Made by a program: the position numbers and the translations under genes. A DNA stretch of 64,000 nucleotides, from positions 11,188 through 75,187 of the forward strand of contig JBDHUP010000002.1 in the NCBI GenBank assembly GCA_039809245.1, given 5' to 3'. Positions 1-64,000 of the stretch are shown here, one piece after another. The notes beneath the pieces were generated by a model. That model searched no databases. It had not been told where the DNA came from and saw only the letters and a program-made list of their open reading frames with translations. This stretch comes from Minisyncoccia bacterium (GTDB lineage: Bacteria; Patescibacteriota; Minisyncoccia; Phycocordibacterales; UBA9973). The number at the start of each line of letters is the position of its first letter. Positions within the stretch are counted from its first letter, which is position 1.

Positions 1-496
1 CTAAGTTTCTTAAGAAATCCTTCTTTCCTTCTGGAGTTTCTATATCTAAAGTATCCTCGGTCATGCGGATGAGATATTTCTTTATGAAATCCTCTTTCTT
101 CTCCATTGAGTCAGTCTCTAGGTGAACATTGTAAACCTTCTCTCTATCTAATGGAAATGTTTCGAGAACATACTCGAAAGATACACAGTGGTTCGCTTCT
201 TCGAACATTTGCTTCGCTAAGTATAAATGACACTCTGGAGATTTAATATAAGGATAAACTCCAAGAGCAAGAGAACGATTGACGATAAGTTCTGCTGGGT
301 TGAAAAACGCCATTAGAAATTCAACAGCGTGGCGTTCATCTTCTGTCATTGCTTTCCAGTCAACAAGATCTTCTCCTAATGCAATCTCATGCGGGAACCA
401 TGTATTTCGAACAGCTTGGTTGTAAAGTTCATATGCCCACTTGTAGTGCATAGGATGGAGGTTCATATCCTCCGGTGATGCTTTTCCTAAAATCAT
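1..496 (-). CDS. nrdB: Class I ribonucleotide reductase beta (small) subunit, N-terminal ~165 aa; gene runs off the window start
   Basis: Own minus-strand translation MILGKASPEDMNLHPMHYKWAYELYNQ...FEEANHCVSFEYV...TPEGRKDFLRNL with a ferritin-like diiron E..H motif; lies immediately downstream of nrdA on the same strand. Confidence 0.65.
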   Translation of the reverse strand, partial: MILGKASPEDMNLHPMHYKWAYELYNQAVRNTWFPHEIALGEDLVDWKAMTEDERHAVEFLMAFFNPAELIVNRSLALGVYPYIKSPECHLYLAKQMFEEANHCVSFEYVLETFPLDREKVYNVHLETDSMEKKEDFIKKYLIRMTEDTLDIETPEGKKDFLRNL

Positions 497-611
497 ATAT
501 GTAAGGCCGAGTAAATTCTTTTATGAAAAAATGTCTGGCCGAGTGTAAACACGAGGAGACCCGAGGACTTTTTTCAGAATAGAATTTACGAGGCAAATAA
601 ACTAATAATAA

Positions 612-3218
612 TTACTGACAACTTTCGCACAAAAACTTATCGTTTGGATCCTCAGGTAGGCATATATGCGAGGCTTCTTCTGATTCTTTAGTGGTAATTT
701 TAGCTACATCTGCTATGTTCTCTCCTTTTGGAAGAGGTGCTAGTGGTGTAATCTCGTTTAAAACAAGGTTAGATTCTTCTTTTACCTCTTCTGCTTCAGC
801 TTTCACTGGAGTACTACGAAGGGCTGCAAATCCACGACGTCCCATAGCTTCAGATTTATTAACTTTCGTTGTTGACTGTTCAGCAGTATGACGAGGCTTC
901 ATGTGTAAGTAGTAAGTAGTCTTGAGTCCTCGATCCCATGCACTTGTATAAATATTCATAATCTCATCTATATCGCGAATATCTAGATACATATTACGAG
1001 AGATTCCCATGTCTACCCATTTCTGTGCTCGTGCTGCAACTTCGATAAATGCATAAGGAGAAACTGAGAATGAAGTTTTATAAATGCGTTTGATATGATC
1101 TGGGATTTCTGCGATCTCACCTATATCTCCATGATGTTCTAGAATCTGTTCTCGAACTTTTTCCCAAAGATTTTCTTTCTGGAGAGCTTGGACTAGATTT
1201 GGATTTATCTCAAGATATTTACCAGAGATTTTATTTCGAGAGAACATCTGAGCAAATCTTGGATCGATACCTGGAGCTGTTCCGGCAACAAGACCTATGT
1301 TTGCATTTGGTGCAATAGCAAGTAGAGTTGCGTTTCGAATTCCCTTCTTTACTTTAGCTCGGACTTTATCCCAATCAAGAGCAGGTAACAACTTCGCTGA
1401 ATCTTTCTTTGTTAGAAGTTCGCGTCCACGCTCTTGTGCAAGTTTATCCATTGTATCGATTGGCACATGACCTTTCGCCCATTCTGAACCTTTGAAATTC
1501 TTGTAAGCACCACGCTCTTCTGCTAAGTCAGCAGATTCATCGATAGCCATGTATGAAATGAATTCGAAAACTTGATCAGAGAATTCAAATGCTTCCTTAT
1601 CTTCATATGAGTATCCAAGTTGTTCTATCGCATCAGAGAATCCCATGAGCCCGAGACCAACTGCACGATTCTCAGAGTCTGCGCGACGTGCTTCTGGTAT
1701 TGGAAGTTCATTTATATCTACCAAGTTATCGAGCTGACGAATTGCGAGGCGTGTACTGTCCTCTAGTCTGTGCCAGTCGATCTGACCATTCACTATATGA
1801 CGAGCTATGTTTATAGATACAAGATTACAGACAGCGACATTATCACGATCAGTTGGAAGAGTAACTTCTGTACATAGATTTGAGCAGTGGATAGTTCCAG
1901 TGTTGTTATTAAGCGCACGGACATTTATAGTATCCTTCCATGTAAGCCATGGATGTGAAGTAGTCTCAAGTGATACTAAGATGTTCTTGTACTGCTGTCG
2001 TGCTGGAAGAACGTTATATAGCTTGATCTTTCCAGACTTTGCCATCTCTACATACTCGTTATAACGCTTTGAGAACTCTTTACCATATAGCTCGTTTAGA
2101 TCAGCGACTTCTTTCGGATCAAATAAATACCAGTCGTCTCCTGCAAGGACACGCTTCATAAATTCATCTGATATGTAGACGGCTGTGTTCGCAGTTCGAG
2201 CACGACGATAATCATCTCCATTGTTTTGCTTAAGGTCTAAGAAGTCTTGAAAGTTAAGATGCCAGTTCTCCATATAGAAACATAGAGCACCTTTCTTCTT
2301 TCCTCCACGTTGTACTGCACGAACAGCAGAGTCGATGATGTGCATGAATGGAATCGGGCCCGATGAAACTGTGTTGTTTGATTTAAGAAGTGAACCTTCG
2401 GCGCGAAGTTTTGTAACTGAAAGTCCGATACCACCTGTCGCCTTTGAAAGAAGTAAAACGTCAGAAACAGTTTTACCAATGTGCTCCATATCATCATGAA
2501 TTTCCATTAGGAAACAGTTTGAAAGTTTTGGCTTTGGAGTTCCTGCTCCAATATTTGAAGATCCAGCAGAAAGATATTCGAGTGCAGACATCTTTGAATA
2601 AAACTTTTTCGCCCACTCTGTCGGATTTGATTCATTGAGTGACATTCCCATCGCAACTCTCATCCAGAAATATTGTGGAGTCTCGAGTGGAGCTTGCTTC
2701 TCATCTTTCATTAAGTAACGATTTAGCATTGTTGAGAGTCCAGAATATTTATAGAGATCGTCGTTAGCAACATTTAAACTCTCAGCGAGTACATCAAGAT
2801 CGAAAAGTGTTCCCATTCTTTTATCAAGAAGGTTCTTTTCTACTGCATCATTAATATATTCTTTGAAATGTTGAGCGTGTAGTCTATTAAATTCATCTTT
2901 TGTGATAACTGCAGCCTCATTATCAGGGTCATAGTCCCCCATTACTTTCTTATATATGACTTTCAATAGCAATCTTGTGGCTATTTTGTCGAACTCGAGG
3001 TCGTATTGAGTATTTTGAAGAGCAGCATTGATAGTCGCGAGATCTAATTCTTCAGTTGTAATACCATCGTAGAGAGTTAATCGTGTTTCTGTTGCGATTT
3101 GAATGACTTTACTTATTGGATCTGTCATTCCGTAACATGCACGTTCTATGGATTTGTTAATACGGTCAGCATTGAAGGATGCTTTCGTCCCGTCTCTCTT
3201 TGTGATGGTGATTGTCAT
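612..3218 (-). CDS. nrdA: Ribonucleoside-diphosphate reductase alpha (large) subunit with N-terminal ATP-cone
   Basis: 868 aa ORF; ATP-cone-like N-terminus (KRDG..F..RI), RNR core motifs (SNCFL, CSNLCTE), C-terminal CxxC tail; followed by nrdB. Confidence 0.85.
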   Translation of the reverse strand: MTITITKRDGTKASFNADRINKSIERACYGMTDPISKVIQIATETRLTLYDGITTEELDLATINAALQNTQYDLEFDKIATRLLLKVIYKKVMGDYDPDNEAAVITKDEFNRLHAQHFKEYINDAVEKNLLDKRMGTLFDLDVLAESLNVANDDLYKYSGLSTMLNRYLMKDEKQAPLETPQYFWMRVAMGMSLNESNPTEWAKKFYSKMSALEYLSAGSSNIGAGTPKPKLSNCFLMEIHDDMEHIGKTVSDVLLLSKATGGIGLSVTKLRAEGSLLKSNNTVSSGPIPFMHIIDSAVRAVQRGGKKKGALCFYMENWHLNFQDFLDLKQNNGDDYRRARTANTAVYISDEFMKRVLAGDDWYLFDPKEVADLNELYGKEFSKRYNEYVEMAKSGKIKLYNVLPARQQYKNILVSLETTSHPWLTWKDTINVRALNNNTGTIHCSNLCTEVTLPTDRDNVAVCNLVSINIARHIVNGQIDWHRLEDSTRLAIRQLDNLVDINELPIPEARRADSENRAVGLGLMGFSDAIEQLGYSYEDKEAFEFSDQVFEFISYMAIDESADLAEERGAYKNFKGSEWAKGHVPIDTMDKLAQERGRELLTKKDSAKLLPALDWDKVRAKVKKGIRNATLLAIAPNANIGLVAGTAPGIDPRFAQMFSRNKISGKYLEINPNLVQALQKENLWEKVREQILEHHGDIGEIAEIPDHIKRIYKTSFSVSPYAFIEVAARAQKWVDMGISRNMYLDIRDIDEIMNIYTSAWDRGLKTTYYLHMKPRHTAEQSTTKVNKSEAMGRRGFAALRSTPVKAEAEEVKEESNLVLNEITPLAPLPKGENIADVAKITTKESEEASHICLPEDPNDKFLCESCQ

Positions 3219-3277
3219 ACTTTTTGAAAAAATTAATTGCTGCTTAATAATAGTTTTTAGTAGTTCGTGTCTCTCGG

Positions 3278-3292
3278 GAGTATATTATACTC
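3278..3292. promoter_or_regulatory. 15-bp perfect palindrome gagtatattatactc ~60 bp upstream of the nrdA start; candidate operator
   Basis: Read directly from sequence; only weak resemblance to NrdR-box consensus. Confidence 0.2.
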
Positions 3293-3445
3293 TCTGGTTA
3301 ATAGATACGCCAAGTGAATAACGGAAAATTTAACAACTATGTCCTAACCTCATAAGTTCGTCAACCCTTCATAAAATTTATTTCAAAAAGTCCTTTTATA
3401 CTAGTCTATTTTCAGATAAAAATTGACATAAAATCACATAAAAGA

Positions 3446-3480
3446 AAATCTCCAAAAAATTAAATTTTCTTGGAGATTTT
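3446..3480 (-). terminator. Hairpin aaaatctccaa/ttggagatttt followed by a T-run on the minus strand; candidate terminator of the MFS gene
   Basis: Inverted repeat seen in sequence. Confidence 0.4.
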
Positions 3481-3562
3481 CTGACTGTTTTTTACTCACT
3501 TTTACTAGTACTATAGTACCTCAGCTTGATAACATTGCTCACAATAGACCTTCTTAAGACAA

Positions 3563-4804
3563 TTAAGACATATTTTGCTGCACAGGTTTGTACAACATTC
3601 GAAAAGCAATACCTGAACAGACTATTATAATAGAGGCTATTATAAGTGGAGTCGTAGGTAAGAGTGAAGCTGCAATAAATCCTGAGAGTATTGCAGGGAT
3701 AGCTTGAGCTAGAGCTTGCACAGAAGAGCTGATTCCCATTATTTCCCCTCTCTGATCAGATGGTGCTCGCTTTGAGAGCAAGCTGTTGATGTTGGCCATA
3801 GTCAGACCAGTACAGATAGAGAAGAATGGTGGAATCAAGAATAGTTGCCAAGCATGGTTGGGTAAGAAATATGCAAGTACCATAACTCCAGCTCCAAGCA
3901 GGGTCCAGCGTACAATTTTAAATTCTGGGAAGTACTTCACTGCTATCCTCGTAACTACGGCTTGGGTGAAGACACTCCAGAGCCCAACATAGGCAAAGAA
4001 GTCACCGATGTTGCCTTGAGTGAAATTAAATTTCTGAATCAAGAAAACTCCAAAGAAAGTTGTAAAAAAAGTAAATCCACCAAAGAAAAGGAAGTTCGTT
4101 AAGAATATTGAACTAAGTTCTGGCATTTTCATAGCTCTTTTGATATTTGAAATAGATTTACCCCAAGTAAGAGCCTCAGTTCTTAGATTATGATTTGTCT
4201 CAGGCACAAGGAATAGTACAGAGAGCATATTTATAGTTGCGAGTATCGCTGCGAAGTAGAACGGGGTCGCCGCATTGAACCATGATAAGACATGAGGATC
4301 AGAAAGTTTCCCTCCTATATATGGACCAAGGATAAACCCGAGCCCAAAAGCCGCTCCAAGCATCCCGAAGTTCTTGGCACGATTCTCCCCAGTAGAGACA
4401 TCCCCTATCATCGCCTGAGCTATTGAAATATTTCCACCAGTTACTCCATCAAAGAATCTTGAGAAGAAAAGGAGTGGAATATTTTTGGTAATAATACCTA
4501 TTGCGAAAAGTACATAAGAGATCGCTGTGCCGAATAGAGCGAGCCCTAAAATCTTCTTCCTGCCATACTTATCTGAAAGCTGACCAAGGATTGGAGTAGC
4601 CAAGAATTGCCCTATAGGATAGACAGCAATAAGTAGACCAAGTAGTAAATAGCCTTGGTTGATAGATGTACCCATCGGCAACATATACTCTATGGACAGA
4701 GGGTTGGCGAATAGCTGAGGAATGACAGGGATTAAAATACCGATCCCTAAGAGATCGATAAAAACTGTCAGAAATATAATTATCAGAATTTTACTTTTGA
4801 ACAT
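3563..4804 (-). CDS. MFS transporter (drug/H+ antiporter-like)
   Basis: 413 aa, ~12 TM; MFS signature region G..DKYGRKK and DVSTGENRAKNFGMLGAAFGLGFILGP. Confidence 0.8.
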   Translation of the reverse strand: MFKSKILIIIFLTVFIDLLGIGILIPVIPQLFANPLSIEYMLPMGTSINQGYLLLGLLIAVYPIGQFLATPILGQLSDKYGRKKILGLALFGTAISYVLFAIGIITKNIPLLFFSRFFDGVTGGNISIAQAMIGDVSTGENRAKNFGMLGAAFGLGFILGPYIGGKLSDPHVLSWFNAATPFYFAAILATINMLSVLFLVPETNHNLRTEALTWGKSISNIKRAMKMPELSSIFLTNFLFFGGFTFFTTFFGVFLIQKFNFTQGNIGDFFAYVGLWSVFTQAVVTRIAVKYFPEFKIVRWTLLGAGVMVLAYFLPNHAWQLFLIPPFFSICTGLTMANINSLLSKRAPSDQRGEIMGISSSVQALAQAIPAILSGFIAASLLPTTPLIIASIIIVCSGIAFRMLYKPVQQNMS

Positions 4805-4857
4805 TGATCTACTTTACCACATAGCGATTAACTAACAAAATATGTATACTATATGCT

Positions 4858-5775
4858 ATGGAAATTGGAACAATGATAGTAACAGTCTTGGGTTTATGCT
4901 TATTTGAAATCATTTCGAGTATTGATAATGCCGTCATAAACGCCGAAGTATTAAGCACTATGAGCCAAAAAGGAAGAAGGTGGTTCCTACTTTGGGGTTT
5001 CTTGTTCGCTGTTATACTTGTCCGCGGATTGCTCCCATGGATTATAATCTGGGCGACTGTTCCCTCTCTTGGTCCAATAGGTGCTTTTACAGCTACATTC
5101 TCTAATGATCCAAGTGTCCACACTGCTATAGACACTGCTTCACCTATTCTACTTATGGGTGGTGGAGTATTCCTGGTATTTCTATTCTTCCATTGGCTTT
5201 TCCTTGAGAAGAAAAATGTAGGATTAAAAAGTGAAGAATTCTTTCAGAAGCATGGAATCTGGTTCTATGCGATTGTATCAGTAATTCTATCAGTAATAGT
5301 CTGGTACACAATGAAGATAAATCCTATGCTTGCCTTTGGTGCTGTTATCGGCTCAACTGCGTTCTTTATTACTCATGGATTTAAAGAAAACGCTGAGAAG
5401 GGTGAAGAGAAATTATTAAGTGGTGACAACAAAATGAGTGATCTATCAAAAATACTCTACCTTGAAGTTATAGACGCAACATTCTCTATCGATGGAGTAC
5501 TTGGAGCATTTGCTTTCACACTATCTATCCCACTTATTATATTAGGTAATGGACTCGGTGCATTTATACTCCGCAGACTCACAATTGGTAATATTGATAA
5601 TATAAAAAAATACGCCTTCCTAAAGAATGGCGCAATGTATTCAATCTTTGCTCTTGGTGTCATTATGGTCACAGATGGATTCGGAGCCCATATTCCCGCT
5701 CTCCTATCCCCTATAGTTACATTTATAATAATCGGCTACTTCTTCTTCAAATCTAAAAAAGCTGCTATTCGATAG
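4858..5775 (+). CDS. Integral membrane protein (TerC/DUF475-like)
   Basis: 305 aa, multiple TM helices; family assignment from memory of N-terminal motif only. Confidence 0.35.
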   Translation: MEIGTMIVTVLGLCLFEIISSIDNAVINAEVLSTMSQKGRRWFLLWGFLFAVILVRGLLPWIIIWATVPSLGPIGAFTATFSNDPSVHTAIDTASPILLMGGGVFLVFLFFHWLFLEKKNVGLKSEEFFQKHGIWFYAIVSVILSVIVWYTMKINPMLAFGAVIGSTAFFITHGFKENAEKGEEKLLSGDNKMSDLSKILYLEVIDATFSIDGVLGAFAFTLSIPLIILGNGLGAFILRRLTIGNIDNIKKYAFLKNGAMYSIFALGVIMVTDGFGAHIPALLSPIVTFIIIGYFFFKSKKAAIR

Positions 5776-5777
5776 AT

Positions 5778-6440
5778 TTATAATGTCTTCTCAGATTTCC
5801 AAGCCCTGTAAGACATATATAGGAATAGAAAGCACACTAGTATAAACGTCATAGCTTCAGCAAAGTGGGCTGAATGAGATAATGTCTTAAATGTATGACC
5901 AAAAAATCTGGCATCAGTGAATATGTCCCAGCTATTGAATCTTAGATAACGCCCTATGTATATACCCACACTAGCAAAAAAAATAATTACAGGAACACTA
6001 GTGTTTGCAACTTTCTTCGAAAATCTTTTCTTAAAGATATTTTCAATATGAAAAATTGAATACATCCCAAGTATTAACCCCGCCCAAGCTGAAGAGAACA
6101 AAAGAAAAGTATCAAAAAGTATTGGCGCTCCATGATTATTACCTATGTGAATGAGATCAGTCACTATATACGGAGCATTTGGTAAAAGTAAAATCCACAA
6201 TAGCAAACCTAATATAAGGAAGTGAATCTTTATATTACTTTTATTTGAATGCCAGAGTAAGATAGAACTCACAATGAAAGGAAGTATGGCTAAAAAGATA
6301 TTCCACAGAATATACACTAGGTAATCAGAACGGAAAACCAGAATGCGTAAAATGTTCAAGACAACTGCAAGCATTAAAAGAATACGTAAATCTTTTGGAA
6401 TACGTAGCATTGATGAATTATCTTTTTGTAGTGTATCCAT
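5778..6440 (-). CDS. Uncharacterised multi-pass membrane protein
   Basis: 220 aa hydrophobic ORF. Confidence 0.4.
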   Translation of the reverse strand: MDTLQKDNSSMLRIPKDLRILLMLAVVLNILRILVFRSDYLVYILWNIFLAILPFIVSSILLWHSNKSNIKIHFLILGLLLWILLLPNAPYIVTDLIHIGNNHGAPILFDTFLLFSSAWAGLILGMYSIFHIENIFKKRFSKKVANTSVPVIIFFASVGIYIGRYLRFNSWDIFTDARFFGHTFKTLSHSAHFAEAMTFILVCFLFLYMSYRAWKSEKTL

Positions 6441-6443
6441 AAT

Positions 6444-6842
6444 TTATGACACAGTTGAAGTACAGAATGCGCATTTCTTTGCCTCTATTGGTATCTCGCT
6501 TATACATTCTGGACACTTCTTTGTAGTTGGATCAAGTGGAGCTTCTTTCTTGGTACGAGCGATTAGCGCATTTATAGGCTTAACAATGAAAAAGTAAACT
6601 ACGCCGGCAACGATAAGGAAGTTGATAGTCGCATTTAATAAGTTTCCATATTGAAAATGACTACCATTTATAGTGAAAGACAAATCAGAAAAGTCTGGAC
6701 TTTTGATAACAGCACTGATAAATGGAGTGATAATGTTGTCTACAAGGGACTTCACTATCGTAGTAAAAGCAGCTCCAATAACCACACCGACTGCTAAATC
6801 AACAACATTCCCACGTAAAATAAACTGTTTAAACCCTTTCAT
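6444..6842 (-). CDS. mscL: Large-conductance mechanosensitive channel MscL with C-terminal Cys4 zinc-ribbon-like tail
   Basis: N-terminus MKGFKQFILRGNVVDLAVGVVIGAAF is the MscL signature; C-terminus CPEC...CAFC. Confidence 0.85.
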   Translation of the reverse strand: MKGFKQFILRGNVVDLAVGVVIGAAFTTIVKSLVDNIITPFISAVIKSPDFSDLSFTINGSHFQYGNLLNATINFLIVAGVVYFFIVKPINALIARTKKEAPLDPTTKKCPECISEIPIEAKKCAFCTSTVS

Positions 6843-6984
6843 ATTATCATTCTATATTTATTACCTATAATATACGATTATATCAAGTAAAATAAGGATT
6901 GTATACTTATTTGACATAAGCCATTAAATAGGTTAGAATGCTAATGAAAAAGTAACTTACACAAATTAAACCCCTTAAAAGATT

Positions 6985-7455
6985 ATGGTAGAAATTGAAA
7001 GCAAGTTTGAACCAGGTAAATCAATCTGGCAAACTGAAATGAAAAAAATTACGATAAAAATGCTGAAGACTTATTGTGATCTATTTGATATCAACATTAA
7101 CAAGCATTTTTTAAAGAAATCAAAAACCATTAAAAAGTATGGGAAAAGGATTATACATATTAAAAAGTATTCCGTTCCTGGAGCCATGATATTGGACATG
7201 TTCCGACCAACGATCGAGAAGCTTAGTAAAGAAGATGCATCGTTCCCAATATCCATGATTAACAATATGGAATTTGGATGTGGAACAACCTCCGAAAATC
7301 CTATATTTACAAATGATGACTTAATCTTTAAAGTTCAGCAAATTTTTTATGATAATAAAAAATCCCATGAAAAAAAATTTGGTGGGAAGGTTGAAATTTA
7401 TAGAGATGATCATATTGTTTTTAAAGGAACTTTTGATTTTATTCAAAAGAAATAA
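6985..7455 (+). CDS. Hypothetical lysine-rich protein
   Basis: 156 aa ORF with promoter-like TTGACA-N17-TAGAAT upstream (6931-6960). Confidence 0.35.
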   Translation: MVEIESKFEPGKSIWQTEMKKITIKMLKTYCDLFDININKHFLKKSKTIKKYGKRIIHIKKYSVPGAMILDMFRPTIEKLSKEDASFPISMINNMEFGCGTTSENPIFTNDDLIFKVQQIFYDNKKSHEKKFGGKVEIYRDDHIVFKGTFDFIQKK

Positions 7456-7476
7456 TCCCTATGTTCACTTGCTAAC

Positions 7477-7510
7477 CCGTGCGCAGACTATGTCTGCCAC
7501 GGTTTTTTTT
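7477..7510 (+). terminator. Imperfect hairpin followed by T8; rho-independent terminator
   Basis: ccgtgcgcagac-tat-gtctgccacgg then tttttttt. Confidence 0.55.
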
Positions 7511-10151
7511 ATTTAATTAGTGAAAGTTTTTGATTACTTATTTTAAAACGGATATGTTCAACTTTGCGCAGTATGTATTTTAGTCCTTCAACAAGAAGGA
7601 CATTAAACAAAATCCAAAAGATAATAATAGGAAGTGAATACATTGGTAGTGGGGCAAGGTTAAATATATGCCTCATAAAAGGTATAGCCATAGTAATAAC
7701 CAGAACTACAAGTGATATTACTATACTCCAGTTTAATTTCCTGTTTGAGAAGATATGATATGAAAAGATCGAATTATGAAGACTTCTAAATGAGAAAGAT
7801 GCCGCAAACAGATAAGAAGCAAAACAGACGAAGAATATAGATCTAGCTTCTGCAATATTTGGAATTAATTTTATTAGAATATCATAGAGTACTAGTAGTG
7901 ATAGTGAAGTTAGAATACCGATGCTAAGAGTTAATATCTTTACTTCTCTAGTAAATATTTGTTTTGATTCATTTTTTGAAAATCTCTTCTTATCCATATT
8001 ATCATCAAAAGCAAAAGCAAGTGAAGGCAGACTTCCGGTAAATAGATTAACCCATATTATCTGCAGAGCGGTTAGAGGTAGAGCAATGCCCATAATCAGA
8101 CTTCCCCCTATTACAAGCACCTCGTCGAAAGACGTAGCTATAAGGTAAACAACCGTCTTTCTTATATTGGCCAAGATTTTATGCCCTTCATCTATAGATA
8201 GACTAATAGTCTCAAAGTTATCATCAAGCAAGACTAGATCAGCCGCTGATTTAGCGACATCACTTCCAGATCCAAGTGATATACCTATATCCATAGCTTT
8301 AAGGGCTGGAGCATCATTAACTCCATCCCCTGTCATAGCAACTACCTCACCAAGTCTCTGATACAGTCTTCCAATTCTAAGTTTATCTTCTGGTGTTACT
8401 CTAGCGAATATTTTAATCTTAGAAATTATGGCGAGTAATTCTTCGTCGGATAAATCTCTTATCTCCCCACCAGTTAGAACTTCGTTTTCTTCTACTTTCC
8501 AATCCAAACTCCGTGCTACAGAGATTGCTGTTCCTTTTAAGTCTCCTGTGACAAGAACCATTTTTATCCCATGAGACTCAATATTCTTAATAGCTTGTGG
8601 AACTTCAGTCCTTATAGGGTCAAAAAATATCAGCATTCCCATAAAATCCAAATCTTTTACTTCTTCAAGTGTTATATGTTTCTTGATATGCTTTTTCGGG
8701 AAAGTGGCAAGACCTATTAAGCGTTTACCATCCCGACTTGTAGTTTCAATCCATTCCTGAATTTTTAAATATTCCTCTTTTGAGACATTTGATCTTTTAA
8801 GCAATACATCAGGCGCACCCATGGCTATATACATTCCATCTTTCTCCGCAATCGAAAACTTATTAGTAGAATTAAAAGGCAGAACCAAATAAGACGAACC
8901 AGCAAGTATCGAATCAAGTGGTACATTATGGTTTAAACATGCTTTAGCGATATTTATTTCAAATGGTCTCCCATGGAAAGTCCAATCAACTCTATTCTTT
9001 TCTTGATTCTCAATCGAGACATCAACATTAAGTGATGCAAATTCTAATATTTTCTTTTGATCACTAGAAAATATTTTATTATCAGAACTCTTGTTACCAG
9101 AGAGTACCGAAGTCTTAGTATCTATACCCACTAGTTGCATATCAGCAAGTGTAAGAGTTCCTGTTTTATCAGTCATGATCAAAGTCGTCGAACCTAATGT
9201 TTCTGCAGCAGATAGCTTACGAATAATTCCTTTTTTATTAGCTATACGTAAAGCTCCCATAGCAAGTATGACAGTTAGAGTAATAGGTAAAGCTTCAGGC
9301 ACAGCTCCAACAGCAACAGCAGAAGATAAAACGAGCATTGGCAGTAAACTTTCCCCTCTTAAAAGACCGAGTACTAAAATACCGATAACTACCACAATAA
9401 CGACAATAAATATAAGCCAGGCAAGTTGATTGATTCCTTTCTGTAGTGGGGTCTCGACTCTTTTGGTTGCTGAGACAATACTCGCAATCTTCCCTATTTC
9501 TGTTGAATCACCAGTTGCATATATTATAGCTGTAGCATAACCTTGAACAACTAGAGTTCCAGCATGAGCTATATTTTTTCTTTCAGATACTGGTAGAGCT
9601 GGTGGAACTAATTCTTCATTTTTTTCAATTGGAATAGATTCCCCAGTAAGAATAGCTTCATCTACTTGAAAATTATTTACTGCAATAATACGGGCATCAG
9701 CTGGTATTCTCATACCATATGAAAGCTTAATTATGTCTCCAGGCACGAGTAAGCTTGAATCAACTTCTTGTTCAACTCCATTACGTATAATTCTGGATCG
9801 ATCTTTGATATAAGTAGTTAACTTTTCTAAGGTATTTTCAGCATGAAATTCATGATAGAACCCAAGTGCAACATTCATTAGAATAGCAAAAATAATTACA
9901 ATCATATCTATCCATTCAGAAAGGACTCCTGTCAGAACTACAGCTCCAACAAGTAGAAATATAAGTGGACTTAAAAACTGCTTTAAAAATAGTGCTACAG
10001 GACTTTGTTTTTCTTTCTTATGAAAAGTATTTGTGCCGTATTTTGATATTCTAGCTTGAGCCTCTTTGTCTGATAGACCAGTATTGGCTGTATTTAAAAG
10101 CTTTATGACTTCATCTTCACTAAGAGACCATGGGGATAAAATTTCCTGCAT
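7509..10151 (-). CDS. P-type cation-transporting ATPase (P2-type, Ca2+/Mg2+-like)
   Basis: 880 aa; DKTGTLT phosphorylation motif, [11 protein letters not shown] hinge motif, ~10 TM. Confidence 0.85.
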   Translation of the reverse strand: MQEILSPWSLSEDEVIKLLNTANTGLSDKEAQARISKYGTNTFHKKEKQSPVALFLKQFLSPLIFLLVGAVVLTGVLSEWIDMIVIIFAILMNVALGFYHEFHAENTLEKLTTYIKDRSRIIRNGVEQEVDSSLLVPGDIIKLSYGMRIPADARIIAVNNFQVDEAILTGESIPIEKNEELVPPALPVSERKNIAHAGTLVVQGYATAIIYATGDSTEIGKIASIVSATKRVETPLQKGINQLAWLIFIVVIVVVIGILVLGLLRGESLLPMLVLSSAVAVGAVPEALPITLTVILAMGALRIANKKGIIRKLSAAETLGSTTLIMTDKTGTLTLADMQLVGIDTKTSVLSGNKSSDNKIFSSDQKKILEFASLNVDVSIENQEKNRVDWTFHGRPFEINIAKACLNHNVPLDSILAGSSYLVLPFNSTNKFSIAEKDGMYIAMGAPDVLLKRSNVSKEEYLKIQEWIETTSRDGKRLIGLATFPKKHIKKHITLEEVKDLDFMGMLIFFDPIRTEVPQAIKNIESHGIKMVLVTGDLKGTAISVARSLDWKVEENEVLTGGEIRDLSDEELLAIISKIKIFARVTPEDKLRIGRLYQRLGEVVAMTGDGVNDAPALKAMDIGISLGSGSDVAKSAADLVLLDDNFETISLSIDEGHKILANIRKTVVYLIATSFDEVLVIGGSLIMGIALPLTALQIIWVNLFTGSLPSLAFAFDDNMDKKRFSKNESKQIFTREVKILTLSIGILTSLSLLVLYDILIKLIPNIAEARSIFFVCFASYLFAASFSFRSLHNSIFSYHIFSNRKLNWSIVISLVVLVITMAIPFMRHIFNLAPLPMYSLPIIIFWILFNVLLVEGLKYILRKVEHIRFKISNQKLSLIK

Positions 10152-10184
10152 TTTTACATTCTAGCATAGAAATGATATTTGATT

Positions 10185-11978
10185 TTATCCGAAAGTGAAA
10201 GTAAACGCTTTAAGTCCTGATTCAGGAATTTTTATATGAAGTTTATGTTTGCCATATGTATCACCTGATACTATGGTATACAGCTGTTCATTCTTTATAT
10301 TTATTTTTTTAGACAATACGTCGTCTATATAAATTTCAACTTCTATACCTTGTGGTGAACTAGCAACCATATATACATTCTTAGCATCATAGTCGAAATA
10401 TATAGTAGAAGAGTTTTTGTTCTCAGCATATTCAGAAGCAATATTCCAAGTCCCCTCTAAATACAATCTATTAGGAAGTTTAATGATTGGCAACTTAAAC
10501 GATTGATCTCCTGTCGTATATATTTTACCGTTTGAAAGCAATTCGTTTCTAAAAGCACCGAAGTACGTCTCAGGACTATTAACTTTGCCTGGTTCTACAG
10601 AAACCACACCACTTGGGTTAGAAATACCTGTAGTTAATTCTTCTTTCATATCTAATCTTGCAGCTCTCTCTTTTAAAGCTTCTTGAATTCTTTTCTCTGT
10701 TATACCGTAATCCCCTTCTCCAGCATGGTCGTAGACTATGTAGCCATCAATATCGATAAGATATTTACGTGGCCAATACTGATTCTTGTAAGCAGTCCAA
10801 GTTGAGAAATCATTATCCAAAACAACTGGATATTTTATACCAAAATCCTTTACTGCATTCTCTACATTTTTTTGAACTTTCTCAAAAGAAAATTCTGGAG
10901 TATGGAGACCAATAATAACCAAACCTTCATCTTCATAAGTTTTATACCACTGGTTTAGATACGGAAGTGTTCGCTGGCAGTTAATACAACTGTAAGTCCA
11001 GATATCCAGCAGAACAACTTTTTTGCCTTTAAATTCAGATATTGTAATGGGCTTGCCATCAGTATTTATAAACCCATCTGGGGTACTAATATCAGGAGCA
11101 TATGTATACTTTTTAGCCTTTTGAGCAAGAGTTAAATATGTAACCTTGTTATCGGTCTGATTTGTTTGTGGAACATTATTATCATTATTAACAACATCTT
11201 CACTTGTAGATTGTCCATCTGCATTAATACTAGTTTCTTCTTTTTGTTTATCATTTTCTTCTAATAATTTTTGTTCGATTTTAGTTACATCTAAGAATCC
11301 AGAATCTAATATTTTTATTTGGAGCTTTTTATCGGCACCTGTAAGTATGGCAATGGCAACTAATATAAATATGATCCCAAATATTCTCTTAAACCAACCC
11401 CTAGAATCAGAAACTACCCCAATCTTATTCATTATTCTCTGACCTATGAAAGCTATAAATAATAAAGCAAGACATAGACCAAGAACGTATACTAGTAAAT
11501 ATATTATTCCTAATATTGGAGTGGCTGGAAGGACTGTAGCAAGTATTACAAAGTATGTAGGGCTACAAGCAGAAAATATAGGGCCTAGGCTTGCTCCTAT
11601 AATTAGATCTCCCCAGAAATTATTCTTCTGATAACCTTTTGATAATACTTCGTTTGATTTACGACTGATTAGATTTGTAAATGAAAATCTTTCCCAAATA
11701 CCAGGGAAAACCATAATGAGTCCAAAGAATAATATTATTCCTCCTGATATCCATTTCCAGAAATCCTGTGGTATATCTATAAACAAAGTACTAACCTTAA
11801 GTAAGAAAGTGAAAATTATTATTGATCCGCCGAGAGAAAGTATAATGGTGAACAATCTTTTCTTACTGACGGTAGGATCAGATATAGAGTGGCCTATAAT
11901 TACTGGTAAAAGTGGTAGTATGCATGGAGCAAGCACTGTCAGAACTCCAGCTATAAATGAAATAAATAAGAATAACAT
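10185..11978 (-). CDS. CcdA/DsbD-like membrane thiol-disulfide transporter fused to a TlpA-like thioredoxin domain plus a C-terminal beta-rich domain
   Basis: TM-embedded Cys pairs (LAPCILP, FSACSPT), thioredoxin CxxC (WTYSCINCQ). Confidence 0.7.
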   Translation of the reverse strand: MLFLFISFIAGVLTVLAPCILPLLPVIIGHSISDPTVSKKRLFTIILSLGGSIIIFTFLLKVSTLFIDIPQDFWKWISGGIILFFGLIMVFPGIWERFSFTNLISRKSNEVLSKGYQKNNFWGDLIIGASLGPIFSACSPTYFVILATVLPATPILGIIYLLVYVLGLCLALLFIAFIGQRIMNKIGVVSDSRGWFKRIFGIIFILVAIAILTGADKKLQIKILDSGFLDVTKIEQKLLEENDKQKEETSINADGQSTSEDVVNNDNNVPQTNQTDNKVTYLTLAQKAKKYTYAPDISTPDGFINTDGKPITISEFKGKKVVLLDIWTYSCINCQRTLPYLNQWYKTYEDEGLVIIGLHTPEFSFEKVQKNVENAVKDFGIKYPVVLDNDFSTWTAYKNQYWPRKYLIDIDGYIVYDHAGEGDYGITEKRIQEALKERAARLDMKEELTTGISNPSGVVSVEPGKVNSPETYFGAFRNELLSNGKIYTTGDQSFKLPIIKLPNRLYLEGTWNIASEYAENKNSSTIYFDYDAKNVYMVASSPQGIEVEIYIDDVLSKKINIKNEQLYTIVSGDTYGKHKLHIKIPESGLKAFTFTFG

Positions 11979-12047
11979 TACTTTAGTATATAAAATAACA
12001 AATCCTATGTAAAGTTGGCTTTACATAGGATTTGTGGATAACTAAGA

Positions 12048-12410
12048 CTATAGGTTCCTATCACTCCAAAAACGAGATACCATTTTCACAATAATCATTG
12101 TGATAAGAGTTAAGACAAGCCAAGGATCTACAGAATGAGAATACCCCTGGATAATTATACCGAGCATTAGGATGGCAGAACCACCTAGAAAGGCATTCCT
12201 TCCAGCTAAAGTTCTATGTACATTGTCCCTCTCATCGAGAGCTTTTTCTCTTAAAACAAAACTTGCAAATATAGCAAATAATACAAGTGCGCACGCAAGC
12301 ATTCCCATAACCATCATATCAGGCATCCAGAAGTGGAAAGGATTCAATAGTAAAATGGCTACTATTATAAGACACAGAGTGATAATTGTTTCTTTTATAT
12401 TATTTTTCAT
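12048..12410 (-). CDS. Small membrane protein, overlapping partner of the XRE regulator
   Basis: 120 aa, 3-4 TM; overlaps the upstream HTH gene by 11 bp. Confidence 0.4.
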   Translation of the reverse strand: MKNNIKETIITLCLIIVAILLLNPFHFWMPDMMVMGMLACALVLFAIFASFVLREKALDERDNVHRTLAGRNAFLGGSAILMLGIIIQGYSHSVDPWLVLTLITMIIVKMVSRFWSDRNL

Positions 12411-12612
12411 ATGATATTTTAAATATTTTCTCTACTGGAACTTTGAAGAAATTACTAATCTTTAGAGCAAGTAATATAGAAGGGGTATAGTTCCCTTTTT
12501 CCATAGCAATAATAGTTTGACGACTAACATCAACTTTCTTTGCTAAATCTTCTTGGGTAACCCCCATATCAGATCTTAATTTACTTACTTCATTTTTAAT
12601 AACTTCTTTCAT
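12400..12612 (-). CDS. XRE-family helix-turn-helix transcriptional regulator
   Basis: 70 aa; GVTQEDLAKKVDVSRQTIIAMEKG is a classic HTH_3. Confidence 0.8.
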   Translation of the reverse strand: MKEVIKNEVSKLRSDMGVTQEDLAKKVDVSRQTIIAMEKGNYTPSILLALKISNFFKVPVEKIFKISYEK

Positions 12613-12640
12613 AAATTTTACCTTTTAATTATACATAATA

Positions 12641-12676
12641 AAAATACATTGTAAAGATAACTTTACAATGTATTTT
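12641..12676 (-). terminator. Perfect hairpin with 16-bp arms (aaaatacattgtaaag / ctttacaatgtatttt) and T-runs on both strands; terminator of tRNA-His and possibly operator of the XRE gene
   Basis: Seen in sequence. Confidence 0.55.
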
Positions 12677-12678
12677 TA

Positions 12679-12754
12679 TGGGGTGCCTACTGGGATTTGA
12701 ACCCAGACTGAGAGTTCCACAAACTCTAGTGCTAACCATTACACTATAGGCACC
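12679..12754 (-). tRNA. tRNA-His (anticodon GTG) with encoded G-1, C73 discriminator and CCA
   Basis: Manual cloverleaf: G-1 + GTGCCTA acceptor, anticodon loop TTGTGGA, T-loop TTCAAAT. Confidence 0.85.
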
Positions 12755-12822
12755 ATATTACAGCCCCGCCTAAGGCGGGGCGATTACACTGTTATACCAG
12801 AAAACTGCTTATTAATCCAGGC

Positions 12823-13242
12823 CTAATACAATTCTAAGTGTATATATGATAATACAAAAATAAGAATTGATATGAAAGCAGAACAAAGGCACCATACACA
12901 CCACTGTTTAATAACAAAAGCTTGCATAGAAACAAGATATATAGAAAATAAAACAGCCGACATACTGACACCTAGAATTATAAAACCAGTTAGCGGAGAC
13001 CAAAAATTAAAAACAAAAACTATACTATAAATACTACCTATAAAAAAATAGTAAATCATCCCTAGAACTTCAACCGGAATACCTAGGATTTTAGAATAAT
13101 CAGAATGTATAACCGTATCGCAATTTGATCTTCTAGGGCAAACAAGCTTCTTTTTTGCTTTCTTTTTTCCATAGATATACGTAGCTATGAAAAACCCTAT
13201 AAGTCCTAACAATACTATGACATTGATAATTATTGTGTGCAT
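12823..13242 (-). CDS. VKOR-family (vitamin K epoxide reductase-like) thiol oxidoreductase
   Basis: 139 aa, 4 TM; loop cysteines CPRRSNC and membrane CxxC (WCVWC). Confidence 0.6.
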   Translation of the reverse strand: MHTIIINVIVLLGLIGFFIATYIYGKKKAKKKLVCPRRSNCDTVIHSDYSKILGIPVEVLGMIYYFFIGSIYSIVFVFNFWSPLTGFIILGVSMSAVLFSIYLVSMQAFVIKQWCVWCLCSAFISILIFVLSYIHLELY

Positions 13243-13243
13243 A

Positions 13244-15364
13244 TTATTTACAAATTGTATTGGTAAGTGGTTCAGTAAGTATCATAGAAACTCCAGTATT
13301 ATCGATACAGTATGTTGACGTTGGTGAACTTGCAAGTGGAACAGCGACCGCCCACGTATTTAATGTTGAGAAACATTGTCCTTTGTCTCCTGTTATATCA
13401 AGTATTTCATTCATTATTCCTGCTATTGTCCCAACTGAATTTGCAGCACCTTTAGTATGTCCAACTGGGGAGAATAGTGATCCAGAGCTTGGTTCAGTAC
13501 AGCTTCCTCCTAGGTTTGCATGTTTACCATAAGACCCTATTGCATTACGCAAAATCAATGACGCATCCTTAAATGAAGCTAGTGTATCTTTTAATTTTTG
13601 ATCAGAGATTAGATTAATAAAATCTGGTAATGGGGTTACTTTTTTAGGTATAGTTATATCGTTAATTACATCAAAGTCATAGAGTGTGGTCTGCCAATCA
13701 AGTGTGACTATATTGCCAGCTATGCCAGAATCATCTAAGCTTATAACTTTTGAAAGTGGAATATTAATAGAGAATTTATATTGATGGATAAGTGAATCAT
13801 TCTTCCCTACCCACACATCAAATGAATTCAGGGTTGTAGAACCAAGAGCTTCGCTTACACCTTGTTTATTTGAATCAGAGAAACTAGAAATAACTGGGTC
13901 AGCAAATGAATTGAGTAATTTCTTTGTCTCTGTCCTATCAGCTGTTATTTGATAATGGTACATAGCTTGACCTTTTATATTCTCTGGATCTTTTTCTATA
14001 ACATTTACGCTATTGATAAAAGTCTCAAGCGAACTCCCCATATTATTAATTAAAATATTTGGTACTCCATCAGACAGTATATTATACGTATCGGCTTTTC
14101 TTACTTGATCTGCCCAATTTTTTGGCAAGAAAGTTAGTAGTAGCTCTGTTTGATTACTATCAACAGAAACTATCCCAGTAGGAAGAGCTTTCTCACCTAA
14201 AAGACCCTTCATATCTGGGGCTTCTATATACATTGTTGAACCATCATATTTGATATTGGAATTTATATCATTTTTAAGAAGTGAACTTTTTATATTTAGA
14301 GAATAACTAGATAGAGATGGTAGTGGGCTATTTTTGTAATTCTGATTTAAACCTTTTATGTTTAATGAAAATGTGTCCTTGTTGTTAGAAGCTACTGGAT
14401 CTCCACTTGTAAGACCATTCGTTATGTTTGCAAAAGAAGGTAGTGAAACTATTATATGTGTTTCTGATTTATATGATTGAAGATCTGCTAGTGTTGCAGC
14501 TGTACCAAGAAGTAAAACTTTTGGATCTTTCTTAATAAAAGAAAAAGATGGGGTTTTAATATATCCAGAAATCATAGCAAAAGAAATTCCCCCTATAATA
14601 AGTAGGATGAGAATAAAAACTAGTAGAAGTTTTCTACTTTTTTGTTTCTTCTTCGGAGCAACTTCTACTTGTTTACTGCTTGAAGCAGCAATATCTCTTG
14701 AAAGAGTTGTTAAAAGAGCTCCTTCTGGTATATTTTTAACAATCGAATCTACTGTTGGTTGTGTACTTGTAGCTGGGGGTCTAGGAATAAATGAAGGGGG
14801 GACTTTAGGTATTAGTTTTGGGATAGATTCCTCTTTCTCTATAGGTATTGGCTTTATTTCTGGAGAATTTTTAGGAATGAAAGAACTATGTCTAATGTCA
14901 GACATCGGAGTGATAACGGGTTTAAACTCTTCTTTTTTTACTGGTTTTACTTCTGGTTTTGCTTCTATTTTTGGAATTTCGTAAGAATTAATAGGACTTA
15001 TTGCTACCTCTTCTTTTATAGGATCTGTAGCTATAGAAACAATAGGTGCCTTTGGTTTTATAGGTATGATAGGTGCATTTACAACAACAGAATTACTAAT
15101 TTCAGGTACTTCACGGTATTTATCGAAATTACTTGTCGATGTTTTAATTTCAGGAGGAATTTCTATTGCAACAGGAGCCTTATTAACTATAGTTTGAGGA
15201 GGAGTATACTTTGGAGTAATTTTAGGAGGATTTATTTTCTCGAAACCTAGAGCAATATCATCAGCATGCCATCCAGCCTTTTGTAGTCGTGATGAAATTT
15301 CATCATGACTACGATTTTTTCTAATTTGAGATTGAATAAAAGTAATGAGCTCCTCATTTATCAT
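13244..15364 (-). CDS. Single-TM anchored protein with proline-rich PxIK repeat linker and a large extracytoplasmic domain
   Basis: 706 aa; N-terminal cytoplasmic helix domain, one TM, low-complexity P/K/E/I linker, C-terminal Cys-containing domain. Confidence 0.45.
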   Translation of the reverse strand: MINEELITFIQSQIRKNRSHDEISSRLQKAGWHADDIALGFEKINPPKITPKYTPPQTIVNKAPVAIEIPPEIKTSTSNFDKYREVPEISNSVVVNAPIIPIKPKAPIVSIATDPIKEEVAISPINSYEIPKIEAKPEVKPVKKEEFKPVITPMSDIRHSSFIPKNSPEIKPIPIEKEESIPKLIPKVPPSFIPRPPATSTQPTVDSIVKNIPEGALLTTLSRDIAASSSKQVEVAPKKKQKSRKLLLVFILILLIIGGISFAMISGYIKTPSFSFIKKDPKVLLLGTAATLADLQSYKSETHIIVSLPSFANITNGLTSGDPVASNNKDTFSLNIKGLNQNYKNSPLPSLSSYSLNIKSSLLKNDINSNIKYDGSTMYIEAPDMKGLLGEKALPTGIVSVDSNQTELLLTFLPKNWADQVRKADTYNILSDGVPNILINNMGSSLETFINSVNVIEKDPENIKGQAMYHYQITADRTETKKLLNSFADPVISSFSDSNKQGVSEALGSTTLNSFDVWVGKNDSLIHQYKFSINIPLSKVISLDDSGIAGNIVTLDWQTTLYDFDVINDITIPKKVTPLPDFINLISDQKLKDTLASFKDASLILRNAIGSYGKHANLGGSCTEPSSGSLFSPVGHTKGAANSVGTIAGIMNEILDITGDKGQCFSTLNTWAVAVPLASSPTSTYCIDNTGVSMILTEPLTNTICK

Positions 15365-15389
15365 ATACTATATAGTATATCATTTAGAG

Positions 15390-15959
15390 TTAAAATTCAT
15401 AGACATATATATGTCTTGCGAGTTTATACTTTCCCCTATTTAGATCGATAGCTAGCTTTGGTTGTTTCTGTGTAAATTTAAATGATACAGAAACCAATTT
15501 TGTTCCAGGTTTTAACTCACGATCAAATTTAGTGATTAGATCATCCATGACATTTGGGTATAGGTAAGTAAATACATGCGTTGCATCCGATAGATCTCTT
15601 TCAAAAAAATTCTGATTTATTATTTCTATTTTTGTTCCTGTTGTTTTTGTGTGCCACCAACCTCTAAATCGAGCAAGTAGTAATGGAAATAGACTATTTT
15701 CAATGCCTATATATTTTGCTTTTGGTGATAACTTAGAGCAATAAAATAATACTCTACCTTCTCCACAACCTAAATCGTAAACAGTACTGCCGTCTTTAAT
15801 TTCAAGTGCTTTGTAAATATCTCCTAATATATTATTAGATACTGGAATGAACGGTACCTTTGCTCGAATTCCTGACCACATCCAAATTAGCAATAAAACA
15901 AATATTCCGAAGAATATGATAACTAAAATCCATTGAAGAATAGAGAATAGTAATATCAT
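15390..15959 (-). CDS. Membrane-anchored class I SAM-dependent methyltransferase
   Basis: VYDLGCGEGRV motif I; 4-bp overlap with msrA. Confidence 0.55.
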   Translation of the reverse strand: MILLFSILQWILVIIFFGIFVLLLIWMWSGIRAKVPFIPVSNNILGDIYKALEIKDGSTVYDLGCGEGRVLFYCSKLSPKAKYIGIENSLFPLLLARFRGWWHTKTTGTKIEIINQNFFERDLSDATHVFTYLYPNVMDDLITKFDRELKPGTKLVSVSFKFTQKQPKLAIDLNRGKYKLARHIYVYEF

Positions 15960-16498
15960 ATATTATCTTTCCAATTTATATGTTTTTCTTCACGAATAGC
16001 ACAAGTACGATTTACAAAATCCTCACGACCCGAACCCTTTCTATATGAAGCATAGTGATCAGGATTTTTCATAGCATAATTCTGGTGATATTCTTCTGCT
16101 TTATAAAATGGCTTTGCTTCGAGCACTTCAACTGCATGAGGTTTATTGTACACATGGCTCTCATCTAATTCTTTGAGTAAGCTACTAGCAATATTCTTCT
16201 CTTCTTCATTTGAGAAATATATTGCTGTTTTATAAGACTCTCCCCTGTCTCCAAATTGTCCTCCTTCATCAGTAGGATCTATGTGGTCAAGGAAAAATTG
16301 AACCAACTTTCTAAAGGAAGTTTTAGTAGGATCATATTCGACTTCGACAGCTTCTCTGTGACCTTTGTGATTATGATAGTCTGGGTTTGTTGAATCCCCT
16401 CCGGTATATCCTGAAACAACATTTACAACCCCTTCGGCTTCGTGAAGATCATGCTCAACACACCAAAAGCATCCACCTGCAAATATAACTTTATTCAT
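15956..16498 (-). CDS. msrA: Peptide methionine sulfoxide reductase MsrA
   Basis: GGCFWC active site. The ORF-track N-terminal extension to 16591 overlaps tRNA-Leu; the internal ATG (MNKVIFAGGCFWC) is the likely start. Confidence 0.85.
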   Translation of the reverse strand: MNKVIFAGGCFWCVEHDLHEAEGVVNVVSGYTGGDSTNPDYHNHKGHREAVEVEYDPTKTSFRKLVQFFLDHIDPTDEGGQFGDRGESYKTAIYFSNEEEKNIASSLLKELDESHVYNKPHAVEVLEAKPFYKAEEYHQNYAMKNPDHYASYRKGSGREDFVNRTCAIREEKHINWKDNI

Positions 16499-16513
16499 AT
16501 AAATATTATACAG

Positions 16514-16537
16514 AAAACACAGACAATTGTCTGTGTT
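16514..16537 (-). terminator. Hairpin acacagacaattgtctgtgt between tRNA-Leu and the msrA start
   Basis: Palindrome seen in sequence. Confidence 0.4.
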
Positions 16538-16544
16538 TTTGTTG

Positions 16545-16628
16545 TGCACGGGAGAAGATTTGAACTTCCACAGGGTTGCCCCCGCTACCACCTCAAGGTA
16601 GTGCGTCTACCAGTTTCGCCACCCGTGC
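16545..16628 (-). tRNA. tRNA-Leu (anticodon GAG) with long variable arm
   Basis: Manual fold: acceptor GCACGGG/CCCGTGC, anticodon loop TTGAGGT, long extra arm. Confidence 0.85.
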
Positions 16629-16674
16629 ATATACGAACCCCCCGAGTATAACCAATTACTAGTCTTTTTTCAAC

Positions 16675-16700
16675 AAAAATCCCGCACTAGGCGGGATTTT
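16675..16700 (-). terminator. Hairpin atcccgcactaggcgggat plus T-run; terminator of rplS
   Basis: Seen in sequence. Confidence 0.6.
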
Positions 16701-16703
16701 CTA

Positions 16704-17108
16704 TTATTCATTTGTAGATGATTCTTCTGAATCTTCTTTAGAAAGAGTAACACTTTTAAGGCGTTTCTTAACTTCCTTAACTGCTTTGGTACGTATATAG
16801 TAAAGTTTACTCTTGCGAGTCTTTGATTTACGTAGAACTTCTATTTTGTCTATATTTGGAGAATATAGAGGGAAAATACGCTCAACTCCTACACCTGAAG
16901 CAACTTTTCGAACAGTAAATGTCGCTCCACTTTCAGCCCCGTGCTTGCGAGATAATACAAGCCCTTCAAATGCCTGAAGGCGAGTCTTTCCTTTTTCTTG
17001 AATTTTGTTCCATACACGAACACTATCACCAGCTTTGAAATCAAGCTTTTTACGGCTTGCCATATCTACTGTTGTGAACTGTACTTTAGTTAAATCCGCT
17101 GTTGTCAT
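16704..17108 (-). CDS. rplS: 50S ribosomal protein L19
   Basis: Strongly conserved L19 sequence; likely start at the internal MTTADL. Confidence 0.9.
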
Positions 17109-17158
17109 AGGGCCTACTTTATCATATATGCTTATTTTAAGCAAGAAATTCAGCCTCT

Positions 17159-17944
17159 TTATTTAAGATAAGTTTTTATGACCTTTTTGAAGTCTGATGG
17201 GAGTGGAGATTCAACAGTTTTAAGCTCACCGCTAGGTAAACGAAAAGTTACAGAACAAGCATGAAGAGCAAGTCTTTTCATTCCCAAAGCAAGATCTTTT
17301 GCTCCACGATAAAGTGGATCAGAAACTACTGGGTGGTTTATATATCGCATATGAACACGTATCTGATGAGTGCGCCCTGTCTTAGGGTAAACTTCTACAT
17401 ATGAAAATTGATGCTCGACTCCTGGTTTTGGTTTCTTAATATCTGAAAATCTATCGAGAACTATATAATTAGTTATCGCTTCACGAAGTGGTGGTCGAGC
17501 GCCACGTCCTGCAGTCCACATTCTTATATCTTTCGGACTGCGACCAATAGGGACATTTATGACTCCCTTTTTACCTGTTGCTAGTGAAGCTTTCGGATCT
17601 GAGACAAATCCATAAACAAAAGCTCGGTAAACTTTTTCAATCGTATGGTTCTGGAATTGGTCTTTTAAGAATTCAAATGTTTTTTGATTCTTTGCAACTA
17701 TTAAAACTCCTGAAGTCTCTTTATCTAGACGGTGGACTATTCCAGGACGACTAATTTTGACTTGCTTACCAGCATGTTCAACAGTCATAGGTTCACCTAC
17801 ATTTTTTAATTTTGGGTAGTTTTCTAAAATAAAATCAGAAACTGTCTTTTCAGTTGTTGTTCGAGCGTCTGGATGTACTGCAACTCCAGCTGGCTTATCT
17901 AGAACAAGCAGATTTTTATCTTCAAAAAGGATTTTAACTTTCAT
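17159..17944 (-). CDS. RluA-family pseudouridine synthase
   Basis: [16 protein letters not shown] catalytic motif. Confidence 0.85.
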
Positions 17945-18001
17945 AGCACTATAGTAGCACGGGATTGAAATATACCGAAAATATGCTAATATTCGAGTTA
18001 T

Positions 18002-18074
18002 GCGCGATTAGCTCAGTTGGTAGAGCAATCCGTTTACACCGGAAAGGTCGCAAGTTCGAGTCTTGCATCGCGCA
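18002..18074 (+). tRNA. tRNA-Val (anticodon TAC)
   Basis: Manual cloverleaf; anticodon loop TTTACAC. Confidence 0.85.
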
Positions 18075-18085
18075 CATAATAAAAA

Positions 18086-18117
18086 GCCCTTAATCAAGTT
18101 TCATCTCGATTAAGGGC
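18086..18117. terminator. Bidirectional hairpin gcccttaatc...gattaagggc with A-run and T-run flanks
   Basis: Seen in sequence; between tRNA-Val (+) and a minus-strand lipoprotein gene. Confidence 0.6.
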
Positions 18118-18127
18118 TTTTTTGTTT

Positions 18128-18847
18128 TTAATTATTTCTCTCTTCTTCTTCGTCGGGTTTGTTTTTGTCACCGACAATTTTGGCTGGATTTAAAACATCC
18201 GGCGATGTACTTGCAAATGGTGAAACAACATCAAAACCTTTCTTGTTTGTTTTTTGCTTAGTTTCAAGCGAAAACATCCATTGAAGTTTATTATCTAATG
18301 TTATCCTTGAAAGTAAGACTCCATCAACTGTTTGCGAGGCATTATTATTTGATTGGTACCAAGTCATTGGTCCATACAATAGTGATGCATCAGGGTCGTC
18401 ATTTTTATCCTTGCGGTAGTACCATATGTACATTTCACGGCCGGTTTGTTTGATGATGTATTTTACTTTCAATTTCCATATATTACGTGTATTTTTATAC
18501 CTTACAATACTGTCTACCTGGCCTTCAGTGCCAGAAGGTAAGAAGCCAGACATCATGTCTTTGGTCTTATCTTTTACAGATTGTACACGCCCATCCTGGA
18601 AATCCACAAATACTTTGGTCTGTTGGCTTTCTGCCCTCCATTGAACATCAGCAGTATTGAATAAATGAAGCTTTTTAATAACTGAATCCTGGTAATAACC
18701 AGAACCAAGTATTTCTTTTAAATCTGCTTCTGTCATAATTGTGGGAGTTTGACCAACCTTAGAAGAAACACCTTCATGTCTTGAAGATGAACAACTTGCT
18801 ATGAGGATAGCCACCCCCATAACTAAAAGCATTTTGATTTTTTTCAT
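18128..18847 (-). CDS. Lipoprotein (signal peptide plus lipobox cysteine)
   Basis: N-terminus MKKIKMLLVMGVAILIASCSSS. Confidence 0.5.
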   Translation of the reverse strand: MKKIKMLLVMGVAILIASCSSSRHEGVSSKVGQTPTIMTEADLKEILGSGYYQDSVIKKLHLFNTADVQWRAESQQTKVFVDFQDGRVQSVKDKTKDMMSGFLPSGTEGQVDSIVRYKNTRNIWKLKVKYIIKQTGREMYIWYYRKDKNDDPDASLLYGPMTWYQSNNNASQTVDGVLLSRITLDNKLQWMFSLETKQKTNKKGFDVVSPFASTSPDVLNPAKIVGDKNKPDEEEERNN

Positions 18848-19072
18848 AACTGTGTTTTTAAGTTTTTTAGTTTTTGAGGGGTTGAATTACCCTTCATTTT
18901 GGCCACAAATTTTGCGGACAAGATGAAAGGCAATTCGGTAATCCATATTTCAAATATCTAAGATACGCCAATACCCTAGCATATTTTGAAGTATTTGTCA
19001 ATAAGCACCACCCTTCCATACCCTTTGAAAAATAAGCCTAAAGTGTTATTGTAGGTGTTATAGATAGTAAAT

Positions 19073-19144
19073 GCCCCTGTAGTTCAATGGATAGAACTGC
19101 GGACTTCTAAGCCGTCGATGTAGGTTCGATTCCTGCCAGGGGCA
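19073..19144 (+). tRNA. tRNA-Arg (anticodon TCT)
   Basis: Manual cloverleaf; anticodon loop CTTCTAA. Confidence 0.8.
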
Positions 19145-19465
19145 CTATTGAGAGCTTGAATCTATGGTCACATCTGAGTGACCGCCTAATTCCCTCTCTT
19201 TTAGAGCTTTCTGCTTAAATGAATCTGTTACCTTTTTAAGGAGATCTTCTTTTAAGAGCCCTGGCTTTTCTGTGTTGGTTGGATCCACTTGGAATATTTG
19301 CTCATTTTTTATCTGATATAGAAGATATAAACTAAAAACTATAAGTAATAATACTACTACTAGAAATACCCTGGTTAAAATCATCCAGTGTTTGTGTGGA
19401 TTTATTTTCTCAGACGTATGTATAGCACTAGACTTCTTTTTAAATTTTTCTAAAAATTTAATCAT
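19145..19465 (-). CDS. Small single-TM protein, last gene of the pilMNO-like cluster
   Basis: 106 aa ORF. Confidence 0.3.
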   Translation of the reverse strand: MIKFLEKFKKKSSAIHTSEKINPHKHWMILTRVFLVVVLLLIVFSLYLLYQIKNEQIFQVDPTNTEKPGLLKEDLLKKVTDSFKQKALKERELGGHSDVTIDSSSQ

Positions 19466-19466
19466 A

Positions 19467-19994
19467 TTATTTGTTAGAAGTTAAGATATTAAAACTAATA
19501 TTTACTTGCCATAATGATACTTCGGTTTGTGTATCTGGTGCTTTTGTTAATGAAACTCTTTTTATACGAGTTTGATATGGAGAATTTTCAATTAGTTTAA
19601 TAATTCTCATAACATCAGCAAAACTACCATCCGAAGAAAGATCCACAGCTAGAATAGATTTATCATTTTGTAATACTTCAAAATTTTTAACTTTGGTTAC
19701 AACTCCAAAACCAGAACCAAGACCTTCTAAGTATTCTATAAATGTATCTATGTGGTTAGTATCGACAAAGTAGCTATCAATAATCTTTTTTGTATTTTCT
19801 ATTTCTGTAATTTTATTCGCTAGAGCTGAGTTATTCTCCTTATTAATTATTTTCTGGTTAAGAGTAGCTATGACAGCCGATGTATGTTCGTTTTTATTTG
19901 CAATTATTTTGAATATAAATACAAAAGCTCCTACAGATAATAAGACTGTAATTATCGATGAAAAGAATATGATTTTTGTATTGTTTTTACTCAT
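19467..19994 (-). CDS. PilO-like type IV pilus assembly protein
   Basis: N-terminal TM, coiled-coil segment, C-terminal alpha/beta domain; position after PilM/N. Confidence 0.45.
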   Translation of the reverse strand: MSKNNTKIIFFSSIITVLLSVGAFVFIFKIIANKNEHTSAVIATLNQKIINKENNSALANKITEIENTKKIIDSYFVDTNHIDTFIEYLEGLGSGFGVVTKVKNFEVLQNDKSILAVDLSSDGSFADVMRIIKLIENSPYQTRIKRVSLTKAPDTQTEVSLWQVNISFNILTSNK

Positions 19995-19995
19995 A

Positions 19996-21642
19996 TTATT
20001 TTATGGTAATTGAAATGGTAAAGTTTATATCTGAAGATTCCAAGAAATCTGATATAGGTAGCGTAACTGTACTGAATTTCTTGATTGAATCTAGGCTAGA
20101 TTTAAAATCGCGCAAAGTTGAACGGTCAGAAGCAATCCCCATAATCTTTATAGATTTCGAGTTATCTCCTGATTCAGTATAAGATATATCGGAGAAGGTG
20201 ATTCCTTTAGGTTTGATATTAATAATACTTTCAGTTAATTCATCGCTAACAACGTAATCAGTTTTCTTTGAATCAAGGAGGGTTAATTTTGTATTTATTT
20301 CAGCAATTTTTTTATCAATACTCTCTGTTTCTACCTCTGGGTTACTCTGATTAAAAGCTTCTAATCTATTCTCAGCAAGATCGGCTTTAGACTTTGAAAA
20401 GAAGTATAGTGGGAACATTAGAAGGATAGCTGTGACCATTGTGACAGTAAATAGTGATAATATTACACTAGTAAACCTCATCCAATATTCTCTTTTTAAC
20501 TTCTTTTTTTCTTCAACGGGCAATACATTCATCAATGTTTGTGGTTTCTGTATATAGTCAGCAAGGGCAAGACCCAACATTGTGGCATAACCGAAAGATT
20601 CCTCGAAGGACATGTCAGGGACTGATATCTTCATATCAGAAACATTGACCCAAGCATTTGCATTCTCAACTCGAAGCGACATACTAGACTCCAAGTATTC
20701 AGCAAGGCCAGCTAGGTTTGCATCTCCCCCACATAAAATTATATGACTTATGTCTTCATGTTTTATTCCTGGTTCTTCGTGAGTTTTCCAATATACATAT
20801 TGTTTATTTAATTCGTCACGTAAAACAGAGAGTCCATTTAGAATTGCCGGGAATATATCCTCAGTATTTAATGGTGTTTCTCTTAACCCATGCGATCTTT
20901 TTAGTTCTTCAGCTTTTTCAAATGAGATTGAGAAGTTCTTTGCGATCATATTAGTAAGATTTGTACCACCAATATCTAACGTCGTTGTAAAAAAGACCCT
21001 ACCATTATAAGCAATAGAAGCTCCAGTTCTGGCCTCACCGAAATCAACAATAAGTACCGCACTAGGATCATTAACCGGAACCACTGCACGAGCTATTGCT
21101 TGAGCTTCAAGCTCAAATGAAAGCGGGACTAGACCAGAAGCTCTAAAAACAGATAGATAACTCTCTATCATTTCAGTGGCGATGGCTAAAACCTCAACAT
21201 AAATAGACTGACCGTCTTCAGATATAATATCGTAGTCGAAAGTTGTGTCTATTGCTTGGAGAGGTATGTGTTCTTCAAGTTGAAGGAGGATGGTATCTCT
21301 AATCTCATCTTCTTTCATTTTTGGCAAAGCGAGAGTAAATAAGTACATTTGTTCTTCTGGTAAAGATATACGAACAAAGTGTAATCGCTCACGCTTTGCC
21401 AAATCTTTCAAGATTTTAATTAGTTCAGCTTCTTTTTCAATCTTACCAGAGACAATAACCCCAGGTGGAATATTTTCTTTACCGAACCGTCCAAGTCGTA
21501 GCCCTAAAGGTGTAGCTAAAAGTTCCCCATACTTTATAGATAGATCTGAAATATCCAGAGCGCAAGAATTCATCGCCAAGAATGATGGCGTTGGGAAATG
21601 ACGACTGTATAATTTCTTCATTACTATTTTATTATACGACAC
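19996..21642 (-). CDS. pilM: Type IV pilus assembly PilM (actin-like ATPase fold) fused to a PilN-like TM/periplasmic domain
   Basis: N-terminal 350 aa FtsA/PilM-like; then TM (FTSVILSLFTVTMVTAILL) and PilN-like C-terminus. Confidence 0.7.
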   Translation of the reverse strand: MSYNKIVMKKLYSRHFPTPSFLAMNSCALDISDLSIKYGELLATPLGLRLGRFGKENIPPGVIVSGKIEKEAELIKILKDLAKRERLHFVRISLPEEQMYLFTLALPKMKEDEIRDTILLQLEEHIPLQAIDTTFDYDIISEDGQSIYVEVLAIATEMIESYLSVFRASGLVPLSFELEAQAIARAVVPVNDPSAVLIVDFGEARTGASIAYNGRVFFTTTLDIGGTNLTNMIAKNFSISFEKAEELKRSHGLRETPLNTEDIFPAILNGLSVLRDELNKQYVYWKTHEEPGIKHEDISHIILCGGDANLAGLAEYLESSMSLRVENANAWVNVSDMKISVPDMSFEESFGYATMLGLALADYIQKPQTLMNVLPVEEKKKLKREYWMRFTSVILSLFTVTMVTAILLMFPLYFFSKSKADLAENRLEAFNQSNPEVETESIDKKIAEINTKLTLLDSKKTDYVVSDELTESIINIKPKGITFSDISYTESGDNSKSIKIMGIASDRSTLRDFKSSLDSIKKFSTVTLPISDFLESSDINFTISITIK

Positions 21643-21670
21643 TTATGTGTGTTATAAAAGCAGAATAAGT

Positions 21671-22270
21671 TTATAAACTAGGTTTCTTTGATGACTCAAT
21701 TATATATTTGTAGATAAGCGGAATAAGAGAGATAAAAATTATAACTACTATTATTGGTAGTATATAAGTGTCTGGATTTGGGATTAAACTCCCTAAGAAA
21801 TATCCGAGTGAAATTAAGAGAGTAACCCACAAGACTCCTCCTATTATGTTGTATGAGATAAATGTCCTATATCTCATCTTACCAATACCAGCGACAATTG
21901 GAGCAAACGTCCTAATAATCGGAATAAATCTAGCTATAACTATAGTATATATACCGTGCTTCTTGTAAAAAGCTTCTGCATCATCTATTCTTTTCTTCTT
22001 AAAGAAGAAACCTTTATCTTTATAAAAAAGCTTCGGGCCCATAACCTTACCCATCCAGTAACCAATACTGTCCCCAAATATTGCCGCTATAATGCAGCCG
22101 ACAATAAGAACTTTAATATCGAAAAATCCGCTCGCTGCAATTAACCCAGCACTAAATAGTAGTGAGTCGCCTGGTAAGAAAAATCCGAAGAATAATCCGG
22201 ACTCAGCGAAAACCATAAGAAAGACTCCTATTATTCCAACTGTCTTTATTATAATAATAGGATCTGGCAT
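21671..22270 (-). CDS. DedA/SNARE-associated (TVP38) family membrane protein
   Basis: 199 aa; conserved DedA core. Confidence 0.8.
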   Translation of the reverse strand: MPDPIIIIKTVGIIGVFLMVFAESGLFFGFFLPGDSLLFSAGLIAASGFFDIKVLIVGCIIAAIFGDSIGYWMGKVMGPKLFYKDKGFFFKKKRIDDAEAFYKKHGIYTIVIARFIPIIRTFAPIVAGIGKMRYRTFISYNIIGGVLWVTLLISLGYFLGSLIPNPDTYILPIIVVIIFISLIPLIYKYIIESSKKPSL

Positions 22271-22271
22271 A

Positions 22272-22607
22272 TTATCTTACTTTACTACCCGCATTAACTT
22301 CAACTTCAGGAACTAAGAATACGGGTCGGCCATCGCTACCATCTACAGCCATAAGCATTCCTTTACTTTCAACCTCTTTAATCATTCGAGGTTCAAGGTT
22401 TACTATATATAGAACTTGTTTGCCAACCAAATTTTCATATTCAGGATAGAATTCATGAATGCCAGAAACAATTTGTCGAAGTTCCCCTTCTCCGAAATCA
22501 ATCATGCATTTTAAAAGTTTGTCTGTCTCTGGCACTGGCTCAACTTCACGAATAGTTCCGACTCGTATATCCATCTTCTTAAATTCATCGTATGTTACGT
22601 ATTCCAT
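22272..22607 (-). CDS. tRNA-binding domain protein (CsaA/Myf-like)
   Basis: 111 aa OB-fold tRNA-binding domain pattern. Confidence 0.7.
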   Translation of the reverse strand: MEYVTYDEFKKMDIRVGTIREVEPVPETDKLLKCMIDFGEGELRQIVSGIHEFYPEYENLVGKQVLYIVNLEPRMIKEVESKGMLMAVDGSDGRPVFLVPEVEVNAGSKVR

Positions 22608-22620
22608 AATTTTAATATTA

Positions 22621-23043
22621 TTAATTATTATTCTTTTTGTCTAAGTATCTTTGAAGGATTAGTGCGGCGGCGGATGCATCAGCTTGAGATTGATCTTCCT
22701 TTTTTGTTTTTCTGGCACTTTTACTTTCTTTGCCTTCTCTTCCACGCGCTTCAACAGTTGTCATGAATTCAGATTGAAAATAAACTGGTAATCCGGTATC
22801 AGCCTCGAGGTTGCGTTTGAATTCTTCAATACTTCCCATTATTTTATTACGAGCTCCTGATAAGTCGTGCGACTCACCGAGAACAATAGCACTTATATTC
22901 TCATCATTGCATAGCCTTTCTATAGCCTCCATTAAAGACATATTATTAGGAAGTATTGCTTTCGGGAAAGCTAATGTGCCCCCCTCATCTGATATAGCAA
23001 CTCCAACTCTTTTTGATCCATAATCTATACCTAAATGCTTCAT
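22621..23043 (-). CDS. ruvX: Holliday junction resolvase-like RuvX/YqgF
   Basis: MKHLGIDYGSKRVGVAISDE N-terminal signature. Confidence 0.85.
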   Translation of the reverse strand: MKHLGIDYGSKRVGVAISDEGGTLAFPKAILPNNMSLMEAIERLCNDENISAIVLGESHDLSGARNKIMGSIEEFKRNLEADTGLPVYFQSEFMTTVEARGREGKESKSARKTKKEDQSQADASAAALILQRYLDKKNNN

Positions 23044-23097
23044 ATATAATAGCCTATCATAATTGCGGGAAAAAGGTATTTCTGCTATGATTCGCCT

Positions 23098-23325
23098 ATG
23101 GAAGTTTTAGGGCAAAAGAATATGTGGATGCTTGTAATTGCTACGCTTTGGGTCCTTCCTTGGAAAGGATATGCACTCTGGACTGCGTCAAAAATGGGCC
23201 ATAAACGATGGTTTATCGCATTGATAATTCTAAACACATTTGCAATCATTGATATCTTTTATATTTTTTATATTGCTAAGAAAACTCCAAAAGATTTAAG
23301 GAATTCCTTAAAAACAAAAATTTAA
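23098..23325 (+). CDS. Small 2-TM membrane protein
   Basis: 75 aa ORF. Confidence 0.3.
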   Translation: MEVLGQKNMWMLVIATLWVLPWKGYALWTASKMGHKRWFIALIILNTFAIIDIFYIFYIAKKTPKDLRNSLKTKI

Positions 23326-23340
23326 AATTAAATACACACT

Positions 23341-23427
23341 GGAGGTGTGGCTGAGTGGTTGAAGGCACTTGTCTTGAAAACAAGAGACCGTTTACGCGGT
23401 CCGTGAGTTCGAATCTCACCGCCTCCG
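23341..23427 (+). tRNA. tRNA-Ser (anticodon TGA), long variable arm; integration target
   Basis: Manual cloverleaf; anticodon loop CTTGAAA; acceptor GGAGGTG/CGCCTCC. Confidence 0.85.
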
Positions 23428-23429
23428 CA
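23414..23429 (+). repeat. attL: 16-bp tctcaccgcctccgca (3' end of tRNA-Ser), exactly repeated at 41904-41919
   Basis: Exact match found by eye. Confidence 0.65.
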
Positions 23430-23500
23430 TTGACAACTTGGTAGATACATGACCTGATTACTTATGTAACTAGTGCGACCCACAAACCTATCAAGTTACA

Positions 23501-23530
23501 AAAAAGAGCGATTCATTTCGCTCTTTTTTG
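23501..23530 (-). terminator. Hairpin agagcgattcatttcgctct plus T-run; terminator of the 189-aa gene. A near-identical hairpin lies at 41925-41942
   Basis: Seen in sequence. Confidence 0.55.
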
Positions 23531-24100
23531 TTATTTGTTTTCAAACTTTCTAACGATACGTTCATGTATCTGTATTAACTGTTCCTCAGTAAATATTTTG
23601 TCATATTTCCAGATCTTCCCTCCGAGAGAAAAAGCCTTCAAATAAGCTTCGCAATAGGTTTTTGGGTTTATAACCAAAACGTCATCTCTTTTCTCCCATC
23701 CTAAATCTAATTGGTAATCGTATTCTATTCTGTGTCCCATAGATCCAAGCCATTGGTGAGCAAGAATATTTCGCCAGTTATGAATATCTTCTGCTATTAA
23801 AGAAAACTTGAGATCATCCGTATCTCCATCAACAAAAGTTTCAAGGAATTGTTTGTAATCCTTGAACATCGAATTTGGACTTTCATTCGCAAAGAATACT
23901 TCGCCAACAGTAAGTGCCGATGCATGAACACCTAGAAACATCAAAGATGTTTGGTAGTGCGAAGGTGTCACTCCAATTTCATTATTGAAATAGTTTGCGA
24001 TGGAATTAAGTAGAGTTTCAATTGCCTCTACTGGATGACTCTTGAGTCGCTCAAGACGATGTTCTTGTGACTCTGAATTGTGTGAACGATTTTGACTCAT
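23531..24100 (-). CDS. Hypothetical protein with an R-x4-H motif (RNILAH), possible HEPN-like
   Basis: 189 aa; motif seen in translation; first gene inside the island. Confidence 0.3.
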   Translation of the reverse strand: MSQNRSHNSESQEHRLERLKSHPVEAIETLLNSIANYFNNEIGVTPSHYQTSLMFLGVHASALTVGEVFFANESPNSMFKDYKQFLETFVDGDTDDLKFSLIAEDIHNWRNILAHQWLGSMGHRIEYDYQLDLGWEKRDDVLVINPKTYCEAYLKAFSLGGKIWKYDKIFTEEQLIQIHERIVRKFENK

Positions 24101-24162
24101 ACTTTAATTTTAGCATTTTTCAAATTTGACTCCACACACTGTTTTTTAGAGAGTTTGAGTGT

Positions 24163-25542
24163 ATGAATAATATAAATGAAAGGTCTGTGGGAAATGCGAC
24201 CTTACCAAATAAACCACTTCCCGTTATTAAGTACTGTCTCTATGCTCGTAAATCAATGGAAGACGAAGAACGGCAAGCTTTGTCTATTGATTCACAGCTA
24301 AAAGAAATGAAGCAAATAGCAGAAAGAGATAATCTCTATGTCGCTACTATGCGAACAGAAGCTCACTCTGCAAAGAATTCTGGTCAACGTCCTGTCTTTA
24401 ATCAAATGATTGAAGAAATACGTGAGGGTAAATACAACGCAATTCTTACATGGAATCCAGATCGTTTAAGCAGAAATGCTGGCGATCTCGGTGTATTGGT
24501 TGATCTTATGGACAGTCAATTATTAGTTGAGATACGGACCTATAATCAAAAGTTTAGTAACTCACCGAATGAAAAGTTTTTACTCATGATACTTGGTTCT
24601 CAAGCAAAACTTGAGAATGACAATAAGAGTATTAATGTGAAGCGTGGTCTTCGTACCAAGGTTGAGATGGGATTATGGCCCACTGTTGCACCAACAGGAT
24701 ATCTAAACAACATGACTCGAGGCAAAGAGGGTCATGTGATTATCGATCCAATTCGTGCACACGTTGTAAAACAAATATTCCAACTCGCAGCAGAAGGCTG
24801 GAGTCATAGAAGAATCAGAAGATGGCTTCGTGATGATTTGGATTTCAGATCCAAAAACAATAAGCACTTGGCTATGAGTACGATACAGAAAATATTATGT
24901 ACTCCTTTCTATTATGGCGAGTTTGAGTTTCCTAGAAAAAGTGGCAATTGGTATAAAGGTATTCATACACCACTCATTACAAAAGAATTATATGATCAGG
25001 TGCGAGAGCAGACTGACGCAAAGAAAAGATTGCAATATGTGTACAAGAAAAACTTTGCCTATACCAAGTTAATGAAGTGTGGTTTGTGTGGTGGAAATGT
25101 TACCGCAGAGGAAAAGTTCAAGGCTCTCAAAGACGGATCTATCGCTCGATATGTTTACTATGGATGCACTCGATCCAAAGATCCATCATGTAAGATTAAA
25201 TATATTCGTGAGGAATATCTCATCCAATCACTTCGTGAGTTGGTTGATAAATTATCACTCGACGATCTTGGTTTGCGTGGTCAATTTGAGAAAGAGGTTG
25301 AACGTATCCACCGATTCAACTGTGATGTTATGGGCAAACCACCCATGTATACCGATTCTGAAGAGCAAGATGTTGATATTAAAAAGTATATTAAATACAT
25401 TCTTCTCGATGGTTCTATAGAAGAGAAACGAAACATACTCCTCAATCTGAAGAGTAAATTAATTCTCAAGGACGGCTTCGTTTATCTCGATGTTGTTACA
25501 GATGAAGACGAGAGTCTTATGCCTACTCCTGTAGGAGATTAA
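24163..25542 (+). CDS. Large serine recombinase (resolvase catalytic domain, recombinase domain, zinc ribbon, coiled coil)
   Basis: YARKS catalytic-serine motif, CGLCGG...C zinc ribbon, 459 aa. Confidence 0.85.
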   Translation: MNNINERSVGNATLPNKPLPVIKYCLYARKSMEDEERQALSIDSQLKEMKQIAERDNLYVATMRTEAHSAKNSGQRPVFNQMIEEIREGKYNAILTWNPDRLSRNAGDLGVLVDLMDSQLLVEIRTYNQKFSNSPNEKFLLMILGSQAKLENDNKSINVKRGLRTKVEMGLWPTVAPTGYLNNMTRGKEGHVIIDPIRAHVVKQIFQLAAEGWSHRRIRRWLRDDLDFRSKNNKHLAMSTIQKILCTPFYYGEFEFPRKSGNWYKGIHTPLITKELYDQVREQTDAKKRLQYVYKKNFAYTKLMKCGLCGGNVTAEEKFKALKDGSIARYVYYGCTRSKDPSCKIKYIREEYLIQSLRELVDKLSLDDLGLRGQFEKEVERIHRFNCDVMGKPPMYTDSEEQDVDIKKYIKYILLDGSIEEKRNILLNLKSKLILKDGFVYLDVVTDEDESLMPTPVGD

Positions 25543-26899
25543 TCCTTTTATCATTCAGCACTAGTCTACTTCTTAAGTGTCCCAGTAGCTCACGCTTCTC
25601 AAGCGGTGTACCTTCACGCAACACATACTTAGCATATTCCCGAGTATTCACATCATCTTCATTGATGCTGTATTTTGGTGTACCTTTTGTTGCTAGTCTC
25701 TGTAATCTATTGAATCGCTTGATTTCTTCTTCGAGTTTCATTCGCATACCCAACTCATTGATGCTTACCTTATCGATGACCTTAAATAATTCTTCGATCA
25801 GTTCTTCTTCTCGTATGTATTTGTTTTTACAATTCCTATCCTTGGACTTACTGCATGAATAGTAGACGTACTTTGCTGTTGTTCCATCTTTAAGTTCCTT
25901 ATATTTCTCTTGTGCTGTTATTCCTGATTCACACATCCCGCAGGTGAATAATTTAGTGAATGCAAACTCTCTATTTTCTCGCACTATCTTATCTCTCTTT
26001 AATCTATCTTGAGCCTTATCAAACAATTCCTTAGTGATCAACGGTTCGTGCGATCCTTGATACCACTGTCCTGAGTTTCGTGGATATTCAAATGGTCCGT
26101 AGTAGATTGGCATATCGAATATACGATAAACCCCCGACAGAGTCAGGGGTTTATTCCCTCGAGTATAGAAGTTCAAATCGAACCGTAACCAGTTATAGAC
26201 TTTTCTACCACTCCATCCTTCGAATGCAACTTTCTCAAACATCTGTTTTATGACATGAGCACGATCTGGATCGGGTATGATCTGACACTTCTTATCCATT
26301 CTTTTCTGATTGATGTATCCCAGCGGTGCCATTCCGGGCCAGAGACCTGATTCAACTCGGGTACGCAGTCCACGCTTCACATTGATACCTCGGTTATCGT
26401 TTTCGAGTTTAGCCTGACTTCCCAAAATCATCAGGAGGAATTTCTCGTTTGGATTGTTTGAAAATGTCTGACCGAATGTTCGTATCTGTAAAAGTTTTCC
26501 TGCATCCATCAAGTCCACAATTTTTCCAAGGTCTCCTGCGTTTCTACTGATACGGTCAGGTGCCCACGTGAGAATCGCATTATATTTACCATCTTTTATT
26601 TCTTCGATTATTTCATTGAATACTGGTCGCTGACCCGTTTCCTTTGCCGAATGGCTTTCTCTTTTCATTGCCACAATCTCCAAGCCCTCACGATCTGCCA
26701 ACTGAAGCATTTCTTTGATCTGGGAGTCGATAGAGAGGACTTGGCGTTCTTCTGACTCGCTCGATTTTCTGGCGTACAGACAATACTGTGTTTTTACGCT
26801 TTTAATATCTATTTGGGGCATCTCAAAGCCCTGTGGTGCTGTTATTTTCATACAACCCATTAATGACGCAGACCATTTGAGGAGTCTAGAGCGTCCCAT
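25523..26899 (-). CDS. Large serine recombinase, paralog of the preceding gene; convergent with a 20-bp 3' overlap
   Basis: CLYARKS motif, CGMC...C zinc ribbon; ~55-60% identity to the neighbour by eye; start probably at an internal Met (MKITAPQ or MPQIDIK). Confidence 0.85.
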   Translation of the reverse strand: MGRSRLLKWSASLMGCMKITAPQGFEMPQIDIKSVKTQYCLYARKSSESEERQVLSIDSQIKEMLQLADREGLEIVAMKRESHSAKETGQRPVFNEIIEEIKDGKYNAILTWAPDRISRNAGDLGKIVDLMDAGKLLQIRTFGQTFSNNPNEKFLLMILGSQAKLENDNRGINVKRGLRTRVESGLWPGMAPLGYINQKRMDKKCQIIPDPDRAHVIKQMFEKVAFEGWSGRKVYNWLRFDLNFYTRGNKPLTLSGVYRIFDMPIYYGPFEYPRNSGQWYQGSHEPLITKELFDKAQDRLKRDKIVRENREFAFTKLFTCGMCESGITAQEKYKELKDGTTAKYVYYSCSKSKDRNCKNKYIREEELIEELFKVIDKVSINELGMRMKLEEEIKRFNRLQRLATKGTPKYSINEDDVNTREYAKYVLREGTPLEKRELLGHLRSRLVLNDKRINLLQE

Positions 26900-26959
26900 T
26901 TCCTAGCTGTTGGTAACTAAATTACCCTTATTTTTCAATGTAAGCTAGGATACAGACCT

Positions 26960-28702
26960 ATGAAAACCTATGAACACTTGACTTTATATCTTGAATCTGA
27001 TAGACTCAAATTACAACATATGAGAAAAGATATACAAGAAAAACTTAAGGGGATGCCAGAATTACTCTCTATCGGTCAGGTAGCAGAGATTTTCTCTATC
27101 CACCAAGACACCCTACGAAACTGGGAAAAAGACGGAACACTCGTCCCTCTTAGAGTCGGACCACGAAAAGATCGAAAGTACCGCCCACAAGACATTGAAG
27201 CAATTGTCGACAAAATGGGTAGCAAATTGACCCTTCCTCAACTTGAATCGTTCCTCTGGAAGAGTGCTGACATTCTTCGAGGAAAAATCGACAGTTCTGA
27301 TTACAAGAAATATATCTTTGGTCTTCTTTTCTACAAGCGAATGAGTGACGTTTGGGATGAAGAGTTCAACGCTGTAATGAAAGAGTACGATGATAAAGAT
27401 ATCGCTCGTGCAGACTACAATCACCGTTTCCAAGTTCCTAAAGATTGTCGATGGGAAAAAATTACAGAGCAAGCAGAAAACATCGGACAAAAACTCAATG
27501 ATATTTTTGATAAATTAACCAATGCAAACAGTCCGAAACTAGATAAAATTTTTGATGACCTAGACTTTGCAAACAAAGACCGTTTTCCAAACGAAACACT
27601 TCAGCGACTGATCAATCACTTTTCTCAATACAACTTTGGTAATACTTACATCAGCTCTGATCTCCTTGGTGACGCATATGAATACCTGATCAAACAGTTT
27701 GCAGCGGATGCAGGTAAGAAAGGTGGAGAGTTCTACACGCCTCGTGAAGTTGAAAAAGTTATCGTGGGCATTCTAAAGCCACACCAGAAAGACCACATCT
27801 ACGATCCAACAGTTGGATCGGGTGGTTTCCTTTTGGAAGCATATGACTATTTGAAACAAAAGTCTGGTGAAAAGATCGCAAAGACTTTGTATCTATACGG
27901 TCAAGAACAAAACCTTGCAACCTTTGCGATTGCGAAAATTAACATGTTCCTCCACGGACTTGATAGTGCCGATATTCGCCGAGGTGACACATTGGCAAAT
28001 CCACAATTCCTTAATCAACAAGGAGGTCTTCAAACATTCGACATTGTAGTAGCTAATCCTCCGTACTCAATCAAAGACTATGAATGGGAGGCATTCAAGA
28101 ATAAGTTTGGTCGTTTGGAGGGATACGATGCACCACCCGAGAAAAATGCTGATTATGCTTTTGTCCTCCATATAATCAAATCAATGAACACTAATGGTCG
28201 TGCAGGTATTGTGTTGCCACACGGTGTCTTAACTCGAGGTAATGCTGAGGCACGAATCCGTGAACAAATACTTAAAAATGATCTTGTTGAGGCAATTGTT
28301 GCTCTACCATCAAAACTATTCTATGGGACAGGTATTCCTGCCGTAGTGGTTATCCTTAACAAAAACAAAGCTGAGGACAAGAAAAACAAGGTTTTGATTA
28401 TCGATGCCGAAAAAGATTTTCAGGAAGGCAAAAATCAAAATACTCTAAGACCTGCCGATATAAATAAGATTGTAAAAGCATTTAATGGATACGAGGATAT
28501 CGATAAATACGCATGTGTTGTAACATTGAAAGATATAGAGGAGAAAGATTTTAACCTTAATATCCGAGAGTACATTGATTCATCTGAAGAAGAGGAGGTT
28601 ATTGATGTGAAAAAAGTAAGAAGTGAAATTGCTTCACTTAAAAAAGAATTATCAAAAGCAGATGCTTTAGTTGAAAAGTATTTAGATGAGCTTGGCTATT
28701 AA
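26960..28702 (+). CDS. hsdM: Type I R-M N6-adenine DNA methyltransferase HsdM carrying an ~85-aa N-terminal excisionase/MerR-type HTH extension
   Basis: HsdM N-domain (LTLPQLESFLWKSADILRG), motif I DPTVGSGGFL, motif IV NPPYS; N-terminal LSIGQVAEIFSIHQDTLRNWEKDG HTH. Confidence 0.9.
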   Translation: MKTYEHLTLYLESDRLKLQHMRKDIQEKLKGMPELLSIGQVAEIFSIHQDTLRNWEKDGTLVPLRVGPRKDRKYRPQDIEAIVDKMGSKLTLPQLESFLWKSADILRGKIDSSDYKKYIFGLLFYKRMSDVWDEEFNAVMKEYDDKDIARADYNHRFQVPKDCRWEKITEQAENIGQKLNDIFDKLTNANSPKLDKIFDDLDFANKDRFPNETLQRLINHFSQYNFGNTYISSDLLGDAYEYLIKQFAADAGKKGGEFYTPREVEKVIVGILKPHQKDHIYDPTVGSGGFLLEAYDYLKQKSGEKIAKTLYLYGQEQNLATFAIAKINMFLHGLDSADIRRGDTLANPQFLNQQGGLQTFDIVVANPPYSIKDYEWEAFKNKFGRLEGYDAPPEKNADYAFVLHIIKSMNTNGRAGIVLPHGVLTRGNAEARIREQILKNDLVEAIVALPSKLFYGTGIPAVVVILNKNKAEDKKNKVLIIDAEKDFQEGKNQNTLRPADINKIVKAFNGYEDIDKYACVVTLKDIEEKDFNLNIREYIDSSEEEEVIDVKKVRSEIASLKKELSKADALVEKYLDELGY

Positions 28703-28708
28703 TACAAT

Positions 28709-30292
28709 ATGACTATTACTGATTACAAAACAGAAAGAGAGAATGATGTAAGTAAAATTAAGTCTTCTGTCCACCCTAAAAAGGTTGTCGTTGCAGGGCC
28801 TGGGACAGGTAAGAGTTTTTTGTTTCAAGAACTTATCAAAGAGAAGAAAAAGTCTGGTAAGACTGATTTTGTTGCTATTACATTCATAGGTAAATTAGGT
28901 GATGCACTTGCTGATGACCTCTGTGGTTTAGCTGAAACTATGACTATGCATGGTTTTGCGAGAAGATTTGTTCTAGAAAAGTGTAAGGGCTGGATTTATT
29001 ACCCTAGAATGTATGACATCATTAAAGCTGATTTAAAAAGCGAAGGTATTGATGATTTTGAAATTGGAGACGACAATTACAAAAAGAAAACTCTTTTTTA
29101 TAAAGCTGTTGGTGATGAAGATGTTGTTCATTACGCAATCCAGATATGTGAAAAGGACAAATCAAAGATTCCTACTCACGATTTAATATTAATTGATGAG
29201 TTCCAGGACTTTAATGAAAAAGAATCGCAATTTGTTGATTTGCTTGCTGAGAAAAATGAGATTGTGATAGTTGGCGATGACGATCAGGCACTCTATGAAT
29301 TCAAAGGCTCATCTCCAGCTTATATTAGAAGCAAACACCACACAAGCAATACAGATTTTGAAAGTCATACGTTGAGATTTTGTTCGAGATGTACTGATGT
29401 TGTGATTAAATATTTTCATGCTCTCGTGGAGAAATTTAACCTTAAAGATTCTACAAAAAATCGGATTGAAAAGGATTATATATGTTACGTGCCTGACAAA
29501 GAAAAAGATTCTAAAGCGAACCCACAAATACATCTTATAAAAAATTGCCCTAGTGGAATGATTGCTTTTAAGATAAGAGCTGAGTTAGAAAAACTTGTTA
29601 CCGAGCAAAAAATTAAAGACATTCTCATTATTGGTGAAGGAAGATCTTGCAAAGCTATCCTTGAATCGATAGCAAAGCAACTGAAACACTACGGATTTAA
29701 AAATGTAGATTACGGTAAATCTAATGGCTATCTAGATACTAAGCAGAATATTGTTGATGCTTATAAGTTCTTAGCGAATGATCCTGAGTCAGTTTTGGGT
29801 TGGCGAATACTTGATAATCCAACAGATCAAACTGAAAAAGAAAGGCATCTAAAAAATTCTAAGACCTTAAAAGTAATTATTTCAGGTAAATCTGCTGAGA
29901 TTAAAAAACTCAAAGATACTGCTATTGTCGAACTAGAAAAGACTATAGAAAATAATCACGTTGATGATCCCATCCTCAAGAGATCTGTTTTTATTGATGA
30001 ATTACGAGACCGAAACATTGTTCTCTCAAGACCCCTTGGAAACTTAAATATTACAGTATGCAATATTCTGAATTCGAAAGGACTTGGTGCTGATGTTGTA
30101 TTTTTGGTCGGATTTGACGATGGTAAATTTCCTGCAAAAAACATACCGACTGACAGCGAAATTTATCAAATGCTTGTTGCTATTACAAGATCGAAGAAGC
30201 GAATGTATCTCGTTAATACAACTGGAAAGAAAACATCAGTCTTTCTCGATTGCTTGGATGCCAGTGACTTAAGCACAAAAGAAATTAAGTAA
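28709..30292 (+). CDS. Compact UvrD/Rep-like SF1 helicase embedded between hsdM and hsdS
   Basis: Walker A AGPGTGKS, motif II LILIDEFQDFN, motif III VGDDDQALYEF, C-terminal motifs SKGLGADVVFLVG and VAITRSKKRMYL; 6 bp after hsdM, 1 bp before hsdS. Confidence 0.75.
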   Translation: MTITDYKTERENDVSKIKSSVHPKKVVVAGPGTGKSFLFQELIKEKKKSGKTDFVAITFIGKLGDALADDLCGLAETMTMHGFARRFVLEKCKGWIYYPRMYDIIKADLKSEGIDDFEIGDDNYKKKTLFYKAVGDEDVVHYAIQICEKDKSKIPTHDLILIDEFQDFNEKESQFVDLLAEKNEIVIVGDDDQALYEFKGSSPAYIRSKHHTSNTDFESHTLRFCSRCTDVVIKYFHALVEKFNLKDSTKNRIEKDYICYVPDKEKDSKANPQIHLIKNCPSGMIAFKIRAELEKLVTEQKIKDILIIGEGRSCKAILESIAKQLKHYGFKNVDYGKSNGYLDTKQNIVDAYKFLANDPESVLGWRILDNPTDQTEKERHLKNSKTLKVIISGKSAEIKKLKDTAIVELEKTIENNHVDDPILKRSVFIDELRDRNIVLSRPLGNLNITVCNILNSKGLGADVVFLVGFDDGKFPAKNIPTDSEIYQMLVAITRSKKRMYLVNTTGKKTSVFLDCLDASDLSTKEIK

Positions 30293-30293
30293 T

Positions 30294-31418
30294 ATGAATA
30301 ATCCTCTTAAACAAAAGAATATTCCGAAAGGATGGGAATACGGTTCTCTTGGAGATTTTATTGTAGATATTAAAGATGGAGGAACTCCTTCTAGGCGTAA
30401 AGGTGAATATTTTGGTGGTGGTATACCATGGGTTGTCATCAAAGATATAAAATCTAGAATTTACTCTACAAACGAAACCCTTTCTAAATTAGGCATTGAA
30501 AATTCAAGTGCTAAGGTTTTTCCTGCAGGCACAGTTATTTTATCATTTGGTGCAACGATTGGAGAAGTTGGTATCGCAGAAGTTGATTTAGCTACAAAGC
30601 AAGGTATTGCCGGAGTTTTGCCAGATGTTTCAAAAATTACAACTGAATATTTATATTTTTTATTACAATCTCAAAAAAAGTTACTCAATCAAATGGCTAC
30701 AGGAAGTACTATTAAGGAAGTACGTCCAAATATTATCAAGAAAATTAATATACTTGTCCCCCCAATAAAAGAGCAGAAGAAAATTGCTGATATTTTGTTA
30801 TCTGTTGATGAAGAGATTCAAAAGGTTGAAGAGATAATTTCCGCGACTGAAAAATTAAAAAAAGGGCTGATGTCAGGATTATTTACTAAAGGAATTGGTA
30901 ATAATAAATTTCAAAAAACAAGAATCGGAGATATATTAACTTTAGAATACGGCAAACCATTAAAAGCATCAGATAGAGTCTCTGGAGATATACCAGTTTT
31001 TGGTTCAAACGGTATAGTTGGATATCATGATACAAGCTTAGTAAAAGGACCTGGTGTTATTGTAGGAAGAAAAGGAGGGGCTGGAGAAGTGATGTTTTCA
31101 GAAGTAGATTTTTATCCCATAGATACAGCTTATTTTGTAAAAACGGATTTTAATAAAAAATTTATTTATTATTTATTAGTAAATACAAACTTAAAAAAGC
31201 GTTCCGGAGGTAGTGCTGTTCCTGGATTAAATAGAAATGACGCATATTCTAAAATAGTGATTCTTCCAAAAAAAGAAGGTCAAGAGATAATTGTAAACAT
31301 TTTATCTTCTGTAGATAGAAAAATTATTACTTGTCAGAAATTAAAAACAAAATTATTAGAACTTAAAAAGGGATTAGTGTCGGATCTCCTGAGTGGAAGT
31401 AAAAGAGTAAAAATATGA
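30294..31418 (+). CDS. hsdS: Type I R-M specificity subunit HsdS (two target-recognition domains)
   Basis: Duplicated TRDs with conserved repeats (PPIKEQKKIADIL / PKKEGQEIIVNIL). Confidence 0.85.
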   Translation: MNNPLKQKNIPKGWEYGSLGDFIVDIKDGGTPSRRKGEYFGGGIPWVVIKDIKSRIYSTNETLSKLGIENSSAKVFPAGTVILSFGATIGEVGIAEVDLATKQGIAGVLPDVSKITTEYLYFLLQSQKKLLNQMATGSTIKEVRPNIIKKINILVPPIKEQKKIADILLSVDEEIQKVEEIISATEKLKKGLMSGLFTKGIGNNKFQKTRIGDILTLEYGKPLKASDRVSGDIPVFGSNGIVGYHDTSLVKGPGVIVGRKGGAGEVMFSEVDFYPIDTAYFVKTDFNKKFIYYLLVNTNLKKRSGGSAVPGLNRNDAYSKIVILPKKEGQEIIVNILSSVDRKIITCQKLKTKLLELKKGLVSDLLSGSKRVKI

Positions 31419-32473
31419 AATTACTATTTTTAGATTCAAATATATTCCTTAATTTCTATGATTTTCATGATGAAGATCTAACTCAACTTGCGAAGTTGGT
31501 GGATGTAATAAAGGCTAAAGAAATAAAGCTCTTTTTGACTACTCAAGTTTGTGAGGAAATTAAGAAAAACAGAGAGGCTCGATTAAAGGTTGCGTATGAG
31601 AAAATCGTAGATTCAAAAGTAACTTTAGCTATTCCTCCTTTTTGTAAACACTACGATGAGTATTCTGATATTAAGCGTGCTCAAAATATTCTTGATCAAT
31701 TAAAATCTGAACTAAGTAAGAAACTTTGGGAAGATATACAAAATCACACACTACAAGCTGATAAAATTATTAACGACCTTATCAATGAGAGTAGTATAAT
31801 TGATTCAGATAAATATTTGCCTCAGGCAATACAAAGGCATCAATTAGGTAGACCGCCTGGAAAGAAAGATAGGAGTTATGGCGACGAGATTAACTGGGAG
31901 GCAATTTTAGCTGAAGTGTCTGGTGAGGGTGAATTTATACTTCTTAGTAAAGATGGCGACTATGCTCATGCAATAGATGATCAGTCGCTAAAAGACTATC
32001 TTGTTGATGAATGGAAGAAGAGTCATCCAGATAATGAAATATTTTTCTACAAAAGCTTAACTAAATTTTTCACTGAGCATGATATCAAGATCGAGTTGCG
32101 TATAGAACAGGAAAAAGATGAACTTGTTCGAGACTTGATTAACAGTCACAACTTCTTAAATACACACATTATAGTAAGTAGTCTCTCTAAATACAGTAGT
32201 TTTACAGATGATCAGGTAAGAGGTATAGCAAATGCTTTGAGTGAAAATAGTCAGGTTAGATGGATTATTGATGATGCCGATGTAAAGGAATTTTATAGAG
32301 ACAATCTTCTTCCTAGGTTAGACTTATTTGATTCCGAGACACAGCAAAGTATTAGAGGCTTAATTCAAGGTGAAGAAGTTGCGGATTTGTCTGCCGAATT
32401 GAATAATCTTGAAGAAAAACTTAAAGAAGAAAAAGATGAAGAAAGTGATAATGAAGAAGATATTCCATTTTAA
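31415..32473 (+). CDS. PIN-like domain protein (predicted nuclease) with acidic C-terminal tail, embedded between hsdS and hsdR
   Basis: Four spaced acidic positions in a PIN-like pattern (LFLDSNIF, TTQVCEEI, GDEINWEAIL, LLSKDGDY); ATGA overlap with hsdS, 9 bp before hsdR. Confidence 0.45.
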   Translation: MKLLFLDSNIFLNFYDFHDEDLTQLAKLVDVIKAKEIKLFLTTQVCEEIKKNREARLKVAYEKIVDSKVTLAIPPFCKHYDEYSDIKRAQNILDQLKSELSKKLWEDIQNHTLQADKIINDLINESSIIDSDKYLPQAIQRHQLGRPPGKKDRSYGDEINWEAILAEVSGEGEFILLSKDGDYAHAIDDQSLKDYLVDEWKKSHPDNEIFFYKSLTKFFTEHDIKIELRIEQEKDELVRDLINSHNFLNTHIIVSSLSKYSSFTDDQVRGIANALSENSQVRWIIDDADVKEFYRDNLLPRLDLFDSETQQSIRGLIQGEEVADLSAELNNLEEKLKEEKDEESDNEEDIPF

Positions 32474-32482
32474 CTAAACAAT

Positions 32483-35395
32483 ATGAAATTCAACGAATTA
32501 TATACAATAGAAAAACACGTTATAAAATTCATCCAAGAAAAACTTGGCTATGAGTTTATTCCTGCTGAAGAGTTTTCAAAACTTCGTGCTTTCGAAAACG
32601 AGGTTATTATCACTTCACACCTTATTGAATCTGTTCAAAAGATAAATGAGGTTGATGAAACTTTGGCTCAAAGTGTCGTTCGTGAGATCAAGAAACTTGA
32701 TACCAATGAAGCATTTTTACTTACGATGCGAAATGGTGTAAATCTTAAAGATCCTGCAACTGGCAAGAATCGTGATTTTCAGATTGTTGATTTTGATAAT
32801 GCCGACAACAACCGATTTGTTGTTACAAGTCAGTTCTACTTCGAGGGCACCACAGAAAACATTCGCCCTGACGTGATGATTTTCTTGAACGGTCTACCTA
32901 TCTCTGATATTGAAGCAAAAAGCCCCACCGCTTCTAGCTCGGTAAGCTTTGAGAATGCTATTGATCAGATCAAGCGATACGAAAAAGTTGCATCAAAACT
33001 ATTTCTCCCTAACTGCTTTAATATTGCAACAGACGGACTAAAAACAGTGTATGGAGCAACTTATTCTCCAAAGCAATACTTTTTGACTTGGCGAGAAGAT
33101 CCACATAGTGAATCAAAGATGTTTGAAGATGAGCTTGATTCAACACTCTACTTCCTATTTGAAAAAGAAAGACTCCTTGATGTCTTGAAGAACTTTATTG
33201 TATTTGAAAAGAAGAAAGACGGATCTATTAAAAAGATAGCTCGATATCAGCAACTGTACGCTTCTAATAAAATTGTAGAGAGAGTTAAGGATGGTGACCA
33301 TAAAAAAGGTCTTATTTGGCATACTCAAGGATCTGGAAAGACTCTGACCATGTTTTTTACTGCTTGGAAGCTTCGATATGCACCTGAGCTTAAAAACCCA
33401 AAGGTATTTATTCTCATCGACCGTATTGATCTTGATGATCAAGTATTTGAAGAGTTTGAAGCTTGGGGTGGTCAGAACCTCATTCGAGTTGAGTCTCGTA
33501 AGGATCTCGAAAAGAAAATCAAAGGTGCAGACCGAGGTATCTTTATTTCAACTATCCAGAAATTTACTGAACTAGAAGAAATTGAAAGTATTGATGGAAA
33601 TGTCATCGTTCTTTCTGATGAAGCCCACCGAGATAACGAGGGAGTATCTGCTATCAAGATGCGTAATGCATTTAAAGATGCGTTCTTCTTTGGGTTCACT
33701 GGAACTCCTATTGATAAACTAACTCTTAATACACACCGCAACTTTGGTGAAGATGGAGAGCGATATCTTGATTATTATTCTATTCAACAAGCTATTGATG
33801 ATGGTGCGACGTTGCCTGTTACCTATGAAGCTCGACTTTCTAAATTCTTTATTGACGAGGAAACCGTAGACAAAAAGTTCAATGAACTAACTACTGATCT
33901 GAGCAAAGAACAGAAAGAACTCCTTACAAAGAGGTACGGAAAGAAGGAAGCTCTGGTAAAGCTAGAGAAACGAATGGAAGCAGTCATTCAGGATATTGTT
34001 GAACATTACAAGCTGTATGTCCTTCCAAACGGGTTTAAAGCACAGATTGTGTGTTATGACCGAGAAGCAACAGCAAAGTATAAAGACTTGCTTGATAAGC
34101 TTGTGCCATCAGAATGGTCAGAAGTTGTATATTCTCCCGCTGATCCAAATAGTGATAGCGACGACCTAAAAAAATACAACACGAACAAACAAAAGCGAGA
34201 GAAGATTATTGAACAATTCAAAGACCCAACTCATCCTCTAAAGTTTCTACTTGTCTGTGACATGCTTTTGACTGGTTTTGATGCTCCAGTTGAACAGGTA
34301 ATGTACCTTGATAAGCCACTCCGAGACCATAATCTTCTACAAGCTATTGCTCGTACAAACCGTGTCTACCCAAACAAAGGGTGTGGAAAGATTATTGACT
34401 ACTATGGTGTGACTAAGAACCTCTATGATGCTCTCAATTTTGATGAGAGTGTGGTTGATAGTGCGATGATCAATATTGATAAGTTGAAAGAAGACTTCAA
34501 AAAGGTGCTTGATGAAGTCATGAGTCTTTTCGAGGGGGTTAATATTGAAGATCCTTCAATTGAAAACCTTCGTCGATGTCTCAAGATATTTATCGACAAT
34601 CAAAGCAAACAACAATTCTTCAAAGACAAATATGGTCGTCTAAAGATGTTGTTTGAGATACTTTCTCCCGATCCATTCCTTATTGAGTATCTACGCAAAT
34701 TTGAGTGGATTACCAGTTTCTATCTTGCTTTTAGTAAAGAATTTCAACCAGAAGGAGTTGATGCGTTTTCTCTTGCTGAATACGGAGAGAAAATCAAAAA
34801 CCTTATCCAAGACAAGATTGATTATGAGGGAATCACTAAGAATTTCCGTGAGCTATCGGTACACGATCTCGCTACACTTAACAAACTAGACAAACTTCCT
34901 GATGAAGATAAGGCTCTTAATCTTGAAAAGATGCTTAAACGTGAGATCTCTATCAACATAGACACACACCCAGCATTTAAAGGATTTGGTGAGCGACTTT
35001 CCTCAATTAGACAAGAGTTTGAGAAACATCAGATTGATCTTGCTGAACGTATCAAGCGTTACTACGAACTTCTGAACGATATCAAGACCAAAACTGAAGA
35101 AGCAAAGGAACTTGGTTATTCTCTCCATGAATACGGACTCTTTGTAATTTCTGAGGAATTCATTAGCGAATCAGATCAAGCGGTTATAAAAGAATTCATC
35201 AAGGAAATGTCATCTCGATTGGAGGATGTTCTTGATGAGGGATGGCAAAACTCATCAAAGCGTGAGGAGTTTATAAAAGAAGCCAAGAGAACATTGCAGG
35301 AGTTAATTCTTAAAGACTACAAGAACAAGATTCAGATTTCTGACTTCCAAAAATATCTCAATCGTTTGATTGATGTAGTTATTAAAAAATTCTAA
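32483..35395 (+). CDS. hsdR: Type I R-M restriction subunit HsdR (SF2 translocase/endonuclease)
   Basis: 970 aa; Walker A HTQGSGKTLT, DEAH-box VLSDEAHR, helicase motif VI QAIARTNR. Confidence 0.9.
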   Translation: MKFNELYTIEKHVIKFIQEKLGYEFIPAEEFSKLRAFENEVIITSHLIESVQKINEVDETLAQSVVREIKKLDTNEAFLLTMRNGVNLKDPATGKNRDFQIVDFDNADNNRFVVTSQFYFEGTTENIRPDVMIFLNGLPISDIEAKSPTASSSVSFENAIDQIKRYEKVASKLFLPNCFNIATDGLKTVYGATYSPKQYFLTWREDPHSESKMFEDELDSTLYFLFEKERLLDVLKNFIVFEKKKDGSIKKIARYQQLYASNKIVERVKDGDHKKGLIWHTQGSGKTLTMFFTAWKLRYAPELKNPKVFILIDRIDLDDQVFEEFEAWGGQNLIRVESRKDLEKKIKGADRGIFISTIQKFTELEEIESIDGNVIVLSDEAHRDNEGVSAIKMRNAFKDAFFFGFTGTPIDKLTLNTHRNFGEDGERYLDYYSIQQAIDDGATLPVTYEARLSKFFIDEETVDKKFNELTTDLSKEQKELLTKRYGKKEALVKLEKRMEAVIQDIVEHYKLYVLPNGFKAQIVCYDREATAKYKDLLDKLVPSEWSEVVYSPADPNSDSDDLKKYNTNKQKREKIIEQFKDPTHPLKFLLVCDMLLTGFDAPVEQVMYLDKPLRDHNLLQAIARTNRVYPNKGCGKIIDYYGVTKNLYDALNFDESVVDSAMINIDKLKEDFKKVLDEVMSLFEGVNIEDPSIENLRRCLKIFIDNQSKQQFFKDKYGRLKMLFEILSPDPFLIEYLRKFEWITSFYLAFSKEFQPEGVDAFSLAEYGEKIKNLIQDKIDYEGITKNFRELSVHDLATLNKLDKLPDEDKALNLEKMLKREISINIDTHPAFKGFGERLSSIRQEFEKHQIDLAERIKRYYELLNDIKTKTEEAKELGYSLHEYGLFVISEEFISESDQAVIKEFIKEMSSRLEDVLDEGWQNSSKREEFIKEAKRTLQELILKDYKNKIQISDFQKYLNRLIDVVIKKF

Positions 35396-35397
35396 CT

Positions 35398-35967
35398 ATG
35401 AAAAAGCATATAGAACTTCACAAAAGAAAAGTTCCATATACGCTCAAAGTAAGTAAGCGAGCAAAAAGACTCCGCCTCGCAATTTATTGTGATGGTGCTT
35501 TTGTTGTGACCACTCCTCGAAATGTTGAGGTTTCAGTTATTGAGAAATTCATCATACAAAGATCTCAGTGGGTTATCGATAAGTTAGATTACTTCAGCCA
35601 ATTCTCTGATGTATTCAAAAAGAAGAATACTCAAGCAGAATATTTGAAGTACAAAGAAGAGGCTCTATCTTTAGCCGAGAAAAAGGTTAAGAAATTCAAT
35701 AAGATTTACAAATTCTCTTACAACAAGATTAATATCAAAAATCAAAAGACTCGCTGGGGTAGCTGTTCTAAAAAAGGTAACCTTAATTTCAACTATAAAA
35801 TTGCGTTGTTGCCTGAACGTCTTGCTGAGTACATAGTCGTACACGAACTCTGCCACCTTGGACAATTTAATCACTCTCAGAAGTTTTGGAATTTGGTAGC
35901 CAAGGCTATACCTGACTATCTAGAGATCAAGGAGGAGTTAAAAAGAAGTGGTTTAAGATTTCATTAA
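35398..35967 (+). CDS. DUF45/COG1451 (YgjP-like) zinc metallohydrolase, a known companion of Type I R-M operons
   Basis: HELCHL...H metal-binding motif near the C-terminus; 2 bp after hsdR. Confidence 0.65.
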   Translation: MKKHIELHKRKVPYTLKVSKRAKRLRLAIYCDGAFVVTTPRNVEVSVIEKFIIQRSQWVIDKLDYFSQFSDVFKKKNTQAEYLKYKEEALSLAEKKVKKFNKIYKFSYNKINIKNQKTRWGSCSKKGNLNFNYKIALLPERLAEYIVVHELCHLGQFNHSQKFWNLVAKAIPDYLEIKEELKRSGLRFH

Positions 35968-35968
35968 T

Positions 35969-36214
35969 ATGGATGACTGGAGCTTCAACATACCCAAAAA
36001 GATTTTGAGAGTATTATTGATTGGTGCAGTCATACTTGCTGTTCTCTACGGGGTTTTTACTGGTGACTCAAAGAAAGGTGCTGATTTTTATATGAAGGAG
36101 GTTAAATTTATTATGACTCCAATAATAAATAAAATGCAAAATCGTATGGAAAAGATATTCGATAGAGCACTTAATAAAACTCAAGAGAACCAGAGTGAGA
36201 ATGTCGAAAACTAA
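35969..36214 (+). CDS. Small single-TM protein
   Basis: 81 aa ORF, 1 bp after the preceding gene. Confidence 0.3.
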   Translation: MDDWSFNIPKKILRVLLIGAVILAVLYGVFTGDSKKGADFYMKEVKFIMTPIINKMQNRMEKIFDRALNKTQENQSENVEN

Positions 36215-37701
36215 CCGAACAATATTCCACCTGAAACTGGATTATTCTCAATAATTTTAAGAACCACGATGGAAAAAGCGTCAGCTAAGTCATCGTGTTT
36301 TTCTTTTCCAAATCCAAGAAGTTGCTCGATTAATTCTTCACAACCGCTTTCAGGAAATAAAATGCGTCCGTCCTTTAACAATGGAGTCGTGAGTCGTAAT
36401 CGTGCACCTTTGTCGTTTCTTCCTGTTGGCACACCCTCAATGTCATACTTTTGACTCTCAAAGAATTGGATCAATGCTTTTTGATATCCAACATCTTCCA
36501 CAAAAAGTTTTACCCGATTGTGTTTCATTTTCTCGGTTGCCACCAACGCTTTGATAAATTCTGCGTGTACAGGAAATGAACTCCTTTTGTTATAAGGATG
36601 CTTTTGAATATAGATTTTCATATTTTTCCCTGTGCCGTATACATATGCAACGACAATAGCGGTGCAGTCAGCTGAATCTTTTTCACTTACCGCCAAATCG
36701 ATACCTATACAGATACTTCTAAATCCATCGGCAGGCATTTTGTCATAGAATGTGATCCATTCAGGCAAGACAATCTGCTCGTCAGTCGCAATGATCTGAA
36801 GCATATACTCACGAAACCACGCAACATCATCCATAGTTTTTTCTCGCTCAGCTTCAACATCTTCTGGAGCAGGATACTTGCCGGGCCATAAAGGATTGCC
36901 CTTGGGATCAACAATAGGATATTCACGGTATACAGCCTTAATGCGACTCATTTCACCATTTTCGATTTTCTTTTGTAGTCGCTTCAGCACAGAGTCCTCA
37001 TGAAGTAAGTTACCCACAGCAATGATTCTCGTTTTCTTGGTTCCTGCAGGGATTACTTCACTTACAAGCCAGTTGAATGTTTTATCACGACCAACACGAG
37101 TTTTAACCGATTGGGTATCTTCAATGTCGTCTATGATAATAAGGTCGGGGCGATGTTGATCGTGTCTTACTCCACGGATGCTTTGCTCTACAGAGCTGAT
37201 CATAATCTTCACATTGAGTCTCTTGATAATGAGTGCCGTAGCATTACCGAGATTGTTCTTTTCTTCTTCAAAAGGTCCAAGGTCTTTTCGCAGAAGGTCA
37301 TTATTTAAAAGCTGACTTTTTATATTCAAAAGATACTGCCGTGCTTTTTGCTCAGTTTGACCACAAATAACAATAAGCTTTCTTTGCTGTATACCGAGGA
37401 TAGACCATAGGACATACGCTGTTGAAATGATGGTTGATTTTGCTAAACCACGGAATGCAACAAACACTGCAAGTTTAATGCGATCATCTTCAAGAATACG
37501 AAACATCTCCTCGTGAAAGGGTGCTGTCTCATACTCCATGTATTGGTGAAAATATATTGGGAAAAAGAATTCAAAACTATTTTGTACAGTATGTTTTCGT
37601 ACTGTTTGATCAATAAGAATTTTCTCAAAAATATCTTCACTATTCCTTTGTGTCTTTAAACTTGGCATGTTTGCGTAATGATGAAAGTTTGAGTGCGGCA
37701 C
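36211..37701 (-). CDS. Phage terminase large subunit (ATPase plus RNase-H-like nuclease)
   Basis: Walker A-like RGLAKST, Walker B DLIIIDD, C-terminal nuclease acidic residues (IGIDLAVSEKDSAD). Confidence 0.75.
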   Translation of the reverse strand: MPHSNFHHYANMPSLKTQRNSEDIFEKILIDQTVRKHTVQNSFEFFFPIYFHQYMEYETAPFHEEMFRILEDDRIKLAVFVAFRGLAKSTIISTAYVLWSILGIQQRKLIVICGQTEQKARQYLLNIKSQLLNNDLLRKDLGPFEEEKNNLGNATALIIKRLNVKIMISSVEQSIRGVRHDQHRPDLIIIDDIEDTQSVKTRVGRDKTFNWLVSEVIPAGTKKTRIIAVGNLLHEDSVLKRLQKKIENGEMSRIKAVYREYPIVDPKGNPLWPGKYPAPEDVEAEREKTMDDVAWFREYMLQIIATDEQIVLPEWITFYDKMPADGFRSICIGIDLAVSEKDSADCTAIVVAYVYGTGKNMKIYIQKHPYNKRSSFPVHAEFIKALVATEKMKHNRVKLFVEDVGYQKALIQFFESQKYDIEGVPTGRNDKGARLRLTTPLLKDGRILFPESGCEELIEQLLGFGKEKHDDLADAFSIVVLKIIENNPVSGGILFG

Positions 37702-38071
37702 GAATGAGCTTCTTTTCTTCTTTCGTCAGAGGCTTTTCTTTTGATTCAATACTTCCTGAAAGCTCAAGTTTGTTGCTGTACCGTGGATTGTGAGTTGAGA
37801 GATATAACCGAATAGCCTCTATCTTTCTCTCACTAATCAGAGCAAAGAGTTGGTTCTCAGCAACATCTGACATAAATTTTCTACCCTCGTTAAGAGACTC
37901 ATCAATTTGCCGTTCAAACTTCTTACTATTCGCAATCCATCGATAAACCGTAGCTCGTGATACACCAACTTTTTGACAGGAAGTTTCAAGAGTGGGCGTA
38001 CGCTTGAGCTGGTCGAGCAAAGCTTCTTTGATACGCGATTGCCTTTGTTGTATTGAATCTTTTCTACTCAT
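37640..38071 (-). CDS. Terminase small subunit-like HTH protein
   Basis: N-terminal HTH (VGVSRATVYRW) typical of phage TerS; immediately upstream of terL. Confidence 0.45.
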   Translation of the reverse strand: MSRKDSIQQRQSRIKEALLDQLKRTPTLETSCQKVGVSRATVYRWIANSKKFERQIDESLNEGRKFMSDVAENQLFALISERKIEAIRLYLSTHNPRYSNKLELSGSIESKEKPLTKEEKKLIRAALKLSSLRKHAKFKDTKE

Positions 38072-38826
38072 AGTTTTTCTGCTTTGACTCCAGACAGCTT
38101 TTCAAAACGATCAATGACTGTTTGACAGTATTCAATATCCATCTCGACTCCGATGCATATACGCTTTGTCTGCTCGCACGCAAGCAATGTTGTACCTGAA
38201 CCTAGAAACCCATCAAAAACCACATCTCCGATCCGTGTACTATTTAGTACAAGTCTACGAATAAGATCGATTGGCTTTGTCGATGGATGCATTTTGCTTT
38301 TATTTGGTTTTGGACAAACCAAGACACTCTTGTCTTTTGATTTCAAAAACTCATGTGTGCCATGCCACCCGTATGCGATTAGTTCATGTTGAGGTGCATA
38401 GTCCATACGACCGATGACTGCATGAGTTTTCACCCAAATGAGAAGTTGTCCAAATTTAAGACCTGCTTCGTGCATTCCTTCACGCAAAGCAAATACCATC
38501 TTGTCTGAATTAAAGATATAAAAGCTATTTTTACGATCAAGGTGGGGTCTAATAGCCTCAATCCAATCACGGGTGAAAGTTTTATATTCCAGATCGCTTT
38601 GTAAGTGATCGTTGAGTATTGGTTTATTCTTGGCGAGTGTCTGAAATCCTTCCTTACTTTCAGCTACGGCTACTCCATAGGGTGGGTCAGAGATTACTGC
38701 TTTGATTTTGTGTGTACTAACAAGCCTTGCGATCATATCCTTGTTTCGTGAATCTGCACACAAAAGCAAATGCTGTCCTAACCGAAATGCATCGCCGTAT
38801 TTAATTGAGCTTTGTGACTTTTTCAT
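38068..38826 (-). CDS. DNA methyltransferase (beta-class N6A/N4C, DPPY)
   Basis: Motif IV SDPPYG precedes motif I FLGSGTT. Confidence 0.8.
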   Translation of the reverse strand: MKKSQSSIKYGDAFRLGQHLLLCADSRNKDMIARLVSTHKIKAVISDPPYGVAVAESKEGFQTLAKNKPILNDHLQSDLEYKTFTRDWIEAIRPHLDRKNSFYIFNSDKMVFALREGMHEAGLKFGQLLIWVKTHAVIGRMDYAPQHELIAYGWHGTHEFLKSKDKSVLVCPKPNKSKMHPSTKPIDLIRRLVLNSTRIGDVVFDGFLGSGTTLLACEQTKRICIGVEMDIEYCQTVIDRFEKLSGVKAEKL

Positions 38827-40078
38827 TGGATATTTTCTTAAATCTATTAATAATTACCTGACAGAAAACTGGTTCAATTTCTGCAAGGAATGCTCGACGT
38901 TTAAGTGCTTCACAGGCAACCAGAATACTCCCTGATCCAGCCGTCAGATCAAGAATCGTATCACCAGGTTTACTACACCGTCTGATGCTTTTTTCGTATA
39001 AAGTCGGTGGCTTCATTGTCGGATGCTGATATTCAGAACTAGGCAGTCTTTTCGCAAGCCATATCTGGAACATGTCCGAAATATCATCAAGTAATCTATT
39101 ACCAGAGGATATTTCCTTATTCTGAAATTCAGTCAGATTCTTAACTTTGTCAGATAGATAGGGCTTACCTCGAACTCCATACATACAAAGCTCTACGGCA
39201 CGATTAAAAGCGATTTTAGGGGTTGGATTATGTTGAGACTTTGCCCACAAACAGAGTCGTTTGAAATCAATACCTACTGCTTTGAAAACATCCTGCATCA
39301 TCCCTAGGTATTTCTCATCCAGCCATGCAAAAGCATGGCAATCGTTCTTCGATACCCCCAGTGCGTTTTTTAAGATACTTGCAAGAAACTCCTTGTACTC
39401 AGCATCTGATTTTTTATCATTGATAGTTCCTCCGTAGTTCTGCTTGCCACCTAATCCCGCCGAGTAATCTACGCCTATGTTATATGGAAAATCTATATTG
39501 ATGAGATCTATCCGCTCAGAACCCACTAGCTCTGTAACGGTTTCTTTTTTAGTACTATCTCCACAAATTAAAACGTGACTCCCGAGTGAAAATTTATCAC
39601 CCAATTTAATGTCAGTTTTTTGAGCTTCCTTGAGTTCCTTTTCAAGATCAATATCATCGTCATCTACTTCGAGGTTGTCATCGAAAATATTAGAAAGATC
39701 GAATGAATCAAAACCCGCAGTAAGGAGTTCGTCGAGATCAAAATCTCGTGCAAGCTTTTCAAAATCCCAAGACGCACCGCTTCGATTTGAGGTGAGTAGG
39801 TAATCTTTAAATTCTTTTTCTGTAAGAGTTCTGTTTGGAACTCTTACCTCTATTTCTTCATCTTCTCGACCAAGAAGAGACAAGACCATCACTCGTTGGT
39901 TTCCAGCAACCAGAGTGCCGTCTGTGTTGATACACGGCAATTCTGCCAGATCAAATTTCTTGAGACTTCGCTTGAGTCCCTCAAGTTGTGTAGGCGAAAG
40001 TTTGCGAGGATTCTTTTCGTATCGAATCAAATCCTTCACTTTACGTTTCTCCGTATGCCAAACTAATTTTTTGCTCAT
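38801..40078 (-). CDS. ParB-like nuclease domain fused to a DNA methyltransferase
   Basis: N-terminal ParB/Srx-like segment (EKNPRKLSPTQLEGLKRSLKKF...AGNQR), C-terminal MTase motifs (DFPYN, LTAGSGS). Confidence 0.75.
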   Translation of the reverse strand: MSKKLVWHTEKRKVKDLIRYEKNPRKLSPTQLEGLKRSLKKFDLAELPCINTDGTLVAGNQRVMVLSLLGREDEEIEVRVPNRTLTEKEFKDYLLTSNRSGASWDFEKLARDFDLDELLTAGFDSFDLSNIFDDNLEVDDDDIDLEKELKEAQKTDIKLGDKFSLGSHVLICGDSTKKETVTELVGSERIDLINIDFPYNIGVDYSAGLGGKQNYGGTINDKKSDAEYKEFLASILKNALGVSKNDCHAFAWLDEKYLGMMQDVFKAVGIDFKRLCLWAKSQHNPTPKIAFNRAVELCMYGVRGKPYLSDKVKNLTEFQNKEISSGNRLLDDISDMFQIWLAKRLPSSEYQHPTMKPPTLYEKSIRRCSKPGDTILDLTAGSGSILVACEALKRRAFLAEIEPVFCQVIINRFKKISNEKVTKLN

Positions 40079-40171
40079 AGTTATATTGGTTAGCTAATAA
40101 TGTAGATACGTGTATATCTGTATTGAGCATAGACCTAAAGAAAACAGCTGTAATCTGTAACTTTAGAGGGT

Positions 40172-40206
40172 AAAAAAAGCAAAAAAGCCCACATTTATGG
40201 GCTTTT
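40172..40206 (-). terminator. Hairpin aaaagcccacatttatgggctttt plus T-run on the minus strand
   Basis: Seen in sequence. Confidence 0.55.
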
Positions 40207-40227
40207 AAGAAAACTTTTCCACTCCAC

Positions 40228-40845
40228 TTATTCGCCGAGCACTCTGTCGTCTATAAATTCAAGTCTAATGTCTGGGTTGAATGCATATCCTTTTCTTTTT
40301 CTATCAAAATCTCCTTTGATGAATTCGTCTCGATCAGTAAGTTTGAAATGTCCTACAACACGACGATTTATTTTTCTTATAGTAACTCTCAGCGACTCTG
40401 TGTTTTTATAAGTCCCTAAAATTTCAACTGCATCTTCAAGTGTTACGTTCTTTCGTTCATAGAATAATCTGATGATGGCTCGTTGATCAGGAGTGAAATC
40501 AAGAGGCTCTTTGGCATAATCTTTTCTCGTAAGAAACATCTCGCCGTCTTTATTGATGTGAACAACAAAATCAATCAGCTTTTTCATACGCATTTGATCG
40601 TATGGTCGCAGGTAGAGTAGCTCGCCAAGTTTCTGACCATTTCCTTTTTTAATATAGATAGTTTCTTTCAATTCAATCTTTCGGTATCCGCCTGTATAAA
40701 TGGTTTCAGTAAGTTCGACTTTTGAATTGCGATCAGAGACCATGTTCATTCTTCTAATATCCAAAAACTTACACGATTCCTCGTGTTCTTTATCTTTAAA
40801 AGGATATATGAATTCTGGCTTCTTCCGCTTCTTATTCATAGCCAT
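40228..40845 (-). CDS. Hypothetical protein with a sigma-70 region-4-like C-terminal HTH
   Basis: LTPDQRAIIRLFYERKNVTLEDAVEILG...RVTIRKINRRV resembles ECF sigma region 4. Confidence 0.3.
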   Translation of the reverse strand: MAMNKKRKKPEFIYPFKDKEHEESCKFLDIRRMNMVSDRNSKVELTETIYTGGYRKIELKETIYIKKGNGQKLGELLYLRPYDQMRMKKLIDFVVHINKDGEMFLTRKDYAKEPLDFTPDQRAIIRLFYERKNVTLEDAVEILGTYKNTESLRVTIRKINRRVVGHFKLTDRDEFIKGDFDRKRKGYAFNPDIRLEFIDDRVLGE

Positions 40846-40877
40846 ATTTTACCTTAAATAAGGGATATAATGTACGT

Positions 40878-41594
40878 ATGGGGACGATTCAAGAATGTAT
40901 CTTTTGTAAAAGCACAACCAACTCATTCAATAGTGTTGAGCATATTTTTCCTGAGTCGCTTGGTAACAAAGAGAAGATTTTAGATAAGGGATTCGTTTGT
41001 GATACTTGTAATAATGAAGTTCTCTCTGGGCTAGATGCTGAGCTTCTTGATTTTGAGGGGATCAAATTCATGAGAGTCATGAATGGAATTGAAAGTAAAT
41101 CTGGGAAAGTTCCTGTTGCTAATTTTCCGAATCTAAAAATAGAAAACCCTAACAAGGATCACATCAAAGTACATCTTCAAACCATGAAGCATGTACGAGA
41201 TCAAAGCGATACGGGTTTCAAACTAGATTTTCGTGGCACAAGAAAAATGGATACGAAACGATTAAAACTTCTTGCGAGGTCTTTGTATAAGATTGGATAT
41301 GAATTAGTGTGTCTTGATCACGGACGAGATTTTGTCCTGTCGCCACGGTTTGATGAGGTGCGAGATATCATCCTCGGTAAAAAGGACTTTAATGGTTACA
41401 TACTCATGGGGAGTAACGAAAAATCAGAAAATCCTAGAGTCAGTTATTATCCACTCAAAGACGACAAAGGTAGAGAGTTTATGGCTTTTGACTTTGTATA
41501 TCTATTCGTACGATTTATCTTCGATATGGAGCGAAGAGAGGCTTTGCTAGAAGCTGGTACAAAACTTGAGCGTATGACCGTCATGAAGTTTTAG
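40878..41594 (+). CDS. HNH-family endonuclease-like protein
   Basis: CxxC (CIFCK) ... EHIFPESLGN ... CDTCNN arrangement. Confidence 0.5.
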   Translation: MGTIQECIFCKSTTNSFNSVEHIFPESLGNKEKILDKGFVCDTCNNEVLSGLDAELLDFEGIKFMRVMNGIESKSGKVPVANFPNLKIENPNKDHIKVHLQTMKHVRDQSDTGFKLDFRGTRKMDTKRLKLLARSLYKIGYELVCLDHGRDFVLSPRFDEVRDIILGKKDFNGYILMGSNEKSENPRVSYYPLKDDKGREFMAFDFVYLFVRFIFDMERREALLEAGTKLERMTVMKF

Positions 41595-41761
41595 CCGTAA
41601 ATGAGACAATGCCAAGGAAGCCCTTTCTATGTCTCATTTGTCGCATTTACAGAAACTAGACCCCGACCCACAAACCTATTTTTTACCAACTAAAAAATGC
41701 TAGAATAGCCTTATAAGGCTTGGAGTGTGGGGTACCATACCCGAGTACACCGCAAATAAAG

Positions 41762-41786
41762 AAAACCCGAAAGGGTTTTTCTTTTT
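41762..41786 (+). terminator. Hairpin aaaacccgaaagggtttt plus T-run
   Basis: Seen in sequence. Confidence 0.45.
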
Positions 41787-41903
41787 GCGGGCGAGAAAGA
41801 GAACTGCTTCTCTTTCGTGTGAGATTCGAAAGACTTTTCTGTCATTTGGTTACAAATGTAGAAAAGTACCTGGCTACGTGGTAGCCGAAAAGTGTACTCA
41901 TGG

Positions 41904-41919
41904 TCTCACCGCCTCCGCA
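41904..41919 (+). repeat. attR: second copy of the 16-bp tRNA-Ser 3' end
   Basis: Exact match to 23414-23429. Confidence 0.65.
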
Positions 41920-41943
41920 AAAAAAGAGCGATTAATCGCTCTT
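41919..41943 (-). terminator. Hairpin agagcgattaatcgctct with A/T-run flanks; terminator of the VOC gene
   Basis: Seen in sequence. Confidence 0.5.
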
Positions 41944-41951
41944 TTTCTTTT

Positions 41952-42860
41952 CTAATCTTTATACGCTTCCTCTAATTTTTTAATATCAAACTTCTTCATT
42001 TTAAGAAAAGCTTCTGTTACTCGCTTATTCTGTTCGGGAGTTCCTGTGTCCATCATTTCATTCATTCTAGTTGGTACCACCTGCCAAGATAAACCAAACT
42101 TATCTTTACACCAGCCACACTGCTCTGATTCAGGAACTGCAGATAATTTATCCCAATAGTAATCTATTTCTTCTTGAGTATCACAACTTATCATAAAAGA
42201 CACTGCTTCATTAAAATTAAACTTGTGCTCACCTCCTCCATCCATAGCGACAAACCAAGTACCAAGAAGATTAAAATCTGAAAACATTACTGTTCCTTCT
42301 TTATTTGGCAAAGCTCCAGATGGATATTTAATCCGATTACCAAGTTTAGAATCTTTAAATACTGACAGATAGTAATCTACGGCTTCTTCAGCTTTTCCAT
42401 ATGCTTCACCCACAAAAAGAAGTGTCGGCACAATAAAAGGTCTTTCTTCTCCATTAGGATTAGTGAGAATAAGTTGCCATGAAACACCATATTTATCTTC
42501 TATCCACCCATACCATTTACTAAATGGATATTCTTGTAATGGCATCAGAATCTTGCCATTATCTGAAAGTTTTTCCCAAAGCTTATCTAAATTTTCTTTT
42601 GCATTGCTATCATGAGATGGATCAAAATTCACCATAAAAGAAACCGATGGATTTATTTTAAATAGTGGTCCAGCGCTTATAGACATAAAAGATTGCCCAG
42701 CTAGTTCGTACGACATAATATCGCAATCTCCAGAAGGAGTTCCTTTTATTACGTTATGCTTCTTAATTTTTGAATTAGGGAAAATAGAAACGTAGAACTC
42801 TGCTGATTCTTTTGCTTCTTTATTAAACCAAAGATGTGGTGTTATTCTCTTCATATACAA
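41952..42860 (-). CDS. Tandem VOC/PhnB-like (glyoxalase-fold) protein
   Basis: Two repeated ~140-aa halves, each with a ...KYG(V/L)SWQ... PhnB-like motif. Confidence 0.55.
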   Translation of the reverse strand: MYMKRITPHLWFNKEAKESAEFYVSIFPNSKIKKHNVIKGTPSGDCDIMSYELAGQSFMSISAGPLFKINPSVSFMVNFDPSHDSNAKENLDKLWEKLSDNGKILMPLQEYPFSKWYGWIEDKYGVSWQLILTNPNGEERPFIVPTLLFVGEAYGKAEEAVDYYLSVFKDSKLGNRIKYPSGALPNKEGTVMFSDFNLLGTWFVAMDGGGEHKFNFNEAVSFMISCDTQEEIDYYWDKLSAVPESEQCGWCKDKFGLSWQVVPTRMNEMMDTGTPEQNKRVTEAFLKMKKFDIKKLEEAYKD

Positions 42861-42864
42861 AAAA

Positions 42865-43278
42865 CTACATTGATAAGATGAAAGCTATTATCATAATTGA
42901 AGCTAGTTGATAGCTTATCATTACAAATATTTGCTTAGCCCAGAATTTTTTCTTGGTATTTCCCCAGATAACAGTTCCAACCTGTACAGGAACCAAGAAT
43001 CCAAGCCATATCCAGAAAGCAATATGAAAAACATTAAATATAAGTAAGAGTGGTACTAGTGCCGCGAAAGATACAGTCATAAGTAGTGTTAGTAAAAGCT
43101 GAAGAAGATAGAATGGTGCCATTTTTTTCTGCATAGCTTTCATTTCTTCTTTAGACAAATTTGTAACTTCCATAATCTGCATCCACCATTTACCAAACAT
43201 AGCTGGTGAATACCACAACGCTCCTAAAGCAAATTGTACTATGGTTGCTAATAAAACTAATTTAAAATTTATATCCAT
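42865..43278 (-). CDS. Small membrane protein (DUF1761-like)
   Basis: 137 aa, 4 TM; GALWYSPAMFGKWW motif. Confidence 0.4.
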   Translation of the reverse strand: MDINFKLVLLATIVQFALGALWYSPAMFGKWWMQIMEVTNLSKEEMKAMQKKMAPFYLLQLLLTLLMTVSFAALVPLLLIFNVFHIAFWIWLGFLVPVQVGTVIWGNTKKKFWAKQIFVMISYQLASIMIIAFILSM

Positions 43279-43304
43279 ATATTTTATTAAAATTATTTAA
43301 TTTA

Positions 43305-44276
43305 TTAATTGTATAATGTAAACGCTAAAAAGGCTATATATGTCAAAAGTAGTATATAGGCCTGCCATCGCCTAAAGACTCTAGGGATAAAAATAGTAAA
43401 CCCAATAAGAAGCATAATAGAAGAGATGCTGTTCATTTGTAAGTATGGGATAGCATCTTTCTCTACTGAGACAGGACGTATCAGAACACTCGTACCTAAT
43501 ATAAATAATGTATTAATAATATTTGAGCCGACGACATTACCAATCATTAAATTGTATTGCTTCTGTCTAACAGCAGTAATTGATGTGACAAGTTCTGGAA
43601 GTGATGTACCTATAGCGATAATTGTCCCTGCAATTACAAGCTCTGAGATACCGAAATACTGAGCGATCCATACAGCATTACTAGTAACAATATTACTTCC
43701 ATATAAAAGACCAGCTAAGCTTGCAGTCGTAATAACAAACAATAAAGCAACTGAGGTTACTTTTGATAGTTTATTGTCGGTAATATCATCAACTTCTAAG
43801 CGTTCTGTATTTGCTTTCGTAATTCTATAAAGATAAAACCAATAGAAGAATCCGAGTAACAATAATATCAACCCTTCCATCTTAGTTAGAGCAGTGATTC
43901 CAAGACCAGAAGGAACAATACTCATTGTTAAGAGTATAAATGAAACGAATACAGCAAGAGATACTTGAGTCAGGCTATTTTTTGAGATTGAAACTTTTTT
44001 TGCAAAAAGAACTCCTCCAGCAAAAATAAGTAAAACGTTTGAAATATTACTGCCTAAAATATTTCCGAGGGCAATATCCCCATGACCTTGGATAGAAGCA
44101 ATTACATTAACGCCAAACTCTGGAGCTGAAGTCCCTAAGGCTACAATTGTGAGTCCGATTATAAGCTTCGGTATGCCAAAACGCTTAGCGATAAGAGAAC
44201 TACTAGCAATGAAGTAATCTGCTCCATATATAATTAAGAGTAGTCCTATAACTAAGATTAGTATATGTATAAACAC
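43305..44276 (-). CDS. CaCA-family sodium/calcium exchanger (YrbG-like)
   Basis: Duplicated alpha-repeats GNILGSNISNVLLIFAGG / GNVVGSNIINTLFILG. Confidence 0.8.
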   Translation of the reverse strand: MFIHILILVIGLLLIIYGADYFIASSSLIAKRFGIPKLIIGLTIVALGTSAPEFGVNVIASIQGHGDIALGNILGSNISNVLLIFAGGVLFAKKVSISKNSLTQVSLAVFVSFILLTMSIVPSGLGITALTKMEGLILLLLGFFYWFYLYRITKANTERLEVDDITDNKLSKVTSVALLFVITTASLAGLLYGSNIVTSNAVWIAQYFGISELVIAGTIIAIGTSLPELVTSITAVRQKQYNLMIGNVVGSNIINTLFILGTSVLIRPVSVEKDAIPYLQMNSISSIMLLIGFTIFIPRVFRRWQAYILLLTYIAFLAFTLYN

Positions 44277-44456
44277 AGATATATTATATCATCTAAAAAT
44301 GCTTACCAAAAAACTCAATAAAATCAAGCTTTTTCTGAAAATGTAGTATAATAAAAGGTGTCTCGCGGTTTGAACACTATAGAGAAGTAGTTCTTGAATT
44401 ATAGATTAAATACACTTTCAAGCGAGAATCACAAAAGTGTATATCAAACGTTATAT

Positions 44457-45014
44457 ATGAAGGAAGTCGATGAAAATCAAGAACATTTAAAAAGCCTTAT
44501 ATTACTTGCGAAAGCAGGCGATGATAAAGCTTTTGAGGAAGTATATAATACATACTATACTCCTCTATATCGTTATATTTTCACTAGGGTTAAGAACAGG
44601 CAGGAAGCTGAAGACATAACCGCAACTGCCTTTATGAAGATATGGAAATCTATATCTTCATGGGATATGAATCATACTTCCCCTATCTCTTTCTTCTTTA
44701 CAGTTGCTCGTAATACACTCATTGATTACTTCAGAAAGAACGCCCATAAGGAAATTGTCTCTGATGAAGTCATCATGCAATACGCCGAAGAGAATGGTGA
44801 TTCTGATAACGAAAGTATTTCTGTAGAATTACGAGGAGCTATTTTACAGGCTGTCTCGCAACTATCGGAAGACCAGCAAGAAATAATAACGCTTTTTTAC
44901 ACAAACGACCTGACTTACAAAGAAATAGCTGAGATTACTGGTAAAAAAGAAGACGCTATCAGACAGACCCACTCGCGGGCTATCAAAAGATTAAGAGATT
45001 TATACAAATATTAG
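44457..45014 (+). CDS. ECF-type sigma-70 family sigma factor
   Basis: Region 2 (YRYIFTRV, ARNTLIDYFRK) and region 4 HTH; the ORF track starts at 44394 but MKEVDENQ is the more typical start. Confidence 0.8.
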   Translation: MKEVDENQEHLKSLILLAKAGDDKAFEEVYNTYYTPLYRYIFTRVKNRQEAEDITATAFMKIWKSISSWDMNHTSPISFFFTVARNTLIDYFRKNAHKEIVSDEVIMQYAEENGDSDNESISVELRGAILQAVSQLSEDQQEIITLFYTNDLTYKEIAEITGKKEDAIRQTHSRAIKRLRDLYKY

Positions 45015-45018
45015 ATAC

Positions 45019-45441
45019 ATGACAAATCAAGAATTCGAAAACATTATAAAAAAGAGCCTTAAAACAAACGCGAGTCCTGACCGCGGCTCTTTTTCACACC
45101 TTCTTTCAATACTAAACAACCCTGTCACAGAAACAAAGCAGGTTCGTTATAGTATACAGACGCCAACGTCTAACATTATAAGTAGAATTACTAGTTTCAT
45201 TAGTATCTGGAGATCAAATCGCATTATACTAGTGCCAAGTTTCATCTTGCTACTATTTATTGGAATCTTCTCTCTATCAATGCACACTACTACATACGGT
45301 TCAAGTATTGAGCAGTTAGCACAAAAGGATGAGTCCATTAAAGAACTAGCCATTGTCGACGATGACGACCCAGCACTCTCAATAACGGGGTTTGATGAGC
45401 CAGATATTAATGATCTTAGTATACTTCAAAATGACTTATAA
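45019..45441 (+). CDS. Single-TM protein downstream of the sigma factor (possible anti-sigma)
   Basis: Position and topology only. Confidence 0.3.
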   Translation: MTNQEFENIIKKSLKTNASPDRGSFSHLLSILNNPVTETKQVRYSIQTPTSNIISRITSFISIWRSNRIILVPSFILLLFIGIFSLSMHTTTYGSSIEQLAQKDESIKELAIVDDDDPALSITGFDEPDINDLSILQNDL

Positions 45442-46255
45442 TTTTAAGAAAATGTTGGTAGGAATATTTGTTATTTTTACCTTAATACCAGGATTCACTT
45501 TTGCTGAAATAAACTTGTCTTTAGATACGAAGCAAGATACTGCTACAACTGATAAGGTTGCAGAAGTAAAAGAGGGTGATAGTAGTAAAGAAGAAGCCAT
45601 CGATCCGAATGGTGACTTTTGCGTTGGGATTGATGAATACTCTACAAAGATAACTGACAAGATTAAAGAGGCTGAAACAAAACAGTTAGAGAATCAGGAA
45701 AATCTTGATAAAGATATCTCAAGCAAAGAAGATGATGCTGACGCAAAGCGTGCCATAAGTAGAACAGAAGCAGATACTAAGCGTACCCTAAACTGGACAA
45801 AGATGAGCGAGAAGGCCAAGACTGATACAGAGAAAGAAGCAGTACAAGCTTACCAAGTAGCTGTCCAGCAAGCCATTACTAGTCGCCGAAGTGATGTTGA
45901 TGCAGCTGTGAAAGAATACCGTGATGGGCTAACTAAAATATTAAAAGATCATTATGATGCAATATATAAAGCTATTGGAATATTTGAAGAATCTATAAAT
46001 ACTAATCTTGGGATAGCAAAGATTGACTGTGAGAGTAAACTAATAGGAAGCGAAAAAATCAAAAACACTCTAGATGAACAGATATCAGTAGCTCAGAAAG
46101 TTCTTCAAGAAGCTCAGGATAAAGCTGATATGACAAAGAGCCTTGAACTCATAAAAGGGACTCGCGATAAAGCTATCGAAGTTGTAGAAGCTACATATAA
46201 AACAAATACAGATAAAGCTCGCGATGATTTGATCCTTGCACTCAAGAATCAATAA
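45392..46255 (+). CDS. Secreted coiled-coil protein
   Basis: Signal peptide, then a charged alpha-helical repeat region. Confidence 0.35.
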   Translation: MMSQILMILVYFKMTYNFKKMLVGIFVIFTLIPGFTFAEINLSLDTKQDTATTDKVAEVKEGDSSKEEAIDPNGDFCVGIDEYSTKITDKIKEAETKQLENQENLDKDISSKEDDADAKRAISRTEADTKRTLNWTKMSEKAKTDTEKEAVQAYQVAVQQAITSRRSDVDAAVKEYRDGLTKILKDHYDAIYKAIGIFEESINTNLGIAKIDCESKLIGSEKIKNTLDEQISVAQKVLQEAQDKADMTKSLELIKGTRDKAIEVVEATYKTNTDKARDDLILALKNQ

Positions 46256-46257
46256 TA

Positions 46258-46288
46258 AAAAGATCACATTTCTGTGGTCTTTTTATTA
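46258..46288 (+). terminator. Hairpin gatcacatttctgtggtc plus T-run
   Basis: Seen in sequence. Confidence 0.5.
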
Positions 46289-46290
46289 TT

Positions 46291-46782
46291 GTGTTGGTAT
46301 ACTATATACATATGGAAGAAATCGTTATTACCCCTATAGAATGGTCTGCCCCCGAGTACAATCATAAGAAGCGTTCAAATGACTGGTTATGGAGTATCGG
46401 ACTAACAGCTTTAGTTGGAGCTGTGCTTGCTGTTTGGTTTCATAATTATGTCTTTGCAATATTCATTATTATCTCTGGAGCTTGCCTCATTCTCTTTACT
46501 ATTCGTGAACCACAGAGTATAACTTTCGTTGTTAAAACAGAAGGTATCACTATCGGTAAAGATGAACACATCTGGAAAGATATAAAAGGTTTCAATATTA
46601 AGAAAGGCGAGCCTTATCATAAACTCCTTATTATGACGTCAAAGAAGTTCTTACCTATATACACTATCCCATTCCCTTCTGACTTGTCTTCACAACTAAA
46701 AGATGCTTTAAATAAAGTGACTCCGAAGATTGACCTTGAGGAATCTCGCTCAATGGTCTTCATGGAGAAGCTCGGCTTCTAG
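46291..46782 (+). CDS. 2-TM membrane protein
   Basis: 163 aa ORF. Confidence 0.3.
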   Translation: MLVYYIHMEEIVITPIEWSAPEYNHKKRSNDWLWSIGLTALVGAVLAVWFHNYVFAIFIIISGACLILFTIREPQSITFVVKTEGITIGKDEHIWKDIKGFNIKKGEPYHKLLIMTSKKFLPIYTIPFPSDLSSQLKDALNKVTPKIDLEESRSMVFMEKLGF

Positions 46783-46785
46783 ATT

Positions 46786-47184
46786 TTATACAAAGTTAAT
46801 TAAGAAATTATACATACCCATCCCACATACACCTTGTAGAGGTGTATCTTTGTTTGGTATACCTATATCAATTTCTGTACTTCCTGTTTGAGGTAGGATT
46901 TTTTGAAAACCAACAGACCTTATTACTAGAGAAGCTGAGCAGTCATATATTCCTTTTGTTTTTACGATAAGCTTTGTTGGGATACCAGCTTTCGCAATTG
47001 AAAACTCTGGTGAATATCCACCACCTGCTGTTATGGTTATATACTGGACACCGTCTCTTATTTCTGAATTCTCTACTGGGGTATCTGCTGTACCATTTTG
47101 GGGACCTTTTAATCCTCCCCAGAAAATAATACCTATGCCGATGATTAACCCAAGAGTAATAATAACTAAAGTAGTTTTGTTCAT
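46786..47184 (-). CDS. Secreted cupredoxin-like protein (copper cluster)
   Basis: Signal anchor; C-terminal CGMGM Cys/Met-rich motif; position in the cop cluster. Confidence 0.4.
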   Translation of the reverse strand: MNKTTLVIITLGLIIGIGIIFWGGLKGPQNGTADTPVENSEIRDGVQYITITAGGGYSPEFSIAKAGIPTKLIVKTKGIYDCSASLVIRSVGFQKILPQTGSTEIDIGIPNKDTPLQGVCGMGMYNFLINFV

Positions 47185-47198
47185 AAAATAATTATAAT

Positions 47199-48206
47199 CT
47201 ATATATTAAACAATGGTCTAATAATACCAATTCCAGCAAGTCCTCCCAATAGGGAGAATATTCCAAGCCCAACAACAACCACTCCTGCGACTTTAAAGAA
47301 TAGTGGGGCAAATTTTGAATGCGCTAGTGATGCTGATCCAAATGAAAGTAAGGCAAGTACTGGGAAAGTCCCTAGAGCAAAGGCAAACATTATCAAAGCT
47401 CCAGTTAAAAATGACCCACTTGAAAGTGCTGCGATCTGCATAGATTGAGTAAAACCACATGGTAAGAAGAAAGTTCCAAATCCAATTAGAAGTGGTGTCA
47501 GAGTTTTATGTTCAATTTTCCTAAAAAATTTAAAAATTCCAGACGGTAGTGTGATTTTACTCTTGGCAAAAATCCCCATCAAATTGAGACCGAGTAGAAG
47601 CATAACAGTAGCTGCTATTAGTCCGAGTATTGCACCAAGAGTAAAGCTAATACCTATAGCACTCCCAAGCATCCCTAGTAATCCTCCAAGAATTGCAAAA
47701 CTTACAATTCTTCCTACATGGAATAATACAAGATTCTTTTTATCATCTATATTATCTTGTGATACTTTTGCAGACAAAGAAAGTATTAATCCCCCAACAA
47801 TTGCAAGACATGAGGAAACTGATGCTATAAGTCCGATAATAAAACTAGTAATAGGTGTGGTCTTACCGCCAATACCGAAATTCAGAAAACCTGACTTCTG
47901 TAAAAGGAAAAATAGTACCAAGAAAACAAGACCTAGTGGTATAGCTTTCCAAATGACATCATCCCCTTTCTTTTCTTGAGTTACCTTTTCTAATGAAAGG
48001 GAGTAGCCGTTTGGTTTTATTTTGCTTGTGAGTATCTCTGTTAATTCTTGAGGACTCACGTCACTATCAGTCTCTACTTCTACTGTTTCACTTTTTAAAT
48101 TTACTTGTGCATTTATGATCAAATCTTGCTCGTTTAAGATATCCTCAATCAAGATTTTGCATGACGCACAATGAGTACCCGACACATGGAATTTATATTT
48201 ATTCAT
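47199..48206 (-). CDS. Heavy-metal-associated (HMA) domain fused to a DsbD/CcdA-like 6-TM domain
   Basis: N-terminal GTHCASC metal-binding motif; TM region with paired cysteines. Confidence 0.6.
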   Translation of the reverse strand: MNKYKFHVSGTHCASCKILIEDILNEQDLIINAQVNLKSETVEVETDSDVSPQELTEILTSKIKPNGYSLSLEKVTQEKKGDDVIWKAIPLGLVFLVLFFLLQKSGFLNFGIGGKTTPITSFIIGLIASVSSCLAIVGGLILSLSAKVSQDNIDDKKNLVLFHVGRIVSFAILGGLLGMLGSAIGISFTLGAILGLIAATVMLLLGLNLMGIFAKSKITLPSGIFKFFRKIEHKTLTPLLIGFGTFFLPCGFTQSMQIAALSSGSFLTGALIMFAFALGTFPVLALLSFGSASLAHSKFAPLFFKVAGVVVVGLGIFSLLGGLAGIGIIRPLFNI

Positions 48207-48208
48207 AT

Positions 48209-50533
48209 TTATAATCTTTTAGTTTTAATCCTCAGTGAGTTCGACACTACTGAGACACTTGATAATGCCATTGCCATACCTGCAAATACAGGATTAAGTA
48301 ACCATCCAAAAATAGGATAGAATACTCCTGCTGCAAGTGGGATACCTATGATATTGTAAAAGAATGCCCAGAAAAGATTCTGCTTTATACCCGTCATTGT
48401 TATCTTTGAAAGCTTAATAGCTTTTGAGAGTTTAGAGATATCGCCACCGAGTAGTGTAATCCCTGCTGACTCTATCGCTACATCAGTTCCTGTACCCATA
48501 GCAATACCTACATCAGCTTGGGCAAGCGCTGGAGCATCATTAACCCCATCTCCAGCCATAGCCACAATCCTACCTTCCTTTTGTAGTTCTTTGATTTTCA
48601 TAAGCTTATCTTGAGGCAAGACATGAGCAACAACTTCATCTATCCCAACAAGAGAAGCCATATACTTTGCAGCCCTTTCATCATCTCCAGTGAGCATTAT
48701 TACTTTTATACCAAGCTTGTGTAGATTTACTATTGCTTGTTTTGATTCAGGCTTTATCTCATCGGCAATCATTACAAAACCTAGAACTTTATCTTTCGTA
48801 GAAAGTATAACAGGGGTCTTACCTTCTGATGTAAACTGCTCTATCTTTGACGTATCAAACTTAATGCTTAAATCTTTAACTAACTGAGCATTCCCAGCAT
48901 AGTATTCTGTATTTTTGATTACACCTGTAATACCTTTACCTTCAATATTATTAAAGAGAGCTACATCATTTATTGCGATATCCTTTTCTTTCGCATAGTT
49001 AGTTATCGCGTGAGCTATCGGATGCTCTGATTTACTTTCAAGCGAAGCTAGAAGTGATATGAGTTCATTATCTTTTAAGTCAGATAGATTTTCTATATTC
49101 ATGAGCGTTGGTTTACCTAGAGTTATTGTCCCTGTCTTGTCTACAATGACTGTATCTACTTTATGCAGCTTCTCGAGTGTGGCTGCATCTTTAATTAGAA
49201 TTCCTTCGCGAGCTCCTTTACCAACTCCAACGATAACTGCAGTCGGAGTTGCAAGTCCAAGTGCGCATGGACAAGCAATTACCAAAACCCCAACAAAAGA
49301 AACTAGTCCAAAAGATAGAGCTTGAGATAGTCCAAGTGGACCGATACCAAACGCAAGCCACGCTCCTAGAGTTAGAAATGCAATAACGATTACAATTGGA
49401 ACAAAGACACTTGAAATCCTATCAGCTAGTGCTTGTATTGGAGCCTTTGATCCTTGGGCTTCTTCTACCATTGTTATAATCTGCGCGAGCAGTGTCTCTG
49501 ACCCTACTTTTGTAGCCGAGAATATGAACGATCCTGTAGTGTTTATAGTTCCAGATACTACAGTATCACCTATTTTCTTTTCTACTGGCATTGGTTCACC
49601 AGTAACCATAGACTCATCAATAAATGAGGCACCCTTAGTAATCACTCCATCGACAGGAATTTTTGTTCCTGGTTTTACGACAATTAAATCTCCATGGACA
49701 ACTTCATTTATAGAAACTTCCACTTCCTTACCATTGCGTATGACCAGTGCTGTTTTAGCTTGAAGGGTTAGGAGCTTCTCTATCGCATCCCCCGTTTTCA
49801 CTTTTGAGCGAGCTTCTAGATATTTACCTAAAGCAATAAAAGTAATAACAACAATAGTCACATCGTAATATGTGTGATCTACATTTATAAAAGGTTTCAA
49901 GACATCTTCAAATGCGGTAACGGCGAAACTATATAAAAAAGCAGAGACAGTTCCTATTCCGATAAGTGTATCCATGTTCGCTTTACCATATCGAAGGAAA
50001 CGATAGAACCCCATAAGATACGGCCTACCAACTACGAATAACATATATGTCGCAAAAATTGGTAAGAGATGGTGAAAAAGTTCTTTCAATGTATAGCTCA
50101 TCATAGGAACAGCTTTGTATTGAGCTAAAATATCCCAAGTCATCACGAAAATACTGAAAATAGCTAGTGGAATAGCCGACAGGACTTTAGATTTCATATC
50201 TTTTATCTCTTCAAGCTTTTCTTTCTTTGATTGATTGAGGTCTAAGTGCTCGGCGTGTTCATTCTCGCTCATACCCATTTCTTTCGCACTCATATTATGA
50301 TTACTGTGATCCACAGGCTCGGGAACTACTAAACTATAACCAAGTGGTTCTAATTTCTTATTGAAAGACTCTGGATTAGTTTTAGTTCTATCAAAAGTTA
50401 TCTTGGCATTCTCAGTACCATTGTTCACAGATACCTCTTCTACCCCATCAATCTTCTTGACGGTTCTCTCGATAATGCTTGCACATGATGCGCAATGCAT
50501 TCCTTTTATTTTGTATATCTGTGGTTTGTTCAT
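48209..50533 (-). CDS. copA: Copper-translocating P1B-type ATPase
   Basis: HMA GMHCASC, CPC transmembrane motif, [15 protein letters not shown]. Confidence 0.9.
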
Positions 50534-50535
50534 AA

Positions 50536-50800
50536 TTACTTCCTCTTTAGTTTGTAAACTTTCAGTATTTCAGTTGTAGCTTTACCTGTCTCACCTTTCT
50601 TAATCTGGTTTACTACACAGTGACTTAGGTGACCCTCCATAAGCATATCCTCGACATTTGAGAGACCTTGCTTAATAGCAGACGTTTGAGTGATGACATC
50701 AATACAGTAAGTATCATTCTCTATAAGCTTTTGAAGCCCACGAACCTGCCCTTCTAAAATTTTTAATCTTCTTATCATTTTTTGTTTATTTGTATGCATA
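50536..50800 (-). CDS. csoR: CsoR-family copper-sensing repressor
   Basis: DUF156 core with the conserved C...H..C (HLSHC) signature; 2 bp upstream of copA; ATG start at 50800 preferred over the ORF-track TTG. Confidence 0.8.
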
Positions 50801-50804
50801 AAAC

Positions 50805-50835
50805 AAGTATACCCCCTAGGGGGTATACTTGTCAA
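50805..50835 (-). promoter_or_regulatory. 26-bp perfect palindrome (aagtataccccctagggggtatactt) overlapping a TTGACA-N18-TATACT promoter 5 nt upstream of the csoR ATG; candidate CsoR operator
   Basis: Seen in sequence; GC-rich inverted repeat of CsoR-box type. Confidence 0.55.
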
Positions 50836-50843
50836 CTAGTGAA

Positions 50844-51461
50844 TTACTTCTTCTTTTTATATTCCACCAAACTGCCGGCTTCTATCTCGATAGGGTCGGC
50901 TTTTCTGAAGTATTTTTCTACACCTTTCGGATAGGCATCTTCGTGAGGAGAGTCATCGAGCGCTGCCCCTATCGCCCATAGATCTTTGTCTGATATAATC
51001 CAGTCTTTCCCAAACTTTTTTAAATCAAATGGCTTTGAGAAGCTCTGTAATGTTTTCACTCCATCGCTGTTTGTGAAGTATTCATGGAAGTACGACATCG
51101 CAAGCTCGCGGACACTCTTGTAGACTGGTTCGCGATAGCGGAGTACAGCGTGGTTCGTCTTTGATATTGCTCCCCATCGGCCACCTTCTTTAAATAGAGT
51201 TACGACGTGATCGAAGTCACTTTTGGCACTTTTTAGATCGAGCAACAGTGGCTTCCTCTTGTGAAACCAAAGTATTGCTGCTGCAAGATAGGCTCCTTCG
51301 AGGCAGTGAGCAGTGCCACGCGCGAGAGTTACGCGTGGAGAGGAACAAGTCTCCCCTTTTTCTTCAAAGTTAGCGGGTAGAGTATTTAGAAAGTCTTGAA
51401 TCTTGGATGGAGTATCTAGCTTTTTAAAAATTACTATTTCTTTTTCATTTAGTCCGAACAC
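50844..51461 (-). CDS. Hypothetical protein (possible Cys/His hydrolase fold)
   Basis: 205 aa; CLEGAYLAAAILW and H/D-containing segments. Confidence 0.3.
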   Translation of the reverse strand: MFGLNEKEIVIFKKLDTPSKIQDFLNTLPANFEEKGETCSSPRVTLARGTAHCLEGAYLAAAILWFHKRKPLLLDLKSAKSDFDHVVTLFKEGGRWGAISKTNHAVLRYREPVYKSVRELAMSYFHEYFTNSDGVKTLQSFSKPFDLKKFGKDWIISDKDLWAIGAALDDSPHEDAYPKGVEKYFRKADPIEIEAGSLVEYKKKK

Positions 51462-51490
51462 CTATAAATTATATCACTTTATTCTAAATT

Positions 51491-52171
51491 TTAATTTTTA
51501 TATAAATCTAAAAGTGATTCTTTTGATAAAAGAGCAATTTTTGGTGGTTGAGATAAATATTTAATAGTTATAAATTTTGATATCATATCTTTTACTCGAT
51601 TCCTTTGTTTATTATTAGAATTAACATCCCATTTATTTTTATCATCATTATCAATTTCAAAAATTTCAATACCTAGACTTTTTGCAATATCAGTTTTATT
51701 AGCAAGTACAGAGTATGCAGTAAAATAATCAATTTTACTTAATTCTCCTGTAGGATTCTCTCTTATTTGTTTAGCTATATCTTCAAAATCAGAACGAGTC
51801 TCTTTTTCTAATTTATCTTGTAAATCAGAAAATAATTTCTTTAGTATTTCATATTGTTTCTCTTTTGATTTAAAAATATCTTCATCATACTTAGAAAGCT
51901 CATCTTTAACAAATCTCTCTGAGATACTCCCAAATCCATCAATATGCATTAAACTAACATTGAATTCTTTTGCGCCATCTTTCTTCATTAGATAGTCATA
52001 TAATTCAGGATGAGCTTTTTCAAATTCTACTGATTTTGGTCTTTCTTTACTATTTCTATCAAATTTTTCAACAGTAACTACATCTCCCATATATAGCCAT
52101 GTATGCTCTTCTTGTTTTTTTGATATTAAATTTTTTATTGATTCCATTCCCATACAGTTATAGTATATCAA
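51491..52171 (-). CDS. Hypothetical protein
   Basis: 226 aa ORF. Confidence 0.3.
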   Translation of the reverse strand: MIYYNCMGMESIKNLISKKQEEHTWLYMGDVVTVEKFDRNSKERPKSVEFEKAHPELYDYLMKKDGAKEFNVSLMHIDGFGSISERFVKDELSKYDEDIFKSKEKQYEILKKLFSDLQDKLEKETRSDFEDIAKQIRENPTGELSKIDYFTAYSVLANKTDIAKSLGIEIFEIDNDDKNKWDVNSNNKQRNRVKDMISKFITIKYLSQPPKIALLSKESLLDLYKN

Positions 52172-52173
52172 AC

Positions 52174-52638
52174 TTATAAATTTATTTTTCTATACACCTC
52201 TGAAAGCAAGTTGTGAATATAGTGGATTATTACTGCAAGCCAAATAGTACCAGCCCACAGAGTAACGATTGATGCTATTGGACCGAATATTAGCCCAGCG
52301 TATAGAACTTGATGAATAGTTTCTCTCTTTGTTTGCCACTTGGAGTTCTTAAAATGCCATAGTCCAAACAGGACAGACGAAATAATAATAGATAAAATTG
52401 GATTCAAAAATAGGAATAATCCAAATAATATAAATCCTCTGAATATTATTTCTTCATAAAGACTAGATAGGAATGTAGAGACTCGCCACGGGTAGCGACC
52501 GTAGGTTTTACCAGTTTCCTTATATTCTTTCCTTTGAGTGATAACTGCAAGAGTAATAAGTCCACAAATAATAATTATCTGTATAAAAGGAGTAAGAAAT
52601 CCTATTTGTTTAAAACTTAGTACTTCTAGATAAGTCAT
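52174..52638 (-). CDS. CPBP-family intramembrane metalloprotease (CAAX protease / Abi-type)
   Basis: EEIIFRG, FGLWH and HxxxN motifs. Confidence 0.75.
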   Translation of the reverse strand: MTYLEVLSFKQIGFLTPFIQIIIICGLITLAVITQRKEYKETGKTYGRYPWRVSTFLSSLYEEIIFRGFILFGLFLFLNPILSIIISSVLFGLWHFKNSKWQTKRETIHQVLYAGLIFGPIASIVTLWAGTIWLAVIIHYIHNLLSEVYRKINL

Positions 52639-52648
52639 TGCTTTACTG

Positions 52649-52720
52649 TGATCCCGGTAGGAATCGAACCTACATCATAACTTCCGCAAAGTTACGTCCT
52701 ATCCATTGAACGACGGGATC
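52649..52720 (-). tRNA. tRNA-Arg with anticodon GCG
   Basis: Manual cloverleaf: acceptor GATCCCG/CGGGATC, anticodon stem TAACT/AGTTA, loop TTGCGGA. Confidence 0.7.
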
Positions 52721-52821
52721 ATATAACGTTTTAAATCTACAACATTAACGACATATTCGCAAGTAAATAAAAAACACTCGCTAAATACATAGCGAGTGTC
52801 AAATAAGTTAAAAGAACAAAA

Positions 52822-53865
52822 CTAATCCCTAAATATCACAATGGTACCCTTAGGAATTTTGTTTCCGTCTACATCATCTCCAGTAAAAACTTTACCATCA
52901 GGAAAGCGATAGAAGGTTGATGCTAGATTGTAGTCTTTCCCTACAATACTATAGGCGGTTCGGTCTTTATCGACCTTACCACCATAAACATAACCAACTA
53001 AAACTTTTGTCCCTAAAGGTAATGAATTCAACTCATTCTTAGTGAGCTGCTTACCAGTTAATATTCTGCCGTCAGAAAAGAAATATATAGTAGATTTACT
53101 ATCATAATCTTCTCCAGCGATTGAATATACACCTTTAGATGTTATAGTCCGGAATCCTTCAAAATCATCATCCGCCCCTTCCTTCTTTTCTTCTTTTGGC
53201 TCAACAGGTTCATCTTTTTCAACGACCTCTTGTTTACCATATAGAATTTTAAAAAGGTATGGGTCAGCATTTGTAAGACGTTTTGCTTTTACATCAGGAT
53301 CAGTGGAAAAAGTATTACCTAATCCCAACTGCTTCCTTACGTAAGATGTTGCGAACAACATCCCACAACGCTTACGACCACGATGATTTTTGGAATACCA
53401 TTCGTTCGGCACATCATAGGCAATCATTGAGTGGGTCATCACCTGCTTGTCAGCCAAATGATAGCTCTTCTTTAGAGAGAAAATTAATTTCTTTAAAGAA
53501 GATATCTGTTTGACTGTCGGCTTTCTATTGTGATAACCAACCACTTCGATACCTATGGAAGTATTAGAGAGGTTTGTTCTTCCACTCCACATACTTCTCC
53601 CAGCGTGCTTTGCAATTTTGTTTGTACTAATAACAGTGTAGATTACACCATTAGTAGTGACTAAAAAATTGCATGTACCTTGTTTTACTACCGCATTTAG
53701 CGAGGAAGTGTTACTTCCTTCTGTAGTATGCAGGACAATCATGCTGGTTTTTGTTCTTTTCGGACGCTTTTTATCCCACTTACTAAGTTTATTTACATAA
53801 ACTTGAGCATTTGAATATAAAAAGCAAACTAGCAGTAGCACTGCGAGGCATACAACTTTTTTCAT
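52822..53865 (-). CDS. Secreted N-acetylmuramoyl-L-alanine amidase (amidase_2/PGRP-like) with C-terminal repeats
   Basis: Signal peptide; amidase_2-like core (IVLHTTEG, IGIEVVG); two C-terminal repeats YSI.G.DY. Confidence 0.55.
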   Translation of the reverse strand: MKKVVCLAVLLLVCFLYSNAQVYVNKLSKWDKKRPKRTKTSMIVLHTTEGSNTSSLNAVVKQGTCNFLVTTNGVIYTVISTNKIAKHAGRSMWSGRTNLSNTSIGIEVVGYHNRKPTVKQISSLKKLIFSLKKSYHLADKQVMTHSMIAYDVPNEWYSKNHRGRKRCGMLFATSYVRKQLGLGNTFSTDPDVKAKRLTNADPYLFKILYGKQEVVEKDEPVEPKEEKKEGADDDFEGFRTITSKGVYSIAGEDYDSKSTIYFFSDGRILTGKQLTKNELNSLPLGTKVLVGYVYGGKVDKDRTAYSIVGKDYNLASTFYRFPDGKVFTGDDVDGNKIPKGTIVIFRD

Positions 53866-53939
53866 ATTGCTGGTTTTAGGTTTTTAAAGAAATTACCTTG
53901 TATTATACACCAAAAAACCTTAAATGTCAAGTAGATATA

Positions 53940-54206
53940 TTACTTCCCTTCGGCCCAATCTCTGATTTCTTTGAGAGTGACTTCGCCACAGAGAGTCTTC
54001 CCTGTTTCTTGATTTAGAAAGAATGGCACTCCACCACAAGGTTCTGCTTCGCAGTCGAGCTTCTCACAAAGTGCATTATTCTTCTTATTGTGCCAGATTT
54101 CTAATTTTTCTATTTTGATTCCTTCTTTAGTTAGCTTATCGATGAATTTCTCCATTCGGATACAATGCGGACATTCAAGTCCATAGAAGAATAGTAAGTT
54201 TTCCAT
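53940..54206 (-). CDS. Glutaredoxin/thioredoxin-like small redox protein
   Basis: CPHC active site; internal ATG (MENLLFFYGLECPHC) used, since the longer ORF overlaps the rpsT terminator. Confidence 0.7.
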   Translation of the reverse strand: MENLLFFYGLECPHCIRMEKFIDKLTKEGIKIEKLEIWHNKKNNALCEKLDCEAEPCGGVPFFLNQETGKTLCGEVTLKEIRDWAEGK

Positions 54207-54241
54207 ACGAGCATTATATATGAGTGAGTATAAAAAACAAA

Positions 54242-54257
54242 ACCGCCATCTGGCGGT
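54242..54257 (-). terminator. Hairpin accgccatctggcggt plus T-run; terminator of rpsT
   Basis: Seen in sequence. Confidence 0.6.
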
Positions 54258-54264
54258 CTGTTCT

Positions 54265-54519
54265 CTACTTTGTGATTTTAGATAGTCTAGCTTTCTTGCG
54301 AGATGCAGTATTCTGCTTGAATACTCCTTTCTTTGTCGCCTTGTCGATAGCTTTGTAAGCAGTAGGAAGAAGTTTCTTTGCATCGGCATTCTTCTTTGCT
54401 TTTACTAGCTTTTCGATATCTTTGATTGCTTCTTTGACAGCTTTTTTATTGCGATCATTAGCAGCTTTCTTAACTAGAGATCCACGTAGTGCTTTTTTTG
54501 CTGATTTTGTAATTGGCAT
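54265..54519 (-). CDS. rpsT: 30S ribosomal protein S20
   Basis: MPITKSAKKALR... conserved S20 sequence; start at the internal ATG. Confidence 0.9.
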   Translation of the reverse strand: MPITKSAKKALRGSLVKKAANDRNKKAVKEAIKDIEKLVKAKKNADAKKLLPTAYKAIDKATKKGVFKQNTASRKKARLSKITK

Positions 54520-54644
54520 ATTTTTATAAGTTATTAGTATTCTCTTCACCGAGACACGGATAAAAGTGAATATGTGTATACTACCAGAAAACATATATAA
54601 AGTAAACGTTCTGCAAAATCGTGAAAACTTAGTATAATAGGACT

Positions 54645-55223
54645 ATGATTGCCCACATAAAAGGAACCATAATTCATAAATCCGACAAATTCCTAGTCGT
54701 CGATGTTGCTGGCGTGGGCTACAAGGTCTTCGTCGCCCCAGACTCTCTCCTATCTTTAGATGAAGGCAGTATCGTCTCCCTATGGACATATATGGCCGTC
54801 AGAGAGACTGCTCTTGATCTATATGGATTCACTACCAAGGAAGAGATGGACTTCTTCGAGCTCTTGCTCGATGTCTCTGGTATTGGTCCGAAGTCTGCGC
54901 TCTCTATACTCTCAGTCGCATCTATCAATACTCTGAAGAAAGCCATCGCCACTGGCGACACTAGCTACTTAAACAAGGTCTCTGGTATCGGCAAGAAAAC
55001 TGCCGAGAAGATAGTCGTCGAACTTCGTGATAAACTCCAAGCTCATAAAGGTGAAGATGGAGAGAGTAACGGCCTCCGCGATGAAAGCGATATAGTTGAA
55101 GCTCTCAAGTCTCTCGGCTACTCACAAAACGAAGCTCGTGATGCTCTCAAGAAAGTAGACGAAAAGACAGAGGGCACCAACGCCCGCATTAAAGAAGCTC
55201 TCAAAATACTAGGAGGAAAGTAG
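54645..55223 (+). CDS. ruvA: Holliday junction branch-migration protein RuvA
   Basis: MIAHIKGTI...VDVAGVGYKV N-terminus; HhH motifs. Confidence 0.85.
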   Translation: MIAHIKGTIIHKSDKFLVVDVAGVGYKVFVAPDSLLSLDEGSIVSLWTYMAVRETALDLYGFTTKEEMDFFELLLDVSGIGPKSALSILSVASINTLKKAIATGDTSYLNKVSGIGKKTAEKIVVELRDKLQAHKGEDGESNGLRDESDIVEALKSLGYSQNEARDALKKVDEKTEGTNARIKEALKILGGK

Positions 55224-55224
55224 C

Positions 55225-56151
55225 ATGCCTGAATTACCAGAAGTTACAACAACAGTAAAAGGATTGCAGAGAGTTCTTCCGAAGAACACTATTGTCGATG
55301 TCTGGACTGACCTTGCCAAGAAGAATCCGATAAAGCAGTTCCGAGAAACAATAAAGAATGAAGTCTTCTTCAAGAAATTTAAAAATACAGTCAAAGGCAC
55401 AAAGGTTATAAACGTCGAGCGCCGAGCGAAGAACATACTGATAAACCTCGCCAATAAAGAGACCGTCCTCATCCATCTGAAGATGACCGGACATATTATC
55501 TACGGTAAGTATGTCTATAATAAGAAGGAGAATAAGTGGACTCCAGCTAAAGACGAACGCGAAGCTCTGCATGATCCATTCAACCGATTCATCCACGTCG
55601 TCTTCTCTCTTTCAAATGGCAAGCAGTTCGTACTTTGTGATTCTAGAAAGTTCGGCAAGGTTACGATTATGCCGACCGCAACCGCTCATGAGACAGTTCA
55701 CTTAAGCGGTATAGGACCTGAGCCACTCGATAAGAGCTTCACACTGGTGAAGTTCAAAGATAGATTACTAAGTAAACCAAACGGCAATATTAAGACAGTT
55801 CTGATGGACCAGTCAGTCATCGCTGGCATCGGTAATATTTATTCTGATGAGATGCTCTGGCTTGCCGGCGTCCACCCAGAATCCAAGCCAGCTAAACTTC
55901 CAAAGAAAGAGCTCGAGTTACTTTATAAAGGGATGCAGAGTGTGCTTAAGAGTGGTATTGATTTTGGTGGTGACTCGATGTCCGACTATCGCGATATCGA
56001 TGGCAAGCGTGGCAACTTCCAGAACCATCACAATGTCTATAAAAAGAAGAATGAACTTTGTGGGAAGAAAGGCTGTAAGGGTGTTATAATGAGGAAAGTT
56101 ATCAATGGTCGCAGCGCTCACTACTGTAGTGTGCACCAAAAATTATTCTAA
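55225..56151 (+). CDS. mutM: Formamidopyrimidine-DNA glycosylase (Fpg/MutM family)
   Basis: MPELPEV N-terminus; C-terminal zinc finger. Confidence 0.85.
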   Translation: MPELPEVTTTVKGLQRVLPKNTIVDVWTDLAKKNPIKQFRETIKNEVFFKKFKNTVKGTKVINVERRAKNILINLANKETVLIHLKMTGHIIYGKYVYNKKENKWTPAKDEREALHDPFNRFIHVVFSLSNGKQFVLCDSRKFGKVTIMPTATAHETVHLSGIGPEPLDKSFTLVKFKDRLLSKPNGNIKTVLMDQSVIAGIGNIYSDEMLWLAGVHPESKPAKLPKKELELLYKGMQSVLKSGIDFGGDSMSDYRDIDGKRGNFQNHHNVYKKKNELCGKKGCKGVIMRKVINGRSAHYCSVHQKLF

Positions 56152-56157
56152 AATATT

Positions 56158-56355
56158 ATGATGAAAAAAATAAAAACAAATGGCGGAGAAATGGATTTCC
56201 TAATTATGATTCTACTTTTCCTAGTAGTTATATTTATTATCTGGGTGCTAACTGGTGGTCAGAATAATGCGAGTAAAGATAAGCCTTTCATCACTCCTGG
56301 TAATGACCAGAGTGCTCCTCTACAAGTCTACGGTCCAGGTGAGAAGCCAAACTAA
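56158..56355 (+). CDS. Small single-TM protein
   Basis: 65 aa ORF. Confidence 0.3.
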   Translation: MMKKIKTNGGEMDFLIMILLFLVVIFIIWVLTGGQNNASKDKPFITPGNDQSAPLQVYGPGEKPN

Positions 56356-56828
56356 GGCTTAAGTATTCTAAATAGTGCGACCCCTGTCGCCACAGAGACG
56401 TTCAGAGACTCTTTCTTCCCATACATTGGGATCTCTATTATCGTATCGCAAATACCGAGCACCTTCTTATCGAGGCCTGTGACTTCTGGTCCGACTATTA
56501 TGGCAACCTTCTTTGGAGTTTTTACTTTCCGATAGTCGACTGACTTCTTATCTTGCTCAAGAGCTATGATGTGGTAGCCATCTTTCTTTAGAGATTTGAT
56601 GAGTGGTACGAGTTCTTCTTGGTATTCCCAAGGAACCCAAGTCTCAGCTCCAAGTGCACTCTTGGCAATATCTTTCTGGACTCGGCCGAACTTATCCGTC
56701 GGTCGCGGAGTATACCCTACTAAGTAGACCTTATCTACCCCGACAGCATCCGCCGTCCGAAACATCGCCCCGACATTAATAGCCGAACGAATATCAGGGA
56801 GGATTAAAATTGAAGAATTCTTTTTCAT
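56352..56828 (-). CDS. SpoU/TrmH-family RNA 2'-O-methyltransferase
   Basis: SPOUT motifs (IGAMFRTADA..., LGIPMYG-like). Confidence 0.7.
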   Translation of the reverse strand: MKKNSSILILPDIRSAINVGAMFRTADAVGVDKVYLVGYTPRPTDKFGRVQKDIAKSALGAETWVPWEYQEELVPLIKSLKKDGYHIIALEQDKKSVDYRKVKTPKKVAIIVGPEVTGLDKKVLGICDTIIEIPMYGKKESLNVSVATGVALFRILKP

Positions 56829-56835
56829 TTAAAAA

Positions 56836-57267
56836 TTATTTTTTATGTAAAATAAAAAATGGAATTTCATCAATGCCTATATAATTAAACATTTTATAAT
56901 TTGCGCGTCTAGCTTTTTCTGATAGCTGATGCATTTTTAAATTAATTTTTGGAATAAAAGGATAAAACCTAATTTCTTGATGACTACCTTCTTTGTCTTT
57001 CCATTTAAAATTTGTAATTAAAGGTGGAACCATATAGCCAGATTTCATAACTTTTGAAATTACATCCCATCCAGCTCCAAAAATTACAGGTTTGGGTTTT
57101 GAATTATTTGTCTTTACTTGAGCACGAAAAAGGCAACCTGTGCATTGTATATCATATAAAGGATAGTTCTTAGGAAGTACCATGAGACTTTTACCACAAT
57201 TAGGACATGGTATAAGTTTCACTACTTCAATCTCTCCTATATCTCCTGATTCTTGGCTTTTAGACAT
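56836..57267 (-). CDS. Hypothetical protein with an N-terminal Cys4 zinc ribbon
   Basis: CPNC...CTGC. Confidence 0.35.
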   Translation of the reverse strand: MSKSQESGDIGEIEVVKLIPCPNCGKSLMVLPKNYPLYDIQCTGCLFRAQVKTNNSKPKPVIFGAGWDVISKVMKSGYMVPPLITNFKWKDKEGSHQEIRFYPFIPKINLKMHQLSEKARRANYKMFNYIGIDEIPFFILHKK

Positions 57268-57359
57268 GAAGTCATTAGATCATTTTTATATATTAGATGC
57301 AAGAAACAAGAATTGGTTTTGTTGATTTTAACGCTTAAATATGGTATTTTTGTTTAATC

Positions 57360-57432
57360 GCCCTCGTAGCTCAGTCGGTAGAGCAGCTCCCTTTTAAGGA
57401 GATGGTCGTAGGTTCGATTCCTACCGAGGGCA
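57360..57432 (+). tRNA. tRNA-Lys (anticodon TTT)
   Basis: Manual cloverleaf; anticodon loop CTTTTAA. Confidence 0.85.
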
Positions 57433-57454
57433 CATTAAGTTATCCACATATCGT

Positions 57455-57484
57455 TTGATTTATGCACATACTGTGGTGTATAAT
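57455..57484 (+). promoter_or_regulatory. Sigma-70-like promoter TTGATT-N18-TATAAT with TG immediately upstream of the -10, pointing into an ORF-free region
   Basis: Seen in sequence. Confidence 0.4.
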
Positions 57485-57490
57485 GTATGC

Positions 57491-57695
57491 AAGGTAGTTT
57501 ACATAAGACTTTTACATTCACCCCAATGATAGAGGGTTCATATTTAGGAAGATTTTATGTAGATGGGATAGTTAGTGTGATTTGTGTTAAATATTAAGTA
57601 ACGCAATTGCAACCAGTTCTTTATCTAAAAGCTCAAAAGGCTTAGGAGCCTGTTCTCGAGAGATCGAGGCTAGACTCCTAAGCCTTTTCTTTTTG
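57491..57695 (+). ncRNA. Candidate ~200-nt small RNA between a strong promoter and a rho-independent terminator
   Basis: Promoter at 57455-57484; 12-bp-stem hairpin (aaggcttaggag...ctcctaagcctt) plus T-run at 57637-57695; no plus-strand ORF. Confidence 0.3.
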
Positions 57696-57715
57696 TCTGT
57701 CTGCGCAGGCAGGTC

Positions 57716-58348
57716 TTATTTAGATAAAGAGGAAAGGATGAACTGCTCAAGCCCAATAGTAAAATCGAGCTCCCCCCTGTGGGCTCTGTGGTATAGAGAG
57801 ACAATCGCACTCGATTGACTCTTCAACTCATCTTTCGTAAACGAACGGCTACCGCCGATAATCATCGACTTAATCTTCCAGAATATAAGTCCAGAGATTG
57901 CTTCTGGCTGAACTCCCTTCTCTATCTGCTCACAATATAGTATCCAAGTACCAACCTTATCCCTCTTGGCAAACGAATCCACAATAGCGAAAGTGTTCGG
58001 CTTTGGTTGCTCCCTCTTCTTCTCCTCGAAGCGTTCCGCTTCACCGTACTTTTTATACTTCTTCTCATCTACGGCTTTGAGAGCATCCTCGATAAATATA
58101 AACATAGAGTCGGACTCTTGGAGTAGGCCGAGGTCTTTCGTTGAGAGTTCGACTAGTCCTTCCCCTAGGACATTATCGACTTGAATTACTGGTGAACCAC
58201 CGAAAAGGTTCTGACTTCCGGAATACTCGATGAGCTTTTCTCTAGAAGTCTCTGACTGAGGAAGCTTAATAACTTCGCGACCTTTTGTGATCGACTTTGT
58301 ATAGTCACTTCTTTTTTTGATATCGTTACCGACTAGAATATAAATCAT
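57716..58348 (-). CDS. Possible DNA polymerase III delta-subunit-like protein (N-terminal portion)
   Basis: Weak resemblance only; 210 aa. Confidence 0.25.
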   Translation of the reverse strand: MIYILVGNDIKKRSDYTKSITKGREVIKLPQSETSREKLIEYSGSQNLFGGSPVIQVDNVLGEGLVELSTKDLGLLQESDSMFIFIEDALKAVDEKKYKKYGEAERFEEKKREQPKPNTFAIVDSFAKRDKVGTWILYCEQIEKGVQPEAISGLIFWKIKSMIIGGSRSFTKDELKSQSSAIVSLYHRAHRGELDFTIGLEQFILSSLSK

Positions 58349-58845
58349 AACCAGCTACCAACTTTCTTTTTGTAATCTAAATAGACTTGACCGTACTTCT
58401 TCTCGAGCAACTTCTCTTCTTCTCTTAGAAAGATTAGCTTCGTTATGATTGAAGCGATTAGTAAAAATACAAAAGTGAAGAATGAGTTTAGTATTATCGC
58501 AAGACCTAGAGTCATAATAGTAAGCCCGATGTGTGTCGGATTGCGACTATACTTGTATGGACCACGTTCGAAATCTTTCTCGGTTCTGTTTAATCCAGTC
58601 TGCTTCTGCACACGAGCTGAGGTTGCTTGTGACCAGTAGATAAGTAGTGAACCCAAGATAATCATCGCAAAACCTACATAAGGGAAAAATGTCGCAGAAA
58701 AAAGATAAACATTAAAAGCACTATGGAAAATAGCTCCTAGAATAACAGCGATAAAGAACATAAAGTATGAATGCGAAAGGACGAAATGGACCATGCCATA
58801 CTTGAAACTTTCATTTTTATGAAACTCGTCTAGGTCTTCTTCCAT
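58345..58845 (-). CDS. Isoprenylcysteine carboxyl / phospholipid methyltransferase-family membrane protein
   Basis: C-terminal GPYKYSRNPTHIG motif typical of ICMT/PEMT. Confidence 0.6.
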   Translation of the reverse strand: MEEDLDEFHKNESFKYGMVHFVLSHSYFMFFIAVILGAIFHSAFNVYLFSATFFPYVGFAMIILGSLLIYWSQATSARVQKQTGLNRTEKDFERGPYKYSRNPTHIGLTIMTLGLAIILNSFFTFVFLLIASIITKLIFLREEEKLLEKKYGQVYLDYKKKVGSWL

Positions 58846-58880
58846 ATAATATATCCTATCACTATTACAACTTTTTGCTA

Positions 58881-61289
58881 CTATTTCAAGGCTTCCCAGT
58901 TCGCCCCTACTCCAGAGGATACTAGTAGTGGTACAGGGTCTAAATTCTTTAGAAACTCAGGAGGTATAGCGTTCTTCATCGCATTCTCTATTATCTTCAT
59001 AGCTTCGTCTTTAACATCTTCCTTTATTTCATAGACGAGTTCATCGTGGACTTGTAGTAGTAGCCTTGCTTTATCTAAGATGCCAGCTTTCTCTAAGTCG
59101 TCATGAGCTTTCCTCATGCCTATTTTGATAATGTCGGCTGTAGCTGTACCTTGGATGGGAGCATTTGTTGCCATACGCTCAGCCATCGCTCGCATAAAAG
59201 GTAGTGGTGACTTAATCGCTGGAAAATATCTTTTGCGTCCGAATAGTGTCACTGTGTAGCCGTGCTCTTTAGCGAAAGTTTTAATACTCTCTAGATATGC
59301 AGCTATTGTCGGGAACTGAGCAAAGTAATTATCATAGAAAATTTGTGCTTCTTTACGATCAGTCCCAAGATTAGTCTTCAGTGCATTCACTCCCATCCCA
59401 TAGAGTATGCCGAAGTTGATGACTTTTGCCCTACGACGCATATCGGCTGTAACATCTTTCTCGGCCACACCAAAAACTTTCATAGCTACGGCCGTATGAA
59501 TATCTTTGCCATCTTTGAATACTTGAATGAAGTATGAATCCTGTGACAGAAGTGCGGCAACTCGAAGCTCGATCTGAGAGTAATCGAATGAAGCAAGAAC
59601 GTATCCATCTTCAGCGATAAATGCATTGCGGATATTCTTACCTTTCTCTGTCTTGATAGGAATATTCTGAAGGTTCGGATTAGCCGCAGAGAATCGCCCA
59701 GTCGTACTACCGGCTTGGATGAAGTGAGCATGAAGTCGCCCATCTTTACCGACATACTCTGGAATTGTATCTATATATGTAGATAGTAGTTTTTGTAGTT
59801 CTCGATATTTCAGGATCTCATCGATAACTGGGTGTAGGTCGCGAATCTTCTCGAGCTCACTCTCACGAGTTGATCGTGCCCCACCGGCACTCTTCTTCAT
59901 CCCCTTTACTGAAAGGCCAAGCTCATCGAAAAGGACTTCACCAAGCTGTTTAGGTGAGTTGATATTGAACTCACGGCCGGAATGCTTCCATATACTCTTC
60001 TCGATCTTTGAAAGTTCAGAATGGTACTCTTTAGAAAGCTTATTTAAATATTTGGTATCTACCTTGATCCCGACTTTCTCCATTCCTTCTATGATAGGTA
60101 TTAAAGGTATTTCGATTTGTTTGTAGACATAACCAAGGTTCTCTTTATCTATGTCGGCTTCGAGCTTTCTGAAGGCTTCGTCTAGTGAGCTACTCCCTTT
60201 GTAGTTGATAATGTCGTCTAGGCTTGGATCTGTCTGTTCTGAGTCGAGTAACCAGAATGCGACTTTGGCTTTAGCGATTTTCTCTTTATCGGCTTCACTA
60301 TAACTTTCTTCTTTTTTCTGGTCAGCAACTTTCTGATCTTCATTTGAAATAACTTCCACTTCTTCACAACTAACCACGGCTAGGAATCTGTTCTGCAAAC
60401 TTTTGAATTCCATTGTACGGAAGAATTGAGCGACACTTTCTTTAGCAACTGTTTCTTTCCAAGTTTTCCTTGGTAATTCGAATTTTATCGGCGCATCACG
60501 ACGAATGGTCGCTAAGGTTTTCGAAAACAGAGCTTCGTCTTCACCATCTTTCAAAAGATTAAAAACTCGCTCTGTTATGCCAAGAGCCCGAACTTTATCT
60601 GGGCTCTTCTTTATAGCTTGATACATCTTCTCGATTGTTCCGTACTCGCTTATGAGAGTTGTCGCTGTTTTCTCACCTATGCCTTTGATACCTATAATAT
60701 TATCAGAAGGATCACCACGAAGACCTTTATAATCTGGCAAATATTTTGGTTCGAAATTAAATCTCTCTTTTACTTTTTCTTCATTGTATAAAATGGTATC
60801 GTTGATTCCTTTCTTTAATGTATAGACTCGGACTTTATCATCATCGACAAGCTGGAGTGTATCCATATCACCTGAAGCGACAATGACGTCGAGTTTTTTA
60901 TCCTTTTTTGTCTGCTCGGTAATAGTTCCAAGCAAATCATCCGCTTCGAAACCTTCGTATTCATACATCGGCACTGACAATGCAGTAAAAAATTCTCGAG
61001 AACGAATAAGTTGGGCCACCAGAGCATCATCTGTTTTCGCGCGACCGGCTTTGTAATCAACATAGGCTTCGTGGCGAAAAGTTTTCTTTGGTAGATCGTA
61101 GCAAGCTACTATATAGTCAGGCTTGAGCTCAGTAATAATCTTAAAAAGCATAGTAGCCAAACCATAAATAGCCCCAGTCGGCTCGCCTTTACTGTTCATG
61201 AATTCAGGTAAGGCATGATAAGCACGATGTATAATCGCGTGAGTATCGAGCAAAACCAGCCTTTTATTTGTAGTCTTTTCCTTCGCCAT
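58881..61289 (-). CDS. polA: DNA polymerase I (5'-3' exonuclease plus family A polymerase)
   Basis: Motif A DYSQIELR, motif B KVINFGILYGMG, motif C QVHDELV; start at the internal MAKEKTT. Confidence 0.9.
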   Translation of the reverse strand: MAKEKTTNKRLVLLDTHAIIHRAYHALPEFMNSKGEPTGAIYGLATMLFKIITELKPDYIVACYDLPKKTFRHEAYVDYKAGRAKTDDALVAQLIRSREFFTALSVPMYEYEGFEADDLLGTITEQTKKDKKLDVIVASGDMDTLQLVDDDKVRVYTLKKGINDTILYNEEKVKERFNFEPKYLPDYKGLRGDPSDNIIGIKGIGEKTATTLISEYGTIEKMYQAIKKSPDKVRALGITERVFNLLKDGEDEALFSKTLATIRRDAPIKFELPRKTWKETVAKESVAQFFRTMEFKSLQNRFLAVVSCEEVEVISNEDQKVADQKKEESYSEADKEKIAKAKVAFWLLDSEQTDPSLDDIINYKGSSSLDEAFRKLEADIDKENLGYVYKQIEIPLIPIIEGMEKVGIKVDTKYLNKLSKEYHSELSKIEKSIWKHSGREFNINSPKQLGEVLFDELGLSVKGMKKSAGGARSTRESELEKIRDLHPVIDEILKYRELQKLLSTYIDTIPEYVGKDGRLHAHFIQAGSTTGRFSAANPNLQNIPIKTEKGKNIRNAFIAEDGYVLASFDYSQIELRVAALLSQDSYFIQVFKDGKDIHTAVAMKVFGVAEKDVTADMRRRAKVINFGILYGMGVNALKTNLGTDRKEAQIFYDNYFAQFPTIAAYLESIKTFAKEHGYTVTLFGRKRYFPAIKSPLPFMRAMAERMATNAPIQGTATADIIKIGMRKAHDDLEKAGILDKARLLLQVHDELVYEIKEDVKDEAMKIIENAMKNAIPPEFLKNLDPVPLLVSSGVGANWEALK

Positions 61290-61344
61290 ATACCAATTAT
61301 AGCATTTTGAGATAGAAAAAAATGAGTGCATTCCTGCACCCATT

Positions 61345-62259
61345 TTATACACCTAATGAATTTCTTAATTTAAGATCCATTACCTCCCATACTCTTTTTT
61401 TAAAACCTTCGACCTCTTCGTCAGGAAAAATAGTCATAGGCTCCAGCCAATAAATACAAATTGTTCTTGGTGAATACCACCATTGGCCACTTCTTGGTTT
61501 AAATAGAAATGTCCACGATAATACCACTGGTTGAATTGGCTTTCCTGTTAATTTAGATAAAGCAAATGCTCCATCCTCAAACGGTAAAAGGTATTGATCT
61601 TCATCTTTGTCTGCAGGAAGCCTTCGTCCTTCTGGATAAATAAGAATATTAAAACCATTTTTAATTTCGGTTATTATATTTCTAAAAACCATCTTACGAG
61701 ACTTTTCATCCTTCCTGTCTATCGGAACTCCAATAAACTTTAGAAAAAATGAAGCGAGAAAGATTCTTTTCACCTCTGAAGCATAGACAACCTTCCATTT
61801 AAACCAAACCATTATGACAGAGTTGAGTGCATCATCTACCCAGGAACAATGATTAGAAACGACAATGACTTGTTCTTTAGACATTTCCCCGTCAAAGTCG
61901 AGTCGGACGCCTAAAATAAAAAGTATTACTATTGATATAGTCCACATGACTTTATAAATAATATTTTTAATGGGTAGAGAAACTATTAAGATCCCAGTAA
62001 TCCCAAGAAAAATAAATACCGGCACAGATATAATCCATGTTATTACGGTCGTTATCTTATCAAAAGTCTTACTTGGTTTAAATACAAAGAAATCTTTAGA
62101 TCTTAAAACTATGTAAAAAAACATTAGTGCGTAATACACATAAACAGTTGTGTATATAGTGTGGTGCCGAATTATAAAATAAGGCAATGCTATTGTTAAA
62201 ATAGCTAGAATTATTGAGGGTATAAGCCATGCCCTCAACTTCCACATTCTTTTTTGCAT
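61345..62259 (-). CDS. plsC: 1-acyl-sn-glycerol-3-phosphate acyltransferase-like (PlsC family) with N-terminal TM extension
   Basis: NHCSWVDD (HX4D) and PEGRR motifs. Confidence 0.65.
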   Translation of the reverse strand: MQKRMWKLRAWLIPSIILAILTIALPYFIIRHHTIYTTVYVYYALMFFYIVLRSKDFFVFKPSKTFDKITTVITWIISVPVFIFLGITGILIVSLPIKNIIYKVMWTISIVILFILGVRLDFDGEMSKEQVIVVSNHCSWVDDALNSVIMVWFKWKVVYASEVKRIFLASFFLKFIGVPIDRKDEKSRKMVFRNIITEIKNGFNILIYPEGRRLPADKDEDQYLLPFEDGAFALSKLTGKPIQPVVLSWTFLFKPRSGQWWYSPRTICIYWLEPMTIFPDEEVEGFKKRVWEVMDLKLRNSLGV

Positions 62260-62332
62260 AACTTATACTTTTAGGGTTTAACAAAATTGTTTATTTGAAC
62301 CCAATACTACCACACATCGACAGAAAAACAAC

Positions 62333-62758
62333 CTAGAATTCTATTTCGCGAGTATCACCATCTATATGTGAGATTTTGACAGTGAGTGCATCTTTAGGAA
62401 TACAATCTGGCACATTCTCTGGCCATTCTATTATTATGAGGTTATTTTTATCTTCTAAGATTTCTTGCCATCCAAGCTTCATTAATTCTTCACTCTTTTC
62501 TAATCGATAAGCATCAATATGTATTAAATATTTAAATTTTTCATCTGTCACCTCGTACTTTTTCATTATCACGAATGTTGGTGAGATTATATTTTCTTTC
62601 ACTTTAAGTTGCCTAGCTATTTCTTGAGTAAGAGTTGTCTTCCCTGCTCCAAGTTCACCACTAAGAGAAATAACAGTGGCGTTAGTTAAATCTAACTCCC
62701 GAGCCTTCTCTAATATAGAGGCTGTCACCTGTGGTACTGTGTCGCGTGTCATTTTCAT
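62333..62758 (-). CDS. tsaE: tRNA t6A biosynthesis ATPase TsaE
   Basis: P-loop GELGAGKTT. Confidence 0.8.
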   Translation of the reverse strand: MKMTRDTVPQVTASILEKARELDLTNATVISLSGELGAGKTTLTQEIARQLKVKENIISPTFVIMKKYEVTDEKFKYLIHIDAYRLEKSEELMKLGWQEILEDKNNLIIIEWPENVPDCIPKDALTVKISHIDGDTREIEF

Positions 62759-62775
62759 ATGGATATCTTAACACA

Positions 62776-62805
62776 AAACACCCCACATTTTACGTGGGGT
62801 GTTTT
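62776..62805 (-). terminator. Hairpin aacaccccac...gtggggtgtt plus T-run
   Basis: Seen in sequence. Confidence 0.55.
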
Positions 62806-62817
62806 GATTAGAAGATA

Positions 62818-64000
62818 TTAGTAGTGTGTAGTTGTTGTACTTGATCCACCTGGGACTGTAGTATGAACTACTTTACTGCCATAGTATCTGCGAGTTAGTA
62901 ATATGATTAGCAATATTAGTATAAGGATTAGTAACCAACCTATAAGACCAATACTTGCTAGACCTGACCAGAATGCAGAGGCTCCTAGAACATTTCCAAG
63001 GTCTCTTGGATTGTTCAGTACATAGGCAATTGCGTTTTCTTGCGCACCACTTGGACTTGTATATACGAGAACCGCTGTTGTTACGATTTGCGCAACACCT
63101 GATGTTATAGCATCAACACGGCCTTGTAAGTACACAACACCTTCAGCGTTTGGAAGTAGATCTTCAAGAGGTACAGTTAATGTATTTGTATCTGTTGAAT
63201 ATGTTCCACGTGAAGAATTTATAAGAGTAATACCTTTTGGAACTATAACCTGAAGAACTGGTTTAGTAAGAGTTTTCTTGCCGATGTTCTTGTAAGTTAC
63301 AGTGTAGTCAACGATATCACCAAGACCAATGTACTGGTAACGATCTTCGATCTTAAGCATTATTGGAGATTCAGTACCAACGACAGTTGTACCCTGAACA
63401 ATGACTTGTCTTACAGTATTTACAACTGTTCCTTGTGTCTGGAAGACTTCAAGTTTACCGTATGATAGACCACCTGAACATTGTGATACGAAACGGTAGA
63501 AGTATGAAGTGTTCGGAGATAGACCTGTAACTATGTCACTGAATGTTCCACTTGCTGTACGAGCAACTGTCCTTGAACCTAGGTTAACAGTCGTACCATA
63601 TTCGAAATATGAAGCACCTGTAGAACCTGTAAGTAATCCGTTTAAGGTTGCAGAGTTCTGAGTTACATTTGTTGCAACTGTTGTAACAGCACAAGCATTG
63701 TAAACTGGAGGTGTAATTATTGTAGGGTTAACCACTACATATACAGTACGAGTTTGTGTACCACCTGAACTACCGTATGCAGTTAGAGTATATTGAGCAT
63801 TGTTTGAAGGATAGATTATTTGAGAACTACTGTATACATTACTTGAGATACCAGGACCATAAACACTTACTGATGTACAACCATATGTACTCCAAGAAAG
63901 ATTTAGCGCTCCACCTTGCTGGATTGTAGTAGAGGTAGAACCGTTAGCTGTGAAGTTTGAAATTGTACAGTAAGATTGATTGTTGTTATCTACATTTACG
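62818..64000 (-). CDS. Cell-surface protein, C-terminal part (repeated beta-rich domains, C-terminal TM anchor); ORF stays open to the window end
   Basis: Own translation upstream of 63735 stays open (…GGTQTRTVYVVVNPTIITPP…); C-terminal hydrophobic anchor followed by RRYYG. Confidence 0.45.
   Translation of the reverse strand, partial: VNVDNNNQSYCTISNFTANGSTSTTIQQGGALNLSWSTYGCTSVSVYGPGISSNVYSSSQIIYPSNNAQYTLTAYGSSGGTQTRTVYVVVNPTIITPPVYNACAVTTVATNVTQNSATLNGLLTGSTGASYFEYGTTVNLGSRTVARTASGTFSDIVTGLSPNTSYFYRFVSQCSGGLSYGKLEVFQTQGTVVNTVRQVIVQGTTVVGTESPIMLKIEDRYQYIGLGDIVDYTVTYKNIGKKTLTKPVLQVIVPKGITLINSSRGTYSTDTNTLTVPLEDLLPNAEGVVYLQGRVDAITSGVAQIVTTAVLVYTSPSGAQENAIAYVLNNPRDLGNVLGASAFWSGLASIGLIGWLLILILILLIILLTRRYYGSKVVHTTVPGGSSTTTTHY

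Follow-up and report, generated by a model that had tools for sequence, protein, structure and literature searches.

An 18.3-kb island, most likely placed by a large serine recombinase, lies between tRNA-Ser(TGA) and a tRNA-mimicking module

The 64-kb stretch of DNA analyzed here (the window), from a Patescibacteria genome of Paceibacteria/Nomurabacteria-like type, contains an intact tRNA-Ser(TGA) gene, on which ARAGORN and Rfam agree, followed on its 3' side by recombinase, defense and phage-type genes. The left flank encodes housekeeping functions (RuvX, a tRNA-binding protein, a PilM-like protein, L19, a pseudouridine synthase and several tRNAs). An earlier note on this DNA had described housekeeping genes on both sides, which holds for the left flank only; the right flank (3-dmu-9_3-mt/glyoxalase-like, DUF1761, Na/Ca exchanger, ECF sigma factor and Cu-ATPase genes) is chromosomal yet accessory-looking. 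A comparison of GC content for 23.4 to 41.9 kb, proposed in the same note, did not set this region apart (0.372, against 0.355 and 0.372 in the flanks). The tRNA and the genes that follow it are:

23341-23428, plus strand: tRNA-Ser(TGA), intact, the integration target (ARAGORN; Rfam tRNA, 59.3 bits)
23531-24100, minus strand: orf189, no hit in Pfam, PHROG or PADLOC; in L076, a homologue separates the LSR gene from the tRNA
24187-25542, plus strand: LSR1, large serine recombinase, 451 aa (Resolvase, Recombinase and Zn_ribbon_recom; phrog_95 integrase)
25523-26851, minus strand: LSR2, large serine recombinase, 442 aa, family-defining, reading towards the tRNA
26960-28702, plus strand: HsdM, type I methyltransferase with an N-terminal MerR/HTH domain
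28709-30292, plus strand: UvrD/GajB-like SF1 helicase, within the restriction-modification (R-M) operon
30294-31418, plus strand: HsdS, specificity subunit
31415-32473, plus strand: PIN_12 domain protein (PADLOC candidate PDC-S34)
32483-35395, plus strand: HsdR, type I restriction subunit
35398-35967, plus strand: YgjP-like metallopeptidase-domain protein
35969-36214, plus strand: orf81, no family match, kept in L043/L048/L141
36211-37668, minus strand: TerL, terminase large subunit (phrog_38, E = 1.5e-80; Terminase_6C)
37640-38071, minus strand: TerS-like HTH protein, terminase small subunit-like
38068-38826, minus strand: DNA methyltransferase (N6_N4_Mtase), 252 aa
38801-40078, minus strand: ParB-like domain fused to a DNA methyltransferase, 425 aa
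40228-40845, minus strand: orf205, no family match, conserved beside the HNH gene in L048, L133 and L141
40878-41594, plus strand: HNH endonuclease (HNH_5), homologues found

The cargo thus consists of a complete type I R-M system (HsdM, HsdS and HsdR) with two embedded defense-type genes, a packaging-only phage module (HNH, ParB-MTase, MTase, TerS and TerL) and two LSR paralogues, and the recombinase, R-M and phage (terminase) genes previously noted between two copies of a 16-bp repeat are indeed present. LSR1 and LSR2 are 56% identical; both have the YARKS catalytic motif and the Resolvase, Recombinase and Zn-ribbon domains, and their closest solved structure is the SPbeta integrase. Domain searches revealed no tyrosine integrase, and no directionality factor was identified in the island. 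LSR2 is the predicted integrase.

The island belongs to a widespread Patescibacteria family centered on the LSR. We found 156 LSR2 relatives in metagenome contigs, and most family members have LSR2 only. Where a tRNA lay close by (~43 loci), the LSR gene and a tRNA-Ser gene, irrespective of isoacceptor, converge on each other; the exceptions were a tRNA-Trp gene in one case and a tRNA-Arg gene in one related viral contig. Copies of the island with 94 to 98% protein identity lie at the tRNA-Ser(gct), (cga) and (gga) genes of other hosts (L054, L055 and L074), indicating recent movement. In the L043/L054 copy, which is otherwise 94 to 97% identical, HsdS has been swapped for an HsdS that is 27% identical, and in another strain (L005) the same junction is occupied by a different member of the family.

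Comparison across this family defines both ends of the island, where the following features are found:

23414-23429, plus strand: left copy of the 16-mer, the tRNA 3' end; the final 5 nt (CCGCA, 23425-23429) form the core that the right junction of the island also has
23430-23475, plus strand: left-end (P') arm TTGACAACTTGGTAGATACATGACC plus a small hairpin; the same arm lies directly 3' of tRNA-Ser genes with different acceptor stems at ~40 loci
23476-23491, plus strand: subterminal direct repeat CGACCCACAAACCTAT, left copy, with an exact second copy at 41664-41679
41664-41679, plus strand: subterminal direct repeat CGACCCACAAACCTAT, right copy
41730-41754, plus strand: right-end (P) arm GGGTACCATACCCGAGTACACCGCA, the right junction, with the CCGCA core at 41750-41754

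The left junction was positioned from ~40 related attL sites: a conserved arm, TTGACAACYTRGTAGATACATGACC, begins immediately 3' of the tRNA, after ...CTCCGCA in most of the ~43 loci despite their differing acceptor stems, and one contig (L002) terminates exactly at tRNA ...CCGCCTCCGC. The conserved opposite arm, GGGTACCATACCCGAGTACACCGC, ends at window position 41754. Positions 41663 to 41754 are homologous to the distal ends of eight elements (L094, L072, L083, L077, L063, L057, L068 and L117), among which similarity halts at ...CCGC(A/C/T) and gives way to unrelated host DNA; two independent contigs (L141 and L142) terminate exactly at ...GAGTACACCGC, which is the 41754 junction. A CGACCCA motif is kept in both arms across the family. 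With a slash at the point of joining, the left junction reads tRNA...CCGCA/TTGACAAC and the right ...GAGTACACCGCA/AATAAAG. The insertion leaves tRNA-Ser intact. The two junctions have only CCGCA in common, as expected for serine integrases, and these 5 bp fit the 5 to 8 bp reported for the cores of such enzymes, compared with 25 to 76 bp for tyrosine integrases at tRNA genes (PMC8092301). The crossover dinucleotide would lie within or adjoining CCGC. Dyad symmetry of the reconstructed attP is, in our reading, weak, with both arms starting GGGT and differing in length by ~5 nt. No circular excised (attP) junction was found in IMG/VR or among the related loci collected.

Beyond the right junction lie a terminator, a structured module and a second hairpin, which we list together with a hairpin carried near the left end of the island:

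23500-23529, no strand assigned: island-borne terminator hairpin AAAAAAGAGCGA...TCGCTCTTTTTT, placed for both the tRNA and orf189
41762-41779, plus strand: native tRNA-Ser terminator AAAACCCGAAAGGGTTTT, found directly 3' of tRNA-Ser in L011, L018, L022, L028 and L031
41784-41921, plus strand: tRNA-mimicking structured module ("D module"), ~135 nt, outside the island (covariance-model match of 131.8 bits; structure and covariation)
41920-41947, no strand assigned: hairpin AAAAAAGAGCGATTAATCGCTCTTTTT, positioned as the terminator of the convergent 3-dmu-9_3-mt gene

At its 5' end, the D module has the tRNA 3' end in reverse complement, interrupted by a hairpin; it contains three internal hairpins, and the right 16-mer (41904-41919) makes up its 3' end. 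No Rfam family corresponds to it. Many tRNA genes of this bacterial lineage have a D module close behind them: in island-free relatives, such modules lie at a distance of 22 to 43 nt on the 3' side of tRNA-Ser, -Arg, -Leu and -His genes, and their ends always copy the adjoining tRNA. In three related species (L015, L019 and L039), the right-flank genes of the window come within 0.1 to 1.5 kb after tRNA-Ser, and the island is absent. The empty tRNA-Ser site that had been suggested as a check was found in other species (flanking protein 55 to 68% identical), but no same-species strain with an empty site was recovered. When we deleted positions 23430 to 41754 in silico, the product was identical to L018 over ~105 nt, from the end of the tRNA across the terminator and halfway through the module, recreating the tRNA and downstream-module arrangement of island-free relatives.

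As first reported, the 64-kb window has two exact copies of the 16-bp sequence TCTCACCGCCTCCGCA (23414-23429 and 41904-41919); there were no further matches with two or fewer mismatches, and none are expected by chance. It comprises the last T-loop base, the 3' strands of the T and acceptor stems, the discriminator G and two further bases. Its role as the boundary of the island, or as a product of its insertion, found no support. Four relatives without the island (L018, L031, L039 and L042) already have a second tRNA-end copy, 149 to 180 bp after the tRNA at the module end, and homology among family members stops at 41754, ~150 bp to the left of the right 16-mer. Moreover, a second copy of the 15-nt tRNA end (two mismatches allowed) is absent in all ~43 related loci, including the four complete elements with both ends (L063, L068, L072 and L117; 4.8 to 16.7 kb). 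The exact 16-bp repeat is thus not the attachment duplication of the island; a separate, tRNA-mimicking module supplies the right copy as its 3' end. Island-free copies of the repeat and a repeat-less family carrying the same genes count against the repeat as a boundary and not against the island.

These data lead us to place the mobile island at 23430 to 41754 (18,325 bp), as a site-specific LSR insertion directly after the discriminator base of tRNA-Ser(TGA), with the 16-mer belonging to a separate, preexisting module; we give this reading a probability of about 85%. A serine recombinase most likely placed the island, which would have inserted between tRNA-Ser and a D module that was already there. 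The earlier note was right that horizontally acquired, recombinase-bearing DNA sits at the tRNA-Ser(TGA) 3' end, as the empty sites in relatives and near-identical copies elsewhere attest, and its extent of ~18.5 kb, reaching 41919, is here corrected. Its hairpin after the right 16-mer exists (41920-41947) but is not of the type that follows tRNA-Ser in related genomes; that type, AAAACCCGAAAGGGTTTT, is the native terminator, now pushed 18.3 kb away by the island. The stem of the 41920-41947 hairpin is identical to that of the left-end hairpin of the island, and the latter stem recurs at the left ends of L054, L070, L074, L077, L092, L093, L097 and L098. The left-end hairpin, terminator-like and conserved in the family, lies 70 nt downstream of tRNA-Ser in the window and probably serves as a replacement terminator for the tRNA. 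Since no family member examined has capsid, portal or tail genes, gene content suggests that the island may travel between cells in the capsids of another phage, in the manner of a satellite.

The origin of the module itself allows a second reading, in which the tRNA 3' end was first invaded by a small integrative element, the ~165-bp unit of terminator and module, which made the 16-bp duplication; the LSR island would have arrived later, to its left. The unit always has a tRNA 3' end on its left and a copy of the same on its right, and in L040 tRNA-Ser directly abuts the downstream gene, without terminator or module. The window and L018 match perfectly (100% over 73 nt) in the terminator and first half of the module, yet the tRNA-Ser bodies of the two differ and their PilM proteins are 65% identical; likewise, the L020 module, after tRNA-Arg, is 95.6% identical over 45 nt to the window module after tRNA-Ser. 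Both identities indicate horizontal spread. However, the modules have no associated recombinase, they follow at least five tRNA types with the interior conserved throughout, and the 5' end, an inverted tRNA-end copy, covaries with its 3' counterpart (L024-Leu). Such inverted, covarying ends are not accounted for by simple integration and point to selection on a folded single strand. We regard this two-step history as possible but tentative. If an older integration left the D module as its scar, the 16-bp repeat would indeed be an attachment duplication, though that of a ~165-bp element.

It is unlikely that the island is a decayed, immobile prophage remnant in which the terminase outlasted the structural genes and the R-M cassette was added later. 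TerL, TerS, HNH and methyltransferase genes are typical of the starts of phage late operons, related contigs are classed as viral in IMG/VR, and the R-M block splits the TerL-LSR adjacency seen in L045, L049 and L116. Against decay, the packaging-only module with an LSR and no structural genes occurs in dozens of contigs from various hosts, L072 (a complete element of 15.2 kb) among them; neither att arm is damaged, and both agree with the family consensus; and the near-identical copies found at several tRNA-Ser genes speak for recent movement. In addition, every IMG/VR TerL relative found adjoins an LSR gene, none of the four annotated (L045, L049, L050 and L052) has a portal gene beside TerL, and in L052 the genes adjoining TerL are defense-type cargo. 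Domain and PHROG searches detected no capsid, portal or tail genes in the island or in L072.

Finally, an 18.5-kb integration of the tyrosine-integrase kind, running from 23414 or 23430 to 41919 and leaving the 16-bp repeat as its attL/attR core duplication, is highly improbable and already contradicted by the present data: the repeat is perfect, has no other match in the window, exceeds chance expectation, spans the tRNA 3' end (the classic core position) and is followed at its right copy by a terminator-like hairpin, but there is no tyrosine integrase, the last 165 bp (terminator, module and 16-mer) stand directly 3' of tRNA-Ser in island-free relatives, family homology and two contig ends halt at 41754, ~43 related elements have no such repeat, and the predicted empty site, with the tRNA joined directly to AAAAAAAGAGCGATT and the 41920 hairpin, had no exact match in 185,579 species genomes or in JGI metagenome contigs.

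With its boundary corrected, the island is an element of an ordinary type, and the tRNA-mimicking module is the more novel part. Like serine-integrase prophages (SPbeta SprA/YokA, Bxb1 and phiC31), the island has an LSR with resolvase, recombinase and zinc-ribbon domains, a very short attL/attR core (here CCGCA) and element-specific att arms of ~25 nt on each side. Unlike them, it targets the extreme 3' end of a tRNA, which is left undisrupted, and not a protein-coding gene (compare PMC8092301). It also differs in having no virion genes, no identified directionality factor and two LSR paralogues as a convergent, overlapping pair. Another parallel is SCCmec, a nonphage island moved by the large serine recombinase pair CcrA/CcrB, which occupies the 3' end of a conserved housekeeping gene, varies in cargo and forms tandem arrays; direct repeats of ~15 bp that match the target lie on either side of SCC elements. 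Tandem arrays at one site also occur in the present family (compare L077 and L083), whereas its members have no flanking target repeats, convergent rather than tandem LSR genes and mostly LSR2 alone.

Phage satellites (PICI, cf-PICI and PLE) resemble the family in size (5 to 18 kb), an integrase at one end, packaging genes, defense cargo and an incomplete virion module, and PLE also uses a large serine recombinase. In contrast to satellites, the island has no recognized replication (primase/rep) or regulatory module and no known helper phage, its satellite behavior being read from its genes; to our knowledge, TerL without capsid genes is not a defined satellite class. Tyrosine-integrase tRNA islands (P4-like elements and many pathogenicity islands) share the tRNA 3'-end site, the accessory or defense cargo and an element-supplied sequence after the tRNA, but the present island lacks a tyrosine integrase and did not itself generate a long core duplication; the long repeat comes from the separate module. 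For the D module only, an analogy is offered by integron attC sites and tRNA-like RNAs, which span ~60 to 140 nt, keep their structure by covariation while varying in sequence and have pairing terminal inverted repeats. The D module differs in being without an integron integrase and in having terminal helices that copy the acceptor and T stems of the adjoining tRNA.

The tRNA-Ser(TGA) gene at 23341-23428 (+), called by both ARAGORN and Rfam, ends in a 16-mer, TCTCACCGCCTCCGCA, that has two exact copies in the 64-kb window, at 23414-23429 and 41904-41919. The repeat comprises the last T-loop base, the T-stem 3' strand, the acceptor 3' strand, the discriminator G, and two further bases; no third copy was found in the window with two mismatches allowed, and zero are expected in shuffled sequence. 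A tRNA 3' end that recurs exactly is a textbook sign of an island border, and the earlier note took the two copies as the borders of a mobile island. The pair does exist and is unique in the window, and recombinase, restriction-modification (R-M), and phage genes were found between the copies using Pfam, PADLOC, and PHROGs, as listed here.

Annotated features of the island
24187-25542, plus strand: large serine recombinase LSR1
25523-26851, minus strand: large serine recombinase LSR2
26960-35967: type I R-M operon, with HsdM, HsdS, and HsdR all found by Pfam and PADLOC (MTase_I, Specificity_I, REase_I)
Inside the R-M operon: GajB/UvrD-like helicase, PIN_12 protein (PADLOC candidate PDC-S34), and YgjP-like protein
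Minus strand: TerL (phrog_38, E = 1.5e-80)
Minus strand: TerS-like protein, 252-aa DNA methyltransferase, 425-aa ParB-methyltransferase fusion, and orf205
Plus strand: HNH endonuclease
Between the 16-mer copies: orf189, an island ORF without assigned function

As a border, the 16-bp repeat fails, being already present in relatives that do not carry the island. In four such comparison loci (L018, L031, L039, and L042), a second copy of TCTCACCGCCTCCG (0 to 1 mismatch) lies 149 to 180 bp past the tRNA. The sequence between the tRNA and this copy is the same as window positions 41756-41903, in the order terminator AAAACCCGAAAGGGTTTT, GCGGGCGAG, a hairpin, GTGTGAGATTCGAA, two further hairpins, and GTGTACTCATGG. 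When 23400-23429 was fused in silico to 41756-41925, the product was identical to L018 over ~105 nt. This match indicates that the 18-kb insertion sits between the tRNA end and its native terminator and that the right 16-mer lies outside it, 150 bp beyond the island end. An empty site made of the tRNA T arm, the 16-mer, and the hairpin at 41920 had no exact match in 185,579 species genomes or in JGI metagenome contigs; in hindsight, this predicted junction is absent because the natural neighbor of the tRNA is the terminator at 41762. Related LSR2 loci were also found to carry no second copy of their own 15-nt tRNA end (up to two mismatches), including four loci in which both element ends are present (L063, L068, L072, and L117; 4.8 to 16.7 kb). 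What stands of the original proposal is a mobile island at tRNA-Ser, with its right border moved to 41754 and its core reduced to CCGCA.

Comparison of the surrounding locus across related genomes shows what this site looks like when unoccupied. The flanking PilM-like protein retrieves 32 Patescibacteria MAG loci (labeled Paceibacteria, Nomurabacteria, and similar) at 53 to 68% identity, and DUF5652-RuvX-PilM adjoins tRNA-Ser(tga) in nearly all of them. The earlier note proposed a comparison with related genomes for an empty tRNA-Ser site; the site is free of the island in L015, L018, L019, and L039, all from other species. The tRNA is followed by the terminator, DUF1761, and a 3-dmu-9_3-mt gene in L015; by an ECF sigma factor gene in L019; and by a module of ~150 bp, a second tRNA-end copy, 3-dmu-9_3-mt, and an ECF sigma factor gene in L039. 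No recombinase, R-M, or terminase genes occur at the tRNA-Ser position in L015, L019, or L039, indicating that an island is present in the window. Exact-protein look-ups returned no empty site from the same species, only one contig of the same arrangement and fragments that break at the junctions. In several relatives, tRNA-Arg(gcg) lies 2 to 5 kb past tRNA-Ser, versus 29 kb in the window. The stretch from the module to tRNA-Arg(gcg) (41952-52720) accounts for 10.7 kb, compared with the 2 to 5 kb of the entire tRNA-Ser-tRNA-Arg interval in relatives, and encodes a glyoxalase-like 3-dmu-9_3-mt protein, DUF1761, an Na/Ca exchanger, ECF sigma and anti-sigma factors, and a CsoR-like repressor with a Cu-ATPase. 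Given this greater length, the whole interval looks like a variable region, possibly with older insertions inside it.

The island itself spans 18,325 bp (23430-41754, counting one core) and starts right after the tRNA-Ser discriminator plus CA. No flanking direct repeat made by integration was found at its junctions, which have only the core CCGCA in common (23425-23429 and 41750-41754); CCGC is kept in every P arm (the right-end arm) and tRNA end examined. On the left, the P' arm TTGACAACYTRGTAGATACATGACC directly follows ...CTCCGCA in most of ~43 tRNA-linked loci, despite their differing acceptor stems, and is itself followed by a GCGACCCA motif and then a terminator hairpin. On the right, eight other elements (L094, L072, L083, L077, L063, L057, L068, and L117) have distal ends homologous to 41663-41754, and the similarity stops at GGGTACCATACCCGAGTACACCGC(A/C/T), with unrelated host DNA beyond. 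Contig ends fall at the same places: two independent contigs with an HNH gene 94% identical to that of the island, one from an NCBI MAG (L141) and one from a Logan assembly (L142), both end exactly at ...GAGTACACCGC, and the last bases of contig L002 are those of the tRNA, ...CCGCCTCCGC. Because assemblies break where alternative junctions exist, such ends agree with the proposed boundary. Base composition, proposed as a further check, does not set the island apart: its GC content is 0.372 against 0.355 and 0.372 in the flanks, and skew likewise gives no contrast.

Joining the two arms reconstructs an attP with ~51 bp between GGGT and ACCC and weak dyad symmetry; no excised attP junction was found in IMG/VR or among the fetched loci. 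One locus with a P' arm but no preceding tRNA, L064, was considered as an attP and rejected, as an IS transposase abuts the arm. The gene, IS3-like (6704-7100), meets the P' arm exactly where the tRNA is expected, indicating that in this family member an insertion sequence inserted at the attL junction. Just inside both island ends is a sub-terminal direct repeat, CGACCCACAAACCTAT, exact over 16 nt (23476-23491 and 41664-41679), and throughout the family a CGACCCA motif is conserved at matching positions of the two arms. Within attP, this repeat may bind an accessory factor. In L083 (~138-1155) and L077 (~2646-3472), what lies beyond the right junction is the left arm of a second element: the P arm passes directly into a P'-like arm (TAAGAAYTTRGTA...), which indicates tandem elements. 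The second unit in L083, with only ~0.9 kb between its P' and P-like arms, may be a miniature non-autonomous derivative. The hairpins at 23500-23529 and at 41920-41949, the latter following the right 16-mer, share the stem AAAAAAGAGCGA/TCGCTCTTTTT, and a terminator hairpin with this stem is a standard left-end part of LSR elements. The 41920 hairpin could be left over from an older element that targeted the tRNA-end copy in the module, or its stem could match by coincidence.

The recombinase genes are of the serine type. LSR1 and LSR2 are 56% identical, convergent, and overlap at their 3' ends by 20 bp, at 0.8 to 3.4 kb from the tRNA. Both contain Pfam PF00239 (resolvase), PF07508 (recombinase), and PF13408 (zinc ribbon), along with a predicted catalytic motif, YARKS, that aligns with the N-terminal region of SPbeta SprA/YokA, the integrase that is also their nearest solved relative. 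The convergent LSR1-LSR2 pair recurs in L043, L053, L054, L061, L074, and L103, and in most of the family only LSR2 is present. JGI metagenome contigs contain 156 relatives of LSR2, and 80 loci were fetched. Where a tRNA lies nearby (~43 loci), the LSR gene converges on a tRNA-Ser of any isoacceptor, 0.1 to 9 kb away; the exceptions are a single locus at tRNA-Trp and a single related viral contig at tRNA-Arg(gcg). No tyrosine recombinase of the Phage_integrase family was found among the 16 island ORFs. In mycobacteria, cores are 5 to 8 bp for serine integrases and 25 to 76 bp for tyrosine integrases at tRNA genes (PMC8092301). The 5-bp core and ~25-nt element-specific arms seen here are what serine integrases give. 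Unlike their usual target, an ORF, the target of the island is the extreme 3' end of a tRNA gene, which is left intact.

A mechanism can be proposed in which LSR2 would act as the integrase, as it is the member of the pair present in all loci, and in which crossover would occur in or beside CCGC, the sequence common to all P arms and tRNA ends. The island hairpin at 23500-23529 would then substitute for the displaced tRNA terminator, with orf189 and orf81 as candidate directionality factors.

Several comparisons bear on mobility. Copies with 94 to 98% protein identity occur in other hosts at tRNA-Ser(gct), (cga), and (gga) (L054, L055, and L074). A sister strain (L005; Logan SRR23083766) has the same module, 16-mer, and right flank, and left of the same junction it carries a differing P arm, ...AGGTCCTAACACGAGTGTCTCCGCA (L005 9990-10053 versus window 41700-41754), which points to another family member in the same site. 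The near-identical copies elsewhere and this different occupant together indicate that the family moved recently. The island is real and mobile.

Across IMG/VR and metagenome contigs, the conserved core of the family consists of the ParB-methyltransferase, a methyltransferase, TerS, TerL, and the LSR, often with HNH. The LSR gene adjoins TerL in every IMG/VR relative of the island TerL, and no portal gene was found beside TerL among the annotated IMG/VR relatives. The cargo varies: type I R-M in the window, L043, and L050; a PLD-SNF2 helicase with an Eco57I-like enzyme in L052; a ResIII/SWI2_SNF2 helicase beside a large N6_N4 methyltransferase, which is R-M-like, in L133; and metabolic genes in L072, a complete 15.2-kb relative at the tRNA-Ser/DUF5652/RuvX locus of another species. 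In the window, the helicase and PIN_12 genes are inserted between the R-M subunit genes, and HsdM has an N-terminal MerR/HTH_17 domain. The near-identical element L043/L054 has a different HsdS (27% identical) and gave no tblastn match to the window helicase and PIN proteins. In L050 (1676-7778), L133 (5351-12151), and L052, the HNH-TerL block is inverted relative to the recombinase gene, giving the order HNH, LSR, tRNA; L050 lies at tRNA-Arg(gcg), not tRNA-Ser. L046 (2435-5459) and L051 (699-3647) have two tandem, diverged TerL genes before the recombinase gene, each 44 to 48% identical to the window TerL. A 56%-identical HNH homologue occurs in a different small element (L138 7439-17312 and L139) together with genes for a reverse transcriptase, an SU10-type major capsid protein, and a 539-aa serine recombinase.

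The right 16-mer forms the 3' end of a separate structured unit of ~135 nt, the tRNA-mimicking module at 41784-41921, copies of which were located in other loci.

Module copies
Window: 41784-41921
L018: 7955-8095 and 18083-18220
L033: 1290-1429
L040: 12827-12967 and 3103-3241
L024: 14555-14707
L028: 14352-14502
L019: 4127-4250
L022: 3945-4069

Seven module copies fold alike into five helices, with compensatory changes in 19 of 34 pairs, and a covariance model built from these seven gave 28 strong matches, nearly all in Paceibacteria genome loci. Modules range from ~125 to 150 nt. Most of the 26 matches that were detailed follow a same-strand tRNA gene (Ser-tga, Arg-gcg, Arg-tct, Leu-gag, or His-gtg) at a distance of 22 to 43 nt. 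In the two weakest placements, which involve a second Leu copy and possibly Val, the module overlaps the tRNA or directly adjoins it, and for six matches there is no tRNA within 600 nt, in some cases because they are at the edge of a locus. At its 5' end the module carries, in reverse complement, the acceptor 3' strand and discriminator of the adjacent tRNA; at its 3' end it repeats directly the T-stem 3' strand, acceptor 3' strand, and discriminator of that tRNA. Three hairpins, a CUGC loop, and GTGTACT motifs make up an interior that is kept across tRNA types. At the Leu locus of L024, the module copy has diverged from the tRNA, yet the two ends of the module co-vary with each other. In a 33-sequence alignment, itself fitted to the model, 90.8% of cells are paired versus 39 to 49% when partners are slid by 1 to 3 columns, both partners change in 30 of the 34 pairs, and covariation scores 0.521 versus at most 0.114.

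Rfam covariance models matched 41784-41921 at chance level only (E up to 10), nothing but tRNAs exceeded gathering thresholds in an Rfam scan of the window, and the 3' motif of the module was not found in IMG/VR. The window and L018 modules are identical over a stretch of 73/73 nt, and the Ser module of the window and the Arg module of L020 share 95.6% identity over 45 nt; such near-identity across distant hosts and tRNA types suggests horizontal spread of the module. At slightly under even odds (about 0.45), the right 16-mer is part of an undescribed Paceibacteria family of elements of ~125 to 150 nt that copy the stems of the adjacent tRNA and act as a noncoding RNA or as a mobile or folded att site. 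One possibility is a tRNA-like noncoding RNA on which tRNA-processing enzymes act; just as possible is a small mobile element, or a folded site of attachment, that exploits tRNA 3' ends and perhaps interacts with tRNA-targeting recombinases of the same lineage. Whether the module is RNA or mobile or folded DNA, the 16-bp repeat belongs to it rather than to the 18-kb island. An old integrant, if that is what the module is, would have left the repeat as its attachment scar, in which case the logic of the earlier note fits a 165-bp element rather than the island. Three further ideas were dropped: a resemblance of module GTGTACTC to the reverse complement of GAGTACAC in the window P arm, a part not conserved in the family; a primer-binding-site-like 5' end, which has no complement of CCA; and a tRNA group I intron as the source of the interrupted T-arm look, as the paper on Patescibacteria introns covers anticodon-loop introns. 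With its strong covariation, its ends that track the adjacent tRNA, and no match to a known RNA family, the module is a question separate from the island.

Patescibacteria are uncultured bacteria with very small genomes, and little is known of their mobile elements and phages. These data define, to the level of arms, target, and core, a widespread and apparently undescribed family of serine-recombinase islands in this group, which hits the extreme 3' end of tRNA-Ser genes and leaves them undamaged. The family would also provide new, naturally tRNA-directed serine integrases with attP and attB defined from sequence comparison. There is a methodological correction as well: here, an exact tRNA-end repeat puts the border 165 bp off and hints at the wrong recombination chemistry.

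Compared with known classes of element, the island differs from tyrosine-integrase tRNA islands in having no tyrosine recombinase. Nor does it fit a prophage, which would have virion and lysis genes: no portal, major capsid, tail, or lysis genes were found in the window island (Pfam and PHROGs), and none in the complete L072 (Pfam). Phage satellites (PICI/cf-PICI/PLE-like) likewise combine an integrase with packaging genes (here TerS, TerL, and HNH) and have no full virion module; the island has no structural genes. They differ in having their own replication module and a helper-responsive regulator, whereas no domains of a satellite-type replication module (primase/rep, ori) or such a regulator were found in the island, whose ParB-like domain is fused to a methyltransferase. 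The family is an integrative island with a packaging-only phage module; from this gene set, it is reasonable to infer satellite-like transfer in helper-phage capsids, and the defense cargo together with the packaging module makes it a testable case for phage satellites in Patescibacteria. Of the usual hallmarks of islands in tRNA genes, an integration repeat and deviating base composition are lacking, and insertion at the 3' end, a recombinase of its own near one end, and absence from relatives are all found. The island is in kind an ordinary element, a serine-recombinase integrative element; the less ordinary points are an LSR family specific for tRNA-Ser 3' ends in an uncultured phylum, the packaging-only gene set, and the module family.

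Follow-up and report, generated by a model that had tools for sequence, protein, structure and literature searches.

Two convergent, overlapping large serine recombinase genes at the tRNA-proximal end of a Patescibacteria defence island form a candidate integration module

The 64,000-nucleotide stretch of Minisyncoccia bacterium DNA analysed here (the window) contains two recombinase genes arranged tail to tail, LSR-A (24163 to 25542, forward strand, 459 aa) and LSR-B (25523 to 26899, reverse strand, 458 aa), called A and B below. A first-pass annotation had described them as paralogous large serine recombinases (LSRs) with a YARKS motif, a recombinase domain and a Cys4 zinc ribbon, and motif and Pfam matches bear this out. 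Both proteins carry the Pfam domains Resolvase (PF00239; E = 4e-21 for A and 2e-19 for B), Recombinase (PF07508) and Zn_ribbon_recom (PF13408), all above gathering thresholds, with a YxRxS-type serine and a DRxxR motif, and both match the PHROG integrase family phrog_95. YARKS, DR[LI]SR and the four zinc-ribbon cysteines (306, 309, 335 and 343 in A; 320, 323, 349 and 357 in B) are present in A and B and likewise in 7/7 complete pairs, and a check of the catalytic residues revealed none of the inactivating changes that would have marked one copy as defective. Judged by domains and motifs, A and B are intact LSRs, predicted to catalyse recombination between attP and attB.

The identity of A and B, put by eye at about 55-60% in the first reading, was 56% across 422 aa by BLASTP (E=8e-170). 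It was distributed unevenly: the alphaE helix (83%) and the catalytic domain (70%) were best kept, the DNA-binding domains stood lower (47-57%) and the coiled-coil lowest (35%). Values of dN/dS lay between 0.02 and 0.09 for A and at ~0.03 for B, with dS saturated (the comparison of A with L086, an artefact of codon register where the contig ends, was left out), indicating that strong purifying selection acts on both genes. AF2 modelling of A (pLDDT 79.6) showed the catalytic domain, alphaE helix, recombinase domain and zinc ribbon, together with a short hairpin of helices (~376-416) that follows the zinc-ribbon strands, precedes the terminal strands 433-442 and fits a coiled-coil motif; the coiled-coil region proposed earlier corresponds in A to this short, predicted hairpin. 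The top PDB fold matches for A were the SPbeta, Bxb1, LI and PhiC31 integrases, full-length for SPbeta, Bxb1 and PhiC31, and the nearest solved relative of A and B was SPbeta SprA, not any Ccr protein.

Read directly, the stop-proximal ends of the two genes overlap by 20 bp (25523 to 25542): the TAA stop of A occupies 25540-25542 and the TAG stop of B, on the reverse strand, 25523-25525, so that ORF coordinates and stop codons agree on the tail-to-tail layout originally noted. The overlap was 20 or 23 bp in 7/7 complete pairs checked. No significant RNA structure or terminator was detected at the overlap (fold z-scores 0.05 and 0.95), the sole terminator candidate nearby being a weak hairpin on the B strand, inside A. 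Since no terminator separates the convergent genes, the transcripts of A and B must overlap in antisense. The layout is neither a chance event nor an assembly artefact, because it was found again in independent assemblies: a convergent A/B pair is present in at least nine distinct Patescibacteria or viral contigs, namely the window, L002, L003 (CALRFT010000007.1), L004 (CAYORS010000006.1), L081 (Ga0597080_0000076), L082 (Ga0224524_1000002)/083/103, L086/094/100, L096 and L097. In L097 one gene is placed between A and B, and the overlap is therefore not obligatory. The first reading had called convergence with overlap unusual beside the co-directional CcrA/CcrB, and a literature search upheld this: the multi-LSR systems found were all co-directional (the ccrAB operon and streptococcal ICE triplets) and no convergent pair appeared. 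As far as this search reaches, the paired convergent LSR layout has not been described before.

On sequence evidence, A and B stand at the left end of an island of ~18.5 kb (about 23430 to 41919) integrated at the 3' end of a tRNA-Ser(tga) gene (23341 to 23428, forward strand; ARAGORN; Rfam tRNA 59.3 bits). The end of this tRNA, the integration target, supplies the left copy of a 16-bp direct repeat, the putative attL core TCTCACCGCCTCCGCA (23414 to 23429, forward strand), and the right copy, the putative attR core, lies at 41904 to 41919 (forward strand), directly followed by a terminator hairpin (41920-41946). The repeat is perfect and, by a repeat search, occurs exactly twice in the window, where 0.00 copies would be expected; the island thus has the hallmark of a tRNA island, sitting directly 3' of an intact tRNA whose 3' end recurs at the far boundary. 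Next to the left repeat, on its island side, is a conserved left-end arm (TTGACAACTTGGTAG...; 23430 to 23534, forward strand; 93-96% identical in L003, L006 and L068, where it follows different tRNAs) with a first copy of the motif GACCCACAAAC (23477-23487) and a terminator hairpin (23498-23531). The second copy of the motif (41665-41675) falls within a conserved, non-coding right-end block (41597 to 41753, forward strand) that was 77.5% identical by blastn to positions 14559-14715 of L078, these two elements being the only ones in which the right end was compared. Between the left-end hairpin and the promoter of A lies the window-specific orf189 (23531 to 24100, reverse strand), which had no counterpart at any related locus and no Pfam, PADLOC or PHROG match. 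The region upstream of A (TTGACT ... TAGAGAGTTTGAGTGT-ATG; 24125 to 24162, forward strand) is conserved in 7 loci.

From these ends, attP is predicted to read …GTGTACTCATGG-TCTCACCGCCTCCGCA-TTGACAACTTGGTAGATACATGACC… and attB to consist of the tRNA-Ser 3' end-TCTCACCGCCTCCGCA-AAAAAAGAGCGATTAATCGC. We infer that the island is currently mobile; when viral contigs were scanned for exact matches to the left-arm junction and the right-end block, no excised or attP form emerged, and neither an excised nor an empty-site sequence was recovered. Comparison of the left end with the whole window, together with repeat searches, returned only the 16-mer at 41904 and the 11-mer at 41665, and no att-like sequence was present between or around A and B in the window. 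The first-pass annotation had suggested that the pair might represent two nested elements and that a second set of att-like sites might delimit one of them. The search of the window yielded no such set, and the present structure speaks against nesting, with a single att repeat pair, no space between the genes and a pair inherited as a unit.

Beyond B, six genes on the forward strand form an exchangeable defence cargo (26960 to 35967): hsdM, with an N-terminal MerR/HTH_17 domain, a GajB-like UvrD helicase, hsdS, a PIN_12 protein, hsdR and a YgjP-like peptidase. A phage-type module follows (36211 to 41594, reverse strand) with TerL, TerS, a DNA MTase, a ParB-MTase and orf205, and it includes an HNH endonuclease on the forward strand (40878-41594). 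A complete temperate phage gene set, with capsid, portal, tail and lysis genes, is not found in the window island, where the phage-type genes are limited to TerL, TerS, HNH and the MTases. The same MTase-MTase-TerS-TerL block is present in L092 and, in two viral contigs (L088 and L089), comes before a single B-like LSR, and in L081 tail and lysis genes adjoin the module. The cargo past B differs among elements, is of defence type in all of them and varies on the B side only; depending on the element it comprises Type I, Type II or Type III-like R-M or helicases, and L003, L004, L081 and L082 have other R-M types or helicases where the window has this six-gene cargo. No small RDF-like gene conservedly accompanies the module, HTH_17 being found in some elements only. 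The MerR/HTH_17 domain was considered as a core third component or RDF and rejected, as it is not beside B in L002, L003, L004 and L081.

The left arm and A/B occur downstream of tRNA-Ser (tga, gct, cga and gga) and tRNA-Trp genes, with no flank synteny between genomes. One further locus, L093, has the same host flank as the window and a different island. Repeats of tRNA 3' ends were sought in L001-L006, L082, L093, L094 and others, loci whose available flanks are cut short, and were found in L078 only, where the end of the local tRNA is directly repeated over 22 bp. In L081 no tRNA is present and the left arm borders on phage lysis genes, an arrangement that fits the attP form of the arm. Single-LSR relatives have the tRNA ~175 bp past the LSR stop and in opposite orientation, which is the geometry of B. 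L093 carries A only and L087 B only; both retain the same left arm, beside tRNA-Ser(tga), and both nest inside paired clades, implying either that one LSR may suffice or that these elements may be immobile. Retention of the arm with either gene points to neither LSR as its owner.

An exclusive sister grouping of A and B was obtained in 0/100 bootstraps. By this phylogeny A and B are old paralogs from non-sister lineages, not products of a recent duplication, and the pair likely arose when two LSR lineages were united in the distant past. A phylogeny of the two copies had been proposed as a check on nesting; it leaves two old lineages, with their union as likely origin. A second LSR was present at 10/11 loci of the A lineage versus 2/69 of other family members (Fisher p = 4e-10), counting only loci with adequate flanks. 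In a distant relative, L091, the two lineages point in the same direction, the B-lineage LSR coming immediately upstream of the A-lineage one. Compared with the window, A and B are 94% and 81% identical in L002, and 70% and 84% identical in L004; A and B thus reassort between elements, which argues against tight co-adaptation.

The above findings suggested a model in which A/B is a two-recombinase integration/excision module of Patescibacteria defence islands, similar to CcrA/CcrB but convergent and tRNA-targeting, and we consider this model to have about an even chance of being correct. The elements would form an integrative family, phage-derived or satellite-like, that carries defence genes in Patescibacteria hosts. 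Crossover would take place at or beside the ...CCGCA that closes the tRNA, and the 16-bp direct repeat that it leaves behind would keep the tRNA intact. B would hold the ancestral position of the terminal integrase, the position and orientation usual for single integrases of the family, as the last gene and reading toward the tRNA, and A would be the partner recombinase, placed in the otherwise ~175-bp spacer from integrase stop codon to att end. By analogy with CcrA and CcrB, A and B would act jointly on the att sites, with the catalytic and alphaE regions kept and the DNA-binding and coiled-coil regions diverged. A heteromeric recombinase is our best mechanistic guess, weakened by the single-LSR elements L093 and L087. 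The overlap of transcripts could couple or balance the expression of A and B, and a regulatory role of the gene overlap may be supposed. Two further points count against this model: convergent transcription is odd for two subunits needed together, and the pattern of domain divergence would be expected of any two LSR paralogs. A stricter version, which we think rather improbable, is that A and B form an obligate heteromer on asymmetric half-sites, one paralog reading a tRNA-like arm and the other a GACAACCTGTTAG arm, with an A:B ratio set by antisense transcription deciding the direction without an RDF.

A different reading, tenable though doubtful in our view, is that A and B are two self-sufficient integrases, both retained for a wider range of tRNA targets or hosts or as redundancy. 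Single integrases make up most of the family, which has at least 8,000 members, at least five different tRNA genes hold paired elements, A and B reassort freely, and the A-only and B-only elements have kept the same left arm beside tRNA-Ser(tga). Those two elements are, however, secondary losses and may be immobile, only a single att arm is available beside the pair, and redundancy is unlikely to hold dN/dS below 0.1 across saturated dS; the A lineage, moreover, is almost never alone, as the partnering counts given above indicate. The coiled-coil is the directionality-controlling element of LSRs, and its status as the most diverged region of the pair, along with the lack of a conserved small RDF-like gene, would suit a division of labour between an integrase, probably B, and a directionality or regulatory partner that is RDF-like or alternately expressed, with convergent transcription serving as a toggle between integration and excision. 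Zero intergenic space, antisense transcripts for want of a terminator and the retention of the overlap in all seven complete pairs would fit such a toggle as well. We nevertheless regard it as unlikely: every catalytic residue is kept in both proteins, which a pure regulator would not need, a gene between A and B is tolerated in L097, and the two lineages are co-directional in L091.

It is very unlikely that the pair is a functionless remnant of two elements, tandem or nested, with one LSR each. Tandem insertion is common at tRNA sites, and the age and non-sister relationship of A and B make a fusion of elements plausible as their origin, but there is one att repeat pair with nothing att-like between or around the genes, cargo varies on one side only, and the overlap persists, under purifying selection of both genes, in elements where A falls to 70% identity. 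Phase variation driven by site-specific recombinases occurs in some Type I systems, and the pair adjoins hsdM and hsdS, which raised the possibility of a DNA invertase pair that phase-varies the adjacent Type I R-M system. This reading has next to no credibility and is effectively refuted, since there is one hsdS only, no convincing or significant inverted repeats were present in or around the R-M operon, and the operon is exchanged for unrelated cargo elsewhere while A/B is conserved; A and B are, in addition, integrase-type LSRs and not small invertases.

Like the two-recombinase model for A/B, SCC/SCCmec elements of staphylococci encode two paralogous LSRs, CcrA and CcrB, in one element (as do ccrDE islands). 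They too insert at a specific site, the 3' end of a gene conserved in the host, with flanking direct repeats, and keep a constant recombinase module beside highly variable, often defence cargo; R-M and other defence genes have been described in SCC-type islands (PMC11470126). The ccr genes, in contrast, form a co-directional operon, whereas A and B converge with a 3' overlap of 20-23 bp; the SCC target is rlmH (orfX) or rimL rather than a tRNA-Ser or tRNA-Trp 3' end, and the hosts are Firmicutes rather than Patescibacteria. A heterotetramer of CcrA and CcrB is reported (PMC10581047), whereas cooperation of A and B is presumed. Phage serine integrases (SPbeta SprA, PhiC31, Bxb1, LI/A118) have the same domain architecture and fold as A and B, and the setting of A/B is phage-like: the window element carries TerL, TerS and HNH genes, and L081 has genes for tail and lysis. 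Phage systems such as SPbeta SprA/SprB, however, pair one integrase with a small unrelated RDF, whereas A/B has a second full-length, intact LSR and no conserved RDF candidate. Triplets of clustered paralogous LSR genes in streptococcal Tn1806-type ICEs, with one clade per position, insert into and disrupt mutT, traG and hsdM (PMC4701971), whereas A/B elements use tRNA ends. As in these triplets, the paralogs A and B are kept together and belong to separate clades; the triplet genes are adjacent at the ICE extremity, with convergence or overlap not described, whereas A and B converge and overlap. Most tRNA-integrated islands carry a single tyrosine integrase, whereas the window island has two serine recombinases. 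It shares with tycheposons (bioRxiv 10.1101/2020.12.28.424599) and classical tRNA islands a location just 3' of a tRNA whose 3' end is duplicated. A tRNA-proximal integrase and modular, variable cargo are further common features.

To our knowledge, staphylococcal CcrAB is the only well-studied natural two-LSR system, and serine integrases are key genome-engineering tools. If A/B is a true two-LSR module, it would be a second one, unrelated to CcrAB and widespread, offering a fresh system for the division of half-sites between paralogs, for direction control without a classical RDF and for asymmetric att reading; its assets would include the different gene layout, compact proteins of ~460 aa and conserved tRNA 3' ends as natural targets. 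The mobilome of Patescibacteria (CPR, ultra-small bacteria) is poorly known, and the A/B elements would represent a concrete vehicle by which R-M and other defence systems, as well as modules of phage type, pass between these bacteria. An obligate, direction-switchable heteromer, if true, would amount to a self-contained two-protein integrase system from CPR bacteria; if A and B act independently, they would constitute an ordinary, though well-documented, integrase module.

The first-pass annotation had taken the promoter region of B to be shared with the R-M operon across a gap of 60 bp, and this gap is indeed found between the ATG of B at 26899 and the ATG of hsdM at 26960. The sharing is incidental: inter-element homology ends ~20 bp upstream of the ATG of B, where the last conserved bases of the module (…TGTTGGTAACTA; 26900 to 26920, reverse strand) give way to cargo that changes between elements. 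The true start of B may be the internal Met17, the start site of the L081 and L082 orthologs, in which case the gap to hsdM would be 108 bp.

The two large serine recombinase (LSR) genes are ORF A (LSR-A, 24163-25542, + strand, 459 aa) and ORF B (LSR-B, 25523-26899, - strand, 458 aa, starting at Met1 or Met17). The first-pass annotation had described a tail-to-tail pair with overlapping 3' ends. This was confirmed by direct sequence reading, which placed the A stop (TAA) at 25540-25542 and the B stop (TAG, reverse strand) at 25523-25525, giving a 20-bp overlap (25523-25542), and by protein comparison, in which A and B were 56% identical across 422 residues. Both proteins score above the gathering cut-offs of Pfam Resolvase, Recombinase and Zn_ribbon_recom and match the PHROG integrase family phrog_95, and no further LSR copy was found in the window. 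The AlphaFold2 model of A (pLDDT 79.6) displays a complete LSR architecture, in which a short helical hairpin (~376-416) fits a coiled-coil motif; the closest structural matches were the SPbeta, Bxb1, LI and PhiC31 integrases. dN/dS was 0.02-0.09 for A and ~0.03 for B where dS was unsaturated (otherwise pN 0.11-0.13 against pS 0.77-0.83). As judged from their sequences, both genes are functional. No terminator or stable structure was found between them in the overlap region, so that their transcripts must be antisense across at least the overlap, which could couple or oppose A and B expression.

The pair lies in an ~18.5-kb island at tRNA-Ser(tga) (3' end 23428). The last 16 bases at the tRNA end, TCTCACCGCCTCCGCA (23414-23429), have a single further copy at 41904-41919 (chance expectation 0.00 copies), beyond which a terminator hairpin is followed by ordinary host genes. 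Between the repeats are found, in order, a left arm of ~105 bp (the conserved element end just 3' of the tRNA), orf189, A, B, a Type I restriction-modification (R-M) operon, a gene for a YgjP-like peptidase, a packaging block and a non-coding right end of ~310 bp. The packaging block contains TerL (phrog_38, E = 1e-80), TerS, two DNA methyltransferases, one of them fused to ParB, and an HNH endonuclease (all within 36211-41594), together with orf205. Its MTase-MTase-TerS-TerL core is present directly upstream of the integrase in the viral contigs L088 and L089, and also in the related locus L092. Since capsid, portal, tail and lysis genes are absent from the island, it is a reduced, satellite-like or decayed phage relative, and packaging genes without virion genes could reflect a satellite-like lifestyle in CPR bacteria. 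The 189-aa orf189 (23531-24100, - strand), between the left-end terminator hairpin and the conserved promoter region of A, is a one-gene insertion specific to the window: in all related loci 23532 is joined straight to ~24125-24142. It had no match in Pfam, PADLOC or PHROG. At ~75 bp inside the right end, 12 nt of the tRNA-Ser T-arm recur in inverted orientation (GTGAGATTCGAA, 41819-41830), which may be due to chance (BLAST E ~0.4).

Genomic, metagenomic and viral collections were scanned and homologs looked up, which yielded 172 loci; several of these may represent one population assembled repeatedly. The convergent A/B pair was found in at least nine distinct elements: the window, L002, L003 (CALRFT010000007.1), L004 (CAYORS010000006.1), L081 (Ga0597080_0000076), L082/083/103 (L082 being Ga0224524_1000002), L086/094/100, L096 and L097. 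Identity to the window among these falls as low as 70% for A and 74% for B, and the overlap measured 20 or 23 bp in all seven complete pairs checked. In each of these seven, YARKS, DR[LI]SR and the four zinc-ribbon cysteines are intact in both genes. Homology to the window is limited to the last tRNA bases, the left arm, A and B, ending ~20 bp upstream of the B ATG, and the flanking genes lack synteny. Depending on the genome, the module is preceded by tRNA-Ser(tga), (gct), (cga) or (gga) or by tRNA-Trp(cca), and the common sequence begins at …CCG|CA-TTGACAAC. Right ends are known in two elements, the window and L078, where a decayed pair lies within a 5-kb island flanked by a 22-bp repeat of L078's own tRNA end. 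The IMG/VR contig L086 carries the window's element, with A, B, HsdM, HsdR, YgjP and TerL 94-98% identical. By these comparisons, the module is mobile and recurrent.

In neighbour-joining trees of ~45-87 sequences, A and B were an exclusive sister pair in 0 of 100 bootstraps; on this evidence they are not the product of a recent duplication. B's clade includes phage-type elements in which MTase-MTase-TerS-TerL runs directly into a lone LSR (L088, and the more distant L089). In dozens of single-LSR relatives a tRNA lies ~175 bp past the integrase stop in opposite orientation, which is B's geometry, so A occupies a normally short spacer. All deeper A-lineage relatives have a second LSR in the same element. 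In L091 the A-lineage LSR is preceded at 42 bp by a co-directional B-lineage LSR, and the pair points toward tRNA-Arg; in L092 the second LSR is 6 kb off, on the other side of the same packaging block; in L084/085 a distant LSR is located 2.4 kb downstream and adjoins tRNA-His. Among loci flanked by 3 kb or more on each side, a second LSR was present in 10 of 11 A-lineage loci, whereas it was found in 2 of 69 other family members (Fisher p = 4e-10); after duplicate removal, the A-lineage figure was 8 of 9 (p = 2e-8). A and B identities are discordant (94/81 in L002, 70/84 in L004), so the two reassort between elements. The A/B junction itself can take cargo, since in L097 a 248-aa gene (1806-2552) sits between A and B, its 3' end overlapping that of B by 17 bp.

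All of the evidence is comparative. It makes A and B very probably the integration/excision module of an element targeting tRNA 3' ends. More tentatively, with at best an even chance, we infer that they act jointly, in the manner of CcrA and CcrB of staphylococcal SCC cassettes, reported as a heterotetramer (PMC10581047). Joint action is suggested by the A lineage's dependence on a partner, by lasting purifying selection on both genes and by the distribution of A-B identity, which reaches 70% in the catalytic domain and 83% in alphaE but drops to 47-57% in the DNA-binding domains and to 35% in the coiled-coil. In a less probable rival reading, A and B would be two integrases, each sufficient alone; as exceptions to the pairing, A is the only one of the two in L093, whose host flank shares synteny with that of the window and which is nested in the paired-A clade, and B the only one in L087, where a 231-aa gene replaces A beside the same left arm. 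Less probably still, they would be one integrase with a directionality partner, and it is improbable that they are the fused fossil of two elements. That the pair is an R-M invertase is very improbable, given the variety of cargo described below.

The system would work like an SCC-type cassette, with its two LSRs, a conserved gene entered at its 3' end, and defence cargo that varies. A and B differ from Ccr in both layout and target, having neither a co-directional operon nor the rlmH target, and their nearest solved relative is SPbeta SprA. Multi-LSR modules in the literature searched were only co-directional ccrAB/ccrDE operons and streptococcal ICE triplets; no convergent LSR pair, nor any multi-LSR module from Patescibacteria, was found there.

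Beyond B lie Type I R-M genes in the window, L081 and L086, a Type III-like Mod/Res in L003, a C5-methyltransferase with an NgoFVII-like enzyme in L004, and an HTH protein, a 1585-aa helicase, WYL and a Cas4-like protein in L082. As these loci indicate, the DNA adjoining B is exchangeable defence cargo, and the 60-bp B-hsdM gap, initially read as a promoter region shared with the R-M operon, is therefore incidental. The N-terminus of hsdM (26960-27240, + strand) carries a MerR/HTH_17 domain (aa ~35-85) ahead of HsdM_N. This domain is a separate 69-aa gene adjoining B in L082, L083 and L103; L002, L003, L004 and L081 lack it next to B. It was also matched at a position of its own in L087 and in several other loci, where additional HsdM fusions may account for the hits. 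A role as regulator or excisionase-like factor is possible. The window's R-M operon has two extra genes (28709-30292 and 31415-32473, + strand), a GajB-like UvrD helicase between hsdM and hsdS and a PIN_12 protein between hsdS and hsdR, whose C-terminal part matches the PADLOC candidate PDC-S34. Compared with the window, L086 has a different hsdS, lacks the PIN gene and gave no helicase match between hsdM and hsdS. Reverse transcriptase genes occur in the cargo of L078 (10916-14554), L003 (14416-15558) and L004 (16633-17682). That of L078 has the DGR-type LGNLTSQ motif, and the C-terminus of a nearby 625-aa gene (…GGWANPGDEWPPDYKFVF) is echoed in a template-like repeat close by (…NDWANPGNEWNPDNKFVF), which suggests a diversity-generating retroelement as island cargo.

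In the decayed L078 pair (10340-10470) the junction is formed by a perfect 24-nt palindrome, CCGAACGAGAAA|TTTCTCGTTCGG, positioned at the invariant PNEKF codons common to A and B. This position points to a symmetric deletion of the middle of the quasi-palindrome that the convergent paralogs make; an assembly chimera is the alternative. L078 (14559-14715) and the window (41597-41790, + strand), whose islands are otherwise unlike, share a non-coding right-end block. It comprises a stem (AATGAGACA…TGTCTCATT), then the motif GACCCACAAAC, then an extended -10-like TGCTAGAAT and a GGGTACCATACCC hairpin, followed by an intrinsic terminator (aaaacccgaaagggttttt). The motif GACCCACAAAC, of which the window has just two copies, is also present unchanged ~50 bp inside each left end. 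No Rfam family matched the block, which may be a small RNA or an accessory-protein site.

The left arm of L081 has no tRNA before it; phage tail and lysis genes continue directly into it. There (9830-9900), the lysis genes are followed by …CGGGACATCGTCACCGCA|GGGACAACCTGTTAGTTTTGATGACCC and then by A, and GGGACA flanks the core on both sides as a direct repeat. This junction resembles an intact attP, for which it is a candidate.

Follow-up and report, generated by a model that had tools for sequence, protein, structure and literature searches.

The stretch of DNA analysed here (the window) comprises 64,000 nucleotides of a Patescibacteria genome and contains six open reading frames arranged head-to-tail on the + strand, encoding MerR-HsdM (26960-28702), a UvrD/Rep-like SF1 helicase (28709-30292), HsdS (30294-31418), a PIN_12 (DUF4935) protein (31415-32473), HsdR (32483-35395), and a YgjP/DUF45 metallopeptidase (35398-35967). 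The spacings between them, read at each junction in the sequence, are 6, 1, -4, 9, and 2 bp, with the -4 spacing corresponding to an ATGA overlap between hsdS and the PIN_12 gene. A first-pass annotation had described six packed, co-directional genes with these spacings; its coordinates hold exactly, and profile searches of all six proteins support the identities it proposed. No terminator or promoter signals above chance level are present inside the cluster, consistent with a single operon, and co-regulation of the helicase and PIN genes with the restriction-modification (R-M) genes via this operon is plausible. The ORF list also contains an 81-aa frame of uncertain reality (35969..36214, + strand) that starts 2 bp past the DUF45 gene. 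It has no family match in profile searches and no tblastn match in any locus, and DNA homology to the related loci L121 and L122 stops at 35967-35968, before it begins.

Four of the genes make up what appears, from sequence, to be a functional type I R-M operon with a trailing DUF45 peptidase. HsdM, the methyltransferase subunit, identified with Pfam, NCBIfam, and PADLOC, matches N6_Mtase (PF02384, 4e-108), HsdM_N (PF12161, 3e-27), and TIGR00497 (265 bits, cutoff 242.75), and its N-terminus bears a MerR-type HTH at aa 35-85. HsdS, the specificity subunit, contains two TRDs, with Methylase_S (PF01420, 1e-45) matched in two stretches and PADLOC Specificity_I matched at 1.5e-81. HsdR, the restriction/translocase subunit, matches HSDR_N (1e-33), SWI2_SNF2 (6e-69), and TIGR00348 (5e-166, 554 bits, cutoff 284.55). 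The elements by which a type I system is recognized in sequence, namely an HsdM with HsdM_N, a two-TRD HsdS, and an HsdR combining a nuclease with an SF2 translocase, are all present. The YgjP-like/DUF45 protein (Pfam, 7e-44) carries an HExxH motif, HELCH, in its translation. It is the constant last gene in operons of this family; it trails hsdR in L001, L003, L004, L011, L116, L121, and L122, seven further loci that substantiate its earlier description as a recurrent hsdR neighbour.

An ~18.5-kb island, inserted in a tRNA-Ser gene and bounded by 16-nt repeats, carries the operon. ARAGORN places tRNA-Ser(TGA) at 23341..23429 on the + strand, and its last 16 nt (23414-23429, TCTCACCGCCTCCGCA) form the left copy of an exact direct repeat, the putative attL. 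Repeat search and alignment locate the right copy of this tRNA 3' end, the putative attR, at 41904..41919 (+), where a terminator-like hairpin follows. Two large serine recombinases were identified with Pfam: the first, with Resolvase, Recombinase, and Zn_ribbon_recom domains, lies at 24163..25542 (+), and the second lies at 25523..26899 on the - strand, divergent from hsdM. Homologues of the second are found at the equivalent position in L003, L004/L010, and L116 and adjoin type I genes in L124.

The two remaining genes sit in cargo slots between the hsd genes, the helicase in slot 1 (hsdM|hsdS) and the PIN_12 protein in slot 2 (hsdS|hsdR). To assess their co-occurrence, the window proteins were compared by tblastn with 112 loci, and the later loci L113-L124 were examined as well (~120 in total), with neighbourhoods sampled to +/-10 kb on contigs that are often short. 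HsdM, PIN, HsdR, and DUF45 of L121 are 99%, 93%, 97%, and 97% identical to those of the window, and the helicase is absent; slot 1 there holds ThsB / PDC-M50A / ThsB (PADLOC e-73, e-41, and e-64). This ThsB-TIR/PDC-M50 insert is a bona fide defence cassette. In L122/L123, the helicase, HsdR, and DUF45 are each 95% identical and HsdM is 82% identical (91% in L003), and an unrelated 305-aa gene replaces PIN. Operons of this family have in slot 1 the helicase (window, L003, L011, L116, and L122), the ThsB cassette (L121), or, in L001, a gene of 301 aa; their slot 2 contains PIN (window, L001, and L121) or one of several mutually unrelated alternatives (292, 397+158, 449, or 305-aa genes). At least seven unrelated cargo types occupy the two slots in related operons, in keeping with the earlier claim that genes foreign to R-M sit embedded in type I R-M operons. 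HsdS is only 26-53% identical in relatives whose HsdM and HsdR are 82-99% identical; by this comparison, hsdS is the hypervariable core of the operon and hsdM and hsdR are its conserved "arms." Breaks in blastn homology recur at 28702, ~30337, ~31263-31312, and 32466-32476, four boundaries that flank hsdS, and recombination at the hsdM 3' end, the hsdS ends, and the hsdR 5' end leads the contents of the two slots to assort independently.

These data bear directly on the proposal, made in the first-pass annotation, that helicase and PIN are the halves of one split nuclease-helicase effector working with or attached to the type I complex. Both genes do lie within one tightly packed operon, and defence systems commonly pair a helicase with a nuclease; a DUF2130 protein with an SSB-like ...EDIPF tip also adjoins a helicase homologue in L044, a very weak pointer to DIPF-tailed partners of the helicase family, since chance would produce such a coincidence roughly 1 time in 10. 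However, helicase and PIN are found together in none of the ~120 other related loci, and backbones of 95-99% identity hold either gene without the other. The pairing is sporadic and is not conserved with the hsd genes, an outcome that the first-pass annotation had itself named as refuting its proposal. Among seven same-family operons, five have the helicase, three have PIN, and one has both, against about two predicted by independence. The families also differ in distribution (740+ helicase versus 41 PIN matches in a word-indexed search), and no conserved partner cluster other than R-M genes accompanies PIN or any of 86 helicase homologues. The split effector was not borne out and is highly improbable, although functional synergy of the two proteins may arise in this particular locus, given their co-transcription. 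With a probability of about 0.7, the locus is instead a type I R-M operon whose two cargo slots hold autonomous single-gene passengers rather than partners. The earlier observation that no named multi-gene system includes either embedded gene stands.

The slot 1 passenger, a protein of 527 aa, is a compact Rep/UvrD-like SF1A helicase that has UvrD-helicase/AAA_19/UvrD_C domains and no nuclease domain. Its motor motifs are all intact (Walker A AGPGTGKS, DEFQD, GDDDQ, and TRSKK), and it contains an invariant CxxC (C225 and C228) plus C314 and C451. The protein scores far under every NCBIfam equivalog cutoff and matches no PDC model in PADLOC, only generic GajB/DRT helicase models. The family is R-M-linked and moves horizontally, its members retaining 50-70% identity between phyla. 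An R-M-like ORF lies within 3.5 kb of the helicase in 23 of 80 GTDB loci, versus 3 of 80 at 6.5-10 kb; for ~70% of homologues, no R-M gene is detectable inside the 3.5-kb range. The neighbouring R-M genes are of types I, II, III, and IV, among them a MutH/Sau3AI-like REase with a C5-MTase (L113) and an N6_N4 MTase with Res (L114), and in L021 the helicase occupies the hsdS|hsdR slot. These features point to a candidate undescribed family of R-M-associated compact Rep-like helicases, a fresh lead, which may have a role in defence through guilt by association only.

Several homologues lie beside RadC, integrases, or serine recombinases, and a mobile-element function is therefore possible. The helicase would then have no part in defence and would instead act in maintenance or transfer (as a replication, excision, or establishment helper or in restriction alleviation) on recombinase/integrase islands that happen to carry R-M. 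A large serine recombinase accompanies the helicase in the window, L003, L004/L010, L116, and L124, and RadC, integrase, or DUF87 genes are near it in L009, L113, L114, and L006. The L004 recombinase and helicase are 73% and 71% identical to those of the window, versus 37% for HsdM and 29% for HsdR. A match to the PHROG "DNA helicase" family (2e-32) and closest folds that are all housekeeping motors (Rep, AdnB, and HelD) fit the same account. The gene is nevertheless placed between hsdM and hsdS and not with the recombinase, a position that it keeps across two type I families unrelated to each other, and in L122/L123 it has no recombinase nearby. The R-M enrichment is specific to the ≤3.5-kb range, the family is nearly absent from viral contigs (1 IMG/VR locus), and slot 1 of L121 is filled by a genuine defence cassette. 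A mobile-element function for the helicase consequently seems doubtful.

The slot 2 passenger is a 352-aa protein that matches PIN_12 (PF16289, 6e-19) with 69.6 bits, compared to a Pfam gathering cutoff of 32. The family is described as having an N-terminal PIN-like domain, whose acidic residues are conserved, and a C-terminal extension in ~350 aa (Matelska et al. 2017). Here, a VapC-like PIN domain (aa 1-~220) is followed by an all-helical C-terminal domain (~225-345) and a disordered acidic tail, ...EESDNEEDIPF, with pLDDT <50 at residues 344-349. D7, E48, D116, D157, and D180 are invariant across 31 PIN homologues. The tail has the form of an SSB-Ct tip, i.e. a disordered acidic tail ending in D-[IVL]-P-F. 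Endings of the type [DE][IVLM]PF occur in 12 among 2919 ORFs, 11 of them PIN-family members, and about one third of the PIN family representatives (~49 of 150 in a <50% identity set) keep the PF ending. By sequence analogy to SSB-Ct, this conserved SSB-like acidic ...DIPF tip is a second fresh lead; neither the window nor the sampled loci yielded the genome's own SSB.

PIN homologues are also enriched beside R-M genes, of type I and type IV/II, with an R-M-like ORF within 3.5 kb in 14 of 25 loci versus none at 6.5-10 kb. The family is rare in IMG/VR (3 loci). Members with at least 42% identity lie inside or directly beside R-M genes in 13 of the 14 cases with usable flanks. This concentration, similar to that of PrrC, is what would be anticipated if PIN_12 and/or the helicase were held latent on HsdM2S/HsdR and released when a phage anti-restriction protein disables the complex, with embedding reflecting physical coupling, though not of helicase to PIN. 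The lack of an accompanying antitoxin gene and the ATGA overlap of hsdS and PIN, which suggests translational coupling, count for such a guard as well. The wider distribution of PIN homologues argues otherwise. The family spans three type I families, using both slots (window/L001/L121, L106, and L117, where an EcoEI-type system has PIN between hsdM and hsdS), and adjoins EcoRI-methylase plus GmrSD/HNH genes at sites with no hsd genes (L002, L093, and L094), and this spread over R-M types is hard to reconcile with one conserved R-M interface. More distant members are solitary amid housekeeping genes (L119). We consider a guard of this kind unlikely. The VapC-like fold with its complete acidic site, together with the known clustering of R-M genes and PIN toxins (Matelska et al. 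2017), would also suit a toxin role in an addiction (toxin-antitoxin-like) module, in which the protein would stabilize the R-M island and not sense phage. However, no VapB-type antitoxin or small upstream ORF adjoins PIN in any context (its neighbours here are hsdS and hsdR), and the family is given as monocistronic (Matelska et al. 2017). The large extra helical domain and conserved tail, and the anti-phage activity demonstrated for a PIN_12 protein (Cosus/Brc24), further weigh against this role, which has very little probability.

Recombination at the conserved hsdM 3' end, the conserved hsdS ends, and the hsdR 5' end swaps hsdS specificity together with the adjacent passenger. If the helicase and PIN are autonomous passengers, embedding would ensure co-transcription and co-transfer of both genes with the R-M genes. 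PIN_12 would be a latent VapC-like effector, most likely RNA-cleaving, whose helical C-terminal domain and SSB-like ...DIPF tail may sense or dock on replication or ssDNA-associated factors during infection. Docking could trigger abortive infection by a logic comparable to that of Cosus, DARNA, and PrrC. The helicase, which accompanies all types of restriction system, would be an ssDNA translocase powered by ATP; in the weakest step of the scheme, it most likely works on invader DNA ends or ssDNA made by restriction.

Each passenger bears some resemblance to characterized proteins. The helicase shares the UvrD-like SF1A architecture and ~500-aa length of Gabija GajB, and its best PADLOC matches are GajB models (9e-27; one model nearly full length, 3.5e-21). 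No operon protein matches GajA, the OLD-family ATPase-TOPRIM nuclease of Gabija, whose absence had been noted from the sequence. Compared to Rep/UvrD/PcrA, the helicase is ~18% identical and ~150-200 residues shorter. PIN_12 differs from VapC toxins in having no VapB antitoxin and in its long helical inserts, ~120-residue extra domain, and acidic tail. DARNA (PD-T7-3) combines a HEPN RNase with a helical C-terminal ssDNA sensor (bioRxiv 10.64898/2026.02.22.705581), and PIN_12 may parallel it in pairing an N-terminal RNase with an alpha-helical C-terminal sensor tied to the state of SSB and ssDNA during infection. The catalytic folds (HEPN versus PIN) are not homologous, however, and for PIN the tie to SSB comes only from the tail motif. 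Cosus (Brc24) is a single PIN_12 protein whose anti-T7 defence needs the PIN aspartates (bioRxiv 10.1101/2024.07.02.601719). It shares the Pfam PIN_12 domain, compared here by its authors' PIN12 assignment alone, and the single-gene mobile cassette format, but it is integron-borne, not in R-M operons, and has no reported C-terminal SSB-like tail.

Other systems are similar in their placement. TgvAB, embedded in the type I R-M cluster of Vibrio cholerae VPI-2, provides independent, complementary restriction/defence (PMC11411939). It likewise consists of type I operon-embedded genes with a function of their own, but as an obligate adjacent GmrSD-like pair, whereas the genes described here are split by hsdS and their pairing is not conserved. 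PrrC/EcoprrI and RloC also place a latent nuclease gene between hsd genes as a possible back-up when restriction is defeated, and PrrC is almost exclusively type I-embedded (Payne et al. 2024, bioRxiv 10.1101/2024.01.29.577857). Those proteins are built from an ABC-ATPase and a HEPN-like anticodon nuclease, neither of which was detected in either embedded protein by profile searches; the slot 2 protein is a PIN_12 with a helical domain, from a family also found with type IV/II systems and alone. The cargo slots are an instance of the known "guilt-by-embedding" phenomenon, in which type I R-M, BREX, DISARM, and Hma operons carry cargo, including the PADLOC candidate PDC-S34 (Payne, Hughes, Fineran & Jackson 2024, bioRxiv 10.1101/2024.01.29.577857). 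Genes foreign to R-M lie between hsd genes, mostly as single-gene or small defence-type cassettes, such as the ThsB/PDC-M50 insert of the sister locus L121. Of the present passengers, the helicase has no PDC match, and the PDC-S34 match of PIN (3.3e-15) covers only aa 223-302, ~80 residues at profile positions 292-370 of 384. What this locus adds to the phenomenon is independent assortment of two slots, documented at near-strain resolution.

The six plus-strand genes of the cluster, at 26960-28702, 28709-30292, 30294-31418, 31415-32473, 32483-35395 and 35398-35967, lie where the first-pass annotation had placed them, and reading of the junction sequences bears out separations of 6, 1, -4 (ATGA), 9 and 2 bp. 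Profile searches likewise uphold the identities assigned to all of them: HsdM, a UvrD/Rep-type SF1 helicase, HsdS with two TRDs, a PIN_12 protein (the family formerly named DUF4935), HsdR, and a YgjP-like/DUF45 protein of a metallopeptidase family, its HExxH motif present. The cluster is most simply read as one operon, because promoter- and terminator-like sites within it are no more numerous than shuffled expectation; on the same counts, the idea that internal promoters or terminators set the embedded genes apart was rejected. The type I R-M operon is apparently complete. The N-terminus of HsdM (aa 35-85; window 26960-27240) carries a MerR-type HTH (PF13411, 2.5e-8), a fusion that recurs in the related loci L001, L003, L116 and L122 and is missing from the type I families of L004 and L117; the domain may serve this operon family for autoregulation. 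Homology with the sister operons at the DNA level stops exactly at the DUF45 stop codon. An 81-aa ORF (35969-36214) starts 2 bp past that stop, with no family match and a homologue in none of the related loci.

The helicase and PIN genes had been proposed to encode a split nuclease-helicase effector. Relatives of both proteins were drawn from a 5.8-billion-protein index, from GTDB species genomes (at least 537 helicase relatives confirmed, 80 loci retained) and from metagenome contigs (23 PIN loci), and each locus was searched with all window proteins. Among all collected loci, including later additions, the two genes occur together in none except the window, and near-identical operons carry one without the other. 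Two cases are decisive. In L121, where HsdM, PIN, HsdR and DUF45 are 99%, 93%, 97% and 97% identical to their window counterparts, the place of the helicase between hsdM and hsdS is taken by a ThsB-TIR / PDC-M50A / ThsB cassette (PADLOC e-73, e-41 and e-64). Conversely, L122/L123 retain the helicase, HsdR and DUF45, each at 95% identity, and hold an unrelated 305-aa gene in place of PIN between hsdS and hsdR. Both genes are present together in one of seven operons of the same family, with about two expected under independence, and clustering of neighbours within four genes on either side across 110 loci returned only R-M genes and recombinases as recurring partners of either one. The composite effector is thus not supported, nor is the order hsdM-helicase-hsdS-PIN-hsdR conserved in related loci, either passenger being replaced by other cargo. 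The helicase-PIN pair is not a system; an attractive reading is corrected here, as tight packing of helicase and nuclease genes in an operon does not make them one.

The operon family has two slots, with cargo that assorts independently. The slot between hsdM and hsdS is occupied by the helicase in the window, L003, L011, L116 and L122, by a 301-aa gene in L001 and by the ThsB cassette in L121; the slot between hsdS and hsdR holds PIN in the window, L001 and L121, and genes of 292, 397+158, 449 or 305 aa in the other operons. Cargo other than helicase and PIN shows no mutual relationship, and the sister-operon proteins (292, 301, 305, 397, 158, 449 and 155 aa) could be assigned to no Pfam family and match no PADLOC model convincingly, the 292-aa protein giving a weak match to the candidate model PDC-S32 (1.6e-4). 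In blastn comparisons, homology between the window and its relatives breaks and resumes at the same four places: at 28702, the hsdM stop codon (L121); at 30337-30338, about 44 nt inside hsdS (L122, L011); at 31263-31312, in the final 100-150 nt of hsdS (L001, L121); and at 32466-32476, 7-17 nt upstream of hsdR (L003, L011, L122). The recombination breakpoints are fixed, and the conserved hsdM and hsdR, together with the conserved ends of hsdS, therefore constitute recombination arms. Exchange through these arms swaps hsdS specificity along with the neighbouring passenger. HsdS is 26-53% identical between operons that are otherwise 82-99% identical, and the exchangeable helicase-hsdS-PIN segment (28709-32473) stands out as a GC dip of 0.31-0.34 (helicase 0.342, hsdS 0.314, PIN 0.330) against 0.37-0.41 in the flanking hsdM (0.386), hsdR (0.373) and recombinase genes. 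Independent cargo embedded in the R-M operon is well supported, and the family offers an unusually clean natural case of a type I R-M operon as a two-slot cargo carrier, in which passengers and hsdS specificity are swapped at fixed gene-boundary breakpoints between 95-99% identical backbones. Phase variation or a shufflon at hsdS, driven by the neighbouring recombinases, was rejected for the window, in which no inverted or direct hsdS repeats occur between 23 and 38 kb.

The helicase retains an intact Walker A motif (G30-K35), DEFQD, GDDDQ and TRxKK, all invariant across 31 homologues. It scores far under every NCBIfam equivalog cutoff, yields only partial UvrD/PcrA/Rep matches in a PDB-sequence profile search, matches a generic phage DNA helicase family in PHROGs, and has no nuclease domain. 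Members from Patescibacteria, Acidobacteriota, Bacteroidota and Gammaproteobacteria share 50-70% identity, which indicates horizontal mobility. A role in mobile elements is the main rival to a function allied with restriction, and a large serine recombinase does often travel with the helicase (window, L003, L004, L116, L124); relative to the window, L004 is 73% identical in its recombinase and 71% in its helicase, but 37% in HsdM and 29% in HsdR. The family is found in more than 500 species-level genomes, and 2.9 million viral contigs almost lack it, containing one full-length relative. Its neighbours are heterogeneous, R-M genes excepted: an R-M-like ORF lies within 3.5 kb of the helicase in 23 of 80 GTDB loci, compared with 3 of 80 in the zone at 6.5-10 kb. 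The R-M partners include type I systems of two unrelated families, in either slot (window, L003, L011, L116, L122, L004/L010, L021), a MutH/Sau3AI-like REase with a C5 MTase (L113), an N6_N4 MTase with Res (L114) and GmrSD-like genes (L037, L063). With low confidence, the restriction-allied helicase would act on DNA ends or ssDNA arising from restriction of invading DNA. Literature searches found no report of an R-M-linked UvrD-like single-gene system, so this R-M-associated, compact Rep-like helicase family appears undescribed.

Two further features of the helicase family deserve mention. In L113, L114 and L009, which lack type I genes, a JAB-type RadC gene lies directly upstream of the helicase, and such RadC-helicase contexts often include an integrase or recombinase. 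The protein also contains an invariant CxxC (RFCSRCT; C225-C228, window 29381-29392), with C314 and C451 invariant as well and C72, C147, C259 and C280 near-invariant; on this conservation pattern, the cysteines may form a metal site. Rep, UvrD and PcrA are not known to have such a metal site.

The PIN protein keeps the acidic residues D7, E48, D116, D157 and D180, and about 80 residues of its C-terminal domain (aa 223-302) match the PADLOC candidate PDC-S34 (3e-15). A full HMM scan defines a family of 824 cluster representatives (E<=1e-30). Homologues of at least 42% identity lie inside or beside R-M genes in 13 of the 14 cases with usable flanks, among other settings in the hsdM-hsdS slot of an EcoEI-type system (L117) and with EcoRI-methylase/GmrSD-HNH clusters (L002, L093, L094); distant members may be solitary (L119). 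PHROGs returned no match to PIN, the viral-contig scan was essentially negative, and a BFVD fold search gave one PIN-like match. The helicase and PIN families are each independently enriched beside R-M genes. DUF4935 has been described as monocistronic and PIN-like, with no known function (Matelska et al. 2017), and Cosus/Brc24, a PIN_12-domain integron cassette protein, confers strong anti-T7 defence requiring the PIN aspartates (bioRxiv 10.1101/2024.07.02.601719). In that integron, Cosus (PIN12) is preceded by two-gene cassettes of ThsB homologues, termed 'Tragantia' (bioRxiv 10.1101/2024.07.02.601719); L121 (1389-3006) has ThsB-TIR / PDC-M50A / ThsB-TIR in its hsdM-hsdS slot and the PIN_12 gene downstream of the cassette, a recurrence of the ThsB-like and PIN_12 neighbourhood. 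A low-confidence scheme would make PIN a latent RNase that senses infection through its helical domain and its tail.

That tail (window 32420-32473) is disordered and acidic, ending ...EEKDEESDNEEDIPF, and it is similar in sequence to the tip at the C-terminus of bacterial SSB. The E. coli SSB tip reads ...DFDDDIPF and serves, as in other SSBs, as the docking motif for SSB-interacting proteins. An ending of the form [DE][IVLM]PF is found in 12 of 2919 ORFs of at least 100 aa across all loci, and 11 of those 12 belong to the PIN family; of the 150 best representatives of the family, which share <50% identity with one another, 61 have F as the last residue and about 49 have PF as the last two. 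The sole non-PIN ORF of this kind, a 454-aa DUF2130 protein ending ...KEDIPF (L044:11869-13233, minus strand), is convergent with and 255 bp from a 32% identical helicase homologue, a single case that is compatible with chance (about 1 in 10). A search of the window and loci for a cognate SSB returned a single SSB-like ORF, which is unrelated and lacks the DIPF tip. Literature searches found no defence nuclease reported to mimic the SSB tip, and on that basis the tail of the PIN family appears undescribed. An unlikely but far-reaching proposal is that the tail is a genuine SSB-tip mimic, which either docks a latent nuclease onto SSB clients where replication or recombination intermediates occur, or keeps it autoinhibited, to be displaced by ssDNA or by a phage factor that binds SSB, and, separately, that the compact Rep-like helicase is an undescribed accessory motor, selected beside all restriction types for processing restriction-generated DNA ends. 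If true, SSB-tip mimicry would be a new mode of sensing in an abortive-infection nuclease embedded among R-M genes. The DIPF tail ties the PIN_12 family to a current question, by what means defence systems gauge the SSB/ssDNA state in infected cells.

An island about 18.5 kb long contains the operon. It is bounded by two identical direct copies, 16 nt each, of the tRNA-Ser 3' end, TCTCACCGCCTCCGCA, at 23414-23429 and 41904-41919. Similar terminator-like hairpins are present at 23500-23529 and 41920-41949. Two large serine recombinase genes occupy the tRNA-proximal end (24163-25542, plus strand; 25523-26899, minus strand); they are convergent, their 3' ends overlapping by 20 bp, and related single recombinases adjoin hsd genes in L003, L004, L116 and L124. 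The far half (36211-41594) encodes TerL (phrog_38, 1e-80), TerS, an N6_N4 MTase, a ParB_N-MTase fusion, an unknown 205-aa protein and an HNH_5 endonuclease, and lacks capsid, portal and tail genes, which makes it a satellite-like element or else what is left of a prophage; the island as a whole likewise has no capsid or tail genes. Close relatives of the window carry the labels Parcubacteria, Paceibacterota or Patescibacteria.

Each passenger can be read, with moderate confidence, as an autonomous module of one gene, for defence or an accessory function, that gains from co-transcription and co-transfer with R-M genes, and the two provide two testable defence candidates, the helicase and PIN_12 families, from the poorly studied Patescibacteria. 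Gabija was ruled out, as the first-pass annotation had noted, by the absence of a GajA/OLD partner for the helicase; VapBC was ruled out for PIN by the lack of an antitoxin, and PrrC/RloC on domains. Since embedding is an already known phenomenon and the pair is not a system, the locus is classed as a type I R-M operon in which defence candidates are embedded. It resembles the 'guilt-by-embedding' case of Payne et al. 2024 (bioRxiv 10.1101/2024.01.29.577857), and PrrC and TgvAB are comparable cases of genes embedded in R-M operons.
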